Part shown: one piece after another, positions 1 through 64,000 of the stretch
Layout: each line of letters starts with the position of its first letter
Position numbering within the stretch: position 1 is the stretch's first letter
Virus record (IMG/VR): IMGVR_UViG_3300044694_000083
Location: 31,780-95,779 of that record
Source: a virus
Taxonomy: Duplodnaviria > Caudoviricetes
Length of the DNA: 64,000 nucleotides
Strand: one strand, 5' to 3'
Position numbers and translations under genes: made by a program
The notes under the pieces: model-generated
What the model was told of the DNA's origin: nothing
Seen by the model: only the letters and a program-made list of their open reading frames with translations
The model's database searches: none

Positions 1-93
1 TGCGTATTCAGACTGTACATTCACGACTCCTCAAAATATTGGCTGCTGGAAAACAATACAATATTACTCGGATTTGATGAATTGAACAAATAG

Positions 94-120
94 AAAAGGG
101 CAGGGGAACCTGCCCTTGTT
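94..120. terminator. Intrinsic terminator downstream of int
   Basis: AAAAGGGCAGG-ggaa-CCTGCCCTT hairpin with A-run (U-tail on minus strand). Confidence 0.7.
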
Positions 121-134
121 GCATCTCACGCAGT

Positions 135-1385
135 TCACGATGCGACGTGCTGCTCGATCCAGTCTGCCCACTTCGTCATGGCCTCGCGCATCTGGGGGCC
201 ATAGTCGCTCCGGTCGTAGTTCTTTGAGCCGGTATCGTTCTTGGCGTGTTGCTGGATCAGGTCGCGCGTGAATCGGTCGACGCCGGCGTCGTGCGCGCGG
301 CTCTTCCAGGTCCGGCGCAGGTCGCGCGCCTGGAACGGCACCATGGACACGTCCGGCCGCGCCAGCCAGCGCCTGATGGCCTGGTTGATGCTCCGGTACG
401 CCGTCTTGTCACCCTGGCTGCCGCTGCGTGCCGGGAACAGCGGGCCTTCGCCGTGCTTGGCGATCAGGTCCTTCAGCACCGGGATCGCCTGGCGCGGCAG
501 CGGGATCGAGTGCGGCCGTTTGATCTTCGATTTCTCGGGCGGCATGTCCCAGCTGCAGGCCGCCAGGTTGATCTCGGCGCCGTCGATGCGCAGCGTCTCC
601 TGCACGCGTTGTCCGCAGCAGATGATCAGTCGGATGGCCGCTGCGACCTCTTGCGAGAACCCCTCCTGGCCGAGCTCCGTTGCACGCCAGAGTTGTTTCA
701 GCTCGGCGGCTGAGAGGTTCCGGTCTCGTGTCTTGATGGCGCCGGTGTCCTTCGCCACGTCGGCCGCCGGGTTGCGCACCAGGCCCCAGTCCTGGCGCTC
801 CTTGGCGGTGTAGTCGTGCGCCGACTTCATGCCCCATGCGAACGCCGAGGCGATGTAGCTGCGCGCCTTGTCGGCCGCGCCGCGGTGGCCGGCGTCGTAG
901 AACCGCGACACGAAGTTCACCACGTCGGCCGGCGTGACGTCGGCGGCCGGCTTATCGCGGCCGAGCGCGTCGGCGGCGTTGTTCTTGGCCAGCAGCAGGG
1001 CTCGCTCGACCTCGTCGGCGCTGATGCGGCCCTTCTGTCGCATGTGCGCAACGTAACCCTGAAACATGCGGCTGACAGTCGCCTTCGAGGCCGGCGCCGC
1101 AGTCGGTCGGAGCTCGGCGGCCGGGTCCTGTCCCTCCGCCACCTGGGCGAAGATTTTGCGCGCCTGGTCGCGCGCGCGGTCCGGCGCCAGGTCGGAGCAG
1201 CGGGCGATCGTCATCTTGCGCTGGGTGCGCGCTGCGTCGCGGGTCCGGTACCTCACTACGTAGGTTTTGCGGCCGCTGGCTTGGATCCGGATGCCGAATC
1301 CCTCCAACTCGCTGTCCCAGATCCACGCGTCGCCGGCCGCCGGTGGCTTCACGTTATCCACAACCGTCTTCGTTAGTTTGGGCAT
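135..1385 (-). CDS. int: Tyrosine integrase with N-terminal arm-DNA-binding domain
   Basis: N-term MPKLTK..WDSELEGFGIRI arm-binding pattern; catalytic R (GQRVQE), RDLRRT, QHA, NY; adjacent to tRNA att core. Confidence 0.95.
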   Translation of the reverse strand: MPKLTKTVVDNVKPPAAGDAWIWDSELEGFGIRIQASGRKTYVVRYRTRDAARTQRKMTIARCSDLAPDRARDQARKIFAQVAEGQDPAAELRPTAAPASKATVSRMFQGYVAHMRQKGRISADEVERALLLAKNNAADALGRDKPAADVTPADVVNFVSRFYDAGHRGAADKARSYIASAFAWGMKSAHDYTAKERQDWGLVRNPAADVAKDTGAIKTRDRNLSAAELKQLWRATELGQEGFSQEVAAAIRLIICCGQRVQETLRIDGAEINLAACSWDMPPEKSKIKRPHSIPLPRQAIPVLKDLIAKHGEGPLFPARSGSQGDKTAYRSINQAIRRWLARPDVSMVPFQARDLRRTWKSRAHDAGVDRFTRDLIQQHAKNDTGSKNYDRSDYGPQMREAMTKWADWIEQHVAS

Positions 1386-1446
1386 TCTCACTCTCACTGT
1401 CGACGAACACCCGCCGGCCAGGGCCAATCAGGTATTCAGTTGCTGG

Positions 1447-1877
1447 CCGGATTTTCGGGCGCAGGTCGGGCGCAAAAATCCGGTGTCGCCAGTGATTTTG
1501 GGGGATTGACTGGGAGGCCGTCTCGCGACTAAGTAGCTGAAATCGCGTTGAGAAGAGACGTTCCGTGATTCCCCGTGAAAGTGGTCAAGCTAGACTACGA
1601 ATCTGGGGGTCAGGAGTTCGAATCTCTTCGGGCGCGCCACTTTTCCCTTCCAAAATCACTGCACTGCCAAGGCCTTACACAAGGCCTTGGCGCTGTCAAT
1701 CGGGCCCGCACCCGGGCGCGGCAGTCCTCTCGGGCGCAGGTCGGGCGCAAGATCCAGCGGGAACACAGGGGAAAGCGGGGGATCCAGCGTGAAGGCCCGG
1801 GATGGCTGGTCTGGCGCCGGCGCCCGATTCGGGCGGCAGGTTGGGCCCGGATTTGCGCCCGAAATCTGCGCCCGAAA
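1447..1877. other. attP region: core plus arm-type repeats
   Basis: TCGGGCGCAGGTCGGGCGCAA at 1455-1475 and 1730-1750; inverted TGCGCCCGAAA x2 at 1854-1877; inverted repeat CAGTGATTTTGG 1490-1501 / 1650-1661; tRNA-fragment core in between. Confidence 0.85.
1592..1639 (+). tRNA. 3' half of tRNA-Arg(ACG), att identity block (not a full tRNA)
   Basis: AGA-CTACGAA-TCT anticodon arm, GGAGTTCGAATCTC T-arm, ends GCGCCA; no 5' half or D-arm. Confidence 0.9.
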
Positions 1878-1880
1878 CTG

Positions 1881-2972
1881 CTATAGGACGATCGTAACCC
1901 GCTCGGCCGCGCGCGTGATCCCGGTATACAGGTGCTTGATCCGGTTCTCGCGGAACACGCCGCTTTCATCGAACAACATTACGTTGTCCCACTGTGAACC
2001 TTGGCTCTTATGCACAGTGAGTGCATAGCCGTAGCAGAGCTCGTCAGCATACTTCCGCTGGTGCCACTGGAGGTCCTTCTCGGTGCCGAGAAAGAACTCA
2101 TGCGGCACGGATAACTCGCCCGGATCGGCCATGCCGTCGATCGACTTCACGGTCATGCTGACGCGGTCCGACTGCACAGTTACAGCGTCAGCAGTCCACA
2201 ACGAGCCGTTGAGCAGCCCCTTCTCGCGATTGTTCTTGAGGCACACCAGGCGGTCGCCCTGGACCGGCATGCTGCTGTCGATTCCCTTCAGCTGGCGGAT
2301 GCGCTGGTTCATGGCCTGGCGGGTGTTATTCATCCCGCACAGCACCTGGTCGGCAGCCAGCACTTCCCTGGCGCCGAGGCCCTGCCGGCGGATGATCTTG
2401 CTGTCGCCGTACTGGCCAATCTGCAGGCGCCGGCCTTCGCGCACGTCGATCGAGAGCCTGATGATCGGGTTGTCGGCGGCTTGGCGGTGGATGTCCGTCA
2501 GCATGAAGTCCGGCTCGGCGCTGGTGAAGAAGCCATCGCCCTTGACCGGCGGCAGCTGGGCCGGGTCGCCCAGCACCAGGATCTTTGTCCCGAAGCTGAG
2601 CAGGTCCTGGCCCAGCTCCTCGTCGACCATCGAGCATTCGTCGATGATCACCAGCTTGGCGAAGCGGACCGGGCTGTCCGGGTTGAGGGTGAACGTCGGG
2701 TCGGCGCCATCTTCGTCCTCCTCGACCTTGTAGATCAGGCTGTGGATCGTGCTGGCCTCGCCGCAGCCCTTCTTTCTGAGCACGAGGGCCGCTTTCCCGG
2801 TAAATGCGGCGAACAGCACCGGCCCGTCGATGCCCTCGGCGATGTGCTTGGCCAGGGTAGTCTTGCCGGTGCCTGCGAACCCGAAGAGACGGAAAACCTG
2901 CGGGCCGCGGCGGCTGCGCGCCCATTTATCTACGGCCGCCAGTGCGGCGGCCTGCTGTGGTGACCAGTCCAT
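1881..2972 (-). CDS. RecD/Dda-like SF1 DNA helicase
   Basis: GFAGTGKTT, IIDECSM, LGDPAQLPPV, YALTVHKSQGSQ, YTGITRA. Confidence 0.92.
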   Translation of the reverse strand: MDWSPQQAAALAAVDKWARSRRGPQVFRLFGFAGTGKTTLAKHIAEGIDGPVLFAAFTGKAALVLRKKGCGEASTIHSLIYKVEEDEDGADPTFTLNPDSPVRFAKLVIIDECSMVDEELGQDLLSFGTKILVLGDPAQLPPVKGDGFFTSAEPDFMLTDIHRQAADNPIIRLSIDVREGRRLQIGQYGDSKIIRRQGLGAREVLAADQVLCGMNNTRQAMNQRIRQLKGIDSSMPVQGDRLVCLKNNREKGLLNGSLWTADAVTVQSDRVSMTVKSIDGMADPGELSVPHEFFLGTEKDLQWHQRKYADELCYGYALTVHKSQGSQWDNVMLFDESGVFRENRIKHLYTGITRAAERVTIVL

Positions 2973-2987
2973 ATATCCTTTCTGCTG

Positions 2988-3254
2988 TCACGCCGCGGCG
3001 GGCGCATTCGGCGGGAGTGAAGCGCGCTCCTCGGCCGTCAGGTAGTGGCGGTAGATCCGCGGCAGGTCGGCCGGCTTGCGCCACTCGAAACAGGGCCGGC
3101 CGTTGCTGTAGATGCGCGCGCCGGCGCCCGGGCCGAACGTGCAGACCTGTGGAATGCGGATCTGCAGGCCGTGTTTCTTTGTAACGCGCCGGTCGCCGGT
3201 CTTCGGCTTCGGGCGCGCCGGCGTGCTGGTGATGACGATGCGGGTTACAGGCAT
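2988..3254 (-). CDS. Hypothetical protein
   Basis: GGAGG RBS, tightly packed in the operon. Confidence 0.55.
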   Translation of the reverse strand: MPVTRIVITSTPARPKPKTGDRRVTKKHGLQIRIPQVCTFGPGAGARIYSNGRPCFEWRKPADLPRIYRHYLTAEERASLPPNAPAAA

Positions 3255-3772
3255 GGTGCCTCCCAGCGCTCGACACGCTCGACCTTGCGCACCGTCCGGA
3301 CCGTGCGGCGCTGGTGATGGCCGCAGTAGGCGCACTTGCGAGCGTTGGCGTTGATGGCGACCCATTCGTGCACGCTCTCGCCGTGGATGATGCAGCGGCC
3401 GCGCACCAGGTACTCGCGCCAGAACCAGTCTGTGACGTCGAGCCAGTTCGCCGTCTCAAAGTTCGGCCCGTAGGCGAAGTCCTGCAGGCTGGCGCCGGGC
3501 CTGGTCACCTCGAGCAGGCGCTTGCCGTGGAACCAGCCGCCTTCGATGGCGCCGCCTATCATCAGGCTTCCAATCTGCTGCCTGTCACCGGCCTTCAGGC
3601 CTTCGAGGTTGGGCTGGATGGCGCCCGTGATCTGGTTCCACGCCGAGATGTAGACGCGCTCGCGGCCTCGCTTCAGCGCGCGCTGGTAGAGGCGCCAGCT
3701 GAACTTGTCGGACTGGCCGTTGATGGCTGGCCGGATGCTGGCGGCAAATTCCTTGGTGGCGGCGGTCGCCAT
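3245..3772 (-). CDS. Hypothetical protein with C-terminal CxxC
   Basis: ORF coupled to neighbours; CAYCGH. Confidence 0.6.
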   Translation of the reverse strand: MATAATKEFAASIRPAINGQSDKFSWRLYQRALKRGRERVYISAWNQITGAIQPNLEGLKAGDRQQIGSLMIGGAIEGGWFHGKRLLEVTRPGASLQDFAYGPNFETANWLDVTDWFWREYLVRGRCIIHGESVHEWVAINANARKCAYCGHHQRRTVRTVRKVERVERWEAPCL

Positions 3773-3773
3773 G

Positions 3774-4169
3774 TCAGTACGCCTTGCCGCCGTCGGCAGC
3801 GCGGTTCTCGGGCTTATGATCCGCGCGCTGGGCGTTGAAGGCCAACTTCTCGGCGATGGCGCCGGCCAGGTCCAGGCCATAGCCGCCGGCCAGGTCGAAG
3901 ATGCGGATTGCGGCGTCGGCGAGCTCGACCTCGCGCATCGGGCGATGCGGCAGCTTGTCGTCCATCAAGTTCTTGCGGTCGCCTTCCATCGCCTCGCTGA
4001 TCTCGGAGTGGATCAGGCACAGCTTGTTGGAGAAGTGCAGCGGGTTGGCCTTGCTGGTGTTCGGGTCGGCATCATTCCACCAGCCGGCCGCGCGCGCGGC
4101 GCCGTGGCAGATTTCGGTGAGTTCGGCAGCGGTGAAGCGGGCGCGCTTTTGTTCGTAGTTGAGGTCCAT
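3774..4169 (-). CDS. MazG-like NTP pyrophosphohydrolase
   Basis: IHSEISEAMEG...EVELADAAIRIFD pattern. Confidence 0.75.
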   Translation of the reverse strand: MDLNYEQKRARFTAAELTEICHGAARAAGWWNDADPNTSKANPLHFSNKLCLIHSEISEAMEGDRKNLMDDKLPHRPMREVELADAAIRIFDLAGGYGLDLAGAIAEKLAFNAQRADHKPENRAADGGKAY

Positions 4170-4182
4170 AATTGTCTTAGAA

Positions 4183-4212
4183 AGAAGGCGGGGTTTCCCC
4201 CGCCGTTTTTAT
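4183..4212. terminator. Terminator-like hairpin
   Basis: GGCGGGG-ttt-CCCCGCC flanked by A/T runs. Confidence 0.55.
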
Positions 4213-4451
4213 TTCCGGTACTCGCTTGTGGAGTTGACGGTGTTCTTCGCCTCCCACTCGATCAGCTTGTCCTCTGGGTAAAGAACGCGGCCGCCGAACC
4301 TGCTGAAGGCTGGGCCGCTGCCCATATATCGCCAATTTGCAAGTGTCCGGACCGATATCCGGCCCTCGTACCTGGCCGCCACTTGAGCCGGTGTCAGGTA
4401 CGAGGTCTTGTTGCGTGCTGCTACTGCTTGAACTGCTACTGCCTGTTGCAT
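4209..4451 (-). CDS. Excisionase-like HTH protein
   Basis: YLTPAQVA..TLANWR..GPAF.RFGGRVLY MerR-type HTH. Confidence 0.8.
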   Translation of the reverse strand: MQQAVAVQAVAARNKTSYLTPAQVAARYEGRISVRTLANWRYMGSGPAFSRFGGRVLYPEDKLIEWEAKNTVNSTSEYRK

Positions 4452-4503
4452 GGAACTGCCGGGTGCCCCCTAATTGGTGCTGCTAATTTGTTGCTGTTGG
4501 TAC

Positions 4504-5562
4504 TCAGAACACGTCGTCATCCATGCCGGCGGCCTGAGTGGCTGCAGGCTGGCTGACTTCCTGTTGCTGGAGTTGTTCCGGAGCCGCCGAATCGCCGCCC
4601 GTTTCTTGAGCCTTTTCCGTCACATTTTGGGCAGGGTCTTTCACCGGATTTACCTGTGCTTCAGCCGGCTTGTTCGCTTGGCGGGAGGCGCGCGTCGTCG
4701 TTGTCGCAGCGGCGGCCGCCTTATTCTTGCCAGCGGTCGCGGCGTCAGCGATAGCTTTCACGGCTCCGGCATCCTCGGCCTGGTCGCCGCCGATGGGGAA
4801 ATACTCGGCGACGCTGGCGCCCTCTTTCAACGCATTGCCGATGCCGACCAGGTCGGCCAGTTCCTCGACGGTGGTGTCGTCGATGCCGTGGCCGAGGTGG
4901 GCCTCCAGGCGCTTGATGTTGACGCCGTACTTACTGAAGGCCTGAACCACGCCTTGGATGCGCACGCTCAGCGGTTTCTCGCCGCCACCGGCCAGGGTCT
5001 TCTGGCACTCAGCGATGCCGGCCGCGATCATGTGTTTGGGCAGCAGCGCCAGGATACGGCCGCGGATCTGCTTGCTGGCGACGTTTGCGATGCGGTTGTC
5101 GATGTCGGCCTGGTCGCGGCAGGGCTTCGGCCCGTTTTTGGTGTCGACGATGTGCATCACAGTGATTTGCCGCGGACTGCGGTTGTTCTTCTCCTTGTCC
5201 CACGCATAGACCTCGACCTCGGACTTTCCGTCTGAGCGGGACAGCTCGCGGTGGCCATACTCGAAGTTGCCGTAGCAGCGCGCTGCCTCTTCGGCAAAGC
5301 GGATTGACGGCCCGCTGCCGCGGTTCGGGACTGCGTAGAAGGCGGTCGCGGCGAAGTCCGGGCTGCGGCAAGCATCCAGGAATTCCGTGATGGCGCCGGT
5401 CACGCTGCGCGGGAACATCTTCGCCAGCTGGATCTGGCCGCGCGCCTCGGCGACGGCGCGTTCGGATTCGATCGTGATCGCGCCGACGTTGGCGGCGGAC
5501 CCTGCCGGCGCCACCATGGCGCGGCGGAACTGGTCGGATTCGTGGTGTACGAGGTCGTTCAT
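4504..5562 (-). CDS. Putative single-strand annealing / recombination protein
   Basis: Located in the RecE-like/ATPase operon; acidic aromatic tail MDDDVF. Confidence 0.5.
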   Translation of the reverse strand: MNDLVHHESDQFRRAMVAPAGSAANVGAITIESERAVAEARGQIQLAKMFPRSVTGAITEFLDACRSPDFAATAFYAVPNRGSGPSIRFAEEAARCYGNFEYGHRELSRSDGKSEVEVYAWDKEKNNRSPRQITVMHIVDTKNGPKPCRDQADIDNRIANVASKQIRGRILALLPKHMIAAGIAECQKTLAGGGEKPLSVRIQGVVQAFSKYGVNIKRLEAHLGHGIDDTTVEELADLVGIGNALKEGASVAEYFPIGGDQAEDAGAVKAIADAATAGKNKAAAAATTTTRASRQANKPAEAQVNPVKDPAQNVTEKAQETGGDSAAPEQLQQQEVSQPAATQAAGMDDDVF

Positions 5563-5617
5563 GTATTACTCCGTTTTGGTGAAGTCTTGATTATATTTGA
5601 TTATTGATTGCCTGTGT

Positions 5618-6943
5618 TTAATCCTGCGTCTCGATGGCGAATTCTTCTCCGCCAACGCGCGTCACGAAGCATTGCAGCCCGGCCGACGCAGTCTGCTTGC
5701 GCAGTTCTTCCAGGTTTGTCGGATCCAGGCACTCGATACGATCAACGCATACAACCCCGAGGTCGCCGGCGCGCAGCTTGGCCACACCGACGGCGATCTC
5801 GACCTGTTGCGCGGTGTTAAGGCGGTCGAGCGGCAGCCCGTCACGGAACACCTCGCCGTCGCGCACCTCAAGACCGCGGATCGGCAGGGACGACAGCAGC
5901 TCCGACTTGTAGGCCTCGATCGCTGCCAGGGCGTCGGTCTGGCGCTGCGCCTCGTCGCGCAGGCCCTGCAGGCTCTTCTCCATGTCGGCGACGATCGCCA
6001 GCGACTGCTCGCGCTTCGCGGCCGCGTCTCGGTTCGCGCGGATGACGGCCAGGGCCTGGTCAATCGGCCCCGTGGTCGTTGCGTACGCTCCGTGCGCCTT
6101 CTCGCGTGCGGCGCCGGCCCGGGTTTCGTTGTCGAGCAGGTCCGCTTTGATCGCGTCGACCTTCTCCTGGGCGGCGGCCTTCAGCGCATCGATGTCGGCC
6201 TGCAGCTGCGTGCGGACGGCATCGATGTCGGCCTGCGCCTTCGCCTTGATGCCGTCCAGCTTGGTGGCGATCTTGCCGAGCGTGTTGTCGCGCGCAGCGG
6301 CCGCTTCCTGCACCTGCGCCGACAGCTCTTCTTCGCTGCCTTCGACGCCACCGACGGCCTCCGGGATCGCGGCGCGCAGCTGCTTGATCGTCGCGTCCTT
6401 CTCTTTGACGGCGCGGTTCGTGCCGGTGCGCGCGTCGAACACCTGCTTGTGCACGGTCTCGAGCACGTGCAGCGCGTGCACGCCAGGTTGCGCGGTGACC
6501 TTGACGCCGGACAGTTCGGTCAGCTTCCGGGCGTCGAGCTCGATCGGCATCGACTCCAGCAGGACCTTGACCCGGTCTTTCTTGTCAGCGGCTAGGAACG
6601 CGACCGGGTTCACCGACAGCATGTCGGTCAGGCCGCGGATCATCTCGGCCGGTCGCGGCACCTTCTTGCCTTCCGCGTCGCGCACTTCGGTGATGCTCTT
6701 GTCGGCGGTCACCCTCTTGATGATCGAGTTGCCGTCGTCGAGCACGAACACGACCTCGCCCTGGTCGGCGCCGGCGCGCAACAGTGTGGCGTCGTGGCCG
6801 GGCGATACGGCCGCCTTGATGGCTTCCAGAACCGATGTCTTGCCGACGCCGTTCGGGCCCGAGATGCTGTTGAAGCCGCCCGGAGTCAGTTCGAGCTCGT
6901 CGATGCCGAGGATGTTGCGGATGGTGAGGTGTTGGATTTTCAT
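5618..6943 (-). CDS. SbcC/SMC-like ATPase
   Basis: GPNGVGKTS, long coiled coil, LNTAQQ signature, VCVDRIE Walker B-like. Confidence 0.85.
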   Translation of the reverse strand: MKIQHLTIRNILGIDELELTPGGFNSISGPNGVGKTSVLEAIKAAVSPGHDATLLRAGADQGEVVFVLDDGNSIIKRVTADKSITEVRDAEGKKVPRPAEMIRGLTDMLSVNPVAFLAADKKDRVKVLLESMPIELDARKLTELSGVKVTAQPGVHALHVLETVHKQVFDARTGTNRAVKEKDATIKQLRAAIPEAVGGVEGSEEELSAQVQEAAAARDNTLGKIATKLDGIKAKAQADIDAVRTQLQADIDALKAAAQEKVDAIKADLLDNETRAGAAREKAHGAYATTTGPIDQALAVIRANRDAAAKREQSLAIVADMEKSLQGLRDEAQRQTDALAAIEAYKSELLSSLPIRGLEVRDGEVFRDGLPLDRLNTAQQVEIAVGVAKLRAGDLGVVCVDRIECLDPTNLEELRKQTASAGLQCFVTRVGGEEFAIETQD

Positions 6944-6945
6944 GG

Positions 6946-7572
6946 TTATTTTTGGCCGAGAGCGGCCTTGATGAGTTGATAGGTTTGGGGTGCTGCATCC
7001 TTGTGTTTCGGGGCGCGCCAGTGCGGGATCTCGATATCCATCGCCACGCAGATCGCGTCCCAACTGCTGACCAGTGCAGCCCACTTCTTCGAGGCCTTGG
7101 CCATCTCTGGAAATTTCGCCGCGATCTCTGGCACCTGCTCGAGCAGCAGCCGGCAGCGGCGGAAGTCCCACGGGTCACGCGGGTAGTCCTGGATCCAGCC
7201 CTGCAGCGCGTCGAACCCGGTCAGGTAGGTGAAAATCGAGTTGCTGCTGATGCCGCGCTCGCCGCTGGACAGCCAGCGCGCGGCCGACTCGGACAGGCCG
7301 AATTTGGTGTATTTCGCGACGGCGACGTGGTCGACCGCCGGTTTCAGTTCGGCGACCAGCGCCTCGACGTCCTCCTGGCGGCCGAACGCGAAGTTCGCGC
7401 CCGTCATGCGCGCCAGTTCGGGTGCGATGATCGCGTCCGTGGGCATGGCCTTGGTGATGGCGCTGATCCACTTCGGCGGCAGTGCGCCTTCCACCATGAC
7501 GCAGCCGCCGCGCTCGATGATCGTGAAGCGGGTGATGCCGCTGGCGCTGATATTCGATGAGAAGAAATTCAC
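6946..7572 (-). CDS. Conserved phage hypothetical protein
   Basis: Operon position; GISS..YPRDPWDFRRC. Confidence 0.65.
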   Translation of the reverse strand: MNFFSSNISASGITRFTIIERGGCVMVEGALPPKWISAITKAMPTDAIIAPELARMTGANFAFGRQEDVEALVAELKPAVDHVAVAKYTKFGLSESAARWLSSGERGISSNSIFTYLTGFDALQGWIQDYPRDPWDFRRCRLLLEQVPEIAAKFPEMAKASKKWAALVSSWDAICVAMDIEIPHWRAPKHKDAAPQTYQLIKAALGQK

Positions 7573-7587
7573 TTCGGGTCCTTTTGG

Positions 7588-8571
7588 TCAGAGGTAGACG
7601 GGCTCGCCGTTCATTGCCCACGGGGGCAGATTTGCTTTGATGATCTCGCCGTTGTCGGTGCCGGGCCAGCGATTGGCGTCGCGGCACTCTATGAGGCGCT
7701 GCAGGTCGCGCTGATACAGCGCGCGGCCGATCGCGATGATGTCGTCCGTCAGGTAGTGGACGGCCACGTCGTACGGGCGCGTCTTCTGGACAGCGATGAA
7801 GCAGAAGTGACGCGGCGCGGCGTCGCCGTAGAGCATGAACAGGAGGTCGAGGTAGTATGCTGCCTGCACGTGGTACCGGCGCTGCGCGATCGTGCGACCA
7901 AAGCCGATCTCGCTCACGTCATCCGTCGTCTTCAGGTCCGGCATGATCAGGCCGTTGGCCGTGATGATGTCCGGTCGGCACTTGCGCAGGATGCCCTGGT
8001 CGTCGGTCACGAAGAACGACTGCTCGACCTTGGCGCCCTCCAGCAGGCCAGCGGCCGTGTGGTGGTTGTTCACCGCGCGCAGCATGCCGAGCATGTTCTT
8101 GTATTCGGCAGCCGAGATCGCGATGCGGCCGGCCATGGTCTTCTCGTGCTGGCGCAGCAGCCAGGGCATCAGGCGCCCGGGCTCGAAGCCGTCCTCAATG
8201 AGGCGGTCGCAGAGCTCGCCCTTGCTGCCGCTGACCATCAGGCCGCGGGCGGTGCATTCCTTCTTGAGGTCGGCGACCAGGTCCAGCGCTTCCGGATAGG
8301 CCGACTTGTCGAATCCAACCGCGTACGTCTGCTCGAACGTGCCCGGCTCCAGCACCAGCTTGTGCGTGCCGTCGCCGACCGCAAAGCAGTGTTTGAACTC
8401 GCGCGGCTCGCGCTCCGGGTTCACAAACTGATCCCAGTAGTTCAGCGGGCTGACGGCGATCGCGTCGAGCTGTCCTTTCGATACGCCCGGTGCGGAGTGG
8501 TACTGCTCATTCGTCAGGTCAACCTTGCCGTGCAGGTACAGCTCCTGCGGCTGGGCGGCTTGGGCTTCCAT
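7588..8571 (-). CDS. RecE-like PD-(D/E)xK exonuclease (exonuclease VIII / DUF3799-like)
   Basis: NEQYH..VSKGQL, KCRPD, DLKTT, YHVQAAYY. Confidence 0.85.
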   Translation of the reverse strand: MEAQAAQPQELYLHGKVDLTNEQYHSAPGVSKGQLDAIAVSPLNYWDQFVNPEREPREFKHCFAVGDGTHKLVLEPGTFEQTYAVGFDKSAYPEALDLVADLKKECTARGLMVSGSKGELCDRLIEDGFEPGRLMPWLLRQHEKTMAGRIAISAAEYKNMLGMLRAVNNHHTAAGLLEGAKVEQSFFVTDDQGILRKCRPDIITANGLIMPDLKTTDDVSEIGFGRTIAQRRYHVQAAYYLDLLFMLYGDAAPRHFCFIAVQKTRPYDVAVHYLTDDIIAIGRALYQRDLQRLIECRDANRWPGTDNGEIIKANLPPWAMNGEPVYL

Positions 8572-8753
8572 AAATCCCCTTCATCAAATTTATTAGGATG
8601 GGGCAATTCTGAATCATATTTGAGTAATGCGCAAGTATCGCGTCCGCGTTTGTCTGTTCTATACACGCCACATCCCGGCTTTTCACGCTGGATCATGATA
8701 ATCATTTTTCGCGCATTGTTCTTTTATTGTACAATTCGATGAACTACTGAAAC

Positions 8754-9005
8754 ATGAGGAGCAACGTGAATACGTTTGAACAAACATTCCAGCAGGCGCT
8801 CGACCAGGTCGAGAAGGATGCGAAGGAGGTCGGGATGACGATTACGTCCATCTGCCGAGACCTCGGCATCAGCCGCGCGACGCCGGATCGCTGGCGCAAG
8901 GAGCCGCCCAAGACCGTCGAGATCCTGACGAAGATGCAGGGGATCGTTGCCGCGCGGCGCGAGCAGATTGCACGCGAAGAGGCCAGCGGCCTGCACCACG
9001 ACTAG
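8754..9005 (+). CDS. Cro-like HTH regulator
   Basis: ITSICRDLGISRATPDRW; first gene at divergent AT-rich promoter region. Confidence 0.7.
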   Translation: MRSNVNTFEQTFQQALDQVEKDAKEVGMTITSICRDLGISRATPDRWRKEPPKTVEILTKMQGIVAARREQIAREEASGLHHD

Positions 9006-9071
9006 CAGCACCCACGATAACAATCGGCGCGGATAGGACGGAATCGAGCCGCGCCACATGAAAGAGACTGT

Positions 9072-11825
9072 ATGGCTGCTATTACACTGCGCCCGTACCA
9101 GGAAGCGGGCGTTGCCTCCATTCGTGATGCGTTCCGGCGCAAGAACTACCCCGTGCTGTTCGTCCTTCCGACGGGCGGCGGCAAATGCCTCGGCAAGGGC
9201 ACTCCCGTGCTCATGTTCGACGGCACGATCAAACCTGTCGAAGATGTCAAGGTCGGCGACCTGCTGATGGGGCCTGACAGCAATCCCCGCACGGTGCTCT
9301 CGCTGGCGCGCGGCCGCGAGCCGCTGTACCGCGTGACGCCGACAAAGGGCGACCCGTATGTAGTCAACGAGAGCCACATTCTGAGCCTGAAGCGCACCAG
9401 CACGCACAAGGACCCGAAGTATCCAAGCCAGGCGCGCGGCGGCGAGATCGTCAACATCGGCGTGCGCGACTACCTGGCCAAGAGCTCGACTTTCAAGCAT
9501 GTTCACAAAGGCTGGCGCGCCGGTGTCGAATTCGCACAACACCAGTTTGAGCCTGCCATCGAGCCGTATTTCCTCGGGATCTGGCTGGGTGACGGGCACT
9601 CGCATATCGCCAACATCACAACCGGGGATGAGGAGATCGTTCAATACCTGATCGACTACGCCGGCCGCATTGGCATGAAGGTCAGCTGGCTCGACAACAG
9701 CGAGCGGTCGATCGTTGTCCAGATGCAGGGCATAGAAATGACAGGCCGCGGCGGCACGGCGCTCATGAATGCGCTGCGTGAGCACGACCTGATCCGCAAC
9801 AAGCACATCCCGCATCGGTACCTGACCGGGTCGCGCGAGGAGCGTCTTCAGGTCCTAGCTGGTATTATCGACACAGACGGCCACTACACCAGAAAGGGCT
9901 ACGACATCGCGCTCGGCAGTGAGCGACTGATGGACGACCTGATCTTCGTGGCGCGCTCGCTCGGTTTCTCCGCCTACAAGGCGCCCTGCCGCAAGACCTG
10001 CCACAACAATGGCGTGACGGGCAACTACTGGCGGTGCATCATCTCGGGCGACGTCGACCAGATCCCATGCCGCCTGCCTCGTAAGCAGGCCGCGAAGCGC
10101 CGCCAAGTCAAGGACGTGCTGGTCACTGGCATCAAGGTCGAGCCGATCGGCGATGGCGATTACTACGGCTTCGAGATCGACGGCGACCACCTGTTCATGC
10201 TGGGCGACTTCACCGTCACCCACAACACGTACACATTCAGCTATATCGCTGCCAGCGCGGCCGAGAAGGCGAACAACGTCATCATCATCGTGCACCGCAA
10301 GGAGTTGCTGCTGCAGGCCTCCGCGTCACTGCGCAATCTCGGCATCGACCATGGCCTGATCAGCCCACACTTCACTCCGGCACCGCACAAGATGGTCCAG
10401 GTCGCCAGCATCGACACGCTGCTGATTCGCCTGAAGAAGTACATCGACCGCGCGGAGGCGGCAGCAGCAGCCGGCAAGCCGATCCCGCCGAACCCATATG
10501 CATTCAAGCTCTGCATCTTCGACGAGGCGCACCACGTCATCCTGGCGAACAAATGGGGCAAGGTGTTCGAGCTCCTGGGGCGCCCGATCACGCTGGGTGT
10601 GACGGCCACGCCGATCCGCGGCGACGGCACCGGCTTGGGCGACGGCCACGGCGGGATCTTTAAGGAGATGGTCGTCGGGCCGCTGGTCGCCGAGCTGATC
10701 CAGATCGGCATGCTGATCAACCCGACCGTCTACACCTGCTTGTCGCCGCCCGACTTCTCGGACCTGAAGGCGAACAAGGAGGGCGACTACAATGCGCGCG
10801 AGGTCGAGGAACGCGTGGACAGGCCCGTCATCATCGGGTCGGCCGTTGAGCACTACAAGGAAGTCTGCCCGGGCGCGACCGCGATCGTCTTCTGTGCCTC
10901 GATCAAGCACGCCAAGCACGTCGTCGAGGAATTCAATGCGGCCGGGTTCAAATTCGCGCTGCTGGTTGGTGAGCCAGAGATGAGCGACGCCGAGCGCACC
11001 GAGGTGAATCGCAAACTGGCCGCCGGCGAGCTGCACGGCGCGTGCACGGTAGCGCTGGTCGACGAGGGCTACGATCTTCCAGCGCTCCAGTGCTGTATCG
11101 GTCTGGCGCCGACGGCATCTCTGTCGCGGTACCTGCAGCGTGTCGGCCGGATCATGCGGCCGGCGCCCGGCAAAAGCTCGGACAACACCTGGTATCTCGA
11201 CCATGTCGGCGACGTCGGCCGCCAGATAGATGGCGTGTTCAAGCGCAAGCACGGCTTGCCTGGCGACCTGCGCGAGTGGAGCCTGGAGGGGCGCCAGAAG
11301 GGCAAGAAAAAGAAGGACGAGGACGACGAGGTCAAAATGCTCCAGTGCCCGAAGTGCTTCCACGTGCACGACCCGGCGCCGGCCTGCCCGAAGTGCCAGC
11401 ACGTCTACGAGACGGCCGCGCCGCGCCAGATCGAGCAAGTCGACGGCAAGCTGACCAAGGTCGACGCCGAACTCGAGGCGCAGATAAGCCGCGCGAACCG
11501 CATCGCGCAGGCGCAGGCGACGACGGTATCTGAGATGGTCGACACGCTCGGCTACAGCCGCCAGCGCGCGCACGCGATCATGAAGGCGCGCCAGGAAAAG
11601 CAGGCACTGCGCGACGCGCTGCGCGACGACCTGGTCGCTTGGCAGAAGGAGGCCGGACAGAGCCCGCACCAGGTGCTGGGCATCTACCTGGGCGACATCA
11701 ACTCGCTGAAGCCGGCCGAACTGAAAGCGCTGCGCGAGCGCTTCGACGAGCACAAGCGGCTGCACAACAACGAACAGGCGGTCAGCGTATTCCGTGCGCA
11801 CGCCAATCAAGAACTGAATTTCTAA
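9072..11825 (+). CDS. SF2 DEAH helicase (RadD/YejH-like) with intein and Zn ribbon
   Basis: LRPYQ, PTGGGK|T, DEAHH, TATP, QRVGR, CPKC..CPKC. Confidence 0.92.
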   Translation: MAAITLRPYQEAGVASIRDAFRRKNYPVLFVLPTGGGKCLGKGTPVLMFDGTIKPVEDVKVGDLLMGPDSNPRTVLSLARGREPLYRVTPTKGDPYVVNESHILSLKRTSTHKDPKYPSQARGGEIVNIGVRDYLAKSSTFKHVHKGWRAGVEFAQHQFEPAIEPYFLGIWLGDGHSHIANITTGDEEIVQYLIDYAGRIGMKVSWLDNSERSIVVQMQGIEMTGRGGTALMNALREHDLIRNKHIPHRYLTGSREERLQVLAGIIDTDGHYTRKGYDIALGSERLMDDLIFVARSLGFSAYKAPCRKTCHNNGVTGNYWRCIISGDVDQIPCRLPRKQAAKRRQVKDVLVTGIKVEPIGDGDYYGFEIDGDHLFMLGDFTVTHNTYTFSYIAASAAEKANNVIIIVHRKELLLQASASLRNLGIDHGLISPHFTPAPHKMVQVASIDTLLIRLKKYIDRAEAAAAAGKPIPPNPYAFKLCIFDEAHHVILANKWGKVFELLGRPITLGVTATPIRGDGTGLGDGHGGIFKEMVVGPLVAELIQIGMLINPTVYTCLSPPDFSDLKANKEGDYNAREVEERVDRPVIIGSAVEHYKEVCPGATAIVFCASIKHAKHVVEEFNAAGFKFALLVGEPEMSDAERTEVNRKLAAGELHGACTVALVDEGYDLPALQCCIGLAPTASLSRYLQRVGRIMRPAPGKSSDNTWYLDHVGDVGRQIDGVFKRKHGLPGDLREWSLEGRQKGKKKKDEDDEVKMLQCPKCFHVHDPAPACPKCQHVYETAAPRQIEQVDGKLTKVDAELEAQISRANRIAQAQATTVSEMVDTLGYSRQRAHAIMKARQEKQALRDALRDDLVAWQKEAGQSPHQVLGIYLGDINSLKPAELKALRERFDEHKRLHNNEQAVSVFRAHANQELNF
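9186..10226 (+). mobile_element. Intein (347 aa) with LAGLIDADG homing endonuclease
   Basis: Starts CLGKGT, ends VTHN before T; LGIWLGDG and LAGIIDTDG blocks. Confidence 0.93.
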
Positions 11826-11855
11826 CTGCGGCACGCCGCACAACAGGGGGCATCA

Positions 11856-12308
11856 ATGGCATCAGTCAACAAGGTCACGATTCTGGGTAACTTGGGGCGC
11901 GACCCCGAAGTGAAGTACATGCCCAGCGGCGACGCGATCGCGAACATCGCGGTTGCGACCAGTTATAAGACCAAGGACAAGAACACCGGTGAGTCGAAGG
12001 AATTCACCGAGTGGCACCGCATCTCGTTCTTCGGCCGCCTGGCTGAAGTCGTCGGCCAGTACATGAAGAAGGGCAGCAGCATCTATGTCGAGGGCCGTCT
12101 ACAGACGCGCAAGTACACTGACAAGGACGGCATCGAGCGTTACGTGACCGAGATCGTGGGCGAGAACATGCAAATGCTTGGCGGTGGCGGCCAGGGTGGC
12201 GACAGCGGCGGCCAGGCGCCGGCGCAGCGTCAGCAGCAGCGCCCCGCACAGGCGCCAGCGGGCCGCCCGCAGTCGCGTCCGGCTGACACCGATGATATTC
12301 CGTTCTGA
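11856..12308 (+). CDS. ssb: Single-stranded DNA-binding protein
   Basis: [27 protein letters not shown]. Confidence 0.97.
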
Positions 12309-12314
12309 TCAGAA

Positions 12315-12542
12315 ATGATCAATATCGAACAGCGACTCGACCCGGTAGTCGAAGCAAACCGGGCTCTCCTGCTCCAGCGCTCGCAGGTCGGAATCGTCAA
12401 GTACGGCGTCACGCTGGCCGAATCCAGGTTGTCCGAACGGGCGCTGGTGCAGCACGCGCTCGAGGAGGCACTGGACCTGGCGAACTACCTGCAGGCCAGG
12501 CTGATGCAGATCGATGCGGCGGCCGCGGGCGGTGGCGCGTGA
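12315..12542 (+). CDS. Conserved phage hypothetical protein
   Basis: GIVKYGVTL..HALEEALDLANY. Confidence 0.65.
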   Translation: MINIEQRLDPVVEANRALLLQRSQVGIVKYGVTLAESRLSERALVQHALEEALDLANYLQARLMQIDAAAAGGGA

Positions 12543-12991
12543 GCCGCGAGAACCCTGTACAGCGCGCCGGCTGGCTGCGCGCGGCCCGGCACGCTGTACT
12601 CTGGCGCCTGAACACGGGCAAGGCCTGGTTGTCTGGACTGGGCCCGCGCGGCGTGCACTGGGCGCCCGACCGGAGTCACGTGCGCATCGATGCGGCGCGC
12701 CCGATCGCAGTCGGCCTGGGCATGGTCAACGGCGACCCGGTCGTCGGCGCTGGCGACCTGCTGGGCCGACTCTCGATCGTCATCACGCCGGAGATGGTCG
12801 GGCAGACGGTTGCAGTCTTCTGCTCGCTGGAGGCCAAGCGCACCACTGGCGGCCGCGTCAGCGAGGAGCAATCCAACTGGGGTGAGCAGACCACGAACGC
12901 TGGCGGAATCTACGGCGTCTTCCGGTCCGAAGAAGAGGCCGAACGCATCATCTTGGACTGGTGCGAAAAAAGAGGCGCAAAGCTGCCATAG
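12539..12991 (+). CDS. VRR-NUC nuclease
   Basis: WRLNTG, GDLLG, LEAK, SEEQ..W..AGG pattern. Confidence 0.8.
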   Translation: MSRENPVQRAGWLRAARHAVLWRLNTGKAWLSGLGPRGVHWAPDRSHVRIDAARPIAVGLGMVNGDPVVGAGDLLGRLSIVITPEMVGQTVAVFCSLEAKRTTGGRVSEEQSNWGEQTTNAGGIYGVFRSEEEAERIILDWCEKRGAKLP

Positions 12992-13172
12992 CTTGCTCAA
13001 ATACGGTTACAATCAGGATTCTTCACGGAAATTCCCAGTTTGCTTGCCGGCCTCATCGCATGCGGCTGGTAATGTTTCAAGGACGGGGGAGAGGTAGCTC
13101 CTCTGGCGCTACTGCTGGCGCCCTTTGCCCCCGTCTTCTTTTTCAGCAGGTACGTCCCACAGCAGAAGGACC

Positions 13173-16070
13173 ATGGCCAAATTACCAGACGAGGTTGTTA
13201 AAAAGGCGCGCGAGGCAGACATCGTAAATCTCATTGAGAATTACGGCGTCAAGCTCGATCGAGCCGGTCACGAATTCAAAGCGCTGTGCCCATTCCACAG
13301 CGAGAAGTCTCCTAGCTTTACGGTTACTCCGGACGTCGAGAACTCTGGTCTAGGCCGTTACCACTGCTTCGGCTGTGGTGCAGCAGGAGGGACCATTCAG
13401 TTCGTAATGGACTATGAGTCTGTCGATTTTCGCACCGCGGTTGAGAAGATCACAGGCGTGGTCGAGACAGACACAGCCCCGCGAGAACGTCGCACCATAG
13501 AACGCGAGCAGCAAGACCTGTGGCTGCCGCTGTCAGTCGTACCGGAGAGGGCGCCGAAGCCCAAGGACATTTTTAACAAGCAGATCAGCGGGCGCTGGAC
13601 GAAGCTGAAGCCAGCCGGCCGCTGGGAGTACTTTGACCCGGCCGGCGGCCTGATTGGCTACATCTACCGCTTCGACCTGCCCGGCGGCGGCAAGGAAGTG
13701 ATTCCGCAGACGTACTGTGTCAACCAGACCACGGGCGAGATGGAGTGGAAGTGGCAGTCGTTCGGCAAGCCGCGCCCTATCTACGGTCTCAACCGCTTGG
13801 CTGCCAATCCGGACGCCCAGGTCCTGGTCGTCGAGGGCGAGAAGGCCTGCGACGCCGCGCGCGCGCTGTTCCTGGCGGCAGGCGTGCCCGAGTCGAAATT
13901 GGTCGTGGCCAGCTGGCCGGGTGGCGGCAAAGCCATCAAGCATTGCGACTGGACGCCTTTGTACCGGCGCCGGGTGGCGCTGTGGCGCGACGCCGACCAG
14001 AAGCCCTATCCGGACATCCATGCACTGGCCGGCCAGATGATGCCGTACCTCGAGCAGCCGGGCACCATCGCCATGCGCGACATCTACATGGCAATCCGTC
14101 CGCACTGCGATACCATCAAGGTGGTCCCGGATCCGGTCGGCGTGCCGGACGGCTGGGACCTGGCGGACGAGGCGCCAGCGGGCTTCAACCTGCTGGCGCA
14201 CATGAAGACGGCGCGCCCGGCTGCCGAGGTCTATGTCGACCCGGTTCCGGAGCAGGAGACAGAACTCGAGCGGGATACCGTAGCATCACGCGAGGTTCCG
14301 CCGTGGGACGACGAGGCCTCATTTCCTGCCGAGTCCGCTGCCGCGCCGCCTGCACCAGTGAAGGAGGCGCCGCCGCATGCCGATGACGGCGACAAGTTCG
14401 AAGACCCAGCCTTGACGCAAAACGGCTACTTCCGCGTGCTGGGCTACGACCATGAGCGCTTCTACTTCCTGCAGTATGAGAAGTGCCAGATCATGGTCTA
14501 CACCAAGTCCGATTTCAGCGAGCCGGGCCTAATCGAGCTCGCGCCGTTGGACTGGTGGGAGGGCTATTTCCCGGGCGGGAAAAACCAGAACGGCATCGAC
14601 AAGCGCGCCGCCATGAACTGGCTCGTGCGCACGGCTCACAAGCGCGGCGTGTACAGCATGACGCGTCTGCGCGGCCGCGGCGGCTGGACTGACAAGGGTC
14701 GCATCGTGTTCCACCATGGCGACTTCCTCACGGTCGACGGCAAGCGCCTGCCGATCGCCAAGATGGACAGCTTCTACGTCTACGAGATGGCCGAGGCCCT
14801 GCCGGATATCCCAGAGCGCGCCATGACCTGCGAGGAAGGGCGCGACCTGCTCGACCTGGCGTCGATATTCCGCTGGGCGAAGCCGGCATCGGCCGCGCTG
14901 CTGGCCGGCTGGGTGGCGCTGGCGCCGATCGGCGGCGTCATCAAGTGGCGCCCGCACATCTGGCTGACCGGCGGCGCCGGATCCGGCAAGACGACCGTGC
15001 TCAATGCGTTCGTGCACCATCTCATGAACGGTATGGACCTGTTCGCCCAAGGTAATTCGACTGAGGCCGGCATGCGCCAGGAGCTCAAGGGCGACGCGCG
15101 GCCGGTGCTGTTCGACGAGTCTGAAAGCCAGGAGGAGCGCGAGCGCCTGCGCATCCAGCAGGTGCTCGCCATGATCCGCCAGGCATCGAGCGAGAGCCAG
15201 GCGAAGACCTACAAGGGCACGGCCGGCGGCGACGCCATGGCCTTCCACATCCGGTCCATGTTCTGCCTGGCCTCGATCCAGGTCGGCATCAAGTACCAAG
15301 CTGACATCGAGCGTATGACGGTGTTGGCGCTGCAGCCAAAGCACACGGATCCAGAGCCGGAGGAGACCTGGAAGCGCATGAGTGAGGCGCTGTACGTCAT
15401 GCAGCGCGATGAATCGCTGCCGGGCCGCCTCATTCGCCGTTCGCTGGACCTGCTGCCGATCACGCTCAAGAACATCGCGACGTTCTCCGAGGCCGCGGCG
15501 ATCCGCTTCGGCAGTCAGCGCGACGGCGACCAGTACGGCACGCTACTGGCCGGCGCCTGGTCGCTGATCTCGCGCGAGCTGGCCACGCGCGAGGCCGCGC
15601 TGATGATGATCGACATGTACGACTGGTCCGAGCACCGCGAGAACAACGAGACCGACGAGGGCGAGCGCGCGCTGGCCTCGCTCATGGGTGCGCTGGTGCG
15701 CATCTCCGGATCGGCGGAGGTGACCGTCAACGAGCTGATCCGGACGGCGAAGAGCTACCACGTCGATGGAATTACGATGACCAACGCCAGCGCCGAAGCG
15801 GTGCTGCAGCGCCATGGCATGCGCATCGACGGCAATCGCCTGGTGTTGTCGAACTCGTCGGGCGAGCTCAGGCGCCTGATGTCCGGCACGCCGTTCGAGT
15901 CCGACCTGCGCGGCGTGCTGCTGCGCCTGCGCGGCGCCGATCGCTACAACAACCGGTCGGTGAAATTCAACGGCGTGAACTCGAAGGCAATCTCGATTCC
16001 GCTCGATGGGCTGCTCGACGACGATCCGGTTTTGCCTGTGCCGGCCGACGATGACCGGGTGCCGTTCTGA
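13173..16070 (+). CDS. Primase-helicase (CHC2 Zn finger, TOPRIM, P-loop helicase)
   Basis: CPFHSEKSPSF..CFGCG; VVEGEKACDA; GWDLAD; GGAGSGKTT; LFDESE. Confidence 0.9.
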   Translation: MAKLPDEVVKKAREADIVNLIENYGVKLDRAGHEFKALCPFHSEKSPSFTVTPDVENSGLGRYHCFGCGAAGGTIQFVMDYESVDFRTAVEKITGVVETDTAPRERRTIEREQQDLWLPLSVVPERAPKPKDIFNKQISGRWTKLKPAGRWEYFDPAGGLIGYIYRFDLPGGGKEVIPQTYCVNQTTGEMEWKWQSFGKPRPIYGLNRLAANPDAQVLVVEGEKACDAARALFLAAGVPESKLVVASWPGGGKAIKHCDWTPLYRRRVALWRDADQKPYPDIHALAGQMMPYLEQPGTIAMRDIYMAIRPHCDTIKVVPDPVGVPDGWDLADEAPAGFNLLAHMKTARPAAEVYVDPVPEQETELERDTVASREVPPWDDEASFPAESAAAPPAPVKEAPPHADDGDKFEDPALTQNGYFRVLGYDHERFYFLQYEKCQIMVYTKSDFSEPGLIELAPLDWWEGYFPGGKNQNGIDKRAAMNWLVRTAHKRGVYSMTRLRGRGGWTDKGRIVFHHGDFLTVDGKRLPIAKMDSFYVYEMAEALPDIPERAMTCEEGRDLLDLASIFRWAKPASAALLAGWVALAPIGGVIKWRPHIWLTGGAGSGKTTVLNAFVHHLMNGMDLFAQGNSTEAGMRQELKGDARPVLFDESESQEERERLRIQQVLAMIRQASSESQAKTYKGTAGGDAMAFHIRSMFCLASIQVGIKYQADIERMTVLALQPKHTDPEPEETWKRMSEALYVMQRDESLPGRLIRRSLDLLPITLKNIATFSEAAAIRFGSQRDGDQYGTLLAGAWSLISRELATREAALMMIDMYDWSEHRENNETDEGERALASLMGALVRISGSAEVTVNELIRTAKSYHVDGITMTNASAEAVLQRHGMRIDGNRLVLSNSSGELRRLMSGTPFESDLRGVLLRLRGADRYNNRSVKFNGVNSKAISIPLDGLLDDDPVLPVPADDDRVPF

Positions 16071-16444
16071 TGGCCGCCGCGATCACCGTCACCGGGAAGT
16101 TCGTCAAGGACTTCGAATTTTACTGCGCTCGCGCCGGGATCCTCGGCCGCGAGCAGCAGCAGCTGCGCGACGCGGTGCGGCGCGACTTCGCGACCGTCGG
16201 CACGTGGGTGGCCGAGATGGCGGACGTTTATCGCTTCATGGATGAGACCTGGGGCTATATGCCGTCGGTCGAGTACTGCCAGGGTTACCTGGCGGCGCGC
16301 GGTTGGTGGCCGGAGGATGAGACTGTCTTCCAGCGCTGTGGCATCCTGCTGCTCGTGCGCCTGTGCGCGCAGGCCGCCGGCGTCATTCCGCCGGACGCAT
16401 CCCAAACAAGGCTGCCGTCACCGGATCCGGCTCCGGAATCCTGA
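16070..16444 (+). CDS. Hypothetical protein
   Basis: TGATG coupling to primase. Confidence 0.6.
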   Translation: MAAAITVTGKFVKDFEFYCARAGILGREQQQLRDAVRRDFATVGTWVAEMADVYRFMDETWGYMPSVEYCQGYLAARGWWPEDETVFQRCGILLLVRLCAQAAGVIPPDASQTRLPSPDPAPES

Positions 16445-16736
16445 ACGGCTGCGGCGCGCGGGAGATCGCAGGATCGCTCTTTTTCGCGCGCGGCAGTCGC
16501 ACGTCCTTCCCTTTCCCAAACCGGTAAATCGGCTCGCCAGCGTATGGCGTGTGCCCGCATATGTGGATCAGCTTGTGGTCGCGCAGGTACTGGATCGCGC
16601 TTCGGGTATTACTCTCTCGGCGCCCGTTCAGGTCGACCAGCTCGGCAAGCGACCGGTCGAATTGCTCAATGGCGCGCAGAAGGACGAACGCCCTCTCGTG
16701 GAGGGGCGTCTTCGGGGTGGGAATCGTGGTGGTCAT
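16383..16736 (-). CDS. Putative winged-helix protein
   Basis: SLAELVDL..TRSAIQYLRDHKLIH. Confidence 0.5.
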   Translation of the reverse strand: MTTTIPTPKTPLHERAFVLLRAIEQFDRSLAELVDLNGRRESNTRSAIQYLRDHKLIHICGHTPYAGEPIYRFGKGKDVRLPRAKKSDPAISRAPQPFRIPEPDPVTAALFGMRPAE

Positions 16737-16932
16737 GATCTCGGGCGGGTGGTGCCGGAGACCCGTCCGGCGCGGCTACAGGGCCCGCCGGCCCTGAGTT
16801 ATAAATGGTGCTGTCACGGAGCGCGGCGTGACCAGAGCGGGTCGTCAAGCAGGCAGACGGCCAGGATGCACAGGGCGAGGCCGAGCCAGCAGACCCACAG
16901 GTTGCGGTCGAGGAAAGCGAACAGGCGCGCGA

Positions 16933-17175
16933 TCATACGGCCTCCGCGTCGGTGAGAGCTTCGGTGGCGATCTTCGCGAACACGTCGCGGCCTGGGGCGT
17001 TGGCGGCCAGCTCGATTATCGTACGCATGGCCGCGACGAGGGTTTCATGCGCGTTACAGGACTTGGCTACGTAGGCAGCCATCTCTGGCGATGCGCACTC
17101 GGCTTTGATGATCGCGCTCTCGGTCGTATGAACGTTCTTTCCGTCTGCTTTCAGCTTGGAGTGGAAGGGTTTCAT
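16933..17175 (-). CDS. Hypothetical protein
   Basis: AAGGA RBS; CNAHETLVAA phage-type motif. Confidence 0.6.
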   Translation of the reverse strand: MKPFHSKLKADGKNVHTTESAIIKAECASPEMAAYVAKSCNAHETLVAAMRTIIELAANAPGRDVFAKIATEALTDAEAV

Positions 17176-17221
17176 ATGGTCCTTTCGTCATGCGCCCACC
17201 GAAGCGGGCGCGGGGTTGGTG

Positions 17222-17422
17222 TTAGGCGGCGGCGCGGGCGCAATCCGAACGGTGGCGCGCAAACGAATGGGCCTCGCCGAACTGCTGGCGGGTTGCGATT
17301 ACTTCGCCGTCAGCGCCGTCCGTGATGCGGTAGTCGTTTTTGCCAGCATGCCAAACGGTGAAATGGCCGGCAGCGCCTGCGAACTTCCAACCTTCTGCGC
17401 GTTGCGGGATTTTCTTTGCCAT
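17222..17422 (-). CDS. Hypothetical protein
   Basis: GGAG RBS, downstream of AT-rich promoter. Confidence 0.55.
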   Translation of the reverse strand: MAKKIPQRAEGWKFAGAAGHFTVWHAGKNDYRITDGADGEVIATRQQFGEAHSFARHRSDCARAAA

Positions 17423-17518
17423 GTTCTTCTCCAGTTCTCGCCGCGCCCAGTGCGCCGCCCATGTAAGTAATATACATCAAATTTGATACACTGTGTCGGT
17501 TTGTTGCTGCGATGACGC

Positions 17519-17552
17519 AAAAAAGCCCGGGTACCATCTGGTATCCCGGGCT
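17519..17552 (-). terminator. Intrinsic terminator after thyA
   Basis: A-run then GCCCGGG..CCCGGGC hairpin. Confidence 0.7.
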
Positions 17553-17571
17553 ATCCTGGCGCGCGGCCGCG

Positions 17572-18435
17572 TCAGCCGGTGACCATCTCCACGCGCGGCG
17601 CCTTGAGATCCGTGCACTGGTAGCCGATCAGCCGAATGTCGTACGGATTGACCGCTGCCAGCTCGTCGGCCGTGGCGCCGAAAAGCTGCGGGTAAATCTG
17701 GAGCACCGGCGGCGCAAGGTGCTCGTTGCCCAGCTGCTCGCGCACGGCGTCGATCGCGTTCTCGTAGATGTGTGGCTCGTCGATGTGGTGCGTCAGCCAG
17801 CGCGGGCGCAGGCCGGTAGCGGCCGCGAACAGGTGCAGCAGCAGCGCGGCGCCGGCAATGTTCATGGGCACGCCAAGGAACATGTCGGCCGAGCGCTGGT
17901 ACATCGACATGTTGAGCTCGCCGGCCGCGACGTTCACCTGGAAGCGGTAGAGCACGTGGCAGGGCGGCAGGGCCATCTTTTCCAGCTCGTCAGGGTTCCA
18001 TGCGCTGAAGAGGATTCGTCGGCTCGTCGGGTTAGTGCGGATCGCGTCGAGCGCTGCCTGGACCTGGTCGATGTACGTTCCGTCGGCGCGGGGCCAGCGG
18101 CGCCACAGGTAGCCGTACACGTGGCCGAGGTCGCCCGGGCCCTTGCGGTAGGGACTGCTGAGCCATTCGGTGTTGGTGTTCGCGTCCTTGCGCCACCAGC
18201 TGCAGCCGAGCTCGGCGAAGTGCTCGGCGTTCGTGTAGCCGCGCAGGAAACCGATGATCTCGCCACGGATCCCGGCGAAGTGCAGCCGCTTCGTGGTAAT
18301 GGCCGGGAAGCCGTCGCGCATGTCGAAGCGCAGCGTGGTGCCGTAGGGCAGGGTCAGCGCGGCCGAGGTGGTGCGGTTCTCCTGGCGGTAGCCGTTCGTC
18401 AGGACGTCGGAAAGCAGGGCGTGGTATTGGCGCAT
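17572..18435 (-). CDS. thyA: Thymidylate synthase
   Basis: FPAITTK, YGYLWR, SAWNP, ALPPCH, YQRSAD, PMN (Asn, dUMP-type), HIYEN. Confidence 0.93.
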   Translation of the reverse strand: MRQYHALLSDVLTNGYRQENRTTSAALTLPYGTTLRFDMRDGFPAITTKRLHFAGIRGEIIGFLRGYTNAEHFAELGCSWWRKDANTNTEWLSSPYRKGPGDLGHVYGYLWRRWPRADGTYIDQVQAALDAIRTNPTSRRILFSAWNPDELEKMALPPCHVLYRFQVNVAAGELNMSMYQRSADMFLGVPMNIAGAALLLHLFAAATGLRPRWLTHHIDEPHIYENAIDAVREQLGNEHLAPPVLQIYPQLFGATADELAAVNPYDIRLIGYQCTDLKAPRVEMVTG

Positions 18436-18523
18436 GGTCTTTTCAGGTTGGCGCCGGCGGGCCGGCGCTGGTTGGTCGGATGAAGCATCGAAAATTGTAC
18501 ATCACCCGGGCTATTCTGGTAGG

Positions 18524-19039
18524 CTATGTGGTAGCAGCCTCTTTTACGGCGGTCACGATGCGCATGAGGTAGGTCCAGTCGGGATGAGGCTTCTCGGGCA
18601 GCGCGCAGTGCCAGTCGTCGCCGATCAGCTCGACGAGCAGGTTGCTGCGGATGTGGTACGGGTGTTCGAAGTCCATGCTCTCGATCTCGTCCCACATCTC
18701 GCGGGCGCGGCGCTTCGTGATGCCGCTCAGGTAGGCGCGGCGCTCCTTGAGCAGCTCGCGCTTCAGCATCGCTTCGAAGCCGTCCGGGTCGTAGACGCTG
18801 GACTGGATCTCGGCCCCGCGCGCGAGGCAACCGGTCAGGTAGTCGGTGCTGACGCTGCGCAGGAACTCGCCCAGCGTGGCGCCCATGCCGCCCCAGTATG
18901 CCGACCACGAGCGGCCGTAGCACTCGACGATCATCTTGCCCTGGTTCGGGCCGAGGTCTTCGAGGAACACGGTGATCGGGTCGAGGCGCGGCACGTCGGT
19001 GATCAGCAGCTTAGTGACCTGGCTGCGCTCGACCTTCAT
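18524..19039 (-). CDS. Conserved phage hypothetical protein
   Basis: LDPITVFLED..CYGRSWSAYWGGMG. Confidence 0.7.
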   Translation of the reverse strand: MKVERSQVTKLLITDVPRLDPITVFLEDLGPNQGKMIVECYGRSWSAYWGGMGATLGEFLRSVSTDYLTGCLARGAEIQSSVYDPDGFEAMLKRELLKERRAYLSGITKRRAREMWDEIESMDFEHPYHIRSNLLVELIGDDWHCALPEKPHPDWTYLMRIVTAVKEAATT

Positions 19040-19458
19040 GCGGCACCTGTGGCGGCCAGGGCGGCGCGGGCATTCGCAAACCATTCGTCCTGGTCGTCTG
19101 CGACAGCTTCGTCGATAGCACGCTGAAGCGCGGCCACCAGCTGCGCCTCGCGGGCCTTGGCGGCGGCGAGCGCAGTGCGCGCTTCGATGCGGTCCTGCTC
19201 CAGCACGACCAGGTCGATTCCGTTGCGCTCGATGTTCTCGGTGCTGAAGGCTTGCAGCGCGTTCCAGCATGCTGCGAGGCGGCGGGCGTCGGCGGCGCTG
19301 ATGGCGTCGAGCTCGTCGCCGACGTGGCCCAGCATGGCGATCAGGCCCTGTGGCTGCCCCTCGATCCCAACGCAGTGTTGCTGTGATGCGCGTCCGTCGA
19401 TCGTGATGATTTCGTTGGTGATGCCGGCCGCGAGGCGGCCCTGGCTGTGGTTGGTCAT
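19036..19458 (-). CDS. Hypothetical protein
   Basis: GAAAGGAAGGT RBS; ARRLAACWNA phage motif. Confidence 0.65.
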   Translation of the reverse strand: MTNHSQGRLAAGITNEIITIDGRASQQHCVGIEGQPQGLIAMLGHVGDELDAISAADARRLAACWNALQAFSTENIERNGIDLVVLEQDRIEARTALAAAKAREAQLVAALQRAIDEAVADDQDEWFANARAALAATGAA

Positions 19459-19523
19459 ACCTTCCTTTCTTTGCGCCAGTGCGGCGCGTGGGAGCCGGCG
19501 GCCGGCCGGCGCGGCGTGTTATG

Positions 19524-19895
19524 TTAGGACGGCAAGTCTTCCGGCGTCTTGCCATTCTGGAGTGGCAGGCTCGCGGGTGCATGTGCAGGCGGCGGCAGGT
19601 TCTTGTTCGTGATGGTGGACAGGTCGAAGCCGTCGAGCATGGCACGCTGAACCCAGCCCAGCACGAAGGAGCCGATACGGTACTTCTCGGGCAGATTGCG
19701 CGCGTCGAACTGTTCGTCCATGGCGCCGAGTTGGCCGGCGTCCTCGCGCGCCTCGCCGTCGACGGCCTCGGGATCAGTGGTGAACCAGAACTCGCGGGTG
19801 AGGCGGTTGCACCAGCGCAGAGTGCGGTAGATGGTTACGCCGTTGAGGCGGCAAGCCATGTAGTCAGTGGCGTTGATCGTCTTCTGCGATTTCAT
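19524..19895 (-). CDS. Hypothetical protein
   Basis: AAAGGA RBS. Confidence 0.55.
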   Translation of the reverse strand: MKSQKTINATDYMACRLNGVTIYRTLRWCNRLTREFWFTTDPEAVDGEAREDAGQLGAMDEQFDARNLPEKYRIGSFVLGWVQRAMLDGFDLSTITNKNLPPPAHAPASLPLQNGKTPEDLPS

Positions 19896-19936
19896 ACAGT
19901 CCTTTCGGTGGGCCCCGCCGGAGCGGGGACGGGTTG

Positions 19937-20167
19937 TTAGGCAGCGTAGTCGAGCTCAAGGCGACGCCGCGCCATGTAGGCCTGGTTCGCCGCGTGCCGG
20001 CGCGCCAGGATCCCGGCGTCGCGGCGGATGTTGACCTGGCCGTGCCACCACGGCGCAGCCCGGCCACAGGTGACGGCGTCGCCGATCTCGTCGAACGAGC
20101 CGAGCACGGCGCCATCCTCATCGACGACGTCGAACAGTTTGCCGCTGGGGTTGGTGCCGTTGAACAT
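19937..20167 (-). CDS. Hypothetical protein
   Basis: GGAGA RBS. Confidence 0.55.
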   Translation of the reverse strand: MFNGTNPSGKLFDVVDEDGAVLGSFDEIGDAVTCGRAAPWWHGQVNIRRDAGILARRHAANQAYMARRRLELDYAA

Positions 20168-20206
20168 GGTATCTCCAGGTGGGCCCGGCGGACCGGGCGG
20201 GGTTGG

Positions 20207-20392
20207 TCAAGCGGTGATTTGGATCGGTGCGATCAGAGCATCGACGCCACGTTTTTTCAGGAAGCGGACGACGCGCATTGCCTTGACGCGGTCCATCAGG
20301 CGCATCTTGTGACCGACCTGCTTCGTGGATTGACCGGCGTCCTGTTCGTAGCGGACCTGGTACATCGTGCGCATCTTCTGTTTCGCTGCCAT
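20207..20392 (-). CDS. Hypothetical basic protein
   Basis: AGGAGG RBS, first gene after promoter. Confidence 0.6.
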   Translation of the reverse strand: MAAKQKMRTMYQVRYEQDAGQSTKQVGHKMRLMDRVKAMRVVRFLKKRGVDALIAPIQITA

Positions 20393-20509
20393 TTTAGCCT
20401 CCTGGTTATCTGTCGCTCATCTCGCGACCACAGAACCATTGTACATCAAATTTGAGTAACGGTGTTGCGGTTGTTCTCGTGCGCGTGCGCATGAGTCTCC
20501 TCGCGCGTT

Positions 20510-20880
20510 TTCTGGTTCCTTGGTTACTGTCGTGAAAAATACGTTTAAAATCAAAGACTTATTGGTAACCAAGCTTGGTTACCTGTTGGTTCGGTGGTTA
20601 CCTTGGCAGGGAACCTGGAAACTGCATGGTTTCGGGCGGTAACCCGTAAGTCGTTGATTTTAAAGTGGTAACCTGGGAACCGAAATCTGGCGCGCAAAAC
20701 CCCTATAAGTAAAACACACACACCCCTCCACCCCAATGTACATACAACACAACAAAAACACTTCATGGTGTCTTTTATTATATTTATCGGTTACCGTATA
20801 GATTTATATAAAAAGAGCCTTTAAAATCAATGACTTATGCGGTAACCTTGGCTGGTTACCAGCTGGTTCCCTGGTAACCA
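20510..20880. repeat. Origin-like locus 1: GGTWAC(C)/GGTTCC iterons, IHF-like sites, AT-rich core
   Basis: Roughly a dozen GGTAACC/GGTTACC variants; AATCAAnnnnTTA at ~20549, ~20647 (rev), ~20825. Confidence 0.75.
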
Positions 20881-20893
20881 TAGGCCCGGGCGC

Positions 20894-20917
20894 AAAAAAG
20901 CCCGCCGAAGCGGGCTG
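20894..20917 (-). terminator. Intrinsic terminator
   Basis: AAAAAAGCCCGC-cgaa-GCGGGCT. Confidence 0.75.
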
Positions 20918-20919
20918 GA

Positions 20920-21153
20920 TCATGCAACGCACCAGACTCTGCAACCTCCCGGTTCGGCTCTGATGCTGAACTTGCGCCCCGTGCTACGTGACCAGCGGGT
21001 GCTGTAAGTTCGGATGTTGGCGACCATCCTCTCGTCGCCATCGACCCAGAAGCAGTCGCCCACGCTCATCTGCCGGTAGGGAAACTTCGGGGCCGGTCCC
21101 GTTCGCTGGCAGGACACCTCGGGCATGTGGCGCCCTCTCTCGATTGCGTACAT
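20920..21153 (-). CDS. Small putative DNA-binding protein
   Basis: KFPYRQMSVGDCFWV..GCRVW phage-type family; GGAGA RBS. Confidence 0.65.
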   Translation of the reverse strand: MYAIERGRHMPEVSCQRTGPAPKFPYRQMSVGDCFWVDGDERMVANIRTYSTRWSRSTGRKFSIRAEPGGCRVWCVA

Positions 21154-21328
21154 ATGGATCTCTCCTATTCATTGTGTATCTCTATACTTACTTCACGACC
21201 TATTTGCATCACGTGTTATCCCGATGTGTCTGTTCGATACATCACTTTCCTGTTTGTATTACTGTATTTGAGGAAACTTTCGGTGATATAATTGATCAAT
21301 TCCAATACGGACACGGCGCGGGGGTGCT

Positions 21329-21856
21329 ATGGGGGCGGTGATCTACTTCGAGAGGCCGGAGCTGCCTGGCGTGCCGGCATTCCGCTGCGAACGGCTGCGG
21401 GCAACGCTGTCCGTGGCGAACTGCGCGGACATGTGGCGCAAAGGGAACCACGACAACATCGAGCGGCTGGCCAGGTGTAAAACGTGTCCGACCGGCGCCG
21501 TGCACGCGGGCGAGACCGCAGCCAGCATGAGTCCGTTCATGGGCGCGTGCGTGTGCGCCAGGTGCCAGCAGACCGCGCCGCGGCTGATCGGCAAACACCT
21601 GTGCGTGTCCTGCTACAACCGCCAGCGCGAGGCCATCGTCGGCAAGAACAGCAAGGGCACGCGCCCGACTAAGCTCAAGCCGCTGGGTAGGCGCACGGTG
21701 CGGTACTTCGCCGACGGTGCGCCCATCATGCTCACGATCGACCACACCGTGGACACGACGGAGATGATCGTGGCCGTGCTGCGTGACTCGAAGAAGCGCG
21801 CGACGTTCTCGTTCCTCGGCATGCCGCGCGGGATCCCGCAGGGGAGGCTCTTCTGA
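21329..21856 (+). CDS. Cys-rich Zn-finger protein (possible regulator)
   Basis: Multiple CxxC motifs. Confidence 0.65.
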   Translation: MGAVIYFERPELPGVPAFRCERLRATLSVANCADMWRKGNHDNIERLARCKTCPTGAVHAGETAASMSPFMGACVCARCQQTAPRLIGKHLCVSCYNRQREAIVGKNSKGTRPTKLKPLGRRTVRYFADGAPIMLTIDHTVDTTEMIVAVLRDSKKRATFSFLGMPRGIPQGRLF

Positions 21857-22155
21857 TGGCTTCGACCCCGACCAACGAGGGCAAGTTGCTGTGGGAGCTC
21901 TCGCCCCACGTCTGCCGCATCTGCTTCGCGCGCGTCCTCCAGCGCACCACGTTCGACCGCCGCAAGGTGTACCGCTGCTCAAGCTGCGAGACGGAGGCCG
22001 AGGGCCCGGGGCCGCAGGTCCTGTGCTGCTGCGGCATCAAGGTGCGCGGTACGCGTGACGCCGGCGTGCGCTGTGTGCCGAACCCGCGCCGCACGCCGGA
22101 GAACCCGGCGCAGTACGTGGCCGAGCAGGTGACCGCACCTGGTGCTGGTGCGTAG
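21856..22155 (+). CDS. Cys-rich Zn-finger protein
   Basis: CRIC, CSSC, CCCG; TGATG coupling. Confidence 0.65.
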   Translation: MASTPTNEGKLLWELSPHVCRICFARVLQRTTFDRRKVYRCSSCETEAEGPGPQVLCCCGIKVRGTRDAGVRCVPNPRRTPENPAQYVAEQVTAPGAGA

Positions 22156-22180
22156 GAAATTAATCATATAAAATACACGA

Positions 22181-22273
22181 ACCAGAGAGCAAGTCAGGGC
22201 GTCAGGCGCATAAGTGGCCGGCCCGCCTGGTGTTTTTCACAACCCTTCAACTTTCGGGCGCCTATCGGGCGCG
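22181..22273 (+). repeat. att-like site J (core then arm)
   Basis: ACCAGA-GAGCAAG-TCAGGG(CGTCAGG); arm TCGGGCGCCTA-TCGGGCGCG 22254-22273. Confidence 0.8.
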
Positions 22274-22278
22274 AGACC

Positions 22279-22755
22279 ATGAAACGACTGTACATCAGCG
22301 GGCCGATGACCGGCTTGTCGCAAAACAACGTCCACGCTTTCAACGCTGAGGCTGAGCGCCTGCGCCTGCTCGATTTCGATGTGGCGAACCCTGCCATCAT
22401 CAAGGAGCAGCCCGGCTTTACCTGGTCGGACTACATGACCCACGCCCTGGCCATGCTGCTGGCCTGTGACGGGGTCGTCATGCTGCCGGGCTGGGAGCAG
22501 AGCCGCGGCGCCTGCCTCGAGCGCCTGGTGGCCGTCGAGCTCGGCGTGCCGGTGTTCCTGGCTGCCGACGTCACGGGCGGACTCGCCATCGCGCAGAACG
22601 ACGGTGCCGATGCCGCGCGCGCACTGTACCGCTGGGCCCGTGCTAGCGCCCGTATGAGCGATGCAAAGGATATCGAGGCAGCGCGTGACACGTACCTGGT
22701 CTACGACGCCGCCCGAGCCGCCCTGCTGAAGGCGGTGGAAGGCGGTGCGGTATGA
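22279..22755 (+). CDS. DUF4406-like (nucleoside deoxyribosyltransferase fold) protein
   Basis: LYISGPMTG..NPA..LPGWEQSRGACLE. Confidence 0.85.
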   Translation: MKRLYISGPMTGLSQNNVHAFNAEAERLRLLDFDVANPAIIKEQPGFTWSDYMTHALAMLLACDGVVMLPGWEQSRGACLERLVAVELGVPVFLAADVTGGLAIAQNDGADAARALYRWARASARMSDAKDIEAARDTYLVYDAARAALLKAVEGGAV

Positions 22756-23192
22756 GTTCCGTCATGTACCGCGAGCACGACGACGTCGCGATCATCATTA
22801 CGCGAGCCAGCGAAACCAAGGTGCACGTCTCGGCGACGGCGCACCTCGTCAAGCAGGGCGAGCCGTACACGGCGACCGATGTCCTCGCGCTGGCTGCTGG
22901 CGTGGAGGCCCTGCAGCAGGAGCGCAACCGGCTGCGAGAGGAGCTGGACGCAGCCCGCGCCGGCGAGATCGGCCGCGAGCACGCTGAGGCATTGCAGGGT
23001 GCACGTAAGGTGATAGCCGAGCTGCGCGAGGCTGGCGTGGCCTTCTTCGAGGTCTACGACCAAGGCGAGGCACCGGATAGCGGCTTAGACGATGCTTTCC
23101 GTAAGAAAGTGGACACCGCTGACCGCTGGCTGGTCTCGGACAGCACGGCCGCCATGGCGCGCGCCAAGGTGCTGAAAGGCGGCGCCCAATGA
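22752..23192 (+). CDS. Hypothetical protein
   Basis: Overlap-coupled ORF. Confidence 0.6.
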   Translation: MSSVMYREHDDVAIIITRASETKVHVSATAHLVKQGEPYTATDVLALAAGVEALQQERNRLREELDAARAGEIGREHAEALQGARKVIAELREAGVAFFEVYDQGEAPDSGLDDAFRKKVDTADRWLVSDSTAAMARAKVLKGGAQ

Positions 23193-23704
23193 CCGCCGCG
23201 ACCCGCGAGAAGGTGCTGGCGGCGCTGGAGCAGGCGTGCCGGGAAGAGGCCGCGAGTGTCTGGAAGACCGACCTGGTCGACGAGGCACACACGGATGAAG
23301 GCTGCGCGCCTCTCGGCGCCGGCACCACGCGCATCATTGAGCTGAGCGAACCGCAAGGCTCACACCCGCGCACCACGCGCCGAGTGCTTGATGCCGAGGT
23401 GGCCGCCGGTCGCGTGTTGCGCCACAAGGCCGACGGGCGGGGTCTGATCCGCTGGTGGCCCGTCGGCCTGCTGGACAAGCTGCAGGCTGAGCGCGCGAGC
23501 GCCGGCATGCGCACGTACTGCCTCGGCTACACGCACGCCAAGTGCGCGGCCTGCCAACACGAGCGCAACTGGGGCGTGCTGAACGAGATGCCGGACGCGG
23601 AACGACTGCCGCTCCAGGTGACCATGACGCGCATCGACAGCGACAAATGCCGGATGACCAACATGGGCGAGCACGCGCCCGTCATCGCCGGAGACGCATC
23701 GTGA
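23189..23704 (+). CDS. Hypothetical protein
   Basis: ATGA-coupled ORF. Confidence 0.6.
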   Translation: MTAATREKVLAALEQACREEAASVWKTDLVDEAHTDEGCAPLGAGTTRIIELSEPQGSHPRTTRRVLDAEVAAGRVLRHKADGRGLIRWWPVGLLDKLQAERASAGMRTYCLGYTHAKCAACQHERNWGVLNEMPDAERLPLQVTMTRIDSDKCRMTNMGEHAPVIAGDAS

Positions 23705-23907
23705 AGCTGCCCGACTACATCGAATCCCTGAAGAAGCGGCGCGCACAGGCCGAGCGAGAGCGTGAGGAGGCGTTTGCGCTGCTGCGCGAGGTCGTCGGCG
23801 AGGCGGGTGAGGTGCCGTTCCTGCCAGCGGTCGTGTCGTCTGGCCTGGTCGCGCGGATCCGCTACCTGCTTGGCCAAGTTGGCGAAGGGAGCGCAAATGG
23901 CGCGTGA
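23701..23907 (+). CDS. Hypothetical protein
   Basis: GTGA coupling on both sides. Confidence 0.5.
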   Translation: MKLPDYIESLKKRRAQAEREREEAFALLREVVGEAGEVPFLPAVVSSGLVARIRYLLGQVGEGSANGA

Positions 23908-24134
23908 CCCGCGACGTCACCCTGATCGATGGCACGACCGTCGACAGCTGGTCGGAGGCCTGGCGCCACGAGTGCGAGGCCCGCGCCATCCTGGCGATGC
24001 CGACCAGGGACGCGCGGCGTAAGCACCTGGACCACGTCGAGCGCCTGCGCGGGACGAAGGAGCGCCAGCGGCTGGAGGAAACGGCCCTGGCGATCTGGGA
24101 GCAGCGGCGCGGCTCACGCGCGGCGGCGTCGTGA
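23904..24134 (+). CDS. Conserved small phage protein
   Basis: SEAWRHECEAR..ERLRG motif. Confidence 0.6.
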   Translation: MTRDVTLIDGTTVDSWSEAWRHECEARAILAMPTRDARRKHLDHVERLRGTKERQRLEETALAIWEQRRGSRAAAS

Positions 24135-24150
24135 CCCGATGATGGAACAG
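24127..24150 (+). promoter_or_regulatory. CGTCGTGA-type promoter
   Basis: CGTCGTGA-CCC-GATGAT-7nt-ATG (24151). Confidence 0.5.
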
Positions 24151-24486
24151 ATGTTCGAGTCAGCGTCGCCCCACCTTCAAGGAGACCGTATGCATACCGC
24201 AGCCGCAAACCCTGATCCCGTCATCAAACGCAGCCCGCGCCTCGGCGCCCTCGTCATCCTGGCAACCTGCGTGCCGTTCTGGGTGGCCGTAGCCTGGATG
24301 GTGACCCAATGAGCCTGCGCGAGAAGTACCGGGACGAGATCCGGGACGGCGCTGCCGGCATCCTGCTCTTCACCATGTGCGGCGTGCTTGGCTGGCTGGT
24401 CGGCCTGGCGATCGCGGTGGCGACGATATGAACGCGGGTCGTGAAAGTATCATTTCTGATTATTTCGACCAAGCAGAAGGACAACC

Positions 24487-25407
24487 ATGAATGACCAGAA
24501 AATTTATGAGCTGATCGCGAAGCATGGCCGCGTGCGCGCCGTGCAGCTTGCCGACTGGCTCGATGAGGACCTGTCCGATGTCAGCCAGGCGCTGCGCGGG
24601 CTGGTCGACGTGGGCGACGTAGTGCAGGCGCGCGGCACGGCGCCGAACGGCCAGCCGTCGATGTTCTACGAGCTCAGCGCAGATTTCATCCGCTCGCGCG
24701 CTGGCAAGGATATCCTGGCGCGCGTGAATGTGGATCCGGCGCCGAACGTGGCCGAGCCTGAAGCGCCGGCGCCAGCGGCACCCGAGGCTATGCCTGACGA
24801 GCCGGCCGCCGGCACCTATGCCGAGCGCGCCGTTGCCTATCTGACGAAGCACGGCGACACGCCTAACGAGGTCCTGCGCATGGCGCTCGGTCTGGCGCGC
24901 GAGCAGGCGCCGGCCAACTTTCTGAAGTCGGCGATCAACGCCGGCAAGCTGCACAAGGACGGCGGTATCTGGCGCCTGGGCAAGGGGCGCGCCTGGAACG
25001 GCCCGACGATCCCGTCCAAGGGCGGCCCGGTGGCGTCGTTCGATCCGAAGGCCCCGATCGAGTACCCGGCCGGCACAGAGAAGCCAGCCGCCGGCGCATT
25101 CGATACCCTGCTGAAGGCGCCTGAGCCGGCCCAGCCCGCGGCGGTGCCCGTGCCGCCGGTGGCCGTTGCCGCGCCGGTCGACCTGGCGAAGCTGAAGACC
25201 GAGCCGGCCCCCGTCGCCGTGCCTGTGTTCGTGCCGCCGGCGCCGGCCGCCACCGCGCCCGTCTACCGCGCCGCGCTCTGGTCCGATGGGATCCTCGAGC
25301 TGCAGCGCGACGGCCAGACCGTCCTGACGTGCACGCGCGGTGAGGGAGAGTTCCTGTCGTCGTTCCTGGCGCGCACGCTGGGCGAGGCCGGGAAGGTGGC
25401 GGCATGA
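24487..25407 (+). CDS. Winged-helix protein with Pro/Ala-rich linker
   Basis: AVQLADWLDEDLSDVSQALRGLV HTH-like; AAGGA RBS. Confidence 0.65.
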   Translation: MNDQKIYELIAKHGRVRAVQLADWLDEDLSDVSQALRGLVDVGDVVQARGTAPNGQPSMFYELSADFIRSRAGKDILARVNVDPAPNVAEPEAPAPAAPEAMPDEPAAGTYAERAVAYLTKHGDTPNEVLRMALGLAREQAPANFLKSAINAGKLHKDGGIWRLGKGRAWNGPTIPSKGGPVASFDPKAPIEYPAGTEKPAAGAFDTLLKAPEPAQPAAVPVPPVAVAAPVDLAKLKTEPAPVAVPVFVPPAPAATAPVYRAALWSDGILELQRDGQTVLTCTRGEGEFLSSFLARTLGEAGKVAA

Positions 25408-25748
25408 TGGACTTTGCCATGCTCCTGTTCCTGCTGCTGGTCGGTCACGCGCTGGCGGACTATCCGCTGCAGGGTGACTTCCTGGCGCAGGCCAAGAACC
25501 GCAACACGGCGATCGGCAAGGTGTTCTGGCCGCATGCGCTGGCTGCGCACTCAGTCATCCATGGAGGCTTCGTGCTGCTGCTGACCGGGTCGCTCTGGCT
25601 GGCGCTGACTGAGGTGTTCGTCCATGCGATCACGGACTGGCTGAAGTGCGAAGGCCAGCTGTCTCTAAACCAGGATCAGGCCGTGCACGTCGCGTGCAAG
25701 GTCATCTACGCCGCGGCCGTGGTGCTGGTTTCAGCATTGACACCCTGA
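25404..25748 (+). CDS. DUF3307-like membrane protein
   Basis: GHALADYPLQ..HSVIH..HAITD..DQAVH. Confidence 0.8.
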   Translation: MMDFAMLLFLLLVGHALADYPLQGDFLAQAKNRNTAIGKVFWPHALAAHSVIHGGFVLLLTGSLWLALTEVFVHAITDWLKCEGQLSLNQDQAVHVACKVIYAAAVVLVSALTP

Positions 25749-25837
25749 TTCCAAATCAGGCGCGCGGCACGCCGAAAGCCGCGCGTCATCTGCATTCCAC
25801 CTGCTGAGCCACCGCGCCCGGGCGCGCATCGGGCGCA
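25743..25837 (+). repeat. att-like site I (core then arm)
   Basis: CCCTGA-TTCCAAA-TCAGGC; arm CCGGGCGCGCA-TCGGGCGCA 25818-25837; TGA is the upstream stop codon. Confidence 0.8.
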
Positions 25838-25844
25838 CGAGACC

Positions 25845-26366
25845 ATGACCGACGATATCGACCTGCACGAATTCACCCACTTCGTCATCCCTGAAGGCGA
25901 CGCGCACCCCGGCGCCCTGTTCCAAGAGCTGATTGAGCTCGACGAGCATATCCACTTTCTGGAGGAGGAGATCGCCGTCGAGTTCCTGCTGCGCGTGGCG
26001 CCGAAGGTGAAACAGGGCCGGCGCCAGCTCGGCATGGCCATCATCCCCACCGTGCAGGGCGAGCTCAAGGACCTGTTCACGCAGCTGCTCGCGCACTGGT
26101 TCGGCCGAGCGCCGCAATTCCTCATCATCCTGGACCAAGAATTCTGGCTGCAGGCCGACGACATCACGCGCCGCGCGCTGCTAGAACACGAGATGTCGCA
26201 TGTGAAGCAAAGTCTCGACAAGAACGGCGATCCGGCCTTTGATCAGGATGGAAACCCAAAATTCGGTATCCGCGCCCATGACGTAGAAGAATTTCAATAC
26301 ATCGTCCGCAAATACGGCGCATGGAATCAGAACCTGGCCGAGTTCCTGCGCGCGGCTGGTCAATAA
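25845..26366 (+). CDS. Putative phage metallopeptidase
   Basis: ALLEHEMSH..HDVEEF..IVRKYG. Confidence 0.8.
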   Translation: MTDDIDLHEFTHFVIPEGDAHPGALFQELIELDEHIHFLEEEIAVEFLLRVAPKVKQGRRQLGMAIIPTVQGELKDLFTQLLAHWFGRAPQFLIILDQEFWLQADDITRRALLEHEMSHVKQSLDKNGDPAFDQDGNPKFGIRAHDVEEFQYIVRKYGAWNQNLAEFLRAAGQ

Positions 26367-26428
26367 AAACAACACCATTACTCAAAAATGATTTAGAATT
26401 GGTCTGTCTAAACCATTCCAGAACAGAC

Positions 26429-26791
26429 ATGACCTCTCAACAAAACCTGACGCGCGTGGCCGAAGCCGTGCGCGACGCCGCGGCGAAGGCCGTGAGCGAA
26501 AATATCGACCTTCTGCGACGGCAGGGCCACGACCAGGCAGCGACCGCGTACGAGAACGCCGCGCGGCGCGTGATGCAGCTGGACCTCGATCCGATCCTGT
26601 CTGGCGCCGGAGTTGAGCCGGATGCCGACGAGCGCCGCGCCTTCGACAAGGCGGCCGACGCCGCACATTTCAATACCGCGCGCGTTGACGGCGCGCTGTT
26701 CCATCCTGTCACCAAGCGCGCGTTCGCGATCTGGCGCGCAGGTGTTTCGTGGGCTCGTTGTCAATCAACCGAAGGAGAACAAAATGCTTAA
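26429..26791 (+). CDS. Hypothetical protein
   Basis: ORF after AT-rich promoter-like stretch. Confidence 0.55.
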   Translation: MTSQQNLTRVAEAVRDAAAKAVSENIDLLRRQGHDQAATAYENAARRVMQLDLDPILSGAGVEPDADERRAFDKAADAAHFNTARVDGALFHPVTKRAFAIWRAGVSWARCQSTEGEQNA

Positions 26792-26866
26792 GCGCTTCAT
26801 CGACTGGATTTTCTCGATCTTCAGCCCGGCCGAGCCGGAATCCGACGAAGACTGGATGGATCGCCA

Positions 26867-28141
26867 ATGGTAACCGACAACAACGCACCGGCAGGCATCG
26901 ACCTGGACAAGCTGGCCAAAATTGCTGACCGAGTCGACGCGCGCGGGTTGTTTAACGCATCCTGCGACATCCGCGAATGGATCGAAGAAACCCGCTGCGC
27001 CCTCGCTCGCCGGGCTGCAGCAGATGCACCGGCACGTAAGGTTCGCGAAGCGCTGGAGATTATCGCTGGATGGGAATTGCCTGCATCTGGCCAAACTTGG
27101 GACGATGGATCGCCTATGTCATACGGGGCAGCGTTCGGGTCGAATGGGGAGCGTGACTACATGCGTCAGGTTGCATCGGATGCACTACAGGCGCTCGCCC
27201 GGCAGCCCTCTATCGCCCACCCTGTCGGACAGGTATCGCCCGCTATCGACCAAGCTCAGGCCGATCACGACGAAGCCGTCTTACTGCTGTCGGCAGTGTT
27301 CGACGCATGGGAAAACGGCGATCCTTGCTATGAAGACCCGGACACGAGCAGCGGCTTTCTCGGCATAGCATTCCGCTTGGACGACGAAGTGTTCAACCGT
27401 TGCTGCGCATTGCTGAACAGGCTGAACCCGCCGCGCAACGCCGCTCCTCCCGCGCCTGTGTGCCATGCGCCGGCCGGCTGGAAACTGGTTCCGATTGAGC
27501 CAACAGATGAAATGCGGTTGGCCTGCCAATGGCTGGATTATTCCGACCATATCGACGCCGATTGGGCGCGCATGCTAGACGCCGCTCCCGCCGCCCCTGC
27601 CGCTGTCTCGCCTTCCGACGCGACGGGGAAAGCTGACGCTGCCAGTGCGGGCGGTCTGAAGCCGTACGGCTACGCTGTCGAGCAGCCGGACGGGCATGTG
27701 ACGTTCTTCAAGGAGGACCCGACCGGGTTCCGCCAGCAGCAGTGGGCCGACCTGCGCGTGGTCGTGCATACGCTCTACTCAGGCGACAGACCTGCCGCTG
27801 CGGACGCAGGCGGTCTGCTGGTCGGATACGTCGAGCCGGGCCACCTTCAGCAGCTGCGCGAGAACCAGCGGGAAGGCTGTTACATCAAGCTGTACGCCGT
27901 GCCGTTCACTGCCGAAAGCGCGCGCCCGACTGAGCCGCTGTACGCGGCCAACGCAGGCGAAGACACCGCGCGCCTGAACTTCCTGGACACGAACGTTCAC
28001 AAGTTCCGCATGGGCTGGCGCGTCGGCCAGGCGCCTGTCGGCAACCTGTCCGTGCAGTCGATCATCATGGGCGGCCAGCCGATCCGCGAGGCCATCGACG
28101 CCGCCAGAGCAGCCGCTGTGGGCGCAGGAGGTCAACCATGA
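26867..28141 (+). CDS. Mosaic phage accessory protein
   Basis: GWKLVPIEPT..M, DTARLNFL..REAIDAA mosaic segments. Confidence 0.7.
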   Translation: MVTDNNAPAGIDLDKLAKIADRVDARGLFNASCDIREWIEETRCALARRAAADAPARKVREALEIIAGWELPASGQTWDDGSPMSYGAAFGSNGERDYMRQVASDALQALARQPSIAHPVGQVSPAIDQAQADHDEAVLLLSAVFDAWENGDPCYEDPDTSSGFLGIAFRLDDEVFNRCCALLNRLNPPRNAAPPAPVCHAPAGWKLVPIEPTDEMRLACQWLDYSDHIDADWARMLDAAPAAPAAVSPSDATGKADAASAGGLKPYGYAVEQPDGHVTFFKEDPTGFRQQQWADLRVVVHTLYSGDRPAAADAGGLLVGYVEPGHLQQLRENQREGCYIKLYAVPFTAESARPTEPLYAANAGEDTARLNFLDTNVHKFRMGWRVGQAPVGNLSVQSIIMGGQPIREAIDAARAAAVGAGGQP

Positions 28142-28488
28142 CGCGCGACCTGCGGGCGTGGCTGGACGCGGCGGAATACCTGCCCGAGTTCATGCGCGAT
28201 TTCCACGACCAGAAAGACCTGTTCAAGACCATCCACGAACTGGTGAACGAGCACGACGGCACCAAGGCCATCAGCTGGCGCGATGCCCACATCTACACCA
28301 TCGACGTGTTCCTGTGGTTCATGGCGCGGCGCGGGTACACGCTGCAACGCAGTCGGGCGAAGTGCGAATTTTTGGACATCCACCAGACCATCGCGGACCA
28401 GACCAAAACGCGCCAGGACGCCTTCACGGCAGCCATGAGAGCAGCCGCCCAGGAGGCGGCAGCGCAGAAGGGAGGCGCCGATGCGTGA
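28138..28488 (+). CDS. Conserved phage hypothetical protein
   Basis: YLPEFMRDFHDQKDLFK..FLWFMARRGYTLQ. Confidence 0.7.
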   Translation: MTRDLRAWLDAAEYLPEFMRDFHDQKDLFKTIHELVNEHDGTKAISWRDAHIYTIDVFLWFMARRGYTLQRSRAKCEFLDIHQTIADQTKTRQDAFTAAMRAAAQEAAAQKGGADA

Positions 28489-28675
28489 TTTCTTTAAGCG
28501 CCTGATGTGCGGCCGCAAGGGGCATTGGCTGAGCCATGTCAGGAACATCTACGGCGACGAGATCAATTACCGAGGCGGCAAGCGCAGCGTCTGGAAGTGC
28601 GACAACTGCGGCGCAATCAAGCTGCGCGATTACCTGCACGATGAACAGAAAGGAACCCCACCCCATGGCCGCTGA
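28481..28675 (+). CDS. Small Zn-binding phage protein
   Basis: LMCGRKGH..CDNCG. Confidence 0.55.
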   Translation: MRDFFKRLMCGRKGHWLSHVRNIYGDEINYRGGKRSVWKCDNCGAIKLRDYLHDEQKGTPPHGR

Positions 28676-29234
28676 ACAAAACATCGATGCCGAGCACGAG
28701 CGCGCAGCTTTCGAGGCTTCCGGAATCACCGGCAGGCTGTATCGCAACGCCACGCCGGGCGGAACGGACTACTACGAGGACAGCCACACGGAAATGGCAT
28801 GGCGCGCGTGGCAAGAACGCGCGCGCCGCTCTGCCGCTATTGGAGAGGGCAATCCTGTCGAATTCGACGGAATTAAAACCCCAGAATTCGGGGGGATTGG
28901 AGAGAGCGGACTGCCACAAGCTGCGCAGGGCGTGAAGACGTGGCAGGAGCGCATGACCGAAGCTGGTGGAAGTGGCTGGGTGCCACACTCGTTCATGGTT
29001 GCCGAGATCGCAGACCTCCGCGCCCAGCTTGCGAGCCAGAGCCAGGGAATGCCGACCGACGCGCAGATCATCGCCGCGCTGCACGCCAACGGTATCGACA
29101 CGTACCCGAGCAAATACGGCTTCGACGCGGTACAGATATCGGCCACCAGCGTGCCCGGCCTTCGCAAAGTGCTGGAGACACTCGCCGCACCGCTGCTGTC
29201 CAGCGAACAGCAGGCGACCAAGGAGGGGAAATGA
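28665..29234 (+). CDS. Hypothetical protein
   Basis: ERAAFEA..AWRAWQERA phage motif. Confidence 0.6.
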   Translation: MAAEQNIDAEHERAAFEASGITGRLYRNATPGGTDYYEDSHTEMAWRAWQERARRSAAIGEGNPVEFDGIKTPEFGGIGESGLPQAAQGVKTWQERMTEAGGSGWVPHSFMVAEIADLRAQLASQSQGMPTDAQIIAALHANGIDTYPSKYGFDAVQISATSVPGLRKVLETLAAPLLSSEQQATKEGK

Positions 29235-29734
29235 GCACCCGCCGCAAGACACCGAGGCTCGCTCGTCCCGGCGAGGTCCTTACCCTGGTCGACGAGATGA
29301 TGGCATCGCCGGTCAATCCGATGCCGGAGGCCGACGCCGCGGACCGCGTCGCCGTGGCGCGCCTGCACCTGGCGAACATCCAGACGGCGCCCGTGCCGAC
29401 CGTGATGGACTGGCGCGTGTGCGCGATGGTCGGTAACGTGGTCGAGGTGATGATCGAGCTCGGCTACATCGACGATCCGGACGATCTGCTGATGGATGGC
29501 CAGGCCGCGCTGAAGGACGCCGCCGAGCGCGCGCTGGAGCGCACCGGCGTCATCCGCTTCACGGGCGACGAGCTGCGCGTCGTGGGCGAGCTGATCGACG
29601 GGTTCGCCGACATCCTCGGCTACCTGCCGCACCGCAAGGTGATCCGGGCGTTCCGCGAGACCGACAAGCGCATGCGCGCGCTGGACGCCGGGCAGCGCCG
29701 GCCGGCCGACTACGTGGCGCGCCGGCGCGCCTGA
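29231..29734 (+). CDS. Hypothetical protein
   Basis: GGAGG RBS; stop lies in att-like core H. Confidence 0.65.
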   Translation: MSTRRKTPRLARPGEVLTLVDEMMASPVNPMPEADAADRVAVARLHLANIQTAPVPTVMDWRVCAMVGNVVEVMIELGYIDDPDDLLMDGQAALKDAAERALERTGVIRFTGDELRVVGELIDGFADILGYLPHRKVIRAFRETDKRMRALDAGQRRPADYVARRRA

Positions 29735-29822
29735 CTGTGCATCTGGGCGTCAGCGCCGGCCGCGCCGCTGTACGCCTGCATTTCACCAGCGCGGCAAACA
29801 TTTTGGGCGCCGATAGGGCGCA
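29729..29822 (+). repeat. att-like site H (core then arm)
   Basis: GCCTGA-CTGTGCA-TCTGGG(CGTCAG); arm TTGGGCGCCGA-TAGGGCGCA 29803-29822. Confidence 0.8.
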
Positions 29823-29833
29823 GAAAGTAAAAA

Positions 29834-30124
29834 ATGAGCTATTCGTTTGGTATCAAGGCAGCTGACAAGGCTGCTGCAAAGGAGGCGGTCGCCGCCAAGT
29901 TCGACAGCGAAGTGGTGGCGCACCAGCCGGTGCACGTGCGCGACCGCGCCGCTGTGCTGGCCAATGTCGGCAGCGTCATTGACCTGCTGGCCGATGACGA
30001 CACCAAGGACATCATGGTTTCGGTCAACGGCTATGTCAGCTGGGGTGCAACCGTCGACGGTACGGAGCAGTTCAGCACCGTGAGCGTCAGCGCCACTGCA
30101 AGCTACGCGACGCGCGCAGCCTGA
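29834..30124 (+). CDS. Hypothetical protein
   Basis: MSYSF..SVNGYVSW; starts 11 nt after arm H. Confidence 0.65.
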   Translation: MSYSFGIKAADKAAAKEAVAAKFDSEVVAHQPVHVRDRAAVLANVGSVIDLLADDDTKDIMVSVNGYVSWGATVDGTEQFSTVSVSATASYATRAA

Positions 30125-30205
30125 TCCATCACCCGGTCGCGCCAGCACGGGCGGCCGCCCATCTGAGACGGTCTCATGATACTGAGAATTTCCTGAGACT
30201 GCTCA

Positions 30206-30222
30206 AATCGTGACGGTATCCT
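30206..30222 (+). promoter_or_regulatory. Late promoter variant
   Basis: AATCGTGA-CGG-TATCCT upstream of terminase operon. Confidence 0.55.
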
Positions 30223-30252
30223 GAAGCCTGACTTGTTGAGCTCCAGGAACCC

Positions 30253-30903
30253 ATGCCTCGCCCGAAGGAAGAACGAAAAGACGAGATCATTGCCGCCATC
30301 CGCCAGCACCTGCGACTGGTCGGCCCGCGCGACTATGATGGTCTCATGGCGAAGTACCCGGAGATGAGCCGGGCAACGTTCTACCGCTATCTCAAGGCAG
30401 CGCGCGAGCAGGAGGAGGCCAGCGCCGCGGCCCATGGAACGGGCGCGCTCCGTCTTGCGCAGCAGCGGATCCGCAGCCAGGTCGAGCCACCGGACAAGGT
30501 CCAAGCCAAGATCAAGGCGCACCTGCCCACGGCGCCGTCGCCGGCCGTGGTCGCCGCCGACCCGGTCAACGCCTCGCGCGCGTTCCAGTTCTTCGCGTTC
30601 TTCAACCAGATCGTCGGCGACGCCGAGCTGCTGCGCGGCACGGCCGTCATCAAGAACGACGACGGCACCGAGAAGGTCCGCAACCCGGCCATGCTGGAAA
30701 AGAGCATGCGCGGCCGCCTGGCGATCCTGGACACCTACCTGCACAGCGTCGAGGCGGTCTACAACATGGAGCGCATCCGAGAGCTGTATGACCTGGTGAT
30801 CGAGGAGGTGGGCAAGGCCTCGCCCGACATCCAGATGGCGGTGCTGGCGCGCCTGCGAGAGCTGGACAACCGCCGCGGCCTGACCATGAACGGGAACGTC
30901 TGA
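30253..30903 (+). CDS. Putative terminase small subunit
   Basis: N-terminal HTH (MSRATFYRY); coupled directly upstream of TerL. Confidence 0.6.
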   Translation: MPRPKEERKDEIIAAIRQHLRLVGPRDYDGLMAKYPEMSRATFYRYLKAAREQEEASAAAHGTGALRLAQQRIRSQVEPPDKVQAKIKAHLPTAPSPAVVAADPVNASRAFQFFAFFNQIVGDAELLRGTAVIKNDDGTEKVRNPAMLEKSMRGRLAILDTYLHSVEAVYNMERIRELYDLVIEEVGKASPDIQMAVLARLRELDNRRGLTMNGNV

Positions 30904-33014
30904 TGGCGTTCGGGAAGAAGAAGGCGCCCAAGGTCGACCCGTTTGGCAGCCTCGGCGAGCTGGTGGCGCAGCTCGAGGCGCGCACGGGCTTCCGCGTCGA
31001 CGTCAGCGGAATCGGCGACAAGACGTTCATCGAATGGTGCGAGGACCTGGCCGCCAAGGGCCTGAAGGTCGACGGCAAGCCGTTCCGCCTGGACGATCGC
31101 CCGGCGCTGCGCCCGATCTACGAGGCCATCCCCAGCACGCGCGAGGAGGCCAAGGACGCCATGCTGATCGCCATGAAGGCGACCCAGCTTGGCCTGACGG
31201 TGTGGGAGGTGCTGGCCAACATCTACATGGCGACGAAGTGGGAGCCGGTTTCGATCGGCATGTTCATGCCGTCGATGACCACGGCCATCCACAAGTCCGA
31301 GCACCGTTTTATGCGCATGGTGCGCTCGGCGCCCGACCTGTACCGCCTGCTGATCAACGGCCGCGACGCCGATGGCAATGCGCAGAAGGTCGGCGAGGGC
31401 AACGTGCTAACAAGGAAGGTCGGCGAGTCGCTGCTGCTGTTCCTCTGGACCACCGGCAAGGTGACGACCGAATCCGTGCCGATGGACGTCGTCACCCTGG
31501 ACGAGGTTCAGGAGATGGCCCTGGACCACATCGACAAGGTCCGGGCCCGTATGGGCGATTCCGAGGTGGCTTTCACGCTGATGCTGTCCACGGCCAACAT
31601 GCCGGACCTGGACATCCACTTCTGGTACCTGGAAGGCACGCGCGAGGTCTGGCACACCGAATGCCCGCACTGCAAAGCCATGTCCGACCTATCGGACCCG
31701 GCCGGAATCTTCCCGGACAAGTCGATCGGCTACAACACCGGCCAGCACGCCGGCGCGCCGATGAACGAATACGTCTGGACATGCCCGAGCTGCGGCGGCT
31801 GGATCCAGGATCCGCAGATCGGGCGCTACATCGTCACCAATCCGGGCGCCAACCCGAAAATCCGCTCGTTCCTGCTGCCGCGCACCATCTCGCCGAAGAT
31901 GACGCCGCGGAAGATGATCGAGGCCTGGCGCCGCGCGAAGACCGGCAACCAGAAAAAGAGCTTCTACAACCGCACGCTGGCGCGCCCGTACATCGACGCC
32001 GACCAGCTGCCGGTGACGATGGCGCACTGCCTGGCCGCCATGGAGGCCGGCATTGCCGCTGGCATCAAGTGGGAGAAGAAGCACGACGGCGCCAGCAGCT
32101 ATTTCTGCGGCATTGACCAGATGGGCGGCTTCAACGCCGTCATCATCAAGAAGCGGCTGCCGAATGGCCGCCAGGCGGTCGTGCACGTCGAGGCGGTATT
32201 CGACAACGATCCGTTCGAGCGCTGCGCCGAGCTCATGAACATCTTCCGGATCGAGGTCTGCGTGGTTGAGCAGCTGCCGAACGTGAACGATGCGCGCCGG
32301 TTCGCGAACCGCTTCCCTGGCCGCGTGTTCCTGGCCGGCTATGCCGACCTGCGCGACGACCAGATGGTGTGGGGCGACGACTTGTCGAAGTCGGACCGGC
32401 GCACGTCCGAGGACGATCGGTCGCGCTACACTGTCACGCTGAACCAGTACAAATGCATGCAGACCGCGCTGTTCCGCGTGCGTGAAGGCCACTGCATTTT
32501 CCCGAACGCCGACGACCTGGTGCAGGACGTGGTCGAGAACGGCGAGACGAAGCGGATCCCGATCCTGCGCGACTGGGTTTTCGTCCACTACACGAAGACC
32601 GCGCTCGTGGTCGACGACGGCTCGGAGACAGTCAGCGGCAAGCCGAAAAAGGACATGGAGGCGCGCAAGCTGCGCATGAAGGTCCTGAAGGTCGGCATGG
32701 ACCCGCACTACAGCTACGCCAACATGCTGTGCGACGTGGCCTGGGCCCGGTCGCACGGAACGACCACGTTTATCCTGCCCGACACAACACCAACCGGAGC
32801 GCCCGTGATCAAACCAGAAGACATCGGCGCCGCGCCGCTGATCAATGCCGTGCACGAGCTCCGCCAGGAGGCTATGGCCGGCACGTGCGGCCGCTGCACG
32901 GCCTACGACGAGACCGACGGCATGTGCATGGAACGCTGGTTCAAGGTGAAGGCCTCGGATCCGGCCTGCCCGATGTTCGACGAGGACCCGTACGCGGGCG
33001 CTGCGCCCGAATAG
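30903..33014 (+). CDS. Terminase large subunit (GpA-like)
   Basis: MKATQLGLT, TLDEVQEM, CPHC/CPSC, FYNRTLARPY, CGIDQ. Confidence 0.88.
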   Translation: MAFGKKKAPKVDPFGSLGELVAQLEARTGFRVDVSGIGDKTFIEWCEDLAAKGLKVDGKPFRLDDRPALRPIYEAIPSTREEAKDAMLIAMKATQLGLTVWEVLANIYMATKWEPVSIGMFMPSMTTAIHKSEHRFMRMVRSAPDLYRLLINGRDADGNAQKVGEGNVLTRKVGESLLLFLWTTGKVTTESVPMDVVTLDEVQEMALDHIDKVRARMGDSEVAFTLMLSTANMPDLDIHFWYLEGTREVWHTECPHCKAMSDLSDPAGIFPDKSIGYNTGQHAGAPMNEYVWTCPSCGGWIQDPQIGRYIVTNPGANPKIRSFLLPRTISPKMTPRKMIEAWRRAKTGNQKKSFYNRTLARPYIDADQLPVTMAHCLAAMEAGIAAGIKWEKKHDGASSYFCGIDQMGGFNAVIIKKRLPNGRQAVVHVEAVFDNDPFERCAELMNIFRIEVCVVEQLPNVNDARRFANRFPGRVFLAGYADLRDDQMVWGDDLSKSDRRTSEDDRSRYTVTLNQYKCMQTALFRVREGHCIFPNADDLVQDVVENGETKRIPILRDWVFVHYTKTALVVDDGSETVSGKPKKDMEARKLRMKVLKVGMDPHYSYANMLCDVAWARSHGTTTFILPDTTPTGAPVIKPEDIGAAPLINAVHELRQEAMAGTCGRCTAYDETDGMCMERWFKVKASDPACPMFDEDPYAGAAPE

Positions 33015-33092
33015 CGCCCGAACGGCGGCGCCGGCGCCCGGTTCCCTATGAAAACCCGGCCCGGCGCCCTGATTGCTACTCTGGGCGTCAGG
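33002..33092 (-). repeat. att-like site A (arm then core on + strand)
   Basis: TGCGCCCGAAT-AGCGCCCGA 33002-33021; CCCTGA-TTGCTAC-TCTGGG(CGTCAGG) 33067-33092. Confidence 0.85.
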
Positions 33093-33825
33093 CCGCGGCT
33101 GCGGTGTCAGCGGCTGAGCAGATTGAATGCTGCTGCTGCCACTCGAGGAACTTGTGCATTCCCAAGGGCTCTATTGCGCTCCAGCCTGAAGGGAATCCCA
33201 TCAGCCACTCGCTCCACTCTGGGTTCACGCGGCCAGTCGATGTGGTGGATAGTCCTTCCACTTCCGCCAGACGGCTGGCCAAAGTGTCCGACTTGCCTTT
33301 GTGGCGCCCTCCACACTTCTTCCCGATCGACGCCGTCAGCGTAGGCCAGAATCCAGATCCTCTCTCGCTCGTGCGGAGCGTCGGCATGGTGCGCTCCGAT
33401 GACGCCCCATTCCGCATCATACCCCAGCGCGGCCAGGTCCCCGAGAACTCGTCCGAGTCCTCGAGCAGTGAGCATTGGACTGTTTTCCACCCACACGAAG
33501 CGCGGTCGTACTTCGCGAACGATGCGATGCTGGTGCGACCATAGTCCACTGCGCTCGCCATCGATGCCAGCTCCCGAACCGGCTGCGCTGATGTCCTGGC
33601 ATGGAAAGCCGCCAGAAACGACATCAACAATTCCTCGCCATGGTCGGCCGTCAAAAGTTGTGACGTCAGACCAAATCGGGAAAGGTCGAAGGATTCCGTC
33701 GTTTTGTCGTTGCGCCAAAACGGTTGCTGCGTAGGCATCACGCTCAACTGCACATACGGTTTTCCATCCAAGGAGGTGCCCGCCGAGAATTCCTCCACCA
33801 GCGCCCGCGAAAAGAGCCAGCTCAT
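33088..33825 (-). CDS. Overlapping alternative-frame MTase subunit carrying motif IX
   Basis: Open 245 codons inside MTase gene; WPT and NPEWSEWLMGFPSGW; true start uncertain. Confidence 0.65.
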   Translation of the reverse strand: MSWLFSRALVEEFSAGTSLDGKPYVQLSVMPTQQPFWRNDKTTESFDLSRFGLTSQLLTADHGEELLMSFLAAFHARTSAQPVRELASMASAVDYGRTSIASFAKYDRASCGWKTVQCSLLEDSDEFSGTWPRWGMMRNGASSERTMPTLRTSERGSGFWPTLTASIGKKCGGRHKGKSDTLASRLAEVEGLSTTSTGRVNPEWSEWLMGFPSGWSAIEPLGMHKFLEWQQQHSICSAADTAAAA

Positions 33826-33829
33826 TCAT
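33107..33829 (-). CDS. C5-cytosine DNA methyltransferase, main subunit
   Basis: LFAGAGG, GGFPCQD, VENS, HERERI, ALGNA (motif X); no motif IX. Confidence 0.9.
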   Translation of the reverse strand: MNELALFAGAGGGILGGHLLGWKTVCAVERDAYAATVLAQRQNDGILRPFPIWSDVTTFDGRPWRGIVDVVSGGFPCQDISAAGSGAGIDGERSGLWSHQHRIVREVRPRFVWVENSPMLTARGLGRVLGDLAALGYDAEWGVIGAHHADAPHERERIWILAYADGVDREEVWRAPQRQVGHFGQPSGGSGRTIHHIDWPREPRVERVADGIPFRLERNRALGNAQVPRVAAAAFNLLSR

Positions 33830-33957
33830 GGTTTCCTGTAAGTAGTGTTAGATCCGGTACTTCAGCGGATCAATTGAACTGGCTCAATTTTACTCGAAAA
33901 TAAGTAATGCGTGTTGGTGGAAAGCGGGAAATGCCGTGAAGGTGCGGGTATTTCTGG

Positions 33958-34048
33958 TGCGCCCGACTAGCGCCCGAAGTCGTCAGCGCGGGCCAGCTCT
34001 CCAGGGAAAAGCCGGCCAAAAACCCAGATCCGTTATCTGGGCGTCAGG
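33958..34048 (-). repeat. att-like site B
   Basis: TGCGCCCGACT-AGCGCCCGA; CCCAGA-TCCGTTA-TCTGGG(CGTCAGG) 34023-34048. Confidence 0.85.
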
Positions 34049-34796
34049 CTGCGGCCCGTGGCATGGCGAGCTCGTACGCATGCGCGACCCTGGCATCGGC
34101 CGTCGCGAAGTGCTTGGCGTCGTCTTCCATGCCGACGAACAGCCGTCCGGTGTTGGCGCACGCGACGCCTGTCGTCCCGCTGCCCATAGCAAAGTCCAGC
34201 ACCACCTGGCCGGCATTGGTGTAGGTGCGCACCAGGTATTCCATCAGCGCCAGCGGCTTTTGCGTCGGGTGCAGCTTGCTGCGCTGCTTGTCACTGGAGA
34301 AGAACTGGACGCTGCGCGGGTAGCGGCTGGTCGAGTCGTAGACGGTCAACTGGTTGCCCTGGCCGTAGCATTCGCTCGCGACGGTCTTGCGCTTCGTGCT
34401 CTTGCGGGCGTGGCCGTGCGTCATCTGCGGATTGTAGGTTGGCTGGCGGCTGCAGAAGACAAGCACCGTTTCGTGCGCGCGCAGCGGCGCCTTCTTCGCG
34501 TTGAGGAAGCCGGTCGCATTTCCCTTCTCCCAGACCCAGTCGTGCCGGAACCACCCGGGGTTGCTCATCACCAGTGCGCTGGAAAAAGGCTGGCTGGCGG
34601 TAAACACGATCACGCCGCCCGGCTTCACGATGCGTCGCAGCTGCTCCCACATTTGATCGAGCGGGATAACCGCATCCCACGCGTTGCGCGTTGTTCCATA
34701 AGGAGGGTCACAAACAACGGCGTCCACGCTGGCCGCCGGCAGGTTACGCATCGCCTCGATGCAGTCGCCGAGGTGCAAGGTATAGGGTCTGGTCAT
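34044..34796 (-). CDS. N6-adenine/N4-cytosine DNA methyltransferase (beta class)
   Basis: DPPY, HPTQKP, VLDFAMGSGTT. Confidence 0.92.
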   Translation of the reverse strand: MTRPYTLHLGDCIEAMRNLPAASVDAVVCDPPYGTTRNAWDAVIPLDQMWEQLRRIVKPGGVIVFTASQPFSSALVMSNPGWFRHDWVWEKGNATGFLNAKKAPLRAHETVLVFCSRQPTYNPQMTHGHARKSTKRKTVASECYGQGNQLTVYDSTSRYPRSVQFFSSDKQRSKLHPTQKPLALMEYLVRTYTNAGQVVLDFAMGSGTTGVACANTGRLFVGMEDDAKHFATADARVAHAYELAMPRAAA

Positions 34797-34859
34797 AGAA
34801 AGTAGTGGAACGTCACGCCCGGCGCGTGGCCGGGTGAAAACGCGTGCAATTTAGTGAAG

Positions 34860-34960
34860 TGCGCCCGATCGGCGCCCGAATTTACCTCCTGCTGCTGGAG
34901 GTCATTGTATCATAAAAGATAAATCCCATGGGCAACCAGATTCAGCATCTGGGGGTCAGG
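34860..34960 (-). repeat. att-like site C
   Basis: TGCGCCCGATC-GGCGCCCGA; ACCAGA-TTCAGCA-TCTGGGGGTCAGG; 34947-34960 identical to attP 1601-1614. Confidence 0.88.
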
Positions 34961-34980
34961 CTCGCGCAGCGACGGAGCTC

Positions 34981-35003
34981 CGTCGTGAAACGATAATGCG
35001 GCC
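34981..35003 (+). promoter_or_regulatory. Late leaderless promoter
   Basis: CGTCGTGA-AAC-GATAAT-6nt-ATG. Confidence 0.7.
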
Positions 35004-35681
35004 ATGAGCACCATCCTCTTCATCAAGGCGCGTGACCTGCGCGACACGCACACCAGCGATATGTTTGCCACGCACCTCGAGACGCGGACGCGAAAAGATG
35101 GGGTGACCCAGCAATACCACGTGGCAGCGCCGAAGCCGGCCGCGCCTGCGCATGCTGGCCATGACAGCCGGCGCGAGGCCATGGCTGCGTTCGATGGCGA
35201 GCGCTCCGACGCTGTGGCGCTGAAGCGCGGCGACAAGTGGCTGGCCGTGCGACGTAGCGAGGCCGAGAAGCACCTGGCGGACGGCTGGAAGGATCCGAGC
35301 GGGGAGGTCGGGAAGCCGGCAACTGTCAGCGAGGCGCTGCGCGACCTGGCCGGCAGCAAGGCCAAGAGCATCGACTTCGACAGCCTGACCTACCTCAAGA
35401 ACACGGTCGGCCTGAAGGGGCTGAGCGAAGATGAGGCGCGCCACGTGGGCAACGCCATCAGCCTGATCTCGCACATGCGCGACACCGGCCGGCTGAGCGG
35501 CACGCACATGCTGCAGATCCGCGACAAGCTGCGCGGCAAGGCAGTGCTGGACATGGTCGAGCAGGTCGCCGCCCGGATGAAAGAGGTTCGCGATCCCCTC
35601 GACGCGGTGCGCGAGTATTTCTACGGCCGTGAGAACATGACCAAGGCGCTCGTCTTCCTGCGCCCTATCGGCGCCCGATAA
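35004..35681 (+). CDS. Putative internal head (cargo) protein
   Basis: N-term ILFIKA, RTRKDG hairpin, C-term MTKALVFLR; late promoter. Confidence 0.6.
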   Translation: MSTILFIKARDLRDTHTSDMFATHLETRTRKDGVTQQYHVAAPKPAAPAHAGHDSRREAMAAFDGERSDAVALKRGDKWLAVRRSEAEKHLADGWKDPSGEVGKPATVSEALRDLAGSKAKSIDFDSLTYLKNTVGLKGLSEDEARHVGNAISLISHMRDTGRLSGTHMLQIRDKLRGKAVLDMVEQVAARMKEVRDPLDAVREYFYGRENMTKALVFLRPIGAR

Positions 35682-35733
35682 CGGCGGCGCGCCAGCATCC
35701 GCAGAGAGCGGACAACCAGACTCAGGGTCTGGT
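35659..35733 (-). repeat. att-like site D
   Basis: TGCGCCCTATC-GGCGCCCGA; ACCAGA-CTCAGGG-TCTGGT 35715-35733. Confidence 0.8.
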
Positions 35734-35750
35734 GCTCGCCGCGCGGCCGC

Positions 35751-35773
35751 CGTCGTGACCCGACAATCTTTAC
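35751..35773 (+). promoter_or_regulatory. Late leaderless promoter
   Basis: CGTCGTGA-CCC-GACAAT-6nt-ATG. Confidence 0.7.
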
Positions 35774-36184
35774 ATGCAAACCATACTCTTCCTGAAGGCG
35801 CGCGTGGGCCCATACCTGCGCCGCGGCAAGTGGGTGTCCGGCTACGAGGGGCGCGCCTCGCGCGTCGAGACGCCGGCCGGTCAGCGCGACATGTTCAAGC
35901 AGCCGCCGAACCCGTTCAAAGGCGTCGACCCGGTCGCGGCGACGCCGGACCTGTTCGAGGGCCAAGTGCCGCCGAAGCAGGATCTGCCGACGGTCGAGCA
36001 CGACGGCGACACCTGGTACATCGTCAGCACGGGCGCCGTGGGTGCCGACGGCAGGGTGATGGCGCACCTGTCGAGCGCGACGCGGATGCAGGGATCGATG
36101 CCGAAGAAGGTCGTGGCATGGATCACGCCGCCCGGCCGCGCCGGCGAGCTCGCCAAGGCTATCCTGCTGATGCGCGCAGCATGA
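35774..36184 (+). CDS. Putative internal head (cargo) protein
   Basis: N-term ILFLKA, C-term LAKAILLMR; late promoter. Confidence 0.6.
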   Translation: MQTILFLKARVGPYLRRGKWVSGYEGRASRVETPAGQRDMFKQPPNPFKGVDPVAATPDLFEGQVPPKQDLPTVEHDGDTWYIVSTGAVGADGRVMAHLSSATRMQGSMPKKVVAWITPPGRAGELAKAILLMRAA

Positions 36185-36220
36185 GCCCGATCGCCTGGTG
36201 GTTCATGTGGCTGGGTCTGT

Positions 36221-37180
36221 TCACGTCACCGTCAGCATCGCCAGCGCGGCGAGAGCCTGAGCCGCCTTCGTCGGAGCGAGCAGCTTGAGCGGCAGCAGCC
36301 AGAGCAGTGTGGCGAGCGGCGTGTCTCGCCTGACGTGCTTACGGTAGAAGGCGGGGGTGATGCTGGTCACTTCCTTGAATGACGTCGTGAAGTGCGATTG
36401 GCTCGCGAACCCGCATAGAAGTGCAATTTGCGCCAGGCTTTGTTTGCTGGTTGCCAGGTAATATTTGGCGGTATCCACTCGTCGGCGTAACACGTAAAGC
36501 AGCGGTGTCCGCCCCGTCGCAGCCTTGAACGCGCGTGTGAAGTGCGATGGACTGAGGCCGAGCATAGCAGCGAGCTCATTGGATTTGATCGATCGGTCAA
36601 TATTCTGGTCAATATATGAATCGACCTGAGCGACCTCTAATTCTCCGATGGGCTCTGTCTCTTGTATCTGCCGATTCTCCCTGGTTTTGCATACAACCTT
36701 CAGAACGCGATAGACGATCGACAAAATCAGGGCATCGATCAGTGGTGGCAGGGCGATTCGTGGTGTTTCCAGAGAGATCGATTTCAGTAGCGCGACCGCA
36801 GTGGCCAGAGTCATGTTTGGCCGCACCTCGAAATACACGAAATTGCAGTCGTAAAGATCACTGTTCATGGCAAGAACGCGGTTGAACCAACGCTCCGGAA
36901 TAATCACGGCAGCCGTAATCATGGGTTCATTCGTCCGCACATGGACAGTGGTGTTTTTCGGCACAAAAAACACCGAATTGGGAGCGTATTCCTCGCGCGA
37001 ATGGTCCTCCCCATTTACGAGCAGTGATCCTTTTGCTTTTGTTTCGAGCAGGAATATCGCATGAGTGTCGAAACGAAGGGTGGCTGGTCCGATCGCATCG
37101 GTGAATACATGCACCTCCAAATCGCGGATTGATCTGACCGTGTGTGTTTCCGATTTCCAAAACGACAGAGTCTCCGGCAT
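36221..37180 (-). CDS. AraC-family transcriptional regulator (moron)
   Basis: LSPSHFTRAFK..IALLCGFASQSHFT..TPAFYR; visibly lower GC. Confidence 0.9.
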   Translation of the reverse strand: MPETLSFWKSETHTVRSIRDLEVHVFTDAIGPATLRFDTHAIFLLETKAKGSLLVNGEDHSREEYAPNSVFFVPKNTTVHVRTNEPMITAAVIIPERWFNRVLAMNSDLYDCNFVYFEVRPNMTLATAVALLKSISLETPRIALPPLIDALILSIVYRVLKVVCKTRENRQIQETEPIGELEVAQVDSYIDQNIDRSIKSNELAAMLGLSPSHFTRAFKAATGRTPLLYVLRRRVDTAKYYLATSKQSLAQIALLCGFASQSHFTTSFKEVTSITPAFYRKHVRRDTPLATLLWLLPLKLLAPTKAAQALAALAMLTVT

Positions 37181-37212
37181 TGCTACCTCCAGCTATAGGA
37201 GGCGTAACATTT

Positions 37213-37306
37213 TGCGCCCGATGGGCGCCCGAAGCCAGCCTGGGCGAGTCAAAAACTCGTGCGGAGCCATGCTTGTCGATCATGACGCCCAGATTAAAGA
37301 TCAGGG
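37213..37306 (-). repeat. att-like site E
   Basis: TGCGCCCGATG-GGCGCCCGA; (TGACG)CCCAGA-TTAAAGA-TCAGGG 37288-37306. Confidence 0.85.
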
Positions 37307-37474
37307 CGCCGACTTTCGCTCGAACGCGAAGTGGCCGAGGATCCCCAGCAGCAGGATCGCGATCACGTGCGTGCTGTAGTCGTGCACGCCGAAGGCCTGG
37401 GCCTGGTCGACGGCGAACATGCCAAACGCCGTCAGGCCGGCCACGAAGAATATTTTGCTGATCACGTTGTTCAT
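37301..37474 (-). CDS. Small two-TM membrane protein (57 aa, not in ORF track)
   Basis: MNNVISKIFFVAGLTAFGMF..IAILLLGILGHFAFERKSAP*; GAGGA RBS; stop in core E. Confidence 0.55.
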   Translation of the reverse strand: MNNVISKIFFVAGLTAFGMFAVDQAQAFGVHDYSTHVIAILLLGILGHFAFERKSAP

Positions 37475-37524
37475 TGTTCAAAATCCTCGGGTCTCGTTTT
37501 TGAGTATCGATAGTTCATGCCATG

Positions 37525-37716
37525 TCAAGTGCCAGCCTTGACAGAGTCTGCACGCCTGCGTACCGGGCTGAACTGGTTGTCCCAGTACGCCTGCCACATG
37601 GCGTTCCACGCCGCGCGCCGCGTCGTGCCGTGGCCGACGACGAATATCCGGCGACAAGTATAGACGCCGTCGCGGTAGGAGATGCGCGGCTTGATGGCGA
37701 TCACGGGCCCGGTCAT
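37525..37716 (-). CDS. Hypothetical protein
   Basis: ATGA-coupled. Confidence 0.5.
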   Translation of the reverse strand: MTGPVIAIKPRISYRDGVYTCRRIFVVGHGTTRRAAWNAMWQAYWDNQFSPVRRRADSVKAGT

Positions 37717-38039
37717 GGCATGGCCCTCCCGAACTCGACAGCAGCGTTGAATATGGCCTGTCGCATCGCTGCTGCAGTGTCGCCCTCGTAGAAATGCTTC
37801 GTCAGCGGGCCGCCCGCCGGCAGCACCTCGATTCGACGTCCGGACACGACGCGGTGCATCACGTCGAATTCAAGATAGGCCGCCAGATCCAGCGCCTGAC
37901 CGCTATCCCGCCTTGGATCCCATAACATGTCGCGTGCCACGTTCTGGCGTTGCTCGGCAAGCCACCAGAAATCCCACTCGTGCCGCTTTTTGCCGGCGGC
38001 TTTCGCCGCCAGCGCCAGGAGCTCGCGCTCATTCTCCAT
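37713..38039 (-). CDS. Conserved phage hypothetical protein
   Basis: RELLALAAKAAG..WDP..GQALDLA..RQAIFNAAVE. Confidence 0.65.
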   Translation of the reverse strand: MENERELLALAAKAAGKKRHEWDFWWLAEQRQNVARDMLWDPRRDSGQALDLAAYLEFDVMHRVVSGRRIEVLPAGGPLTKHFYEGDTAAAMRQAIFNAAVEFGRAMP

Positions 38040-38286
38040 CGCGGGCCTCCTTCCACTCCAGGAACGGCACGCGCACGATGCGATGGAAGTCGTCAGCCGC
38101 TCGTGCGTTCGTGTCGAGCTCGTTGCGGCTCTCGATGCCGCACGCGGTCAGGATGAATTCCTTGGCGGCCGCCTCGTCGAACTTGACGCCGTCGCCGGTT
38201 TCCCCGGCCAGGTGCTCCAGCCAGGCACAGAACTGCGGATCCCGGCAGAACGTGCACGCCATGATGCAGAGGTCGCGAGTGCTCAT
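38029..38286 (-). CDS. Conserved phage hypothetical protein
   Basis: CRDPQF..CGIESRNELD. Confidence 0.65.
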   Translation of the reverse strand: MSTRDLCIMACTFCRDPQFCAWLEHLAGETGDGVKFDEAAAKEFILTACGIESRNELDTNARAADDFHRIVRVPFLEWKEARDGE

Positions 38287-38440
38287 TGCGGGGCTCCATT
38301 CACCAGAAACCAAAGCAGCAGACAGCCAATCACCGCCAGACCGATCAGCGCGCGCCGCTCGCGCACCGTCAGCGGCCGCTCCTTGCGCAACGGGCAGCGG
38401 TCGCTCTGGCCGCAGTTGTGGTTGCAGCAGGTCGGGCGGC

Positions 38441-39283
38441 TCACGGTTGCACCTTGGCGATGATGTCGGACAGTTTTATTTGACGCACAACCGTTCCCTC
38501 AAGCCCGTTGTCGCATTTCATGACGGCAACGTAGCACGCGTCACGCACCGCCTCGGCGATCGCCATATCGCGCCCGCCGCGGTTATCTTCGCTGCGCCGG
38601 CCAACCGGCGGGATCCACATCTCGCCGCCGCGGTCCGTGTAGCCATAGCGATAGAGCGTGCGCGTCGCGCGATCCAGGTCGGCTTGAACCTTTTCGAAAT
38701 CGGATAGCGCTCGCTCGTGCATTTCGGCCGCGACGTAGGCGTTTTTGCCGCTTACGATCGTCGGCAGCACCAGCTGGCCGTTATCCACCGCGTGGCGCAG
38801 GGCGGCGTTGGCGAAGTGCTGAAGGCTCGACATGCGCACGTCGCCCTGATCCACCTCGCGCCAGGCTCGCAGCATCTCGCCGTCCTTCATCCCCGTCACC
38901 GGGTACTGCTTCGCCGGCGCCGGCCATGCCCACAGCTCAGGGTTCATCTCGCCCCATGTCGGCCTTGCGGTGACTCGGCTGCCGTCCTTCTTGTCGACCA
39001 GTTCGTCGCCCACGAATACCGGCTTGCCGTCGATGTGGCCGAGCGGGGTCATGACGAGCGTGCGCTCCTCGGCCCGCGAGTAGTACGCCGGCATCGCACC
39101 ATTGACGTCCCACTTCATAAGCACGTCCTCTTCCTGGGTTTGGATCAGACCGAGGATGTTGCAGCAGGATCTGTCGCGGTGGTCCCACTTCAGGACCTCG
39201 ACTTTCTCGCCGCTCGCGCAGCAGAACGGCGCTCCAGCGCGCGCGTGTTCAAGGTTAAACGGTCGGCTTTCTTGTGTTTTCAT
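38441..39283 (-). CDS. Mosaic hypothetical protein
   Basis: RPFNLEHARAGAP N-terminus; starts 7 nt after arm F. Confidence 0.65.
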   Translation of the reverse strand: MKTQESRPFNLEHARAGAPFCCASGEKVEVLKWDHRDRSCCNILGLIQTQEEDVLMKWDVNGAMPAYYSRAEERTLVMTPLGHIDGKPVFVGDELVDKKDGSRVTARPTWGEMNPELWAWPAPAKQYPVTGMKDGEMLRAWREVDQGDVRMSSLQHFANAALRHAVDNGQLVLPTIVSGKNAYVAAEMHERALSDFEKVQADLDRATRTLYRYGYTDRGGEMWIPPVGRRSEDNRGGRDMAIAEAVRDACYVAVMKCDNGLEGTVVRQIKLSDIIAKVQP

Positions 39284-39290
39284 TGTGCGT

Positions 39291-39385
39291 TGCGCCCTAA
39301 CGGCGCCCGTTGGTTAATCGAAATTTCTAGAAGAAATTGTATCAGAAAAGATTAAGCGCGTGCGTAACCTGATTGGTTGTCAGGT
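39291..39385 (-). repeat. att-like site F
   Basis: TGCGCCCTAAC-GGCGCCCGT; ACCTGA-TTGGTTG-TCAGGT 39367-39385. Confidence 0.8.
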
Positions 39386-39598
39386 GCTCACGATGCGGCT
39401 GATGTATTCGCGCAACTGGCGGCGCACAGCCCAGAGCTTCTGCGCGCAGCCCGGCCGATTGAACAGGTACTCGCTCGGCGTGAGCATGTAGGAGCGTCCG
39501 AGCTGCTGCTCGATGCCGCCGACAGTCACGACGCGTACCATGATCCACTCGACACAGCCTCCCTTGTGACAGAGCTTGCGATTGCGAACGCGCTTCAT
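39380..39598 (-). CDS. Hypothetical protein
   Basis: ATGA-coupled; stop in core F. Confidence 0.5.
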   Translation of the reverse strand: MKRVRNRKLCHKGGCVEWIMVRVVTVGGIEQQLGRSYMLTPSEYLFNRPGCAQKLWAVRRQLREYISRIVST

Positions 39599-40044
39599 GC
39601 CGCCATCCTCATCATGATTTTGTCGAGCTCGCCCAACTGATGGCCGGTGCGTGGCCGCGACTCGTTGCGGTGGTACCACGCGCGGCGCGCGGCCAGGTGG
39701 TCCTTCTTGCGCTGCTGCTTCGTCAGCTTGTGGTCCTCGCCCGGGCCGGCGGTGAAAACGGCGATGTAGTCGCGACCCTGGTTCTCCGGCGGCAGGTGGT
39801 CCTCGATGTGGCACAGGCCCTCGGCGTGCAGCTTCCTGACGGCCTTGCGCGCGGTCTCGTACTGGATGTCCAACTTCTCCGCGAGCTGCTTCGTAGTGCC
39901 CGGCATCGCGGCCAGCAGCCGCTGGCGCGTGTCCGACTTCGTCAGCGGCGTCGCCAGCTTGTTGCGCCACTGGGTGTAGTGGTTGTTGCAGAGGCCGCGC
40001 GCGCGGACCTGGTGCGCGCAGCCGTCGCGGGTGCAGGTCTTCAC
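39595..40044 (-). CDS. Zn-finger plus HTH protein
   Basis: CTRDGC..RGLCNNHY; TTKQLAEKLDI HTH. Confidence 0.65.
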   Translation of the reverse strand: MKTCTRDGCAHQVRARGLCNNHYTQWRNKLATPLTKSDTRQRLLAAMPGTTKQLAEKLDIQYETARKAVRKLHAEGLCHIEDHLPPENQGRDYIAVFTAGPGEDHKLTKQQRKKDHLAARRAWYHRNESRPRTGHQLGELDKIMMRMAA

Positions 40045-40268
40045 GCGGCAGCCCCGCGTAGGTGCGGCGCATGCTGGCAGCCGGCGCAGCCCTGGTCGCG
40101 CGCGCTGGCGTCGTACTGGCAGTCGGTGGACATGCGGAAGGGTGCCTGGACATAGCTCGCGACCGTCACCAGGTTACCCATCCCGTCCATGATATCGCGG
40201 TAACCGTCCTGCACGTCGACCGGCGCGCCAGCCACCGGCCGCGGCCTGTTGTTGCAGCCGTTAATCAT
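40041..40268 (-). CDS. Small Cys-containing protein
   Basis: GCNNR..DCQY..GCAGC. Confidence 0.5.
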   Translation of the reverse strand: MINGCNNRPRPVAGAPVDVQDGYRDIMDGMGNLVTVASYVQAPFRMSTDCQYDASARDQGCAGCQHAPHLRGAAA

Positions 40269-40752
40269 GGTTTCCGCCTTCGCTGTCGTCGGCCGGTGTC
40301 GCGCGCTCCTCCGGTGTGATCGTGAACAAAAAGGATGCCAGCGGCAGCACGTCGTCGAGCGGGTCGTTGGGCATGGCGCCGGTAGTCTTGGCCCACTCCC
40401 TCTTGAAGGCCTCGAGGTCTTCGTCGCTGAACTCGCCGCGTATTTCAACCAGGCCGGGCAACAGCATCGCTTCGGCCCGCTCCAGCCGCTCGATCAGCTC
40501 CAGCACGGCGGCGGGGTTGGCGGCGGCGATGAAGAGTCCGTTCGCCTCATTGAGGTCCTTGCCCGGGACAATCTCCGGGTTTCGCATGGTGCCAACGTCG
40601 CACGATGGCGAGAAGATCACCGAGCCGTCCACTGCCTTGATCTGCGGCGTGTGCATCGTCGGGTAGAAGCCGCCGTGGGGCAGCGCCTCCCACGGCCCCG
40701 GCGTCGCCGCCTGCGCCAGCTCCTTGAGGCGGGTGAGGTCGAGGGCGGTCAT
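40261..40752 (-). CDS. Ead/Ea22-like protein
   Basis: LKELAQAATPGPW..FIAAANPAAVLELI. Confidence 0.8.
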   Translation of the reverse strand: MTALDLTRLKELAQAATPGPWEALPHGGFYPTMHTPQIKAVDGSVIFSPSCDVGTMRNPEIVPGKDLNEANGLFIAAANPAAVLELIERLERAEAMLLPGLVEIRGEFSDEDLEAFKREWAKTTGAMPNDPLDDVLPLASFLFTITPEERATPADDSEGGNHD

Positions 40753-40997
40753 TGGGCACCTCCGCCAACCTCGACCGGGCGCGTCGTCTTCCCGTGGCGC
40801 TCCTCCCACGCGGCTGAGCCGCGGCAGTTCGTGAAGTAGCGCGCCGAGCCGCCATCGAAGAACCTGTAGACCGTGCAGCCGTCCTTGGTGAACAGGGTGT
40901 CGACCACGAACTCGCTGTTCACGCGCTGGCGGGTCTCCGGGTCCTTCGAGCAGCCTGCCAGGAGCGCGAGGGCGATCAGGATGATGGTGGATTTCAT
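40749..40997 (-). CDS. Small lipoprotein (DUF4884-like)
   Basis: Lipobox LAGC; LFTKDGCTVYRF. Confidence 0.75.
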   Translation of the reverse strand: MKSTIILIALALLAGCSKDPETRQRVNSEFVVDTLFTKDGCTVYRFFDGGSARYFTNCRGSAAWEERHGKTTRPVEVGGGAQ

Positions 40998-41038
40998 ACC
41001 TTCCTTTCATCGCGCCCGGCGGACCGGGCGCATCGGGG

Positions 41039-41275
41039 TTATTTTTCGGGCGACGTGATCGCGTCGAGGTAGCTGATGGCGCGAACCCCCGGCGGCCCAT
41101 TGTGGCGGCCTTTGCCGAGAACCAGCGCGCCCTGCTTTGGCACGTTGGCGCGCTCAGGCCCGAAGCCGTCATAGTCGTCGATGATCTGGTCGAGCCCGAA
41201 CTTTCGCTTCAGCCGGATTGCGTTCGTGGTCTTGCCGCAGCCGGCCGGACCGTAGACGTAGAGGGAGGCGGCCAT
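41039..41275 (-). CDS. Miniature P-loop protein
   Basis: VYGPAGCGKTT..IIDD in 78 aa. Confidence 0.6.
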   Translation of the reverse strand: MAASLYVYGPAGCGKTTNAIRLKRKFGLDQIIDDYDGFGPERANVPKQGALVLGKGRHNGPPGVRAISYLDAITSPEK

Positions 41276-41502
41276 TATGCGGCGACCGGGATCAGGCCCT
41301 TGCGGTCGGCTTTCTTCGCCATGCGGTAGATGGCGCGGCCGCATGCTGGCAGGAGGTTGCGCTGACCGAGGAACTGGCCACGCGGCGCGCCGAACAGGTC
41401 GAACAGCATGATCGGTTTCGTGGGCACGAGTTCGACTTCACGCGGGTGCTTGCCGATGGCACGAACGGCGCGGCGGGCGATTTTGGACTGTTTGTGGGAC
41501 AT
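41275..41502 (-). CDS. Hypothetical basic protein
   Basis: AAGGA RBS. Confidence 0.5.
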   Translation of the reverse strand: MSHKQSKIARRAVRAIGKHPREVELVPTKPIMLFDLFGAPRGQFLGQRNLLPACGRAIYRMAKKADRKGLIPVAA

Positions 41503-41525
41503 GGTTTTCCTTGTGGTGGGGTTGA

Positions 41526-41876
41526 TTAATAGCCGGTGCGCATGCGGTTCACGATCTGCTGCGCGTGCATGCCGATCATGGCGTTGAGGATGTCGCCGGC
41601 GCTTTCCTTGATTACCTGCTGGACGATTGCGCTTGCTGCAGGTCCGCCCATGCCCCAGGTTTCCTGGTACTCGGGTTTCTTCAGCTCTTCCTTCACGACC
41701 GCTTCGAACTGCTCGCGGATCTGGTTGGCGATCATCTCCTGCAGCTTGTTGCGGCGGAAGTGCGCGACCTGCTCTTCGACCAGGCGGCCGAGCTCGTCTT
41801 CCGGGATCAGGTTGGCGATGGTTTCCTGCACGCGTTCCTTGACGCGCTGCTCGAGGGTGGCGATCTGGCCGCTCAC
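41526..41876 (-). CDS. Hypothetical protein
   Basis: GTGA-coupled to acpP. Confidence 0.6.
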
Positions 41877-42130
41877 GCCGACACCTTGGCAGTGATGTAG
41901 TCGATGGCCTGCTGGACGGTGGTGATGCCGCCAGCTTCGTCGTCCGGGATCTCGATTTCGAATTCGTCCTCGATCGCCATGACGAGCTCGACCTCGTCCA
42001 GGCTGTCGGCGCCTAGGTCGTCGACGAATGTCTGTTCCGGCTTCACGTCTGCTTGTGCGATGCCGAGCTGTTCGGAGATGACGCGCTTAATGCGGTCGGC
42101 GGTGGTGCTGGCCTTGATATTGGTGTCCAC
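41873..42130 (-). CDS. acpP: Acyl carrier protein
   Basis: [40 protein letters not shown]. Confidence 0.93.
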
Positions 42131-42142
42131 GTTTTCCTTGAT

Positions 42143-42236
42143 TGCGCCCTATACGCGCCCGGGCTGGTTGGCGTGCCGGCAAAAGGCCGGCTGGTGTTGG
42201 GGTTCCGCTGGCTGACGCCCAGACCTCAAATCAGGG
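42143..42236 (-). repeat. att-like site G
   Basis: TGCGCCCTATA-CGCGCCCGG; (TGACG)CCCAGA-CCTCAAA-TCAGGG 42218-42236. Confidence 0.8.
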
Positions 42237-42307
42237 CAGGCGTCGCGCTACGATGTATCAATAATAATCAACGCTAGGAAAATAATCAAGCGCAACAATC
42301 CGCCTGT

Positions 42308-42331
42308 CGTCGTGACGCTACCCTGTTTAGC
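42308..42331 (+). promoter_or_regulatory. Late leaderless promoter of portal
   Basis: CGTCGTGA-CGC-TACCCT-7nt-ATG. Confidence 0.7.
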
Positions 42332-44092
42332 ATGACACCCGATACCGCCTTTAACGTAGCGCGAGATGAGCGCGCGCCAGCCGAGGAGCGAGCCGAAGCG
42401 CATGCCGAGCTCCAGAAGGCGGCATTGTCTTCGGAGCTGATTCCCCAATCGCATCTTATGCCGCTGATCGAATTCATTCGCGAGCAGCACGAGGAGCAGG
42501 AGTTTCAGAAATCCCTGTCTCAAAATAAGGTTATCCCGTTCCCGTCGCGCGCCGCGAGAGAGCGTCAACCAGGCATGCAATCCGTCTATCTGGACGACGG
42601 CGTAAATGGAGCCTATGGCGAATATTATGAGAAGCCTGGGGCCTTCAGCTTTGACTTCATGAGGCAGATGGTCGCTGGGACCGATATTCTCAGCGCCATC
42701 GTCCTTACCCGTGTGCGCCAAGTGCAGCGCTTTTGCCGTCAGCAAGAGAACGGCAAGGGCCCCGGTTTCGAGATCCGCATGCGCGACCGCGATGCGAACG
42801 CCAGCACCGAGCAAACCAACACCATCAAGGTGTTGCAAGACTTCTTCTCGAACTGCGGCATGGAGAGCAACCCGCGCCAGCGCGCGCGCCTCAGGCGAGA
42901 CAACTTCACCTCGTTCATGGGGAAGCTAACTCGCGACAGCCTCACCATGGACTCGTCGCCGATCGAGACCGAGTTCAAGCGCGACAAGAAGCTGGGTATG
43001 GACGGCATTTACGCCGTCGACGGCGCCACGATCCGCCTGTGCACTGAGCTCGGCTACCGCGACAACGACGAAATCCGCGCGCTGCAAGTCGTCCAGGGCC
43101 AGCTGCGCGCCGCTTACACGTTCGATGACCTGATTTATGTGCCGCGCAACCCGCGAAGTGACGTGCTTGTGGGCGGTTACGGAATGTCCGAGACCGAGAT
43201 GCTGATCAAGACGGTCACGAACATTCTCAATGCCGTGACCTACAACGGTAAGTTCTTCGATTCGAACAGCATCCCGAAAGGATTGCTGCACCTGTCCGGC
43301 AACTACGACCAGCGGGATCTCGCTGCGTTCAAGCGCCAGTGGAACGGCATGGTTAAGGGAATCAATAATTCCTGGGCGATGCCGGTCATGGTCTCGAAGG
43401 ACCAGGAGAGCAAGGCGAGCTTTGAAAAATTCGGCATCGACATCGACGAGATGGCTTTCGCCAAGTGGCTCACGTTCCTGACCTCGATCGCCTGCGCGAT
43501 CTACGGTATTTCCCCGGACGAGATCAACATGGAGGCCTTCAGCACCCGCAACAGCGGGCTGAGTGGCAACGACACCGAGGAAAAACTGGCCCACTCGGCC
43601 GACAAGGGCCTGCGCCCGCTGTTGTCCTACTTCGAGGACCTGTTCACCGATTACATAGTGTCCGACTTCTCGGACCAGTTCGTGTTCCGCTGGACCGGCC
43701 TGGACGAAGAGGACGAGAAGCAGCGCTTCGAGCGCCAGAAGCTGATCCTCACGGTCAACGAGCTGCGGGCCATGGACAGCCTCGAGCCGATCGAAGAGCA
43801 GTGGGGCAGCGCGCCGCTCAACCCGTCGCTCATCGGCCCGTGGCAGGCCGAGCAGCAGCAGGGCCAGGAGGATTATGGCCAGCCTGGTGCTGATGGCCAG
43901 GCCGAGGCCGGTGACGGCGGCGGCGAACAGCAGGATGACCAGGGCGGCGGCGCGCCGGACTTTGGCGACGGCGGCGACCAGGACTTCGGCGACGCGCCGG
44001 CCGGCGACGGCAGCGTGCCGGCGGATCCGAATGGCGATCCGGCCGACTTCGCGAAATCGTTCGGACTGCCGGTCTTCAGGGTCGAGACATGA
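42332..44092 (+). CDS. Portal protein
   Basis: VDGATIR, PRNPR..GYGMSE, FFDSNSIPKG, GLRPLL, LTVNELR; acidic tail. Confidence 0.85.
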   Translation: MTPDTAFNVARDERAPAEERAEAHAELQKAALSSELIPQSHLMPLIEFIREQHEEQEFQKSLSQNKVIPFPSRAARERQPGMQSVYLDDGVNGAYGEYYEKPGAFSFDFMRQMVAGTDILSAIVLTRVRQVQRFCRQQENGKGPGFEIRMRDRDANASTEQTNTIKVLQDFFSNCGMESNPRQRARLRRDNFTSFMGKLTRDSLTMDSSPIETEFKRDKKLGMDGIYAVDGATIRLCTELGYRDNDEIRALQVVQGQLRAAYTFDDLIYVPRNPRSDVLVGGYGMSETEMLIKTVTNILNAVTYNGKFFDSNSIPKGLLHLSGNYDQRDLAAFKRQWNGMVKGINNSWAMPVMVSKDQESKASFEKFGIDIDEMAFAKWLTFLTSIACAIYGISPDEINMEAFSTRNSGLSGNDTEEKLAHSADKGLRPLLSYFEDLFTDYIVSDFSDQFVFRWTGLDEEDEKQRFERQKLILTVNELRAMDSLEPIEEQWGSAPLNPSLIGPWQAEQQQGQEDYGQPGADGQAEAGDGGGEQQDDQGGGAPDFGDGGDQDFGDAPAGDGSVPADPNGDPADFAKSFGLPVFRVET

Positions 44093-45720
44093 CCGCGGCG
44101 CCGAAGCGCCCGGCCGCCAAGGAGCCGGAGCCGAACCCGGACGTGTGCAAGGGCGATCACGTCTACTTCCGCCACCCGAAGGGCCCGTGCGCGGCCGAGG
44201 TGCTGGCCACCGGACGCCACGGGATCACCGTGCACCATGAAGGCAAGCACCACAAAGTGAAGTGGGAGCATGTGCTTGGGCACAAGACCCGGAAGTCGCA
44301 AAAATACGACGTCATCGACGAAGGCGAAGACGGGCTGATCGTCCAGGATGAGGATGGCCAGCGCCGCTATATCACCGTGCCGCCGGAGGCACGCGGAGAG
44401 AAAATGGTACTGAGCAAAGCATTTGGCGCCGGCTCCGGCCGGATGATCATCTTCGCGAAGAGCGGCGAGATCAAGGGTAAGGCCGGTTTGAGCCTGAAGG
44501 ACGTCACCGACAAGACCGGAAAGACGACGAAGCACTGGGTTCGTTCCAACAAGGAGCTGCCGAAGGGTGATCAGGACGGAAAGCCGGAGGCTGGCTCTGA
44601 AGCCGGTTACGGCACGCACAACCTGCAGCCGGGCGACTCGGTCTCCTTCAAGAACGGCGAGCACGAGGGCGAGGGCAATATCCACGCGATTGGCGAGCAC
44701 GGCGCGGTGGTGCATGACGCCGCCGGCGGCGAGCACCGGGTGCTGCACGCCCAGATTACCGGCCACAAGCCGGCCGCCGGCACGCAGAAGCCCGCCGTTC
44801 AGCAGGAGGTGCGCGGCAAGCAGGAGCCGATCCCGGCCGACCAGTTCAACGCGGCCGAGTACGCCAAATCGCACGACGACGCGAACGTGACGCCGGAGCA
44901 GATCCTGGCGCAGTTCCCGCCCGATACCTCGTCGAAGATCGCCGACGTGCAGAAGCGCCTGCAGTCGATCGAGCAAACTGTCGATATGTTCATGGAGGGC
45001 GGCGAGTACACCGCCGACCGAACGGCGCTGCACCAGAAAATCTACGAGAGCCTGCTGTCGGCCGATCGCATCAATGCCGCCACGCCGGCACAAGGCGATC
45101 AGCCAACCTTCACGATCCTTGGCGGCCGAGGGGGCTCCGGTAAGAGCTGGTTCGAGGGCCAGGTCTACGATCCGGACAAGTCGATCGTGCTCGACGCTGA
45201 CCACATCAAGGGCATGCTGCCGGAGTATGAGGGATGGAACGCGGCGCAGGTGCATGAGGAATCGAGCCAGCTCCTGGAGTCGATTCTGTCAGCCGCGCGC
45301 CAGCTCGGCGTGAACGTGGTGTTGGACGCGACCATGAAGACGGCCAAGGGCGCCGTCCAGAAGGTCAACGACTTCAAGGGAGCGGGCTTCCGCGTTGAGG
45401 CGCACTACATGCACCTACCGCGCCAGGAGGCCGCGAAACGCGCCGTGTCCCGCTTCTTGGGTAAGACACAGCGCTACGTTCCGGTCGACGTGGTGCTGTC
45501 GAACACGACCAACGAAGAGTCGTTCGAGCAGGTCAAAAAGCTTGCCGACAGGTGGTCGTTCCGCGACAACAACGTGCCGCAGGGCAGCCAGCCAATCCTG
45601 ATCTCGGAAAGCGGTAACCAAGATGGGTCGGGCGACACGGAAAAAGGCGAAAGTCAAGCCGAAAGATTGACCAAATCTGAGCAATGGAGTATCTTACTCA
45701 TATGGAAACCGAACAAGTGA
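44089..45720 (+). CDS. Zeta-toxin-like P-loop kinase fused to N-terminal SH3-like domains
   Basis: LGGRGGSGKS, LDADHIK, VHEES, VVLDAT, RYVP. Confidence 0.75.
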   Translation: MTAAPKRPAAKEPEPNPDVCKGDHVYFRHPKGPCAAEVLATGRHGITVHHEGKHHKVKWEHVLGHKTRKSQKYDVIDEGEDGLIVQDEDGQRRYITVPPEARGEKMVLSKAFGAGSGRMIIFAKSGEIKGKAGLSLKDVTDKTGKTTKHWVRSNKELPKGDQDGKPEAGSEAGYGTHNLQPGDSVSFKNGEHEGEGNIHAIGEHGAVVHDAAGGEHRVLHAQITGHKPAAGTQKPAVQQEVRGKQEPIPADQFNAAEYAKSHDDANVTPEQILAQFPPDTSSKIADVQKRLQSIEQTVDMFMEGGEYTADRTALHQKIYESLLSADRINAATPAQGDQPTFTILGGRGGSGKSWFEGQVYDPDKSIVLDADHIKGMLPEYEGWNAAQVHEESSQLLESILSAARQLGVNVVLDATMKTAKGAVQKVNDFKGAGFRVEAHYMHLPRQEAAKRAVSRFLGKTQRYVPVDVVLSNTTNEESFEQVKKLADRWSFRDNNVPQGSQPILISESGNQDGSGDTEKGESQAERLTKSEQWSILLIWKPNK

Positions 45721-45875
45721 AAAAACCGATCCCAAGCCCGCAGGAGCGGCCCGACCTTTACGACGATTACGACGGCGGCCAGGCGACCGAAGGCAAGAAC
45801 CCGGTCAAGACCCCCGACTATATCCAGAAGCTGATCGCCGAGCGCAAGGGCAGGAGCCAGGCGCCGAAGCAGTGA
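45684..45875 (+). CDS. Small protein overlapping the zeta-like gene
   Basis: ORF track; start uncertain. Confidence 0.4.
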   Translation: MEYLTHMETEQVKKPIPSPQERPDLYDDYDGGQATEGKNPVKTPDYIQKLIAERKGRSQAPKQ

Positions 45876-46085
45876 TCGCTTCATTCAATCGCCCGAATAA
45901 GGGAAGCCCCGCCAGCCAGATGCGGGCCGGCTTCGGCCGGGTCTTTCTACCCTGAGCTCACAGGGTTGATCTGGTGTGAGAGACACGCAGCGCCCAGCGG
46001 CCGATGGCCGTAGTCGTATGGGCAGCACCCGCGCCACCGGGCGCCGACGGCAGTATTGATCGCAGTCCACTATGGGGGAGCCATC

Positions 46086-46229
46086 ATGCAGCAGAACCGT
46101 CCTACGAAAGAGCAGGTCCGCGCGTACACGCAACAGCGCGCGAAAGCACAAACGCCACCGCCGTCGCCCGAGGAGGTGCGGCGCCAGCTCGGATGGGGCA
46201 TGCTGTGGGATGGGCCGGCGCGGAAGTAG
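46086..46229 (+). CDS. Small protein (47 aa, not in ORF track)
   Basis: GGGGAG RBS; MQQNRPTKEQVRAY..PPSPEEVRRQLGW. Confidence 0.6.
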   Translation: MQQNRPTKEQVRAYTQQRAKAQTPPPSPEEVRRQLGWGMLWDGPARK

Positions 46230-46259
46230 TTGCGCAAATTTGAGTAGTTGTGGGATAAT
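46230..46259 (+). promoter_or_regulatory. Sigma70-type promoter
   Basis: TTGCGC-18nt-GATAAT with TG extension. Confidence 0.6.
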
Positions 46260-46265
46260 TCAGCT

Positions 46266-46833
46266 TCAAGCAAGGCCGAGCGCGTGAGCGACGAGAAAAT
46301 GGCCTTTGCTGATGCAGGTAAACATCGCGAAAGACTGCATCTAACCATGGTGACGGCCATGGGACAGCTTAGACATCTCGAATGAGTCTGCTGCGACGGC
46401 AGCGCCGGAACCGTAACCGGCAACTACACGGCTGGCATCCTTCCCACTGCAACAACGCTGGATAACCTGGGACCAGCTGCCAGCCGTGTGGTAAGCCACT
46501 AAGAAGCGGGAGAAAGACGGCCCTTGAATCCCTCGACAAACAATAGCAGCAGTAAGTGGGCCTAGCCGGGGTGGAGCCGGCAACCAACACCGCGCCACTT
46601 TCCAGATAGGACTGGGCGCAAAATGAGTGTGCCGCGAGACTTGTTGGCGAAAGCCTCCCCTCGCGGACGTTCGAAGCACGACGGCGGTGAAAGCCCGCGC
46701 GGGAGACGTACACCGCAAACCGGCTGGCAGCTTCCTAAGGCTGATATGCTGGATCGTAGGTGTGCACGCCTGCGGTTCGCCCACTACAGCAGCTGTTTGC
46801 CTTCAAGAGACCCGGCCACGCGCCGGGTTTTTT
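46266..46833 (+). ncRNA. Candidate large structured ncRNA or small-RNA array
   Basis: Promoter-to-terminator unit, dense stems, no convincing ORF. Confidence 0.6.
46810..46833 (+). terminator. Intrinsic terminator
   Basis: ACCCGGC-cacgc-GCCGGGT-TTTTT. Confidence 0.8.
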
Positions 46834-46852
46834 GTTGCCCGCTCGCAGGCCG

Positions 46853-46875
46853 CGTCGTGACCATAGCATGGTCGC
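46853..46875 (+). promoter_or_regulatory. Late leaderless promoter
   Basis: CGTCGTGA-CCA-TAGCAT-6nt-ATG. Confidence 0.7.
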
Positions 46876-48027
46876 ATGCACTCTCTTCTCATCGATATCG
46901 GCGCCTGCTGCGAGCACCACAGCAACGACGCGCTCGAGCACCTGCACAAGGCCATCGTCGAGGGCGAGCCGGACGACATCTGGCTGCCGCATCCGTCACC
47001 GCTGCTGCGCCGCCTGGTCGAGCTGTTCACCCAGCGCGGCCTGATGCGTATCGAAGGCTTCATCAACGAGCTGAAGGCCTGGCAGGAGGGCGAGCGCCAC
47101 CGCGCCGGCAACCGTCCAGCGCGCCCGGACGGCGCCATGGAACGTTGGACGCCGGGCGAGCTCAAGCTGGTCAAGTTGTACCTGGAGACGCTGCCGCCCG
47201 ACGAGTTCACCCTGGACGACCACATGATGGTGGTCGACTACCTGGCGCAGCGCTACCTTTCGCCTGAAGACCTGCGCACCGAGGCCGAGTGGCTGGCCGT
47301 GCGCTCGAGCCTGATGGGCCGCGTGCAGGCGAATATGGCCAACACGACCCTGGTCGAGGCCGACCGGCTGCTGGCCGCCATGCCAAACACAATCGACCAG
47401 GCCGCGGCGCAGTTCGGCATGAGTGCCGTGCAGCGCGCCGTCATGGAGTTCGGCCGCGCGCGCGCCGCGGAGAACGTCACCTCGATGACGGCCGTCGAGC
47501 GCCACCGCGTCAAGCGTATCGTCATGCGCCACCAGGAAGCGCGCGCGCTGGGCGACACCACCGGGCCATCGCTGCAGTCGGACTTGCTCGATGCCATGGG
47601 CGAGATGAACCGCGACTGGCGCAGGATTGCGGTTACGGAAGCGACGGAAAACCAGAACCAGGGCTATGTCGCGTCGCTCAAGCCTGGCGCCAAGGTGCGC
47701 CGCCTCGAGCAGTACCGAAACGCGTGCCCGTGGTGTCGGAAGATCGACGGCAAAGTCATGGAGGTCGTCGACGCCGGCGCGCCGGACAAGGATGGCGAGA
47801 CGCAAATCTGGGTCGGCAAGACCAATATCGGGCGCTCGGCGGCGCCGCGCAAGCGCGTAGGCGGCGAACTCGTCGACCGCACGCCGGACGAAATGTACTG
47901 GATCGCAGCCGGCGTGCAGCACCCGCACTGCCGCGGCAGCTGGCTGCCGGTGATCGAAGACCGCCCGGGCGATGACCCGGATTTCGGGGACTGGCTCCGC
48001 GCCACCCTGGCCAAACCGGAGAAATGA
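46876..48027 (+). CDS. Head morphogenesis protein (SPP1 gp7 / Mu F-like)
   Basis: RDWRRIAVTE, ACPWC, HPHCRG. Confidence 0.78.
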   Translation: MHSLLIDIGACCEHHSNDALEHLHKAIVEGEPDDIWLPHPSPLLRRLVELFTQRGLMRIEGFINELKAWQEGERHRAGNRPARPDGAMERWTPGELKLVKLYLETLPPDEFTLDDHMMVVDYLAQRYLSPEDLRTEAEWLAVRSSLMGRVQANMANTTLVEADRLLAAMPNTIDQAAAQFGMSAVQRAVMEFGRARAAENVTSMTAVERHRVKRIVMRHQEARALGDTTGPSLQSDLLDAMGEMNRDWRRIAVTEATENQNQGYVASLKPGAKVRRLEQYRNACPWCRKIDGKVMEVVDAGAPDKDGETQIWVGKTNIGRSAAPRKRVGGELVDRTPDEMYWIAAGVQHPHCRGSWLPVIEDRPGDDPDFGDWLRATLAKPEK

Positions 48028-48401
48028 TGAAGCTTTCGAACAAGCTGCGCGGCTGGGCCGGCACGAACCAGCATGGGCTGACGTTCTACTGCCCGGGCTG
48101 CGAGTGCGGACACACCATAAACACCGGCCCGAACGGCTGGGCCTGGAATAACGACGTCCACAGCCCGACTTTCTCGCCATCGGTACTGGTCACCGGTCAG
48201 GATTTCACGCCTGCAGGCCAGGCGGAATACGACGCATGGTATGCGGCTGGTTGCCCGCCGCTTGAGGGGAAACAGTTCGAGTCAGCGCCTACCGTCTGCC
48301 ACTCGTTCGTCACCGACGGCATGATCCAGTTCCTGGGCGACAGCACGCACGCGCTCTCTGGCCAAACGGTGGAACTGCCGGACTTCCCGGAGTACCACTG
48401 A
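48024..48401 (+). CDS. Small Zn-binding protein (DUF6527-like)
   Basis: CPGC..H, PTFSPSV, CHSFVTDG.IQFL.D.TH. Confidence 0.65.
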   Translation: MMKLSNKLRGWAGTNQHGLTFYCPGCECGHTINTGPNGWAWNNDVHSPTFSPSVLVTGQDFTPAGQAEYDAWYAAGCPPLEGKQFESAPTVCHSFVTDGMIQFLGDSTHALSGQTVELPDFPEYH

Positions 48402-49054
48402 TGATGCTCCTGCTGAAGGCCAGTATCGAGGACCGCTACCAGCGCATGCTGGCGCGCCGGCACGGTGGTGATCGGGCCGCCATGGCGGCCGAGGATGCGG
48501 AGCTGCGGAAGCGCGTCGAATCCTCAAGGATGATCAGCCAAGCCGATCTGCGCGCGGCTGCGGCACGCCACAAGGACCTGGCGCCGCCGACACCGGCTCA
48601 GGCCGAGGCTGGCAACTACAAGAAGCCGCGCGTGCAGTGGGCCGGCCTGGAGATCGCGATCGAGAACCCGGTCGGCAGCGTGCGTGAGGGGAAGGGCTGG
48701 CGCACCGTGATGCAAAACGCCTACGGCTACATCTGCCGCAGCGAGGCGGTCGATGGCGACGAGGTCGACGTCTACCTGGGCCCGGAGCTCGACACGGCGC
48801 CCACGGTCTACGTCGTGCACCAGCGCCGCGCCGGCGACTGGAAGGCCTACGACGAGGACAAGTGCATGCTGGGCTTCCCCAGCGAGGCGGCCGCGCGCGC
48901 GGCGTACCTGAAGCACTACGATGATCCGAGGTTCCTGGGCCCGATCACCGCGATGCCGGTCGACGAGTTCGTGCGCAAGGTGAAGGCCACTAAGGACAAG
49001 CCGGCCATGATCAAGGCGGTCCTGTTTTTGAGGAAAGCGACGCTCGCGTCGTGA
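48401..49054 (+). CDS. Inorganic-pyrophosphatase-like domain protein (polyvalent-protein type)
   Basis: AGNYKK, IENPVGSVR, YGYI, DGDEVDV, DEDKCMLGF. Confidence 0.75.
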   Translation: MMLLLKASIEDRYQRMLARRHGGDRAAMAAEDAELRKRVESSRMISQADLRAAAARHKDLAPPTPAQAEAGNYKKPRVQWAGLEIAIENPVGSVREGKGWRTVMQNAYGYICRSEAVDGDEVDVYLGPELDTAPTVYVVHQRRAGDWKAYDEDKCMLGFPSEAAARAAYLKHYDDPRFLGPITAMPVDEFVRKVKATKDKPAMIKAVLFLRKATLAS

Positions 49055-49063
49055 CCGGAGAAT
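49047..49063 (+). promoter_or_regulatory. Late promoter with short hairpin leader
   Basis: CGTCGTGA-CCG-GAGAAT, then CGGGAG..CTCCCG hairpin before ATG 49091. Confidence 0.6.
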
Positions 49064-49090
49064 AGCGGGAGACCTTCACCTGGCTCCCGT

Positions 49091-52000
49091 ATGATCATCC
49101 TCTTCTCGAAGTCCCAGCTCGCTCTATTCGACGCGCCCGTGCAGGTCGGCGCGCACGTGCGCAAGGACGGCGTCGTCGTCAAGCCGCACGTCCGCATCCA
49201 GAAGGTCGCGCTGCACCAGCAGCACGCGCCGCGCCAGGCGTCGCTCTTCGACGAGCCGCCGGCGCCGCCCGTAGCCGCCAAGCCGATCAAGCCGCCGAAG
49301 CCGGCCGCGCCTGTCACCCTGGACCTGTTCGCGCCGGAGAACCTGCCGAAGCAGGAACCTGAGGCGCCGAAGACTCCGACGCTCGATGAGGTGCTGGCGC
49401 GCTACGGCGGCCGCGAGGGCGTGCGCAAGCTGATCATGACGGCGCCGATCAAGGAAGCCCGCCAGGTACTCGGCATGCTGGCGCAGCTTTCCGGAAAGAC
49501 CGTCGCCGAGGTGACCGAGGAGTACGGCAGCGCGCCGGCGGCCGAGGCGCCAGCGCCAGCGCCGGCCGTCGAGAAGCCAGCCAGGTCCAAGAAGCCGCGC
49601 AAGTCGAAGGCCAAGCCAGCTCCGGTGGTATCCGCGCCAGCTCCGGTGGTTTCGGAGGCAGCTCCGGTGATTGCGCCGCCGGCGCCCGGCACTCCGTTCG
49701 GCGTGGCCGCCGGCACCAGTAAGGGAAAGCGCCGCGAGATCAACGCCGAGGTGATCGCCGCGCTGGAGACCGAACACCCGGACCCGGCCCTTCTGCGCCA
49801 GTACAGCGGCAACGGCGGCTGCGGCGACAGCCTGAACGAGTTCTATACCGACCCGGCCGTGGCCGCTGCCATGTGGGCCACGCTGGGCCGCATGGGCGCG
49901 CGCACCGGCACCGCGCTCGAGCCGTCGTGCGCGACCGGCGTCTTCCTGCACACTGCGCCCGAAGGCTTCCGCGTCACCGGCGTCGAGCTCGACCCGGTCA
50001 GCGCCAAGGTGGCGCAGGTCCTGCACGGCGCACGCCACGAGATCGTGACCGCGTCCCTGGAGCGCTTCGCGACCGCGGACGACCGCCAGTTCGACGTGGT
50101 GATCGGCAATCCGCCGTACGGCCCGCGCGGCTTCCTGGCCAAGGACGACAAGGTCTCAATCAGCACCGCCGAACAGTATTTCGTCGACACCGCGCTCGAC
50201 AAGTGCCGCGCTGGCGGCATCGTCGCGCTGGTGGTGCCGACCGGGATCATGGACAGCAAGTCGGCCAGGTCGTTCCGCGAGCTGATGCTGTGCAAGGGCG
50301 AGTTCCTTGGCGCCCAGCGCATGCCGAACACCGCGTTCGAGCACTCGCACACCGAGGTGACCACGGATGTGATCTACCTGCGCAAGCGCGCGGACGACGT
50401 CGCCGGCGCGCTGGAGACGGTCGACCGCGACACGCTGCAGCACCTGGGCGTCTGGGACGAGGAGTTCCTGGCCGGCTCGTACTTCACCGGCCGCGGCGCC
50501 GACAACGTGCTCGGCACCATGACCGAGGGCTGGCGCGCCAAGGCCAGCATGGGCAACGACATCACCGTCGAGGGCTCCATGATCGGCGTGCCGGAGGCGA
50601 TCGCCGCCTTCGAGCCGGACGCGAAGTCCGCCGTGCCAGTCACCGTGCAGGACATCCTGGCCGCACTGCCCGACGAGGCCGCGCGCAACCGCGCCGTCTC
50701 CGGCGCCGCGCGCCGCCCGTACGCGAACACGGCCAAGGTGGGCGATACCAAGATCGTCGATGGCGTAGCCTATGTGCTGCAGGGCGAGCCGCCGCGCTGG
50801 CACCGAGTCGACGAGTTCATGGAGACCGATTCCATCAAAGAGGCGACCGCGATCGCCGCCGAGATCGACCTGCTGCTGTCCGGCGGCGGCGCGGTCGACC
50901 GGCCGGCGATCGAGGCCGCGGTGCGCGCCTACGTGGCGAAGTTCGGCATCCCGGCCGACGATCCGAACCTGATGACGGCCGCCAGCGTGGACAAGACGCT
51001 GTACCGCCTGATCGGCGCCGTGAACCACGAGGGCCAGCTATCCGACGCCGTGCTGGGCAAGGCCCCGCGCAAGGTCGAGGGTGGCTTCGATGCCACCGCG
51101 CAGCTGCTGGCGATCGAGTCGGGCGAATTCACGGCCGCCGACCTGGCCGAACGCCTGGGCCGCGAGGTCGAGGACGTCGAGGAGCAGCTGGCGGCCGACA
51201 GCCGCTATGCCTGGGCCGGCGACGGCCGCTGGACCACGATGGACACCTATCTCACCGGCGAGCTGTGGCCGAAGCTGGACGCCGCGCGCGCCGCGCTGGC
51301 GTCCGGCGAGCACGCCGACCTGTCCGCCAAGCTGCAGGCGCAGGTCGAGGCGCTGGAGAAGGCGATCGATCAGAAGTCGCTGGACGACGTCGATTTCCAG
51401 CTCAACAGCGCGTTCCTGCCGCTGGACGTGGTGGCCGCCTATTTCAACTGGCGCAATCACGAGGGCCCGGGCGCCAACGACTGGACGCGCAAGCAGCCGG
51501 ACGTGGTGATCACGTTCGCGAACGGCGTCTACACCGTGAAGGGCGGCAACGAGTACGGCGACAGCAAGTTGCTCGACAAGTACCTGAATCGCTCGGGCGT
51601 GCGCAAGGAAGAGGACCTGCCGAAAATCGAGGACTGGAACGCCGAGTTCAAGGAATGGCTGTGCGGCTCCCAGTACCGCGACCAGGTCGAGGACCTGTAC
51701 AACCGCGCGTTCCGCGGCTACGTGGCGCCGACCTTCTCGGATGCGCCGATCGAGGTGCCGGGCCTGAACCCGGACCGTAGCGTGCGCGACTGGCGCTGGT
51801 CGAGCCTGCGCCGCAGCCTGGCGCAGGGCAAGGGTATCATCGCCGACGACGTCGGCCTGGGCAAGACGCTGGGCGGCCTGCTGCTGGCGCGCATGGCCAA
51901 GGTGCAGGGCCGCAGCCAGCGGCCGGTGATCGTGGTGCCGAAATCCGTGCTGGCGAACTGGTATTCGGAGGCGCAGGCCTGGTTCCCGGGTTCGCGCGTG

Positions 52001-55000
52001 ATGACGATCGGCGCCAACTTCCAGATCAAGAATGGCGAGCTCGTGGGCAAGGACGACAGCGCGGCCGAGCGCAAGCGCAAGTACCACGACATGACCCAGA
52101 ACGATTACGACTTCATCATCATCAGCGAGCCGGCGTTCGAAGAGATCGACCTGGATCCGGTGACGAAGGAGCAGTATTACTCGGACGACTTCTGGGTGCA
52201 GCGCGGCGAATCCATGGGCAATGCTGGCGACAAGCGCCGCAAGGCCATCAAGGAGCGCTACGAGCAGCACCTGGCGCAGCGCGAGTTTTCCGACCGTACG
52301 GACGCGATCTACTTCAATGACCTGGGCATCGACATGCTTATTGCGGACGAGATGCACCACCAGAAGAACCTGTACGCCGCGCGCGCGCGCTTCGGCGAGC
52401 AGCCCAAGTTCCTGGGTGGCCAGGGCCTGTCGAACCGCGCGCTGGACTTCAACCTGAAAACCCGCTGGGTGCGCGAGCAGAACGGCGGCCTGGGCGTGTT
52501 CGGCCTGACGGCGACGCCCACCAAGAACAGCCCGCTCGAGATTTACTCGATGCTGTCGCACATCGCGCCGGAGGCCTTTGAGCGCATCAAGGTGCGCAAC
52601 AGCGAGGAGTTCCTGGACCGCTTCTGCGAGTTCCAGCAGGACAAGGTGCTCTCGACCTCGGGCGATATCGAGGACGCAACCGTCGTCTCCGGTTTTAAAA
52701 ACCTGTCGGAGCTGCGCGAGATCATGTCGCGCTTCATCGACCGCCGTACCGCCGAGCAGGTAGGTCTGCAGCTGCCCCAGCGCCAGGACCGCATGCACCT
52801 GGTCGACATGACCAAGGAGCAGCAGGACGTATATGCCGCGCTGCGCGAGCTCGCCGAGGAATCGTCGGGCAAGAAGGACGCCACCGGCGACGCCCACATC
52901 TTTGCCATCATGGACAAGATGAACAAGGCGGCCCTGGACCTGTCCCTGTTGGACCCGGCCGCGCACGCCGGCGCCGTTAGCCCGAAGTATGCCGAGCTGG
53001 CCAAGCAGTGCGCGATTGGCAAGGAAGACGGCGGCCAGATCGTGTTCTCCGAATACATCGACTCGCACGAGAAGATCGTCGACGCCCTGGTGGCCCAAGG
53101 CTTCGACCGCAAGCGCATCGGCATCATCAACGCCAAGGTGGCCGGCTCCGCGGTGAAGCGCCAGAACATCGCCGACGCGTTCAACGCCGGCAAGCTGGAC
53201 GTGGTGATCGGCAACTGCACCATGGCCGAGGGCCTGAACCTTCAGAAAACCACCACCGACATCCACAACCTGGATATCCCGTGGGAGCCGGCCACGCTTC
53301 AGCAGCGCAACGGCCGCGGCCTGCGCCAGGGCAACCTGAACGAGGCGGTCCGGATCCACTCCTACCTGTCCAAAGGCAGCTTCGACGGCTACCGCTACCA
53401 GGCCGTGGCCGCGAAGAAGGATTGGCAGGATCTGCTGTGGAACGGCGGCGACCGCGTCGAGAACCTGGCGCGCGAGGGCGCGTTCTCGCTCGACGACATG
53501 CGTATCATGCTGGCGGCCGACCCGGAGGCGGCGCGCGCCAAGTTCGCCGAGGACAAGGCCGCAGCGATGCAACGTTACGAAGCCGGCCAGCGCGTCGACG
53601 CCATGGCCGAATTCGTGCGGTTCCAGGACATGCAGCGCAGCTACCGCACACTGAAGAACAAGGGCAGCGCCAGCGCCAAGCGCCTGCACGACAAGATCGA
53701 GGCGTCTAAAAACGCTCTGTTCCGCAACAAGTATTTCCCGGCCAAGCAGGCGTTGGACAGCGACACCGACGTGCTGATTCACCCGGATACCGGCACCGTG
53801 CTGACCGCCGGCGCCGCGCTGGATTTCGGCGCCGATGGCAAGATGGTCGTCACGGGCGTGAACATGCGCGCCGGCACGGTCACCATGCGCCGCTACGCCG
53901 ACACCGCCGGCGCGCGCCCGGTCACCGTCCCGCTGAAGGAGACTAGCGACGCCAAGCCGTTCGAGCTCGACGAGAAGGCCGAGGCCGACGAGGTGAAGGC
54001 CAAGTTCGAGTCCGAAGCTGCCGACAAGCTCAACAACCTGAAGAACTGGGACGACGTCAAGAACCTGCCGTCGTCGGTGCTGGAGGCGAACAACGACCTG
54101 ATCCAGCGCCAGATCAAGGCCGGCTCGAAGGCCTACACCTTCCATATGCCGTATGGCTCGGTGCCGATGGTGAACCGCGAGACCGGCGACCTGAAGATGG
54201 CCGAGAGCTACGAGCACACCAAGCTGCACGACACGCACGACTACCTGCTGCCGACCGATGCCGCCAAGGAGCGCGTCGCGCAGGCCTGGATGGCGTCCGA
54301 GCGCGGCAAGAAGTTCGGCAAGGAGAGCCATCAGGCCCGGAAAAATAGCCGCGTCGAATGGCGCAACAAGGTCGTGTACCCGGATGCCAGCTACTCGAAC
54401 CGCAACTACAACCCCTGGACCGGGCTGCTGCGCGACCTGCACGGCAAGGACCAGGTCTCCGGCATCGCCGAGCACCCGGCCGTGCGCGCCACGCGCGAGC
54501 GGTTCGAGCGCGAGCAGCTGGAGCGCGTGCGCCGGGCCCCGACCTTCAAGGACGCCCTGGCCGAGGCCTTCCCGCTGGCGACGCTGCCGGAATACGGCGG
54601 CACCGATAGCACGAAACCTACATGGAACAAGAAAGCGCTGGCGATCCTGTGGGCGCGCGCTCGGCATGAAGGCCTGCTGGGCAGCCAGGTCAGCGACCAT
54701 CTGCCCATGGCGCCGGTTGGCTCGAGCGGCCGCGCGTTTCCCAAGCACGACAGTTACGCGCATCACCGCCCGGGCTACGCTGGCGAGGACAAGACCGTGC
54801 ATGGCACGCTGCGCGACATCGCGGCCGGCTCCGGCCACCGCGACCTGGCGCATGCCATGACCGCGTCGGCGATCCGCCACCACGACGGGCTGGACAAGGT
54901 CGCCGAGCTGCGTTCGCTGTCCCAGTACAGCAACGGCGACCCGGACGCGCTCCAGGTTATGCAGATGCTGGCCGAGAGCACCGGCCTGGCCGACAAGAAG

Positions 55001-55132
55001 GTGCATGAGCTCGAAGGCTTCCGGGACGGCTTGTTTTCGACCCATCAATGGGCACCGGACCGCAATCAGACTGTTCGTGAGCGGATCGCTGCTCGCCAGG
55101 CATACATCCAGAAACAAAAGGAGGCCGCATGA
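49091..55132 (+). CDS. DarB-like N6-adenine MTase-SNF2 helicase fusion
   Basis: EFYT, LEPSCATG, GNPPY; DVGLGKT, DEMH, TATP, QRNGRGLRQGN. Confidence 0.9.
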   Translation: MIILFSKSQLALFDAPVQVGAHVRKDGVVVKPHVRIQKVALHQQHAPRQASLFDEPPAPPVAAKPIKPPKPAAPVTLDLFAPENLPKQEPEAPKTPTLDEVLARYGGREGVRKLIMTAPIKEARQVLGMLAQLSGKTVAEVTEEYGSAPAAEAPAPAPAVEKPARSKKPRKSKAKPAPVVSAPAPVVSEAAPVIAPPAPGTPFGVAAGTSKGKRREINAEVIAALETEHPDPALLRQYSGNGGCGDSLNEFYTDPAVAAAMWATLGRMGARTGTALEPSCATGVFLHTAPEGFRVTGVELDPVSAKVAQVLHGARHEIVTASLERFATADDRQFDVVIGNPPYGPRGFLAKDDKVSISTAEQYFVDTALDKCRAGGIVALVVPTGIMDSKSARSFRELMLCKGEFLGAQRMPNTAFEHSHTEVTTDVIYLRKRADDVAGALETVDRDTLQHLGVWDEEFLAGSYFTGRGADNVLGTMTEGWRAKASMGNDITVEGSMIGVPEAIAAFEPDAKSAVPVTVQDILAALPDEAARNRAVSGAARRPYANTAKVGDTKIVDGVAYVLQGEPPRWHRVDEFMETDSIKEATAIAAEIDLLLSGGGAVDRPAIEAAVRAYVAKFGIPADDPNLMTAASVDKTLYRLIGAVNHEGQLSDAVLGKAPRKVEGGFDATAQLLAIESGEFTAADLAERLGREVEDVEEQLAADSRYAWAGDGRWTTMDTYLTGELWPKLDAARAALASGEHADLSAKLQAQVEALEKAIDQKSLDDVDFQLNSAFLPLDVVAAYFNWRNHEGPGANDWTRKQPDVVITFANGVYTVKGGNEYGDSKLLDKYLNRSGVRKEEDLPKIEDWNAEFKEWLCGSQYRDQVEDLYNRAFRGYVAPTFSDAPIEVPGLNPDRSVRDWRWSSLRRSLAQGKGIIADDVGLGKTLGGLLLARMAKVQGRSQRPVIVVPKSVLANWYSEAQAWFPGSRVMTIGANFQIKNGELVGKDDSAAERKRKYHDMTQNDYDFIIISEPAFEEIDLDPVTKEQYYSDDFWVQRGESMGNAGDKRRKAIKERYEQHLAQREFSDRTDAIYFNDLGIDMLIADEMHHQKNLYAARARFGEQPKFLGGQGLSNRALDFNLKTRWVREQNGGLGVFGLTATPTKNSPLEIYSMLSHIAPEAFERIKVRNSEEFLDRFCEFQQDKVLSTSGDIEDATVVSGFKNLSELREIMSRFIDRRTAEQVGLQLPQRQDRMHLVDMTKEQQDVYAALRELAEESSGKKDATGDAHIFAIMDKMNKAALDLSLLDPAAHAGAVSPKYAELAKQCAIGKEDGGQIVFSEYIDSHEKIVDALVAQGFDRKRIGIINAKVAGSAVKRQNIADAFNAGKLDVVIGNCTMAEGLNLQKTTTDIHNLDIPWEPATLQQRNGRGLRQGNLNEAVRIHSYLSKGSFDGYRYQAVAAKKDWQDLLWNGGDRVENLAREGAFSLDDMRIMLAADPEAARAKFAEDKAAAMQRYEAGQRVDAMAEFVRFQDMQRSYRTLKNKGSASAKRLHDKIEASKNALFRNKYFPAKQALDSDTDVLIHPDTGTVLTAGAALDFGADGKMVVTGVNMRAGTVTMRRYADTAGARPVTVPLKETSDAKPFELDEKAEADEVKAKFESEAADKLNNLKNWDDVKNLPSSVLEANNDLIQRQIKAGSKAYTFHMPYGSVPMVNRETGDLKMAESYEHTKLHDTHDYLLPTDAAKERVAQAWMASERGKKFGKESHQARKNSRVEWRNKVVYPDASYSNRNYNPWTGLLRDLHGKDQVSGIAEHPAVRATRERFEREQLERVRRAPTFKDALAEAFPLATLPEYGGTDSTKPTWNKKALAILWARARHEGLLGSQVSDHLPMAPVGSSGRAFPKHDSYAHHRPGYAGEDKTVHGTLRDIAAGSGHRDLAHAMTASAIRHHDGLDKVAELRSLSQYSNGDPDALQVMQMLAESTGLADKKVHELEGFRDGLFSTHQWAPDRNQTVRERIAARQAYIQKQKEAA

Positions 55133-55452
55133 TCGACCCACAAAAATTCGCGGCCAGCACCCTGCAGCTGCTCCAGCAGGACCCTCGGCGCTACCGCTGC
55201 TTCGGCGTCTACTGGTATCTGGTGAAGGCGCTGATGAAGCGCTTCTACACCCAGGACAACCTGCACCTGTTGGGCGACTACATGGACCAGTCCGTGATCG
55301 ACCGCATGCCGCCGCACGCCGACCTGCATGAGGCGCTGGCCGCTGCGATCGAGGAATACCGCCAGAACGCCAGCTTCAACCTGGGTTCGAACGTGGTCAC
55401 CGATCCGGAGGGCGAGCAGTTCACGCTGGTCGATACCGATGCCGGGATTTGA
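55129..55452 (+). CDS. Hypothetical protein
   Basis: AGGAGG RBS, ATGA coupling. Confidence 0.65.
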   Translation: MIDPQKFAASTLQLLQQDPRRYRCFGVYWYLVKALMKRFYTQDNLHLLGDYMDQSVIDRMPPHADLHEALAAAIEEYRQNASFNLGSNVVTDPEGEQFTLVDTDAGI

Positions 55453-55470
55453 CCTGGCGCCACGCCATCA

Positions 55471-55497
55471 AGGCCGCCTGCGGGCGGCTTTTTTATT
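55471..55497 (+). terminator. Intrinsic terminator
   Basis: GCCGCC-tgcg-GGCGGC-TTTTTT. Confidence 0.8.
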
Positions 55498-55751
55498 GCG
55501 GTAACCGCTTCCTGGTTACCGGCGCTTTGCAAGTCATTGATTTTATGCGTGTAACCGGTAACCAGGAACCAGCGCGAGAAACATATATAACACACACAAT
55601 ACGTAGGAGTATTTCATATAAGAAACACTATCCTCCTATAGTATCTATATCTAATATTACATGGTTACTTGGTTACTTATAGAAAAAGAAGATAAGAATC
55701 AAAGGCTTATCGGTAACCGAGTCTGGTTCCCAACTGGTTCCCATGGATACC
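55498..55751. repeat. Origin-like locus 2: GGTWAC iterons, IHF-like sites, AT-rich core
   Basis: Same architecture as 20510-20880. Confidence 0.7.
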
Positions 55752-55764
55752 TGCAAGGCCGCCC

Positions 55765-55787
55765 CGTCGTGACCCTACCATGGCGGA
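55765..55787 (+). promoter_or_regulatory. Late leaderless promoter
   Basis: CGTCGTGA-CCC-TACCAT-6nt-ATG. Confidence 0.7.
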
Positions 55788-58700
55788 ATGAAGCCAATCC
55801 TCTTCCTGAAGGCCCAGTCGATTCCGCCCGGAAGTCGCTGGATTACACTGCACCCGAACGGTGCTGACTCCAAAGGCCAGCCTGTCCTGATCCAGCCGAA
55901 CGCCGACGGTTCCGCGCACGTGATCGGCGGCGCCGGCGGAAAGCTCAACTACCTGAAGCTGCGCGCCGTCCGCTCCGAATCCGACTACAAGCGCGAGGCG
56001 GCCGAGAAGAAGAAAGCCGCGACCGAGGCCAAGAAAGAGCAGCGCAAGCGCGACAAGGAAAACGGCCTGGTCGAGTCGAAGAAGAAGGCGCGCGAGAACG
56101 TGCGCACGCAGGTGCGTGACCACGAGCGCAAGTTCGTCCAGACCGTGGCCGATGCCATGGGCTGGGATCCGAAGTCGCTGGAGTTTCCTGAACAGGACGT
56201 CGCGCACCTGTCGGATGCCGCGCAGGCTAAGCTGCGGCTGAAGCACCACCAGGAGCTGCTGGCGCGCGCGAACGAGGCGGTCGATGTCCAGCGCCGGCGC
56301 CTGGTGGACGACGCTGGTGCGCGCATGGAGGCCGGCATCAGCGAGATTCCGCTTGAGACCTCCGACCCGGAAACCCTGTCGGTACAGGACATCGCGCCGG
56401 TGAAGGCGGAAGGTGGCGGCCTGGGCTTCTCGCCGGATTACAAGGAACGTGCCGAGGATGCCGGTCTGACCGAGCACGAGCTCAAGGCTGAGGCGGACAA
56501 GGCCAAGGAGGCGAAGCAGGCCTCGATGACGCCGGCGCAGCGCCAGGCGGCGGTGGCGCGCGGCGAGACCGCGAAGATGGTCGCCGACGAGATCAAGTCG
56601 ATCCGCGAGCCGCTGGTGAAGGACACCAAGGTGCAGCTGGCCGACGCCAAGGAGGCAGTGGCGCTGCTGAAGGCCCAGAAGCAGCTGCGCCAGCTCCACA
56701 AAAAGGCTCAGGAGGCCAACCGCGAGATCGACAAGTCGGCGGCCGAGCCGAAGGCCTACGTGATCGAGTACACGGCTGATCCGGAGGCGGATGCCAAGGT
56801 CGAGGCGGACATCGAGGGCGACCTGCGCACCATGAAGACGCGCGCGTTCCTGTCCGAATTCCAGCAGCTGGCCGGCGAGGCGCCGGGCGAGAGCCTGGGC
56901 AAGCACATCGGCGTGGGCGCCTACAACAGCATCAACAGCCTGGCGCTGGCCGTTGGCGGCGAGGCGCTGGTCGACCGGTCCGTGGTCGACGTGTTGGGCG
57001 TCGCGGGCGCTGCGCAGGTGCTGGCGCGGCGGATCCACAGCGACCTGGCTGACGACGTCGACCGCATCACCGAGGGGATGCAGGCCTTTCACCTCGACCA
57101 CTACATGGCCACCAGCGAGCAGGCGCTGTCTGACGCGCGCGACCTGATGGAGACGGCCAAGGAGATCGAGCTCGGCGAGCTGGCCGGCGGCGCCGACCTG
57201 CAGGCGGCGCAGGAGCTGAACGCGCGCCGGCGCCGCGCGGTGACGGACGCACAGAAGATCCTGGGCCAGGCTCTGGGTGAGATGGAGGCGAACGCCGCCC
57301 TGGTGACGGCCCTCAAGCAGGGCAAGAAGGACCAATTCGAGGTCTCGCTCGGAAAGGTCGGTATCGAGGACGCCATCCGCCAGGTGCGCGCGATCGGCCT
57401 GCAGAAGGGGGATTACACGATCGAGGACGTGGCGGGCGACCGGTTCCTGACCGTCAACGCCTCCGGCCTGGACCGATTGGCCAAGCCGGTGAGCCGGGAC
57501 GACGTGCAGCAAGTCCAGCGCAATCTCGCCATCATCCGCGGCGACCACGACGAGGACGGCTGGCTGCCGGCCGGCGTCGCCAATCGTCCGGACCTGGCCA
57601 TGGACGTGAAGCCGGGCGCGGCGCCGCAGCTGGCCGAGCCGTTCCAGCCGGGCGAGGATCTGGAGCAGAGCCTGCGCGACTACATCGGCGGGCGCGCGGC
57701 CGACGGCGACACCCCGGGCGACATCGTCGCCGACATCCAGTCGGCCGAGTTCTTCCAGAAGGCCGGGCCCGGCCGGGCCGAGGAATACCGCGCCGCGCTC
57801 GACGCGGTGGCGCCGCTCAAGGGCCAGGATGGCAAGATGCAGCGCGCGGACGCGCTGGGCGATACCTTCGAGAAGTATGCCGACGCGTTCGTGCAGCGCC
57901 GTTACGGCGGCGCGCGCGCGACCATCAACCAGCAGAAATTCGAGGTCGACCAGCACGCAGTCGACGCGCTGCACCGAGCGCTGGCCGAGACCCCTGAAGG
58001 CACGGCCGCCTACAAGCCGATCGGCGAGCTGCAGCCGCAGGACCAGCGCGCGATTCGCGAATTCTTCCACCGGAACGTGGCCAAGGAATCGCCGGAGGCT
58101 GCGCAGCTGCGCCAGGAGCTCGAGAAGCACGCCGCGGCCGAGCCGGAGGCCGAGACCACCGACATGTTCGGCGACACCGTGCCGAACCCGGAGCACGGCG
58201 AGTGGCGTGCGCGCCGTGACGAGCTGGCCAGCCAGGTGAACGCCTCGTCGCTGACCTGGGCGAAGTACGTCGAGACGATGGGCGGCCATGAGAAGGCCTA
58301 TGAGGCGGTGCAGGACCTGATTCGCTCGAAGGTCGGCAGGGCCTTCGTTGACGCGCACAACAAGCTCAAGCCTGGCGCGCCGCTGAAGGTCGGCAAGGCG
58401 CTGATCCGCCACAACCTGAATCACCTGGACGCGACCGACCACGAAGCGCGCGAGGCTCGGCTGGCGCGCGACCGCGCGCTGACCGACAGCCTGCGCGAGC
58501 GCGTGCAGGGCCGCTACGCCAGCGGCTCGGTCTCCGACAAGCTGGACGCCGCGCGCGACCGGCAGGAGGCGTTCAACCAGGCGCAGATGGGTTTCTTCGC
58601 CGACGAGGCGCCGCCGACCGCCACCGAGGACATCAAGCTCGAGGGGGACGAGCGGCACAGCATCGGCCACGCGGCCGAGCGCCAGATCGCCGGCATGATG

Positions 58701-60329
58701 GGCGTGGTTGGGAAAAACTTCAAACCCGGCGCCCCGACCAAGCTCTGGGCGCCGACCATGAGCGGCGGGAAGAACGCCGCGCGCCAGCGCCTGGTGAAGC
58801 TGGTCGAGGCGAACAAGCGCGTGGTCGCCGCGTTCGGCACCGGCTCGGGCAAGTCGCTGCTGCAGCTGGCCTCGTTTACGCACCTCAAGGAGAAGGGCCA
58901 GGCCAAGCGCGGCCTGTTCCTGGTGCCGTCGATCGTGCAGGGCCAGTTCTCCGGCGAGGCGCTGCGCTACCTTGAGCCGGGCAAGTACAACTGGCACATC
59001 CAGCCCGGCTCCAGCCGCGAGGAGCGGATTGCCGCGTACAAGAACCCGGAGCACGATTTCGCGGTCATGACGCACCAGTCCTTCCGCGACGACATGCTGC
59101 ACCTGGGCGCGAAGCACGCCGGCATCCCGGAAAGCGAAATGGCCGACCGCCTGAACGCCATGACGGACGACGAGCGCAAGGCCTGGATGGGCGATCTGAT
59201 GAAGCGTGAGGGGATCAACTTCGACTACCTCACGGTGGACGAGAGCCAGAACACCCTGAACCGCGCCGGCAAGGAGAATTCCGGCCTGGCCAACGTGGTC
59301 GACGCGCTGTCGCACCATACGCCGAATTACCTGCTGGCGAGCGGAGATCCGGTCAAGAACGATGCCAGCGAAGTGTTCGACCTGCTGCGAAAAATGGACC
59401 CTGCGCGCTACGGCGACAGGGCCGCCTTCATGCGCCGCTACGGCGCCGACACACTGGCCAGCAAGAACGCGCTCAAGCGCGAGATGGCGCGCTACGTGTA
59501 TCCATCGAAGATCGATCCGGACGTTCAGGCCGACCGGCGCGAGGAAAAGATCGCGCTGTCCGCCGGCCAGAAGCTGGCGCTGTCGGAGCTCGACAAGCAC
59601 TTCAGCAGCGCGCGCATCGCCCGCATGCAGGGCAAGGTCGACGTGGTCGCCATGCGCGCCATCTCGCCGAACTCGTTTGCCGGAGCCCCGGAGGACAAGC
59701 ACGAGGAGATCGCGCGCAACCTGCAAGCCAACCTGGGCATCCTGAAGGCCTCCGCCACCCAGCGCGTGATCAACACGCACCCGGATAACGCCAAGGTCGA
59801 CCACCTGTCGAAGGTCGCGGCCGAGCGCAAGGGCAAGCCGGGCGTCGTGTTTGCGCACTCGCTGGACGCCGTCAAGGCGATCAAGGAGCGGCTGGAGAAG
59901 GAAGGCCACCGCGTGGTTGCGCTGACGGGCGCCGACTCCTCGACCGAGAAGGAGCGCAAGCGCCTGATGTTCAACCCGGAGCAGGGCGACGCGCAGGCCG
60001 ACATCCTGATCGCATCCGACGCCGGCGCCACCGGCATGAACATCCAGCGCGGCCAGTGGCTGGTGCAGATGGATACGCCCCAGACTGCGATGACGCACGC
60101 CCAGCGCCAGGGCCGCATTTTCCGGACCGGGCAGAAAAACAACGTCGAGCTGATCGACCTGGTGGCGGACCACCCGGAGGAGCGCGCCGCACGCGACCGG
60201 CTGTCGAAGAAGTACGGCCTGCGCGAGATGATGACGAGCTCGATGGAAGGGCTCGACGACACCGGCGTCGCCTCCTACCTGAAGCAACAGCAGGCGCAAG
60301 AAGATGATTCACAAACTGCTCTTTTTTGA
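55788..60329 (+). CDS. Large SNF2-like protein with divergent helicase motifs
   Basis: FGTGSGKS, VDESQ, ASGDP, DAGATGMN, QRQGRIFRTGQ. Confidence 0.82.
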   Translation: MKPILFLKAQSIPPGSRWITLHPNGADSKGQPVLIQPNADGSAHVIGGAGGKLNYLKLRAVRSESDYKREAAEKKKAATEAKKEQRKRDKENGLVESKKKARENVRTQVRDHERKFVQTVADAMGWDPKSLEFPEQDVAHLSDAAQAKLRLKHHQELLARANEAVDVQRRRLVDDAGARMEAGISEIPLETSDPETLSVQDIAPVKAEGGGLGFSPDYKERAEDAGLTEHELKAEADKAKEAKQASMTPAQRQAAVARGETAKMVADEIKSIREPLVKDTKVQLADAKEAVALLKAQKQLRQLHKKAQEANREIDKSAAEPKAYVIEYTADPEADAKVEADIEGDLRTMKTRAFLSEFQQLAGEAPGESLGKHIGVGAYNSINSLALAVGGEALVDRSVVDVLGVAGAAQVLARRIHSDLADDVDRITEGMQAFHLDHYMATSEQALSDARDLMETAKEIELGELAGGADLQAAQELNARRRRAVTDAQKILGQALGEMEANAALVTALKQGKKDQFEVSLGKVGIEDAIRQVRAIGLQKGDYTIEDVAGDRFLTVNASGLDRLAKPVSRDDVQQVQRNLAIIRGDHDEDGWLPAGVANRPDLAMDVKPGAAPQLAEPFQPGEDLEQSLRDYIGGRAADGDTPGDIVADIQSAEFFQKAGPGRAEEYRAALDAVAPLKGQDGKMQRADALGDTFEKYADAFVQRRYGGARATINQQKFEVDQHAVDALHRALAETPEGTAAYKPIGELQPQDQRAIREFFHRNVAKESPEAAQLRQELEKHAAAEPEAETTDMFGDTVPNPEHGEWRARRDELASQVNASSLTWAKYVETMGGHEKAYEAVQDLIRSKVGRAFVDAHNKLKPGAPLKVGKALIRHNLNHLDATDHEAREARLARDRALTDSLRERVQGRYASGSVSDKLDAARDRQEAFNQAQMGFFADEAPPTATEDIKLEGDERHSIGHAAERQIAGMMGVVGKNFKPGAPTKLWAPTMSGGKNAARQRLVKLVEANKRVVAAFGTGSGKSLLQLASFTHLKEKGQAKRGLFLVPSIVQGQFSGEALRYLEPGKYNWHIQPGSSREERIAAYKNPEHDFAVMTHQSFRDDMLHLGAKHAGIPESEMADRLNAMTDDERKAWMGDLMKREGINFDYLTVDESQNTLNRAGKENSGLANVVDALSHHTPNYLLASGDPVKNDASEVFDLLRKMDPARYGDRAAFMRRYGADTLASKNALKREMARYVYPSKIDPDVQADRREEKIALSAGQKLALSELDKHFSSARIARMQGKVDVVAMRAISPNSFAGAPEDKHEEIARNLQANLGILKASATQRVINTHPDNAKVDHLSKVAAERKGKPGVVFAHSLDAVKAIKERLEKEGHRVVALTGADSSTEKERKRLMFNPEQGDAQADILIASDAGATGMNIQRGQWLVQMDTPQTAMTHAQRQGRIFRTGQKNNVELIDLVADHPEERAARDRLSKKYGLREMMTSSMEGLDDTGVASYLKQQQAQEDDSQTALF

Positions 60330-60344
60330 GGTATAGTTGAGCCC

Positions 60345-60596
60345 ATGAAAGCCCACATCGACGACACCCACCGAAAACTTGGCGAGCTGGCCGTCATGGC
60401 GCAGCAGACCGAGGCGGCCGAGCGCAAGATCCTGGCGCGCGCGACGCAGCGCCTCGACGAGGTGCAGGCCGAGCTCAAGGAGGCTGGCAGCCATGCCCTG
60501 ACCGGTGGCGGCGACAAGTACATGGCGCTGGTCCAGGAGCGCGGCCAGCTGCAGCAGGTGATCGCGCAGGCGCGCCAGGTGCTGGGGGCCCAGTAA
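60345..60596 (+). CDS. Small coiled-coil protein
   Basis: Helical heptad composition. Confidence 0.55.
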   Translation: MKAHIDDTHRKLGELAVMAQQTEAAERKILARATQRLDEVQAELKEAGSHALTGGGDKYMALVQERGQLQQVIAQARQVLGAQ

Positions 60597-60784
60597 CGTG
60601 CTCGCCTTCCTCATCTCCCTTTTGATCGAGCGCGCGGCGCCAGGCATCAGGCCGGAACCCTGGTGCTGGGCGATGCCCACGGCGGCCGTTGCTCGATTCT
60701 CGGCTCTCCCGCCATGGTGGCGATCATGAAGCGGGCTGCGTCTCGGTCCGGATAGGCGCAGACCCGCCAAAAAACTCTACGAGA

Positions 60785-60810
60785 AAGCCGCCTTCGGGCG
60801 GCTTTTTTGT
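60785..60810 (+). terminator. Intrinsic terminator
   Basis: AAGCCGCC-ttcg-GGCGGCTT-TTTT. Confidence 0.85.
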
Positions 60811-60831
60811 TGCCTAGATCACGCCAGCGGC

Positions 60832-60854
60832 CGTCGTGACAACATCATGGCGGC
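60832..60854 (+). promoter_or_regulatory. Late leaderless promoter of capsid operon
   Basis: CGTCGTGA-CAA-CATCAT-6nt-ATG. Confidence 0.7.
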
Positions 60855-61748
60855 ATGGACGATAACGATCTGCTGGCCACAATTCCCGACTTCGTGAGCT
60901 TCGGTATGCTCATGAAAGCGACGCCGCGCGAGGAAGGCGGCCGCCGCATCATCTATGTCGAGGCCAGCAAGGAAAGCCGTGACCAGCAGGGCGAGATCGT
61001 CCTGGCGAAGGCGCTGCGCGAATCCGCCGACGTTTTCAAGAAGTTCGGCGTGCTGGACCTGGATCACAAGTCCATGCCGTCCGTCGCGAAAATGTACGGC
61101 ATCGACGACCCGGAAAGCTGGGTCATCGGGCAGCCTGTCGATGTCGCATTCAACGGCGACACCACGATCGTGAAGGCGGAGCTGCGCCGCGGAGATTCGC
61201 CGCTGGCCGAGCGCGCCAACAGGGTGTGGGATGGCATGACCAAGGTTTCGCCGCCGGACCGCTACTACGCCTCTGTGGGCGGAAGCGTGACCGGCCGCGA
61301 CATCCGCATCGACCCGCTGACGAAAGCGAAGGTTCCGGTGATCACTGGCACGCGCTGGAACAACCTCGCGCTGTCGCTCAATCCGGTTCATGCCGGCCTG
61401 GCGCCCGCCTCCACGACGCCGGTCGGCACGTTCGCCAAGTCGCTCGGCGGCTGGGTCATGCAGAAGGCGCTCGAGGCGAGCTACGCGACCAACCCGGCCG
61501 ACATGACCGGCGGCGCGGCTCTGCGCATGCAGTCGCTCGACGGCGCGCCGATCAACTACTTCGATTTACGCAACAGGCTGGCTGAGGCGCTGCGCGCCGG
61601 GGAGGTGGGACCGAACCCGGGCGCGGCGGACCTCGTCGCCTATTGCGCCCAAACGTTTGGCCTGTCGCAGGACGACGCGGCCGAGAACGTAGAGCGGTTC
61701 TACCGCGATTTGCAAACAGGCCTTAAACAACGGAGCAGAAAACAATGA
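60855..61748 (+). CDS. Prohead protease
   Basis: ASKESRDQQGE, DLDH, ASVGG, ALSLNPV; two genes upstream of capsid. Confidence 0.75.
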   Translation: MDDNDLLATIPDFVSFGMLMKATPREEGGRRIIYVEASKESRDQQGEIVLAKALRESADVFKKFGVLDLDHKSMPSVAKMYGIDDPESWVIGQPVDVAFNGDTTIVKAELRRGDSPLAERANRVWDGMTKVSPPDRYYASVGGSVTGRDIRIDPLTKAKVPVITGTRWNNLALSLNPVHAGLAPASTTPVGTFAKSLGGWVMQKALEASYATNPADMTGGAALRMQSLDGAPINYFDLRNRLAEALRAGEVGPNPGAADLVAYCAQTFGLSQDDAAENVERFYRDLQTGLKQRSRKQ

Positions 61749-62365
61749 GCACTGAACAAAACAAGCAGCCGAACAGCTTTCAGCAGCTGCTCGGCGAGCT
61801 CGGCGAAATGACGAAGTCGTTTGCCCCGCCCGCTGAAGCCAATGACGGCAAGAAGCCTAGCGAAGGCGAGGAAGACGACGACAAGAACAAGGTTGCGGCT
61901 GAAGGCGACGAGTCGATGGCGAAGTCCTTCCAGGTGACGCTGGCAGACGGCTCGGTCGTCGAAGCGCAGGATGGCACCGAGCTCGTCAAGTCGCTGTTCG
62001 AACGCGTCGACAACCAGGAATCCATGATGGTGCAGGCCCTTGGCGGCACTCTGGATCTCGTCAAGTCCATGGGCGCACAGCTGACGGCGCAGAGCGAGCT
62101 GATCAAGTCGCTGCAGGACACCGTCGGTCGCCTCTCGAACCAGGGCGCCGGCCGCAAGACGCTGGTCAACGTGCACGAGCAGGTCACCACCATGACCAAG
62201 TCGCTGCAGCAGCCGCAGGGTCCGACCAAGGAAGAAATCATGGCGAAGTCGAACGCAGCATTCGCGGCCGGCAAGATCAGCGGTCACGAACTGACCACGA
62301 TCGACGTCGCGATGCGTGCCGGCGTGCCGATCGACCAGGCGCTCGCCGCCAAGGTCATGCAGTAA
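61745..62365 (+). CDS. Scaffold protein
   Basis: Between protease and capsid; seven [LM]-x-KS repeats. Confidence 0.65.
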   Translation: MSTEQNKQPNSFQQLLGELGEMTKSFAPPAEANDGKKPSEGEEDDDKNKVAAEGDESMAKSFQVTLADGSVVEAQDGTELVKSLFERVDNQESMMVQALGGTLDLVKSMGAQLTAQSELIKSLQDTVGRLSNQGAGRKTLVNVHEQVTTMTKSLQQPQGPTKEEIMAKSNAAFAAGKISGHELTTIDVAMRAGVPIDQALAAKVMQ

Positions 62366-62396
62366 AACCACACCACCCGAAGGGAACCGTAAAAAA

Positions 62397-63905
62397 ATGA
62401 ACGACTTTTTTAAGCAATTCGCCAGCATGACTCCCGGCGGCGCGGCTTCGCTGGGTGGCTCGGCTGCCGGCGCGCTGACCGAGGAGCTGCAGAAGGCTCT
62501 CCAGGCCAGCAACTACGAGACCGACGTCTCGAACCTGACCGGTGGCGGCGCCCTGGGCGTGCAGTCGCTGGACACGGCCATGAAGACCACGATCCAGGAG
62601 AACGAGCACTTCGTGCTGTTCAACCGCCTGGCATCGACCAACGCGACCAACATCGTCGACGAGTACACCCGCCAGAACGGCATCGGCGGCGTGCTGGGCG
62701 GCTCGACCAACACCCAGATGGGCGTGGTGCGCGCGGCGCAGGGCGACTACAGCCGTGAAGTCGGTCTGGTCAAGTTCCTCATGACGATGCGCCAGGTCGG
62801 TTACGTCCTGAACATCGGCAAGAACATGGTCGGCCCGATCGCGACCGAAGAGCGCAATGGCGCCCTGCAGCTGCTGACCGACGCCAACTACCTGCTGTAT
62901 CATGGCAACGCCGATGCCTCGCCGACCCAGTTCGACGGCATCATCAAGATCATCGAGGACAGCGTCGCGGCCGGCCAGATTTCGGACGAGAACATCGTCG
63001 ACATGAACGGCGCCAAGCTGAACAGCGTCGAGCCGTTCTCGAAGGTCAACTCGACCGTGATGGACTACGGTTCGTGGGGTCGCTCGACCGACGTGTTCAT
63101 GCCGGTCTCGGTGCAGAACGACCTGAACATGGGCCTGGATCCGGCCTTCCGCTGGCTGCCGGGTAACAGCAACACCCCGCAGATCGGCGCGCACGTCGAG
63201 GGCATTCGCCTGCAGAACGGCGTCCTGAAGACCAACCAGGACACCTTCATCCACGCGGACAACCACCCGATGGTGATGCCGTGGGATGGCAGCTCGAACG
63301 CCCAGTACACCGCCGCAGCGGCCGCGAATGCTGCCTTCAAGCCGGCTGGCCTGGCTGTCGATGTCTCGGCGACCGACCCGTCGTCGACCTTCACCAGCAG
63401 CCGCGCTGGCAATTACTACTACGCTGTCGCCGGCATCGGCGCCAACGGCGAGCAGCTGTCGGCCGTGACCAAGAGCGCGCAGGTGGCGATCGCCGACGGC
63501 ACCAAGGCCGTGCTGACCATCTCGCAGTCGGCCTCGGGCACCGAGAGCGGCTACGCCATCTACCGCTCGCGCCAGAACGGCACCAACGCCTCGAGCGACC
63601 TGCGCCTGGTGAAGATCGTCAAGAAGACTGGTGCGACCACCACCTTCACCGATCTGAACCGCGACATCCCGGGCACGATCACCGTGCCGCTGCTGAACAT
63701 GGCGCCGGCGGCGGATGCGATCGGCTGGCGTCAATTTCAACCGATGACGAAAATTCCCCTGCCTTTCGGCGTGGGCGGCATGCCGGTCATGAGCTGGTTC
63801 CAGTTCCTGTTCGGTTACCTGCGCGTGACCAAGCCGAAGCACCATGGCCTGATCAAGAACATCCTGCCGTCCACCGCGCAGTGGCGCCCGTTCACCGCCG
63901 AGTAA
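62397..63905 (+). CDS. Major capsid protein
   Basis: ELQKAL..GGALGVQSLD..FDGI pattern; position after protease/scaffold; followed by terminator. Confidence 0.82.
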   Translation: MNDFFKQFASMTPGGAASLGGSAAGALTEELQKALQASNYETDVSNLTGGGALGVQSLDTAMKTTIQENEHFVLFNRLASTNATNIVDEYTRQNGIGGVLGGSTNTQMGVVRAAQGDYSREVGLVKFLMTMRQVGYVLNIGKNMVGPIATEERNGALQLLTDANYLLYHGNADASPTQFDGIIKIIEDSVAAGQISDENIVDMNGAKLNSVEPFSKVNSTVMDYGSWGRSTDVFMPVSVQNDLNMGLDPAFRWLPGNSNTPQIGAHVEGIRLQNGVLKTNQDTFIHADNHPMVMPWDGSSNAQYTAAAAANAAFKPAGLAVDVSATDPSSTFTSSRAGNYYYAVAGIGANGEQLSAVTKSAQVAIADGTKAVLTISQSASGTESGYAIYRSRQNGTNASSDLRLVKIVKKTGATTTFTDLNRDIPGTITVPLLNMAPAADAIGWRQFQPMTKIPLPFGVGGMPVMSWFQFLFGYLRVTKPKHHGLIKNILPSTAQWRPFTAE

Positions 63906-63924
63906 TCGTCCGATATCATGAGCC

Positions 63925-63953
63925 GCGGCCCTGGAAACGGGGCCGCTTTTTTA
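63925..63953 (+). terminator. Intrinsic terminator after capsid gene
   Basis: GCGGCCC-tggaaacg-GGGCCGC-TTTTTT. Confidence 0.75.
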
Positions 63954-64000
63954 TAACCCATTTTAGGAGGGGACCATGGCACGCGTAATTTGCACTCTTA

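Follow-up and report, generated by a model that had tools for sequence, protein, structure and literature searches.

Recombination directionality factors (RDFs) such as Apl typically have sites at att as well as at promoters, made of direct repeats with a spacing of one helical turn (PMC7498355). Apl of phage 186 and Cox of P2 are small HTH proteins whose direct repeats lie at the att site and at early promoters (PMC7498355, PMC3936717). Heterobivalent tyrosine integrases such as lambda Int and P4-type Int use arm-type and core-type sites. The stoperators of cluster A mycobacteriophages (L5, Bxb1) are polar blocks to elongation (PMC9283540, PMC6550527); each is one site of 13-14 bp to which the immunity repressor binds, and they are present in many asymmetric intergenic copies with a single orientation relative to transcription. 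The PeSLs of T4-type phages are repeated regulatory motifs that bracket variable accessory genes and mark indel and replacement junctions between close relatives (PMC2839356, PMC4122927); they consist of host-type early promoters and terminators that recombine by homology. Bordetella phage vB_BbrM_PHB04 (NC_047861), Dolphis, and Mecenats66 belong to the same gpA-type terminase clade as the phage described here (PMC9503643). In the published PHB04 record, 13.4 kb that includes opposite-strand genes already separates terL from portal, and PMC9503643, a paper on Mecenats66, does not mention modules, a polarity rule, or a relocation relative to Pseudomonas and Aeromonas relatives.

The window analysed here is a stretch of 64,000 nucleotides from a temperate, 96-kb phage. 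A first-pass annotation of this DNA had put about 9 kb of mostly opposite-strand genes between terminase and portal, and the measured gap of 9,317 nt (9.3 kb), which contains ~14 accessory genes on the minus strand and a pair of late-promoter genes on the plus strand, agrees with that description. The genes of this region are as follows.

29834-30124, plus strand: first gene behind module H (96 aa); phrog_28387, function unknown
30253-30903, plus strand: terS-like gene, labelled by its conserved position upstream of terL
30903-33014, plus strand: terL, large terminase subunit of gpA type (Pfam GpA_ATPase)
33088-33825, minus strand: DNA methyltransferase-like cassette gene, within the gap
34044-34796, minus strand: N6/N4 DNA methyltransferase, within the gap
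34981-35681, plus strand: late-promoter box (34981-34997) and leaderless-type gene (35004-35681)
35751-36184, plus strand: late-promoter box (35751-35767) and gene (35774-36184)
36221-37180, minus strand: AraC-family regulator, the marker used for relocation
37301-39283, minus strand: small genes 37301 (37301-37474), 37525, 37713, 38029, 38283, and 38441
39380-42130, minus strand: genes 39380-40153, 40261-41172 / 40749-40997, 41275, 41526, and 41873-42130
41873-42130, minus strand: acyl-carrier-like gene, within the gap
42308-44092, plus strand: late-promoter box (42308-42324) and portal (42332-44092), first gene of the late block

The terS-like gene had no family match in Pfam or PHROG, and a terS-like gene also lies directly upstream of terL in PHB04, G001, L016, L018, and L021/L022. 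About ten of the minus-strand ORFs in the gap, from 37301 to 41876, are small. Gene calls at 40261-41172 / 40749-40997 are ambiguous, and 40749-40997 matches a Jeremy gene annotated DUF4884. Homologues of 38029-38313 occur in the upstream blocks of Jeremy and Touem01. The portal is 61% identical to the annotated PHB04 portal. The two plus-strand genes had been described as late-promoter genes lying within the gap, and the late box CGTCGTGA was indeed found 23 nt upstream of each (at 34981 and 35751) and again 24 nt before the portal start (at 42308). No late box was found at terS or terL. The second of these genes, 35774-36184, has homologues in G001 and in L039, where the late gene stands immediately 3' of terL.

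Ten composite modules of ~95 bp, which seem to be undescribed, are distributed upstream of terL and through the gap. Each consists of a 17-bp palindrome (CCWGA-N7-TCWGG) with a tandem repeat (GGGCGC-N5-GGGCGCA) downstream of it. The palindrome occurs 10 times in the window against 0.15 expected, and the tandem repeat 12 times against 0.92 expected, a count that no shuffle reached. Palindromes pair one-to-one with the tandem sites outside attP, and none is solitary. The tandem repeat is an 8-bp unit, T(C/A)GGGCGC, repeated directly at 11 bp, or one helical turn. The spacers between palindrome and tandem repeat measure 57-59, 48, or 39 nt, again in steps of one helical turn, and the offset of -74 to -76 nt recurs in G001, PHB04, Jeremy, and ST4. 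Phased composite modules are conserved in the three host groups examined, those of Bordetella, Pseudomonas, and Aeromonas phages. The modules of the window and one neighbouring promoter are listed below.

22182-22273, plus strand: module J; palindrome 22182-22198, spacer 57 nt, tandem repeat 22256-22273; gene 22279 starts 5 nt on
25744-25837, plus strand: module I; palindrome 25744-25760, inside which gene 25404-25748 ends with TGA; tandem repeat 25820-25837, followed after 7 nt by gene 25845
29730-29822, plus strand: module H; palindrome 29730-29746, containing the stop of gene 28940-29734; tandem repeat 29805-29822, kept with its leader in G001; heads gene 29834, the terS-like gene, and terL
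33002-33084, minus strand: module A; tandem repeat 33002-33019, overlapping the terL stop codon; palindrome 33068-33084; spacer 48 nt; convergent junction
33958-34040, minus strand: module B; tandem repeat 33958-33975, palindrome 34024-34040, spacer 48 nt
34860-34952, minus strand: module C; tandem repeat 34860-34877, palindrome 34936-34952
35659-35732, minus strand: module D, an orphan; tandem repeat 35659-35676, palindrome 35716-35732, spacer 39 nt
37213-37305, minus strand: module E; tandem repeat 37213-37230, palindrome 37289-37305, holding the stop of gene 37301-37474
39291-39384, minus strand: module F; tandem repeat 39291-39308, palindrome 39368-39384, holding the stop of gene 39380-40153
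42143-42235, minus strand: module G; tandem repeat 42143-42160, palindrome 42219-42235; divergent region before portal
42289-42261, minus strand: sigma-70-like TTGATT-17-TATTAT beside module G

The modules are tied closely to gene ends and gene starts. The TGA stop of the upstream gene lies in the palindrome or 4 nt before it in six of the ten modules, and a co-directional start codon follows the tandem repeat at 5-132 nt in eight. As had been claimed, modules C and D bound gene 35004-35681, which lies between the C palindrome and the D tandem repeat; the latter encodes its last seven codons. Module A is an orphan in that no minus-strand gene follows it, and an orphan module at the end of terL is found also in G001, PHB04, L016, and L039. 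Altogether four tandem sites have no following gene (1457, 1732, A, and D), and this unaccounted-for pattern would suit a barrier better than an operator. The W positions of the palindrome are complementary in only 5/10 modules, which argues for a double-stranded DNA site rather than a hairpin. Integron attC cassettes, which are imperfect single-strand hairpins recombined by an IntI-type integrase, were considered and rejected because these positions are non-compensatory and the integrase is of P4 type with an arm-binding domain.

Module polarity follows transcription. Modules J, I, and H had been said to point along the plus strand and A to G along the minus strand, and this is exactly so when each is read from palindrome to tandem repeat: J (22182 to 22256), I (25744 to 25820), and H (29730 to 29805) on the plus strand, and A (33068 to 33002), B (34024 to 33958), C (34936 to 34860), D (35716 to 35659), E (37289 to 37213), F (39368 to 39291), and G (42219 to 42143) on the minus strand. 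Modules H and A do face inward around the terminase pair, enclosing terL together with the terS-like gene and gene 29834. Module polarity equals gene direction throughout the five genomes compared. For example, 7/7 non-attP modules of Jeremy and 5/5 of ST4 match the strand of the flanking annotated genes, and all PHB04 modules checked against annotated genes are co-directional with their neighbours. The polarity flip after terL is present in G001 and PHB04 as in this phage. Since site polarity is transcription polarity in every genome examined, the flip needs no recombination; it is the signature of convergent transcription units. In other words, the modules report the reading direction of a block because they are always laid out along transcription.

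The tandem half of the module is shared with the attachment site, which brings three further features of the window into play.

135-1427, minus strand: P4-type tyrosine integrase with an N-terminal arm-DNA-binding domain (Pfam PF13356); candidate reader of the tandem repeat
1457-1876, plus strand: attP, with identical tandem repeats (1457-1474 and 1732-1749) around a tRNA-Arg(ACG) 3' fragment (1583-1640) and further half-sites at 1818-1876
4209-4451, minus strand: HTH_17 protein, 80 aa (Pfam HTH_17, 1.8e-6; phrog_66 'excisionase and transcriptional regulator', 6.4e-7); second candidate reader

GGGCGC-N5-GGGCGCA is common to attP (at 1457 and 1732) and all ten modules. Tandem repeats lie beside int at attP in six temperate phages (this one, G001, PHB04, Jeremy, Touem01, and ST4), and in the five with a visible core they stand 273-275 bp apart around it. 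In this phage, G001, and Jeremy the two repeats are identical and surround a tRNA-derived core; those of PHB04 surround a tRNA-His-derived core and are nearly identical, one half of each reading GGGCAC; and in ST4, whose attP core was not located, two repeats with the perfect motif stand beside int at a distance of 222 bp. In Touem01 the attP and intergenic repeats both read GGGCCCC instead. Across the clade, identity in the N-domain of the integrase is 60-74%, with the minimum in Touem01, where the HTH_17 protein is also least conserved (44%). The ST4 integrase keeps the N-domain, and the remainder is unrelated at 16-19% identity. The presence of the repeat at attP and its joint change in Touem01 suggest an integrase-arm or excisionase-type binding protein. 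One phage protein, either the integrase arm domain or the HTH_17 protein, may read the repeat both at attP and in the modules, and the two are equally good candidates. If either binds the modules, the machinery for integration would have a second role, regulating or insulating accessory genes across the genome.

The modules share features with each of the described systems. Like the Apl and Cox sites, they place a repeat of 11-bp period at attP and before transcription units in a phage that encodes an HTH_17 excisionase-like homologue. Unlike those sites, the repeat lies on both sides of attP, more in the manner of integrase arm sites, and it occurs at ten dispersed loci rather than one switch region and always coupled to a phased palindrome. 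The resemblance to heterobivalent integrase sites extends to the shape of the module, a core plus one arm, but the modules lie outside attP, their 7-bp spacers all differ, their palindromes stay the same where the catalytic half of the integrase is another (ST4), and no clear recombination product was observed. The palindrome has inverted sites around a 6-8-bp overlap, as an att core does, in form only. The many asymmetric intergenic copies in one orientation recall stoperators, whereas the modules are composite, ~95 bp long, and half shared with attP. Partly like PeSLs, they bracket variable genes in hyperplastic regions and carry junctions (at palindromes B, C, and F). They differ in being built of two putative protein-binding motifs linked to the integration machinery, with terminator-like or -10-like elements in some spacers only.

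The explanation considered probable, though well short of certain, is that the modules are composite protein-binding boundaries that follow transcription and that an accessory block was long ago relocated, inverted, into the terL-portal junction, with cassette swaps later. Each module sets an inverted repeat at or just after a stop codon and a phased tandem repeat a few to ~130 nt before the next start, and the protein reading the repeat would act as a polar transcription regulator or insulator. The terS and terL genes close a rightward early/middle series marked by modules J, I, and H, and portal, with a late promoter to itself, opens the late series. Extra DNA is tolerated where these two transcription units meet. 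The junction offers a clean case for how a phage can take in accessory DNA and keep its timing intact.

Some module spacers contain sequences that resemble ordinary expression signals. T-run terminator-like hairpins are present in B, G, and PHB04 26604, and extended -10-like boxes in C (TGATACAAT) and F, both conserved in G001. The modules might be ordinary promoter/terminator cassettes whose readers are the RNA polymerase of the host and some unrelated regulator of the phage, with no functional link to integrase or excisionase, their repetition serving as short homology for general recombination. PeSLs provide an earlier example of regulatory motifs that recur at the borders of cassettes (PMC2839356, PMC4122927), and the regulatory stretches are more conserved than the genes they flank. 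However, the placement of sigma-70-like promoters is inconstant, lying upstream of the module at G, within it at C and F, and downstream of it in Jeremy, which also counts against the favoured explanation. Furthermore, the tandem repeat flanks attP in six temperate phages and changes together with its intergenic copies in Touem01, the module system is absent from Mecenats66, which is without integrase, and the strict helical phasing suggests one bridged complex. Such ordinary cassettes are an unlikely account, though one to be weighed.

Evidence for the relocation comes from the relatives. The synteny comparison called for by the first-pass annotation showed that the layout is common to the closest relatives, G001 and PHB04, and that outgroups hold the AraC gene upstream of terL. 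Terminase and portal are split by opposite-strand genes across the clade, and one published genome already displays this layout. The gap measures 0.06 kb in Mecenats66, 0.09 kb in L019/L020, ~1.4-2.1 kb in enterobacterial relatives, Dolphis, and ST4, 3.0 kb in Touem01, 3.4 kb in L018, 3.9 kb in Jeremy, 7.3 kb in L022, 9.3 kb here, 12.4 kb in G001, and 13.4 kb in PHB04, making the junction a well-bracketed hot spot. In Mecenats66 and L019/L020 (TerL 64%), terL adjoins portal. The AraC-family regulator can be treated as a clade orthologue because its full-length matches among 50,697 phage records fall only in this clade. In the outgroups Jeremy, Touem01, and ST4 it precedes terL on the same strand, and in this phage, G001, and PHB04 it stands downstream of terL on the opposite strand. 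Likewise, block genes 34044, 38029, and 40749 have Jeremy homologues in the upstream block in nearly the same transcriptional order. With the AraC gene and block homologues upstream in outgroups, and terL beside portal in other relatives, an old relocation with inversion of the accessory block is likely; it would set the Bordetella-type clade apart from the Pseudomonas and Aeromonas relatives. In the ancestor of this phage, G001, and PHB04, part of the rightward block, carrying the AraC regulator, methyltransferases, and their modules, would have moved inverted into the junction, presumably in a single old event. A single en-bloc event is unproven because the several methyltransferase paralogues per genome make orthology ambiguous and the Touem01 gene order is partly interleaved. 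The arrangement is old, as the phages sharing it have 82-90% identical TerL.

Could the block have been built piecemeal in place from independent cassettes, each with its own module and with no inversion or relocation? Gap length grows gradually across the clade, gap content differs greatly even among this phage, G001, and PHB04, 33584-33828, in the methyltransferase-like gene region, is 86% identical in DNA to Salmonella phages, GC dips to 58.5% at 36-38 kb, and the early-left gene 3245-3880 has a homologue inside Jeremy's gap. Piecemeal growth is nevertheless highly improbable: the AraC regulator changed side and strand, 3/4 shared genes keep their transcriptional order relative to Jeremy, and the order AraC, plus-strand islet, methyltransferase is kept in this phage, G001, and PHB04.

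Inversions or insertions at the sites had been proposed as the origin of the gene order. The rearrangement itself is supported by the AraC gene and by synteny, but the sites as its cause are not, since relatives lacking them in the gap also hold opposite-strand genes there, the outcome that the first-pass annotation had named as refuting its proposal: Jeremy (seven minus-strand genes and no sites in the gap, nine sites elsewhere in the genome) and, in the sequence examined, L022 and L018. The proposal treats the modules as miniature att sites (core plus arm) for the phage integrase, whose inversions or insertions made the order of terL, inverted cassettes, and portal and may still change it. 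The half-attP look of the modules, the H/A inversion, and the three breakpoints in palindromes are also expected under such recombination. The tandem repeat is of the same kind as the attP arm repeats, the palindrome has tyrosine-recombinase core form (inverted 5-bp arms around 7 bp) and resembles the anticodon stem-loop of the attP tRNA-Arg (CTAGA-N7-TCTGG), its helically phased distance to the tandem repeat is intasome-like, H and A form an inverted pair around the terminase operon, and L039 has a cassette indel right after terL. Canonical exchange requires identical overlap sequences. No two of the ten 7-bp spacers are alike, and none matches the anticodon loop in attP, which blocks such exchange between any two sites. 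In addition, ST4 has similar palindromes (YCWGA-N7-TCWGR at -75) despite unrelated core-binding and catalytic domains, Touem01 has TCTTG at the end of its palindromes but still TCTGG in its attP core, the block-end sites A and G are direct rather than inverted repeats, the relatives show no orientation polymorphism (all ~15 of them have terL and portal on one strand), and palindromes sit at gene ends, where mosaic breakpoints occur anyway. An origin of the order in att-like sites is thus quite unlikely. Very doubtful is the stronger form, in which the modules are working sites where the integrase bridges arms and palindrome, occasionally exchanging, inverting, and capturing cassettes, and so placed the block and could still reorder it. 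If true, the accessory regions would be a phage-borne, integron-like gene-shuffling system.

Under the favoured explanation of boundary modules and an old relocation, cassettes would have been swapped in and out afterwards with junctions at the palindromes, and their gain and loss is ongoing. Between this phage and G001, three homology breakpoints fall inside palindromes: the shared methyltransferase cassette (83% DNA identity) spans palindrome B to palindrome C and ends in their spacers, and the homology at module F (39292-39391) stops at its palindrome.

The source record is a 95.8-kb phage genome, judged complete, of which the window takes bases 31780-95779. The genome (64% G+C) is that of a temperate-type myovirus. 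Its terminase/portal clade includes, further off, the Pseudomonas phages Jeremy, Dolphis, and Touem01, Aeromonas phage ST4, some enterobacterial phages, and Morganella phage Mecenats66 (PMC9503643). In this phage, terL and the portal gene lie 9,317 nt apart, and the genes between them (the block) are read mainly from the minus strand:

30903-33014: terL, a gpA-type ATPase
33088-33825 and 34044-34796, minus strand: two DNA methyltransferases
35004-35681 and 35774-36184, plus strand: two genes that interrupt the minus-strand block, each with a late box 23 nt ahead
36221-37180, minus strand: AraC-family regulator
41873-42130, minus strand: acyl-carrier-like gene
Within the gap, minus strand: about ten small ORFs
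42332-44092: portal gene

The first-pass annotation had described terL as split from the portal gene by mostly opposite-strand genes, and this description holds, including the two plus-strand late-box genes inside the gap. The width of the gap varies across the clade as follows:

Mecenats66: 0.06 kb
Sequences L019 and L020 (TerL 64%): 0.09 kb
Enterobacterial phages, Dolphis, and ST4: about 1.4-2.1 kb
Touem01: 3.0 kb
Sequence L018: 3.4 kb
Jeremy: 3.9 kb
Sequence L022: 7.3 kb
This phage: 9.3 kb
Genome G001 (sequence L023): 12.4 kb
Bordetella phage PHB04 (sequence L001): 13.4 kb

The gap is mostly opposite-strand wherever it is annotated or its ORFs can be read, with or without modules, as the ten composite sites of the window (A-J) are called, in which a palindrome (CCWGA-N7-TCWGG) precedes a tandem repeat (GGGCGC-N5-GGGCGCA). 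The Jeremy gap contains seven genes, each on the minus strand; the nine tandem sites of that genome all lie elsewhere. Neither motif occurs in the stretches of L022 and L018 that were examined, and their gaps are also opposite-strand. The same layout thus exists without the sites, which argues against the sites as its cause. In Mecenats66, where terL adjoins the portal gene, there is no match to the integrase or the AraC regulator of this phage; module palindromes are absent, and a single motif copy, within terL, is at chance level. The arrangement is ordinary within the clade and was already visible in the published PHB04 record.

How did the present order arise? A search of 50,697 phage records matched the AraC regulator over its full length only within this clade. 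The regulator gene lies upstream of terL and co-directional with it in Jeremy, Touem01, and ST4, and downstream in the opposite direction in this phage, G001, and PHB04. Three block genes (34044, 38029, and 40749) map to the upstream block of Jeremy, and the order AraC, plus-strand islet, methyltransferase is common to this phage, G001, and PHB04. Because of these observations, the present order is best read as derived. Transcriptional order is kept in three of the four block genes common to this phage and Jeremy. Most simply, the ancestor of this phage, G001, and PHB04 would have undergone one old event in which the block was relocated and inverted, with cassette turnover after it. Only a minority of block genes is common to this phage and G001, and almost none to this phage and PHB04 at the DNA level. 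Gene 3245-3880, in the leftward early block of this phage, has a homologue (60% identity) within the terL-portal gap of Jeremy, indicating that cassettes move among leftward-read regions. Within the methyltransferase-like gene 33088-33825, the part at 33584-33828 has 86% DNA identity to Salmonella phages S9-5 and ABTNLsp11242 and 75-79% to Ralstonia phages, which suggests that this cassette has spread horizontally. In PHB04, the 'transcriptional regulator' gp048 (L001 26691-27600) is annotated at 600 nt; its AraC homology spans 26736-27524, so that the true start probably lies further upstream than annotated.

Transcription signals set terL and the portal gene apart. The late box (CGTCGTGA; form GTCGTGA(C)-N3-ANNAT) heads the portal gene (42308) as well as the two plus-strand genes of the gap, and is also present ahead of at least 12 other plus-strand late genes. 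All copies are on the plus strand, and several stand directly behind terminator-like hairpins:

About 24128, 24438, 34982, 35752, 42309, 46854, 49048, 55766, and 60833, plus strand: late-box copies, with another seven in the part of the genome that precedes the window

The ATG usually lies 6-7 nt past the -10-like ANNAT, and this closeness implies that late mRNAs would be mostly leaderless. The late box is absent ahead of the terS-like gene and terL, which come after module H, and present ahead of the portal gene. In other words, terL and the portal gene belong to two separate transcription units, and their junction can accept DNA while neither unit is disturbed. The proteins of the late genes 35004, 35774, and 55788 start with M-x-(T/P)-I-L-F-(I/L)-K-A, and the G001 homologue starts with MAILFLKA. 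This common N-terminus may be a targeting or processing tag, or may reflect a constraint of leaderless initiation. Where this phage has gene 35004, G001 (L023 8165-8900) has a different late-promoter gene; the position of the late islet is thus kept and its cargo changes. The product of the G001 gene may have, at the Cys of QGQLGSCTAN, a peptidase motif of the papain-like (C1) type.

The modules are strongly overrepresented. The tandem motif (TGCGCCC-N5-GCGCCC) occurs 12 times in the window against 0.92 expected, and the palindrome 10 times against 0.15 expected. Outside attP there are ten tandem sites, and each palindrome partners one of them; no palindrome is solitary. Site mapping bore out exactly the polarity reported earlier: in the palindrome-to-tandem direction, J, I, and H point rightward and A-G leftward, with H and A facing inward around gene 29834, the terS-like gene, and terL. 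On the local gene strand, the order is palindrome, spacer, (TTC)GGGCGC-N5-GGGCGCA, and the next start codon, which in 8 of 10 modules falls 5-132 nt past the tandem repeat. In I, H, E, and F, the upstream gene ends within the left half of the palindrome, CCTGA, which supplies its stop codon; in A and B that stop lies 4 nt before the palindrome, in an additional CCTGA. Spacer length falls into three classes one helical turn apart: 39 nt (D), 48 nt (A and B), and 57-59 nt (the other seven modules). The palindrome starts 74-76 nt ahead of the tandem repeat in 6 of 7 modules in the G001 stretch examined (the seventh at 67) and in all modules of PHB04 (6/6), Jeremy (7/7), and ST4 (5/5). Such constant phasing suggests that proteins bound to the two elements would touch. 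Only five of the ten modules have complementary bases at the two W positions of the palindrome, which fits independent half-sites on double-stranded DNA rather than an RNA or cruciform stem. Within the spacers, some modules have terminator-like hairpins and T runs; C and F have an extended -10-like box (TGATACAAT), which is kept in G001. In Jeremy, good promoters of sigma-70-like or late type come after the tandem repeat. Since promoter placement differs, the module is not in itself a fixed component of a promoter; it is best described as a self-contained boundary element.

Why does module polarity flip at terL? Modules run with their flanking genes in every genome examined. In Jeremy and ST4, all modules are on the terL strand because the accessory block lies entirely upstream of terL and is read in the same direction. 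In this phage, G001, PHB04, and the fragments L016 and L039, modules past terL are reversed because the genes there are reversed. The flip therefore reports convergent transcription and by itself is no evidence of recombination. Four tandem sites (1457, 1732, A, and D) are orphans with no gene following. Sites 1732, A, and D are turned toward the 3' end of an opposing gene; site 1457 is located just ahead of where int starts. The orphan at the terL stop is kept in G001, PHB04, L016, and L039, and a Jeremy orphan stands before an opposing toxin-antitoxin pair. Orphans would fit a polar barrier to incoming transcription, like the stoperators of mycobacteriophages (PMC9283540), better than a simple operator.

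The tandem repeat of the modules is also found on both sides of the attP core, which links the modules to integration:

135-1427, minus strand: P4-type tyrosine integrase (Pfam Arm-DNA-bind_3 and Phage_integrase)
1583-1640: 3' part of tRNA-Arg(ACG), held in an intact attP adjoining the integrase gene

In this phage, GGGCGCAGGTCGGGCGCA is found at 1457 and 1732, 275 bp apart, with further half-sites at 1818-1876. An identical pair surrounds the same tRNA-Arg fragment in G001 and Jeremy, a pair surrounds a tRNA-His fragment in PHB04, and two copies adjoin the integrase gene in ST4. The attP repeats of Touem01 are GGGCCCCAATCGGGCCCCA and GGGCCCCACATGGGCCCCA, and its early intergenic repeats are altered likewise; this joint change makes it most likely that one protein reads both sets. 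One candidate is the N-terminal arm-binding domain of the integrase, whose matches in the phage collection were confined to the clade and one weak 37% match in an unannotated faecal contig. Its identity is 74% to Jeremy and ST4, 68% to PHB04, and 60% to Touem01. The ST4 integrase retains this domain, and the remainder is unrelated at 16-19%. In lambda-type systems, repeats on both attP arms are more typical of integrase arm sites. The other candidate is an 80-aa HTH_17 protein (4209-4451; phrog_66 'excisionase and transcriptional regulator'), with identities of 80% in G001, 67% in PHB04, 66% in ST4, 58% in Jeremy, and 44% in Touem01. Direct repeats with one-turn spacing that occur at att as well as at promoters are typical of RDFs such as Apl (PMC7498355). 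The two candidates are equally good. The ST4 integrase (L036, record 33293-34462) is itself a natural chimera, with an arm-binding domain 63-74% identical to that of this phage and core-binding and catalytic parts at 16-19%. The Jeremy integrase frame (record 40752-42005) has one in-frame TAG in a six-frame match.

One model is that the integrase shuffles cassettes at modules. The methyltransferase cassette common with G001 (83% identity) runs from the spacer of palindrome B to that of palindrome C, and a conserved stretch at F runs from tandem repeat to palindrome and ends there. A metagenome scan yielded short contigs only; in the single informative one, L039, the orphan repeat at the terL stop is followed directly by a late gene like 35774, without the two methyltransferase cassettes of this phage. 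However, mosaic joints fall at gene ends in any case, and that is where the palindromes are. The ten spacers all differ and none equals the attP loop, which would block canonical tyrosine-recombinase exchange. ST4 has similar palindromes despite an unrelated catalytic half. The block ends A and G are direct repeats, excluding simple site-specific inversion of the block, and terL is inverted relative to the portal gene in none of the relatives. Integrase-driven shuffling is thus quite unlikely. Homologous or illegitimate exchange at short conserved motifs, for which the PeSLs of T4-type phages provide precedent (PMC2839356, PMC4122927), would account for the joints equally well. The first-pass annotation had ascribed the order to past inversions or insertions at the sites: gene order makes an old rearrangement likely and continuing cassette flux is established, but the sites as agent are unsupported. 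The modules are a novel variation on RDF/arm sites, stoperators, and PeSLs, and merit a bench test.

Several other roles were considered. The palindrome was rejected as an RNA hairpin, nut-like element, or terminator, since its W positions fail to pair in half of the modules. Rfam returned no matches in the window. The tandem repeat has the GG-N10-GC spacing of a sigma-54 promoter. That role was rejected, since the transcript start it predicts coincides with or follows several start codons and, in PHB04, lies past the ribosome-binding sites. No phage RNA polymerase that could use it as a promoter was found among the large ORFs tested (the intein-bearing helicase, primase, and others). The likeness of the tandem half-site to the tRNA 3' end (TTCGGGCGCG) was judged coincidental, as PHB04 uses tRNA-His, with another 3' end and the same repeat. 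A third half-site, CCTGACG, resembles the variable loop and T stem of tRNA-Arg and occurs in this phage and G001 and not in PHB04, a suggestive sign, from two lineages, of possible tRNA-Arg mimicry. A fixed core-to-arm distance in attP was not upheld in three phages (138, 140, and 143 nt). Consensus scans gave 2 promoters (2.9 expected) and 14 terminators (11 expected). The helicase gene 9072-11825 contains an intein with Hint and LAGLIDADG homing endonuclease domains (Pfam). A low-GC divergent control region (20430-20850) holds several inverted repeats, such as 20544-20570/20638-20664, and its 38-nt arm 20430-20467 is 82% complementary to 26370-26407, 5.9 kb away. The inverted repeats of this region and 26370-26407 probably belong to a different class of operator or early-promoter element.
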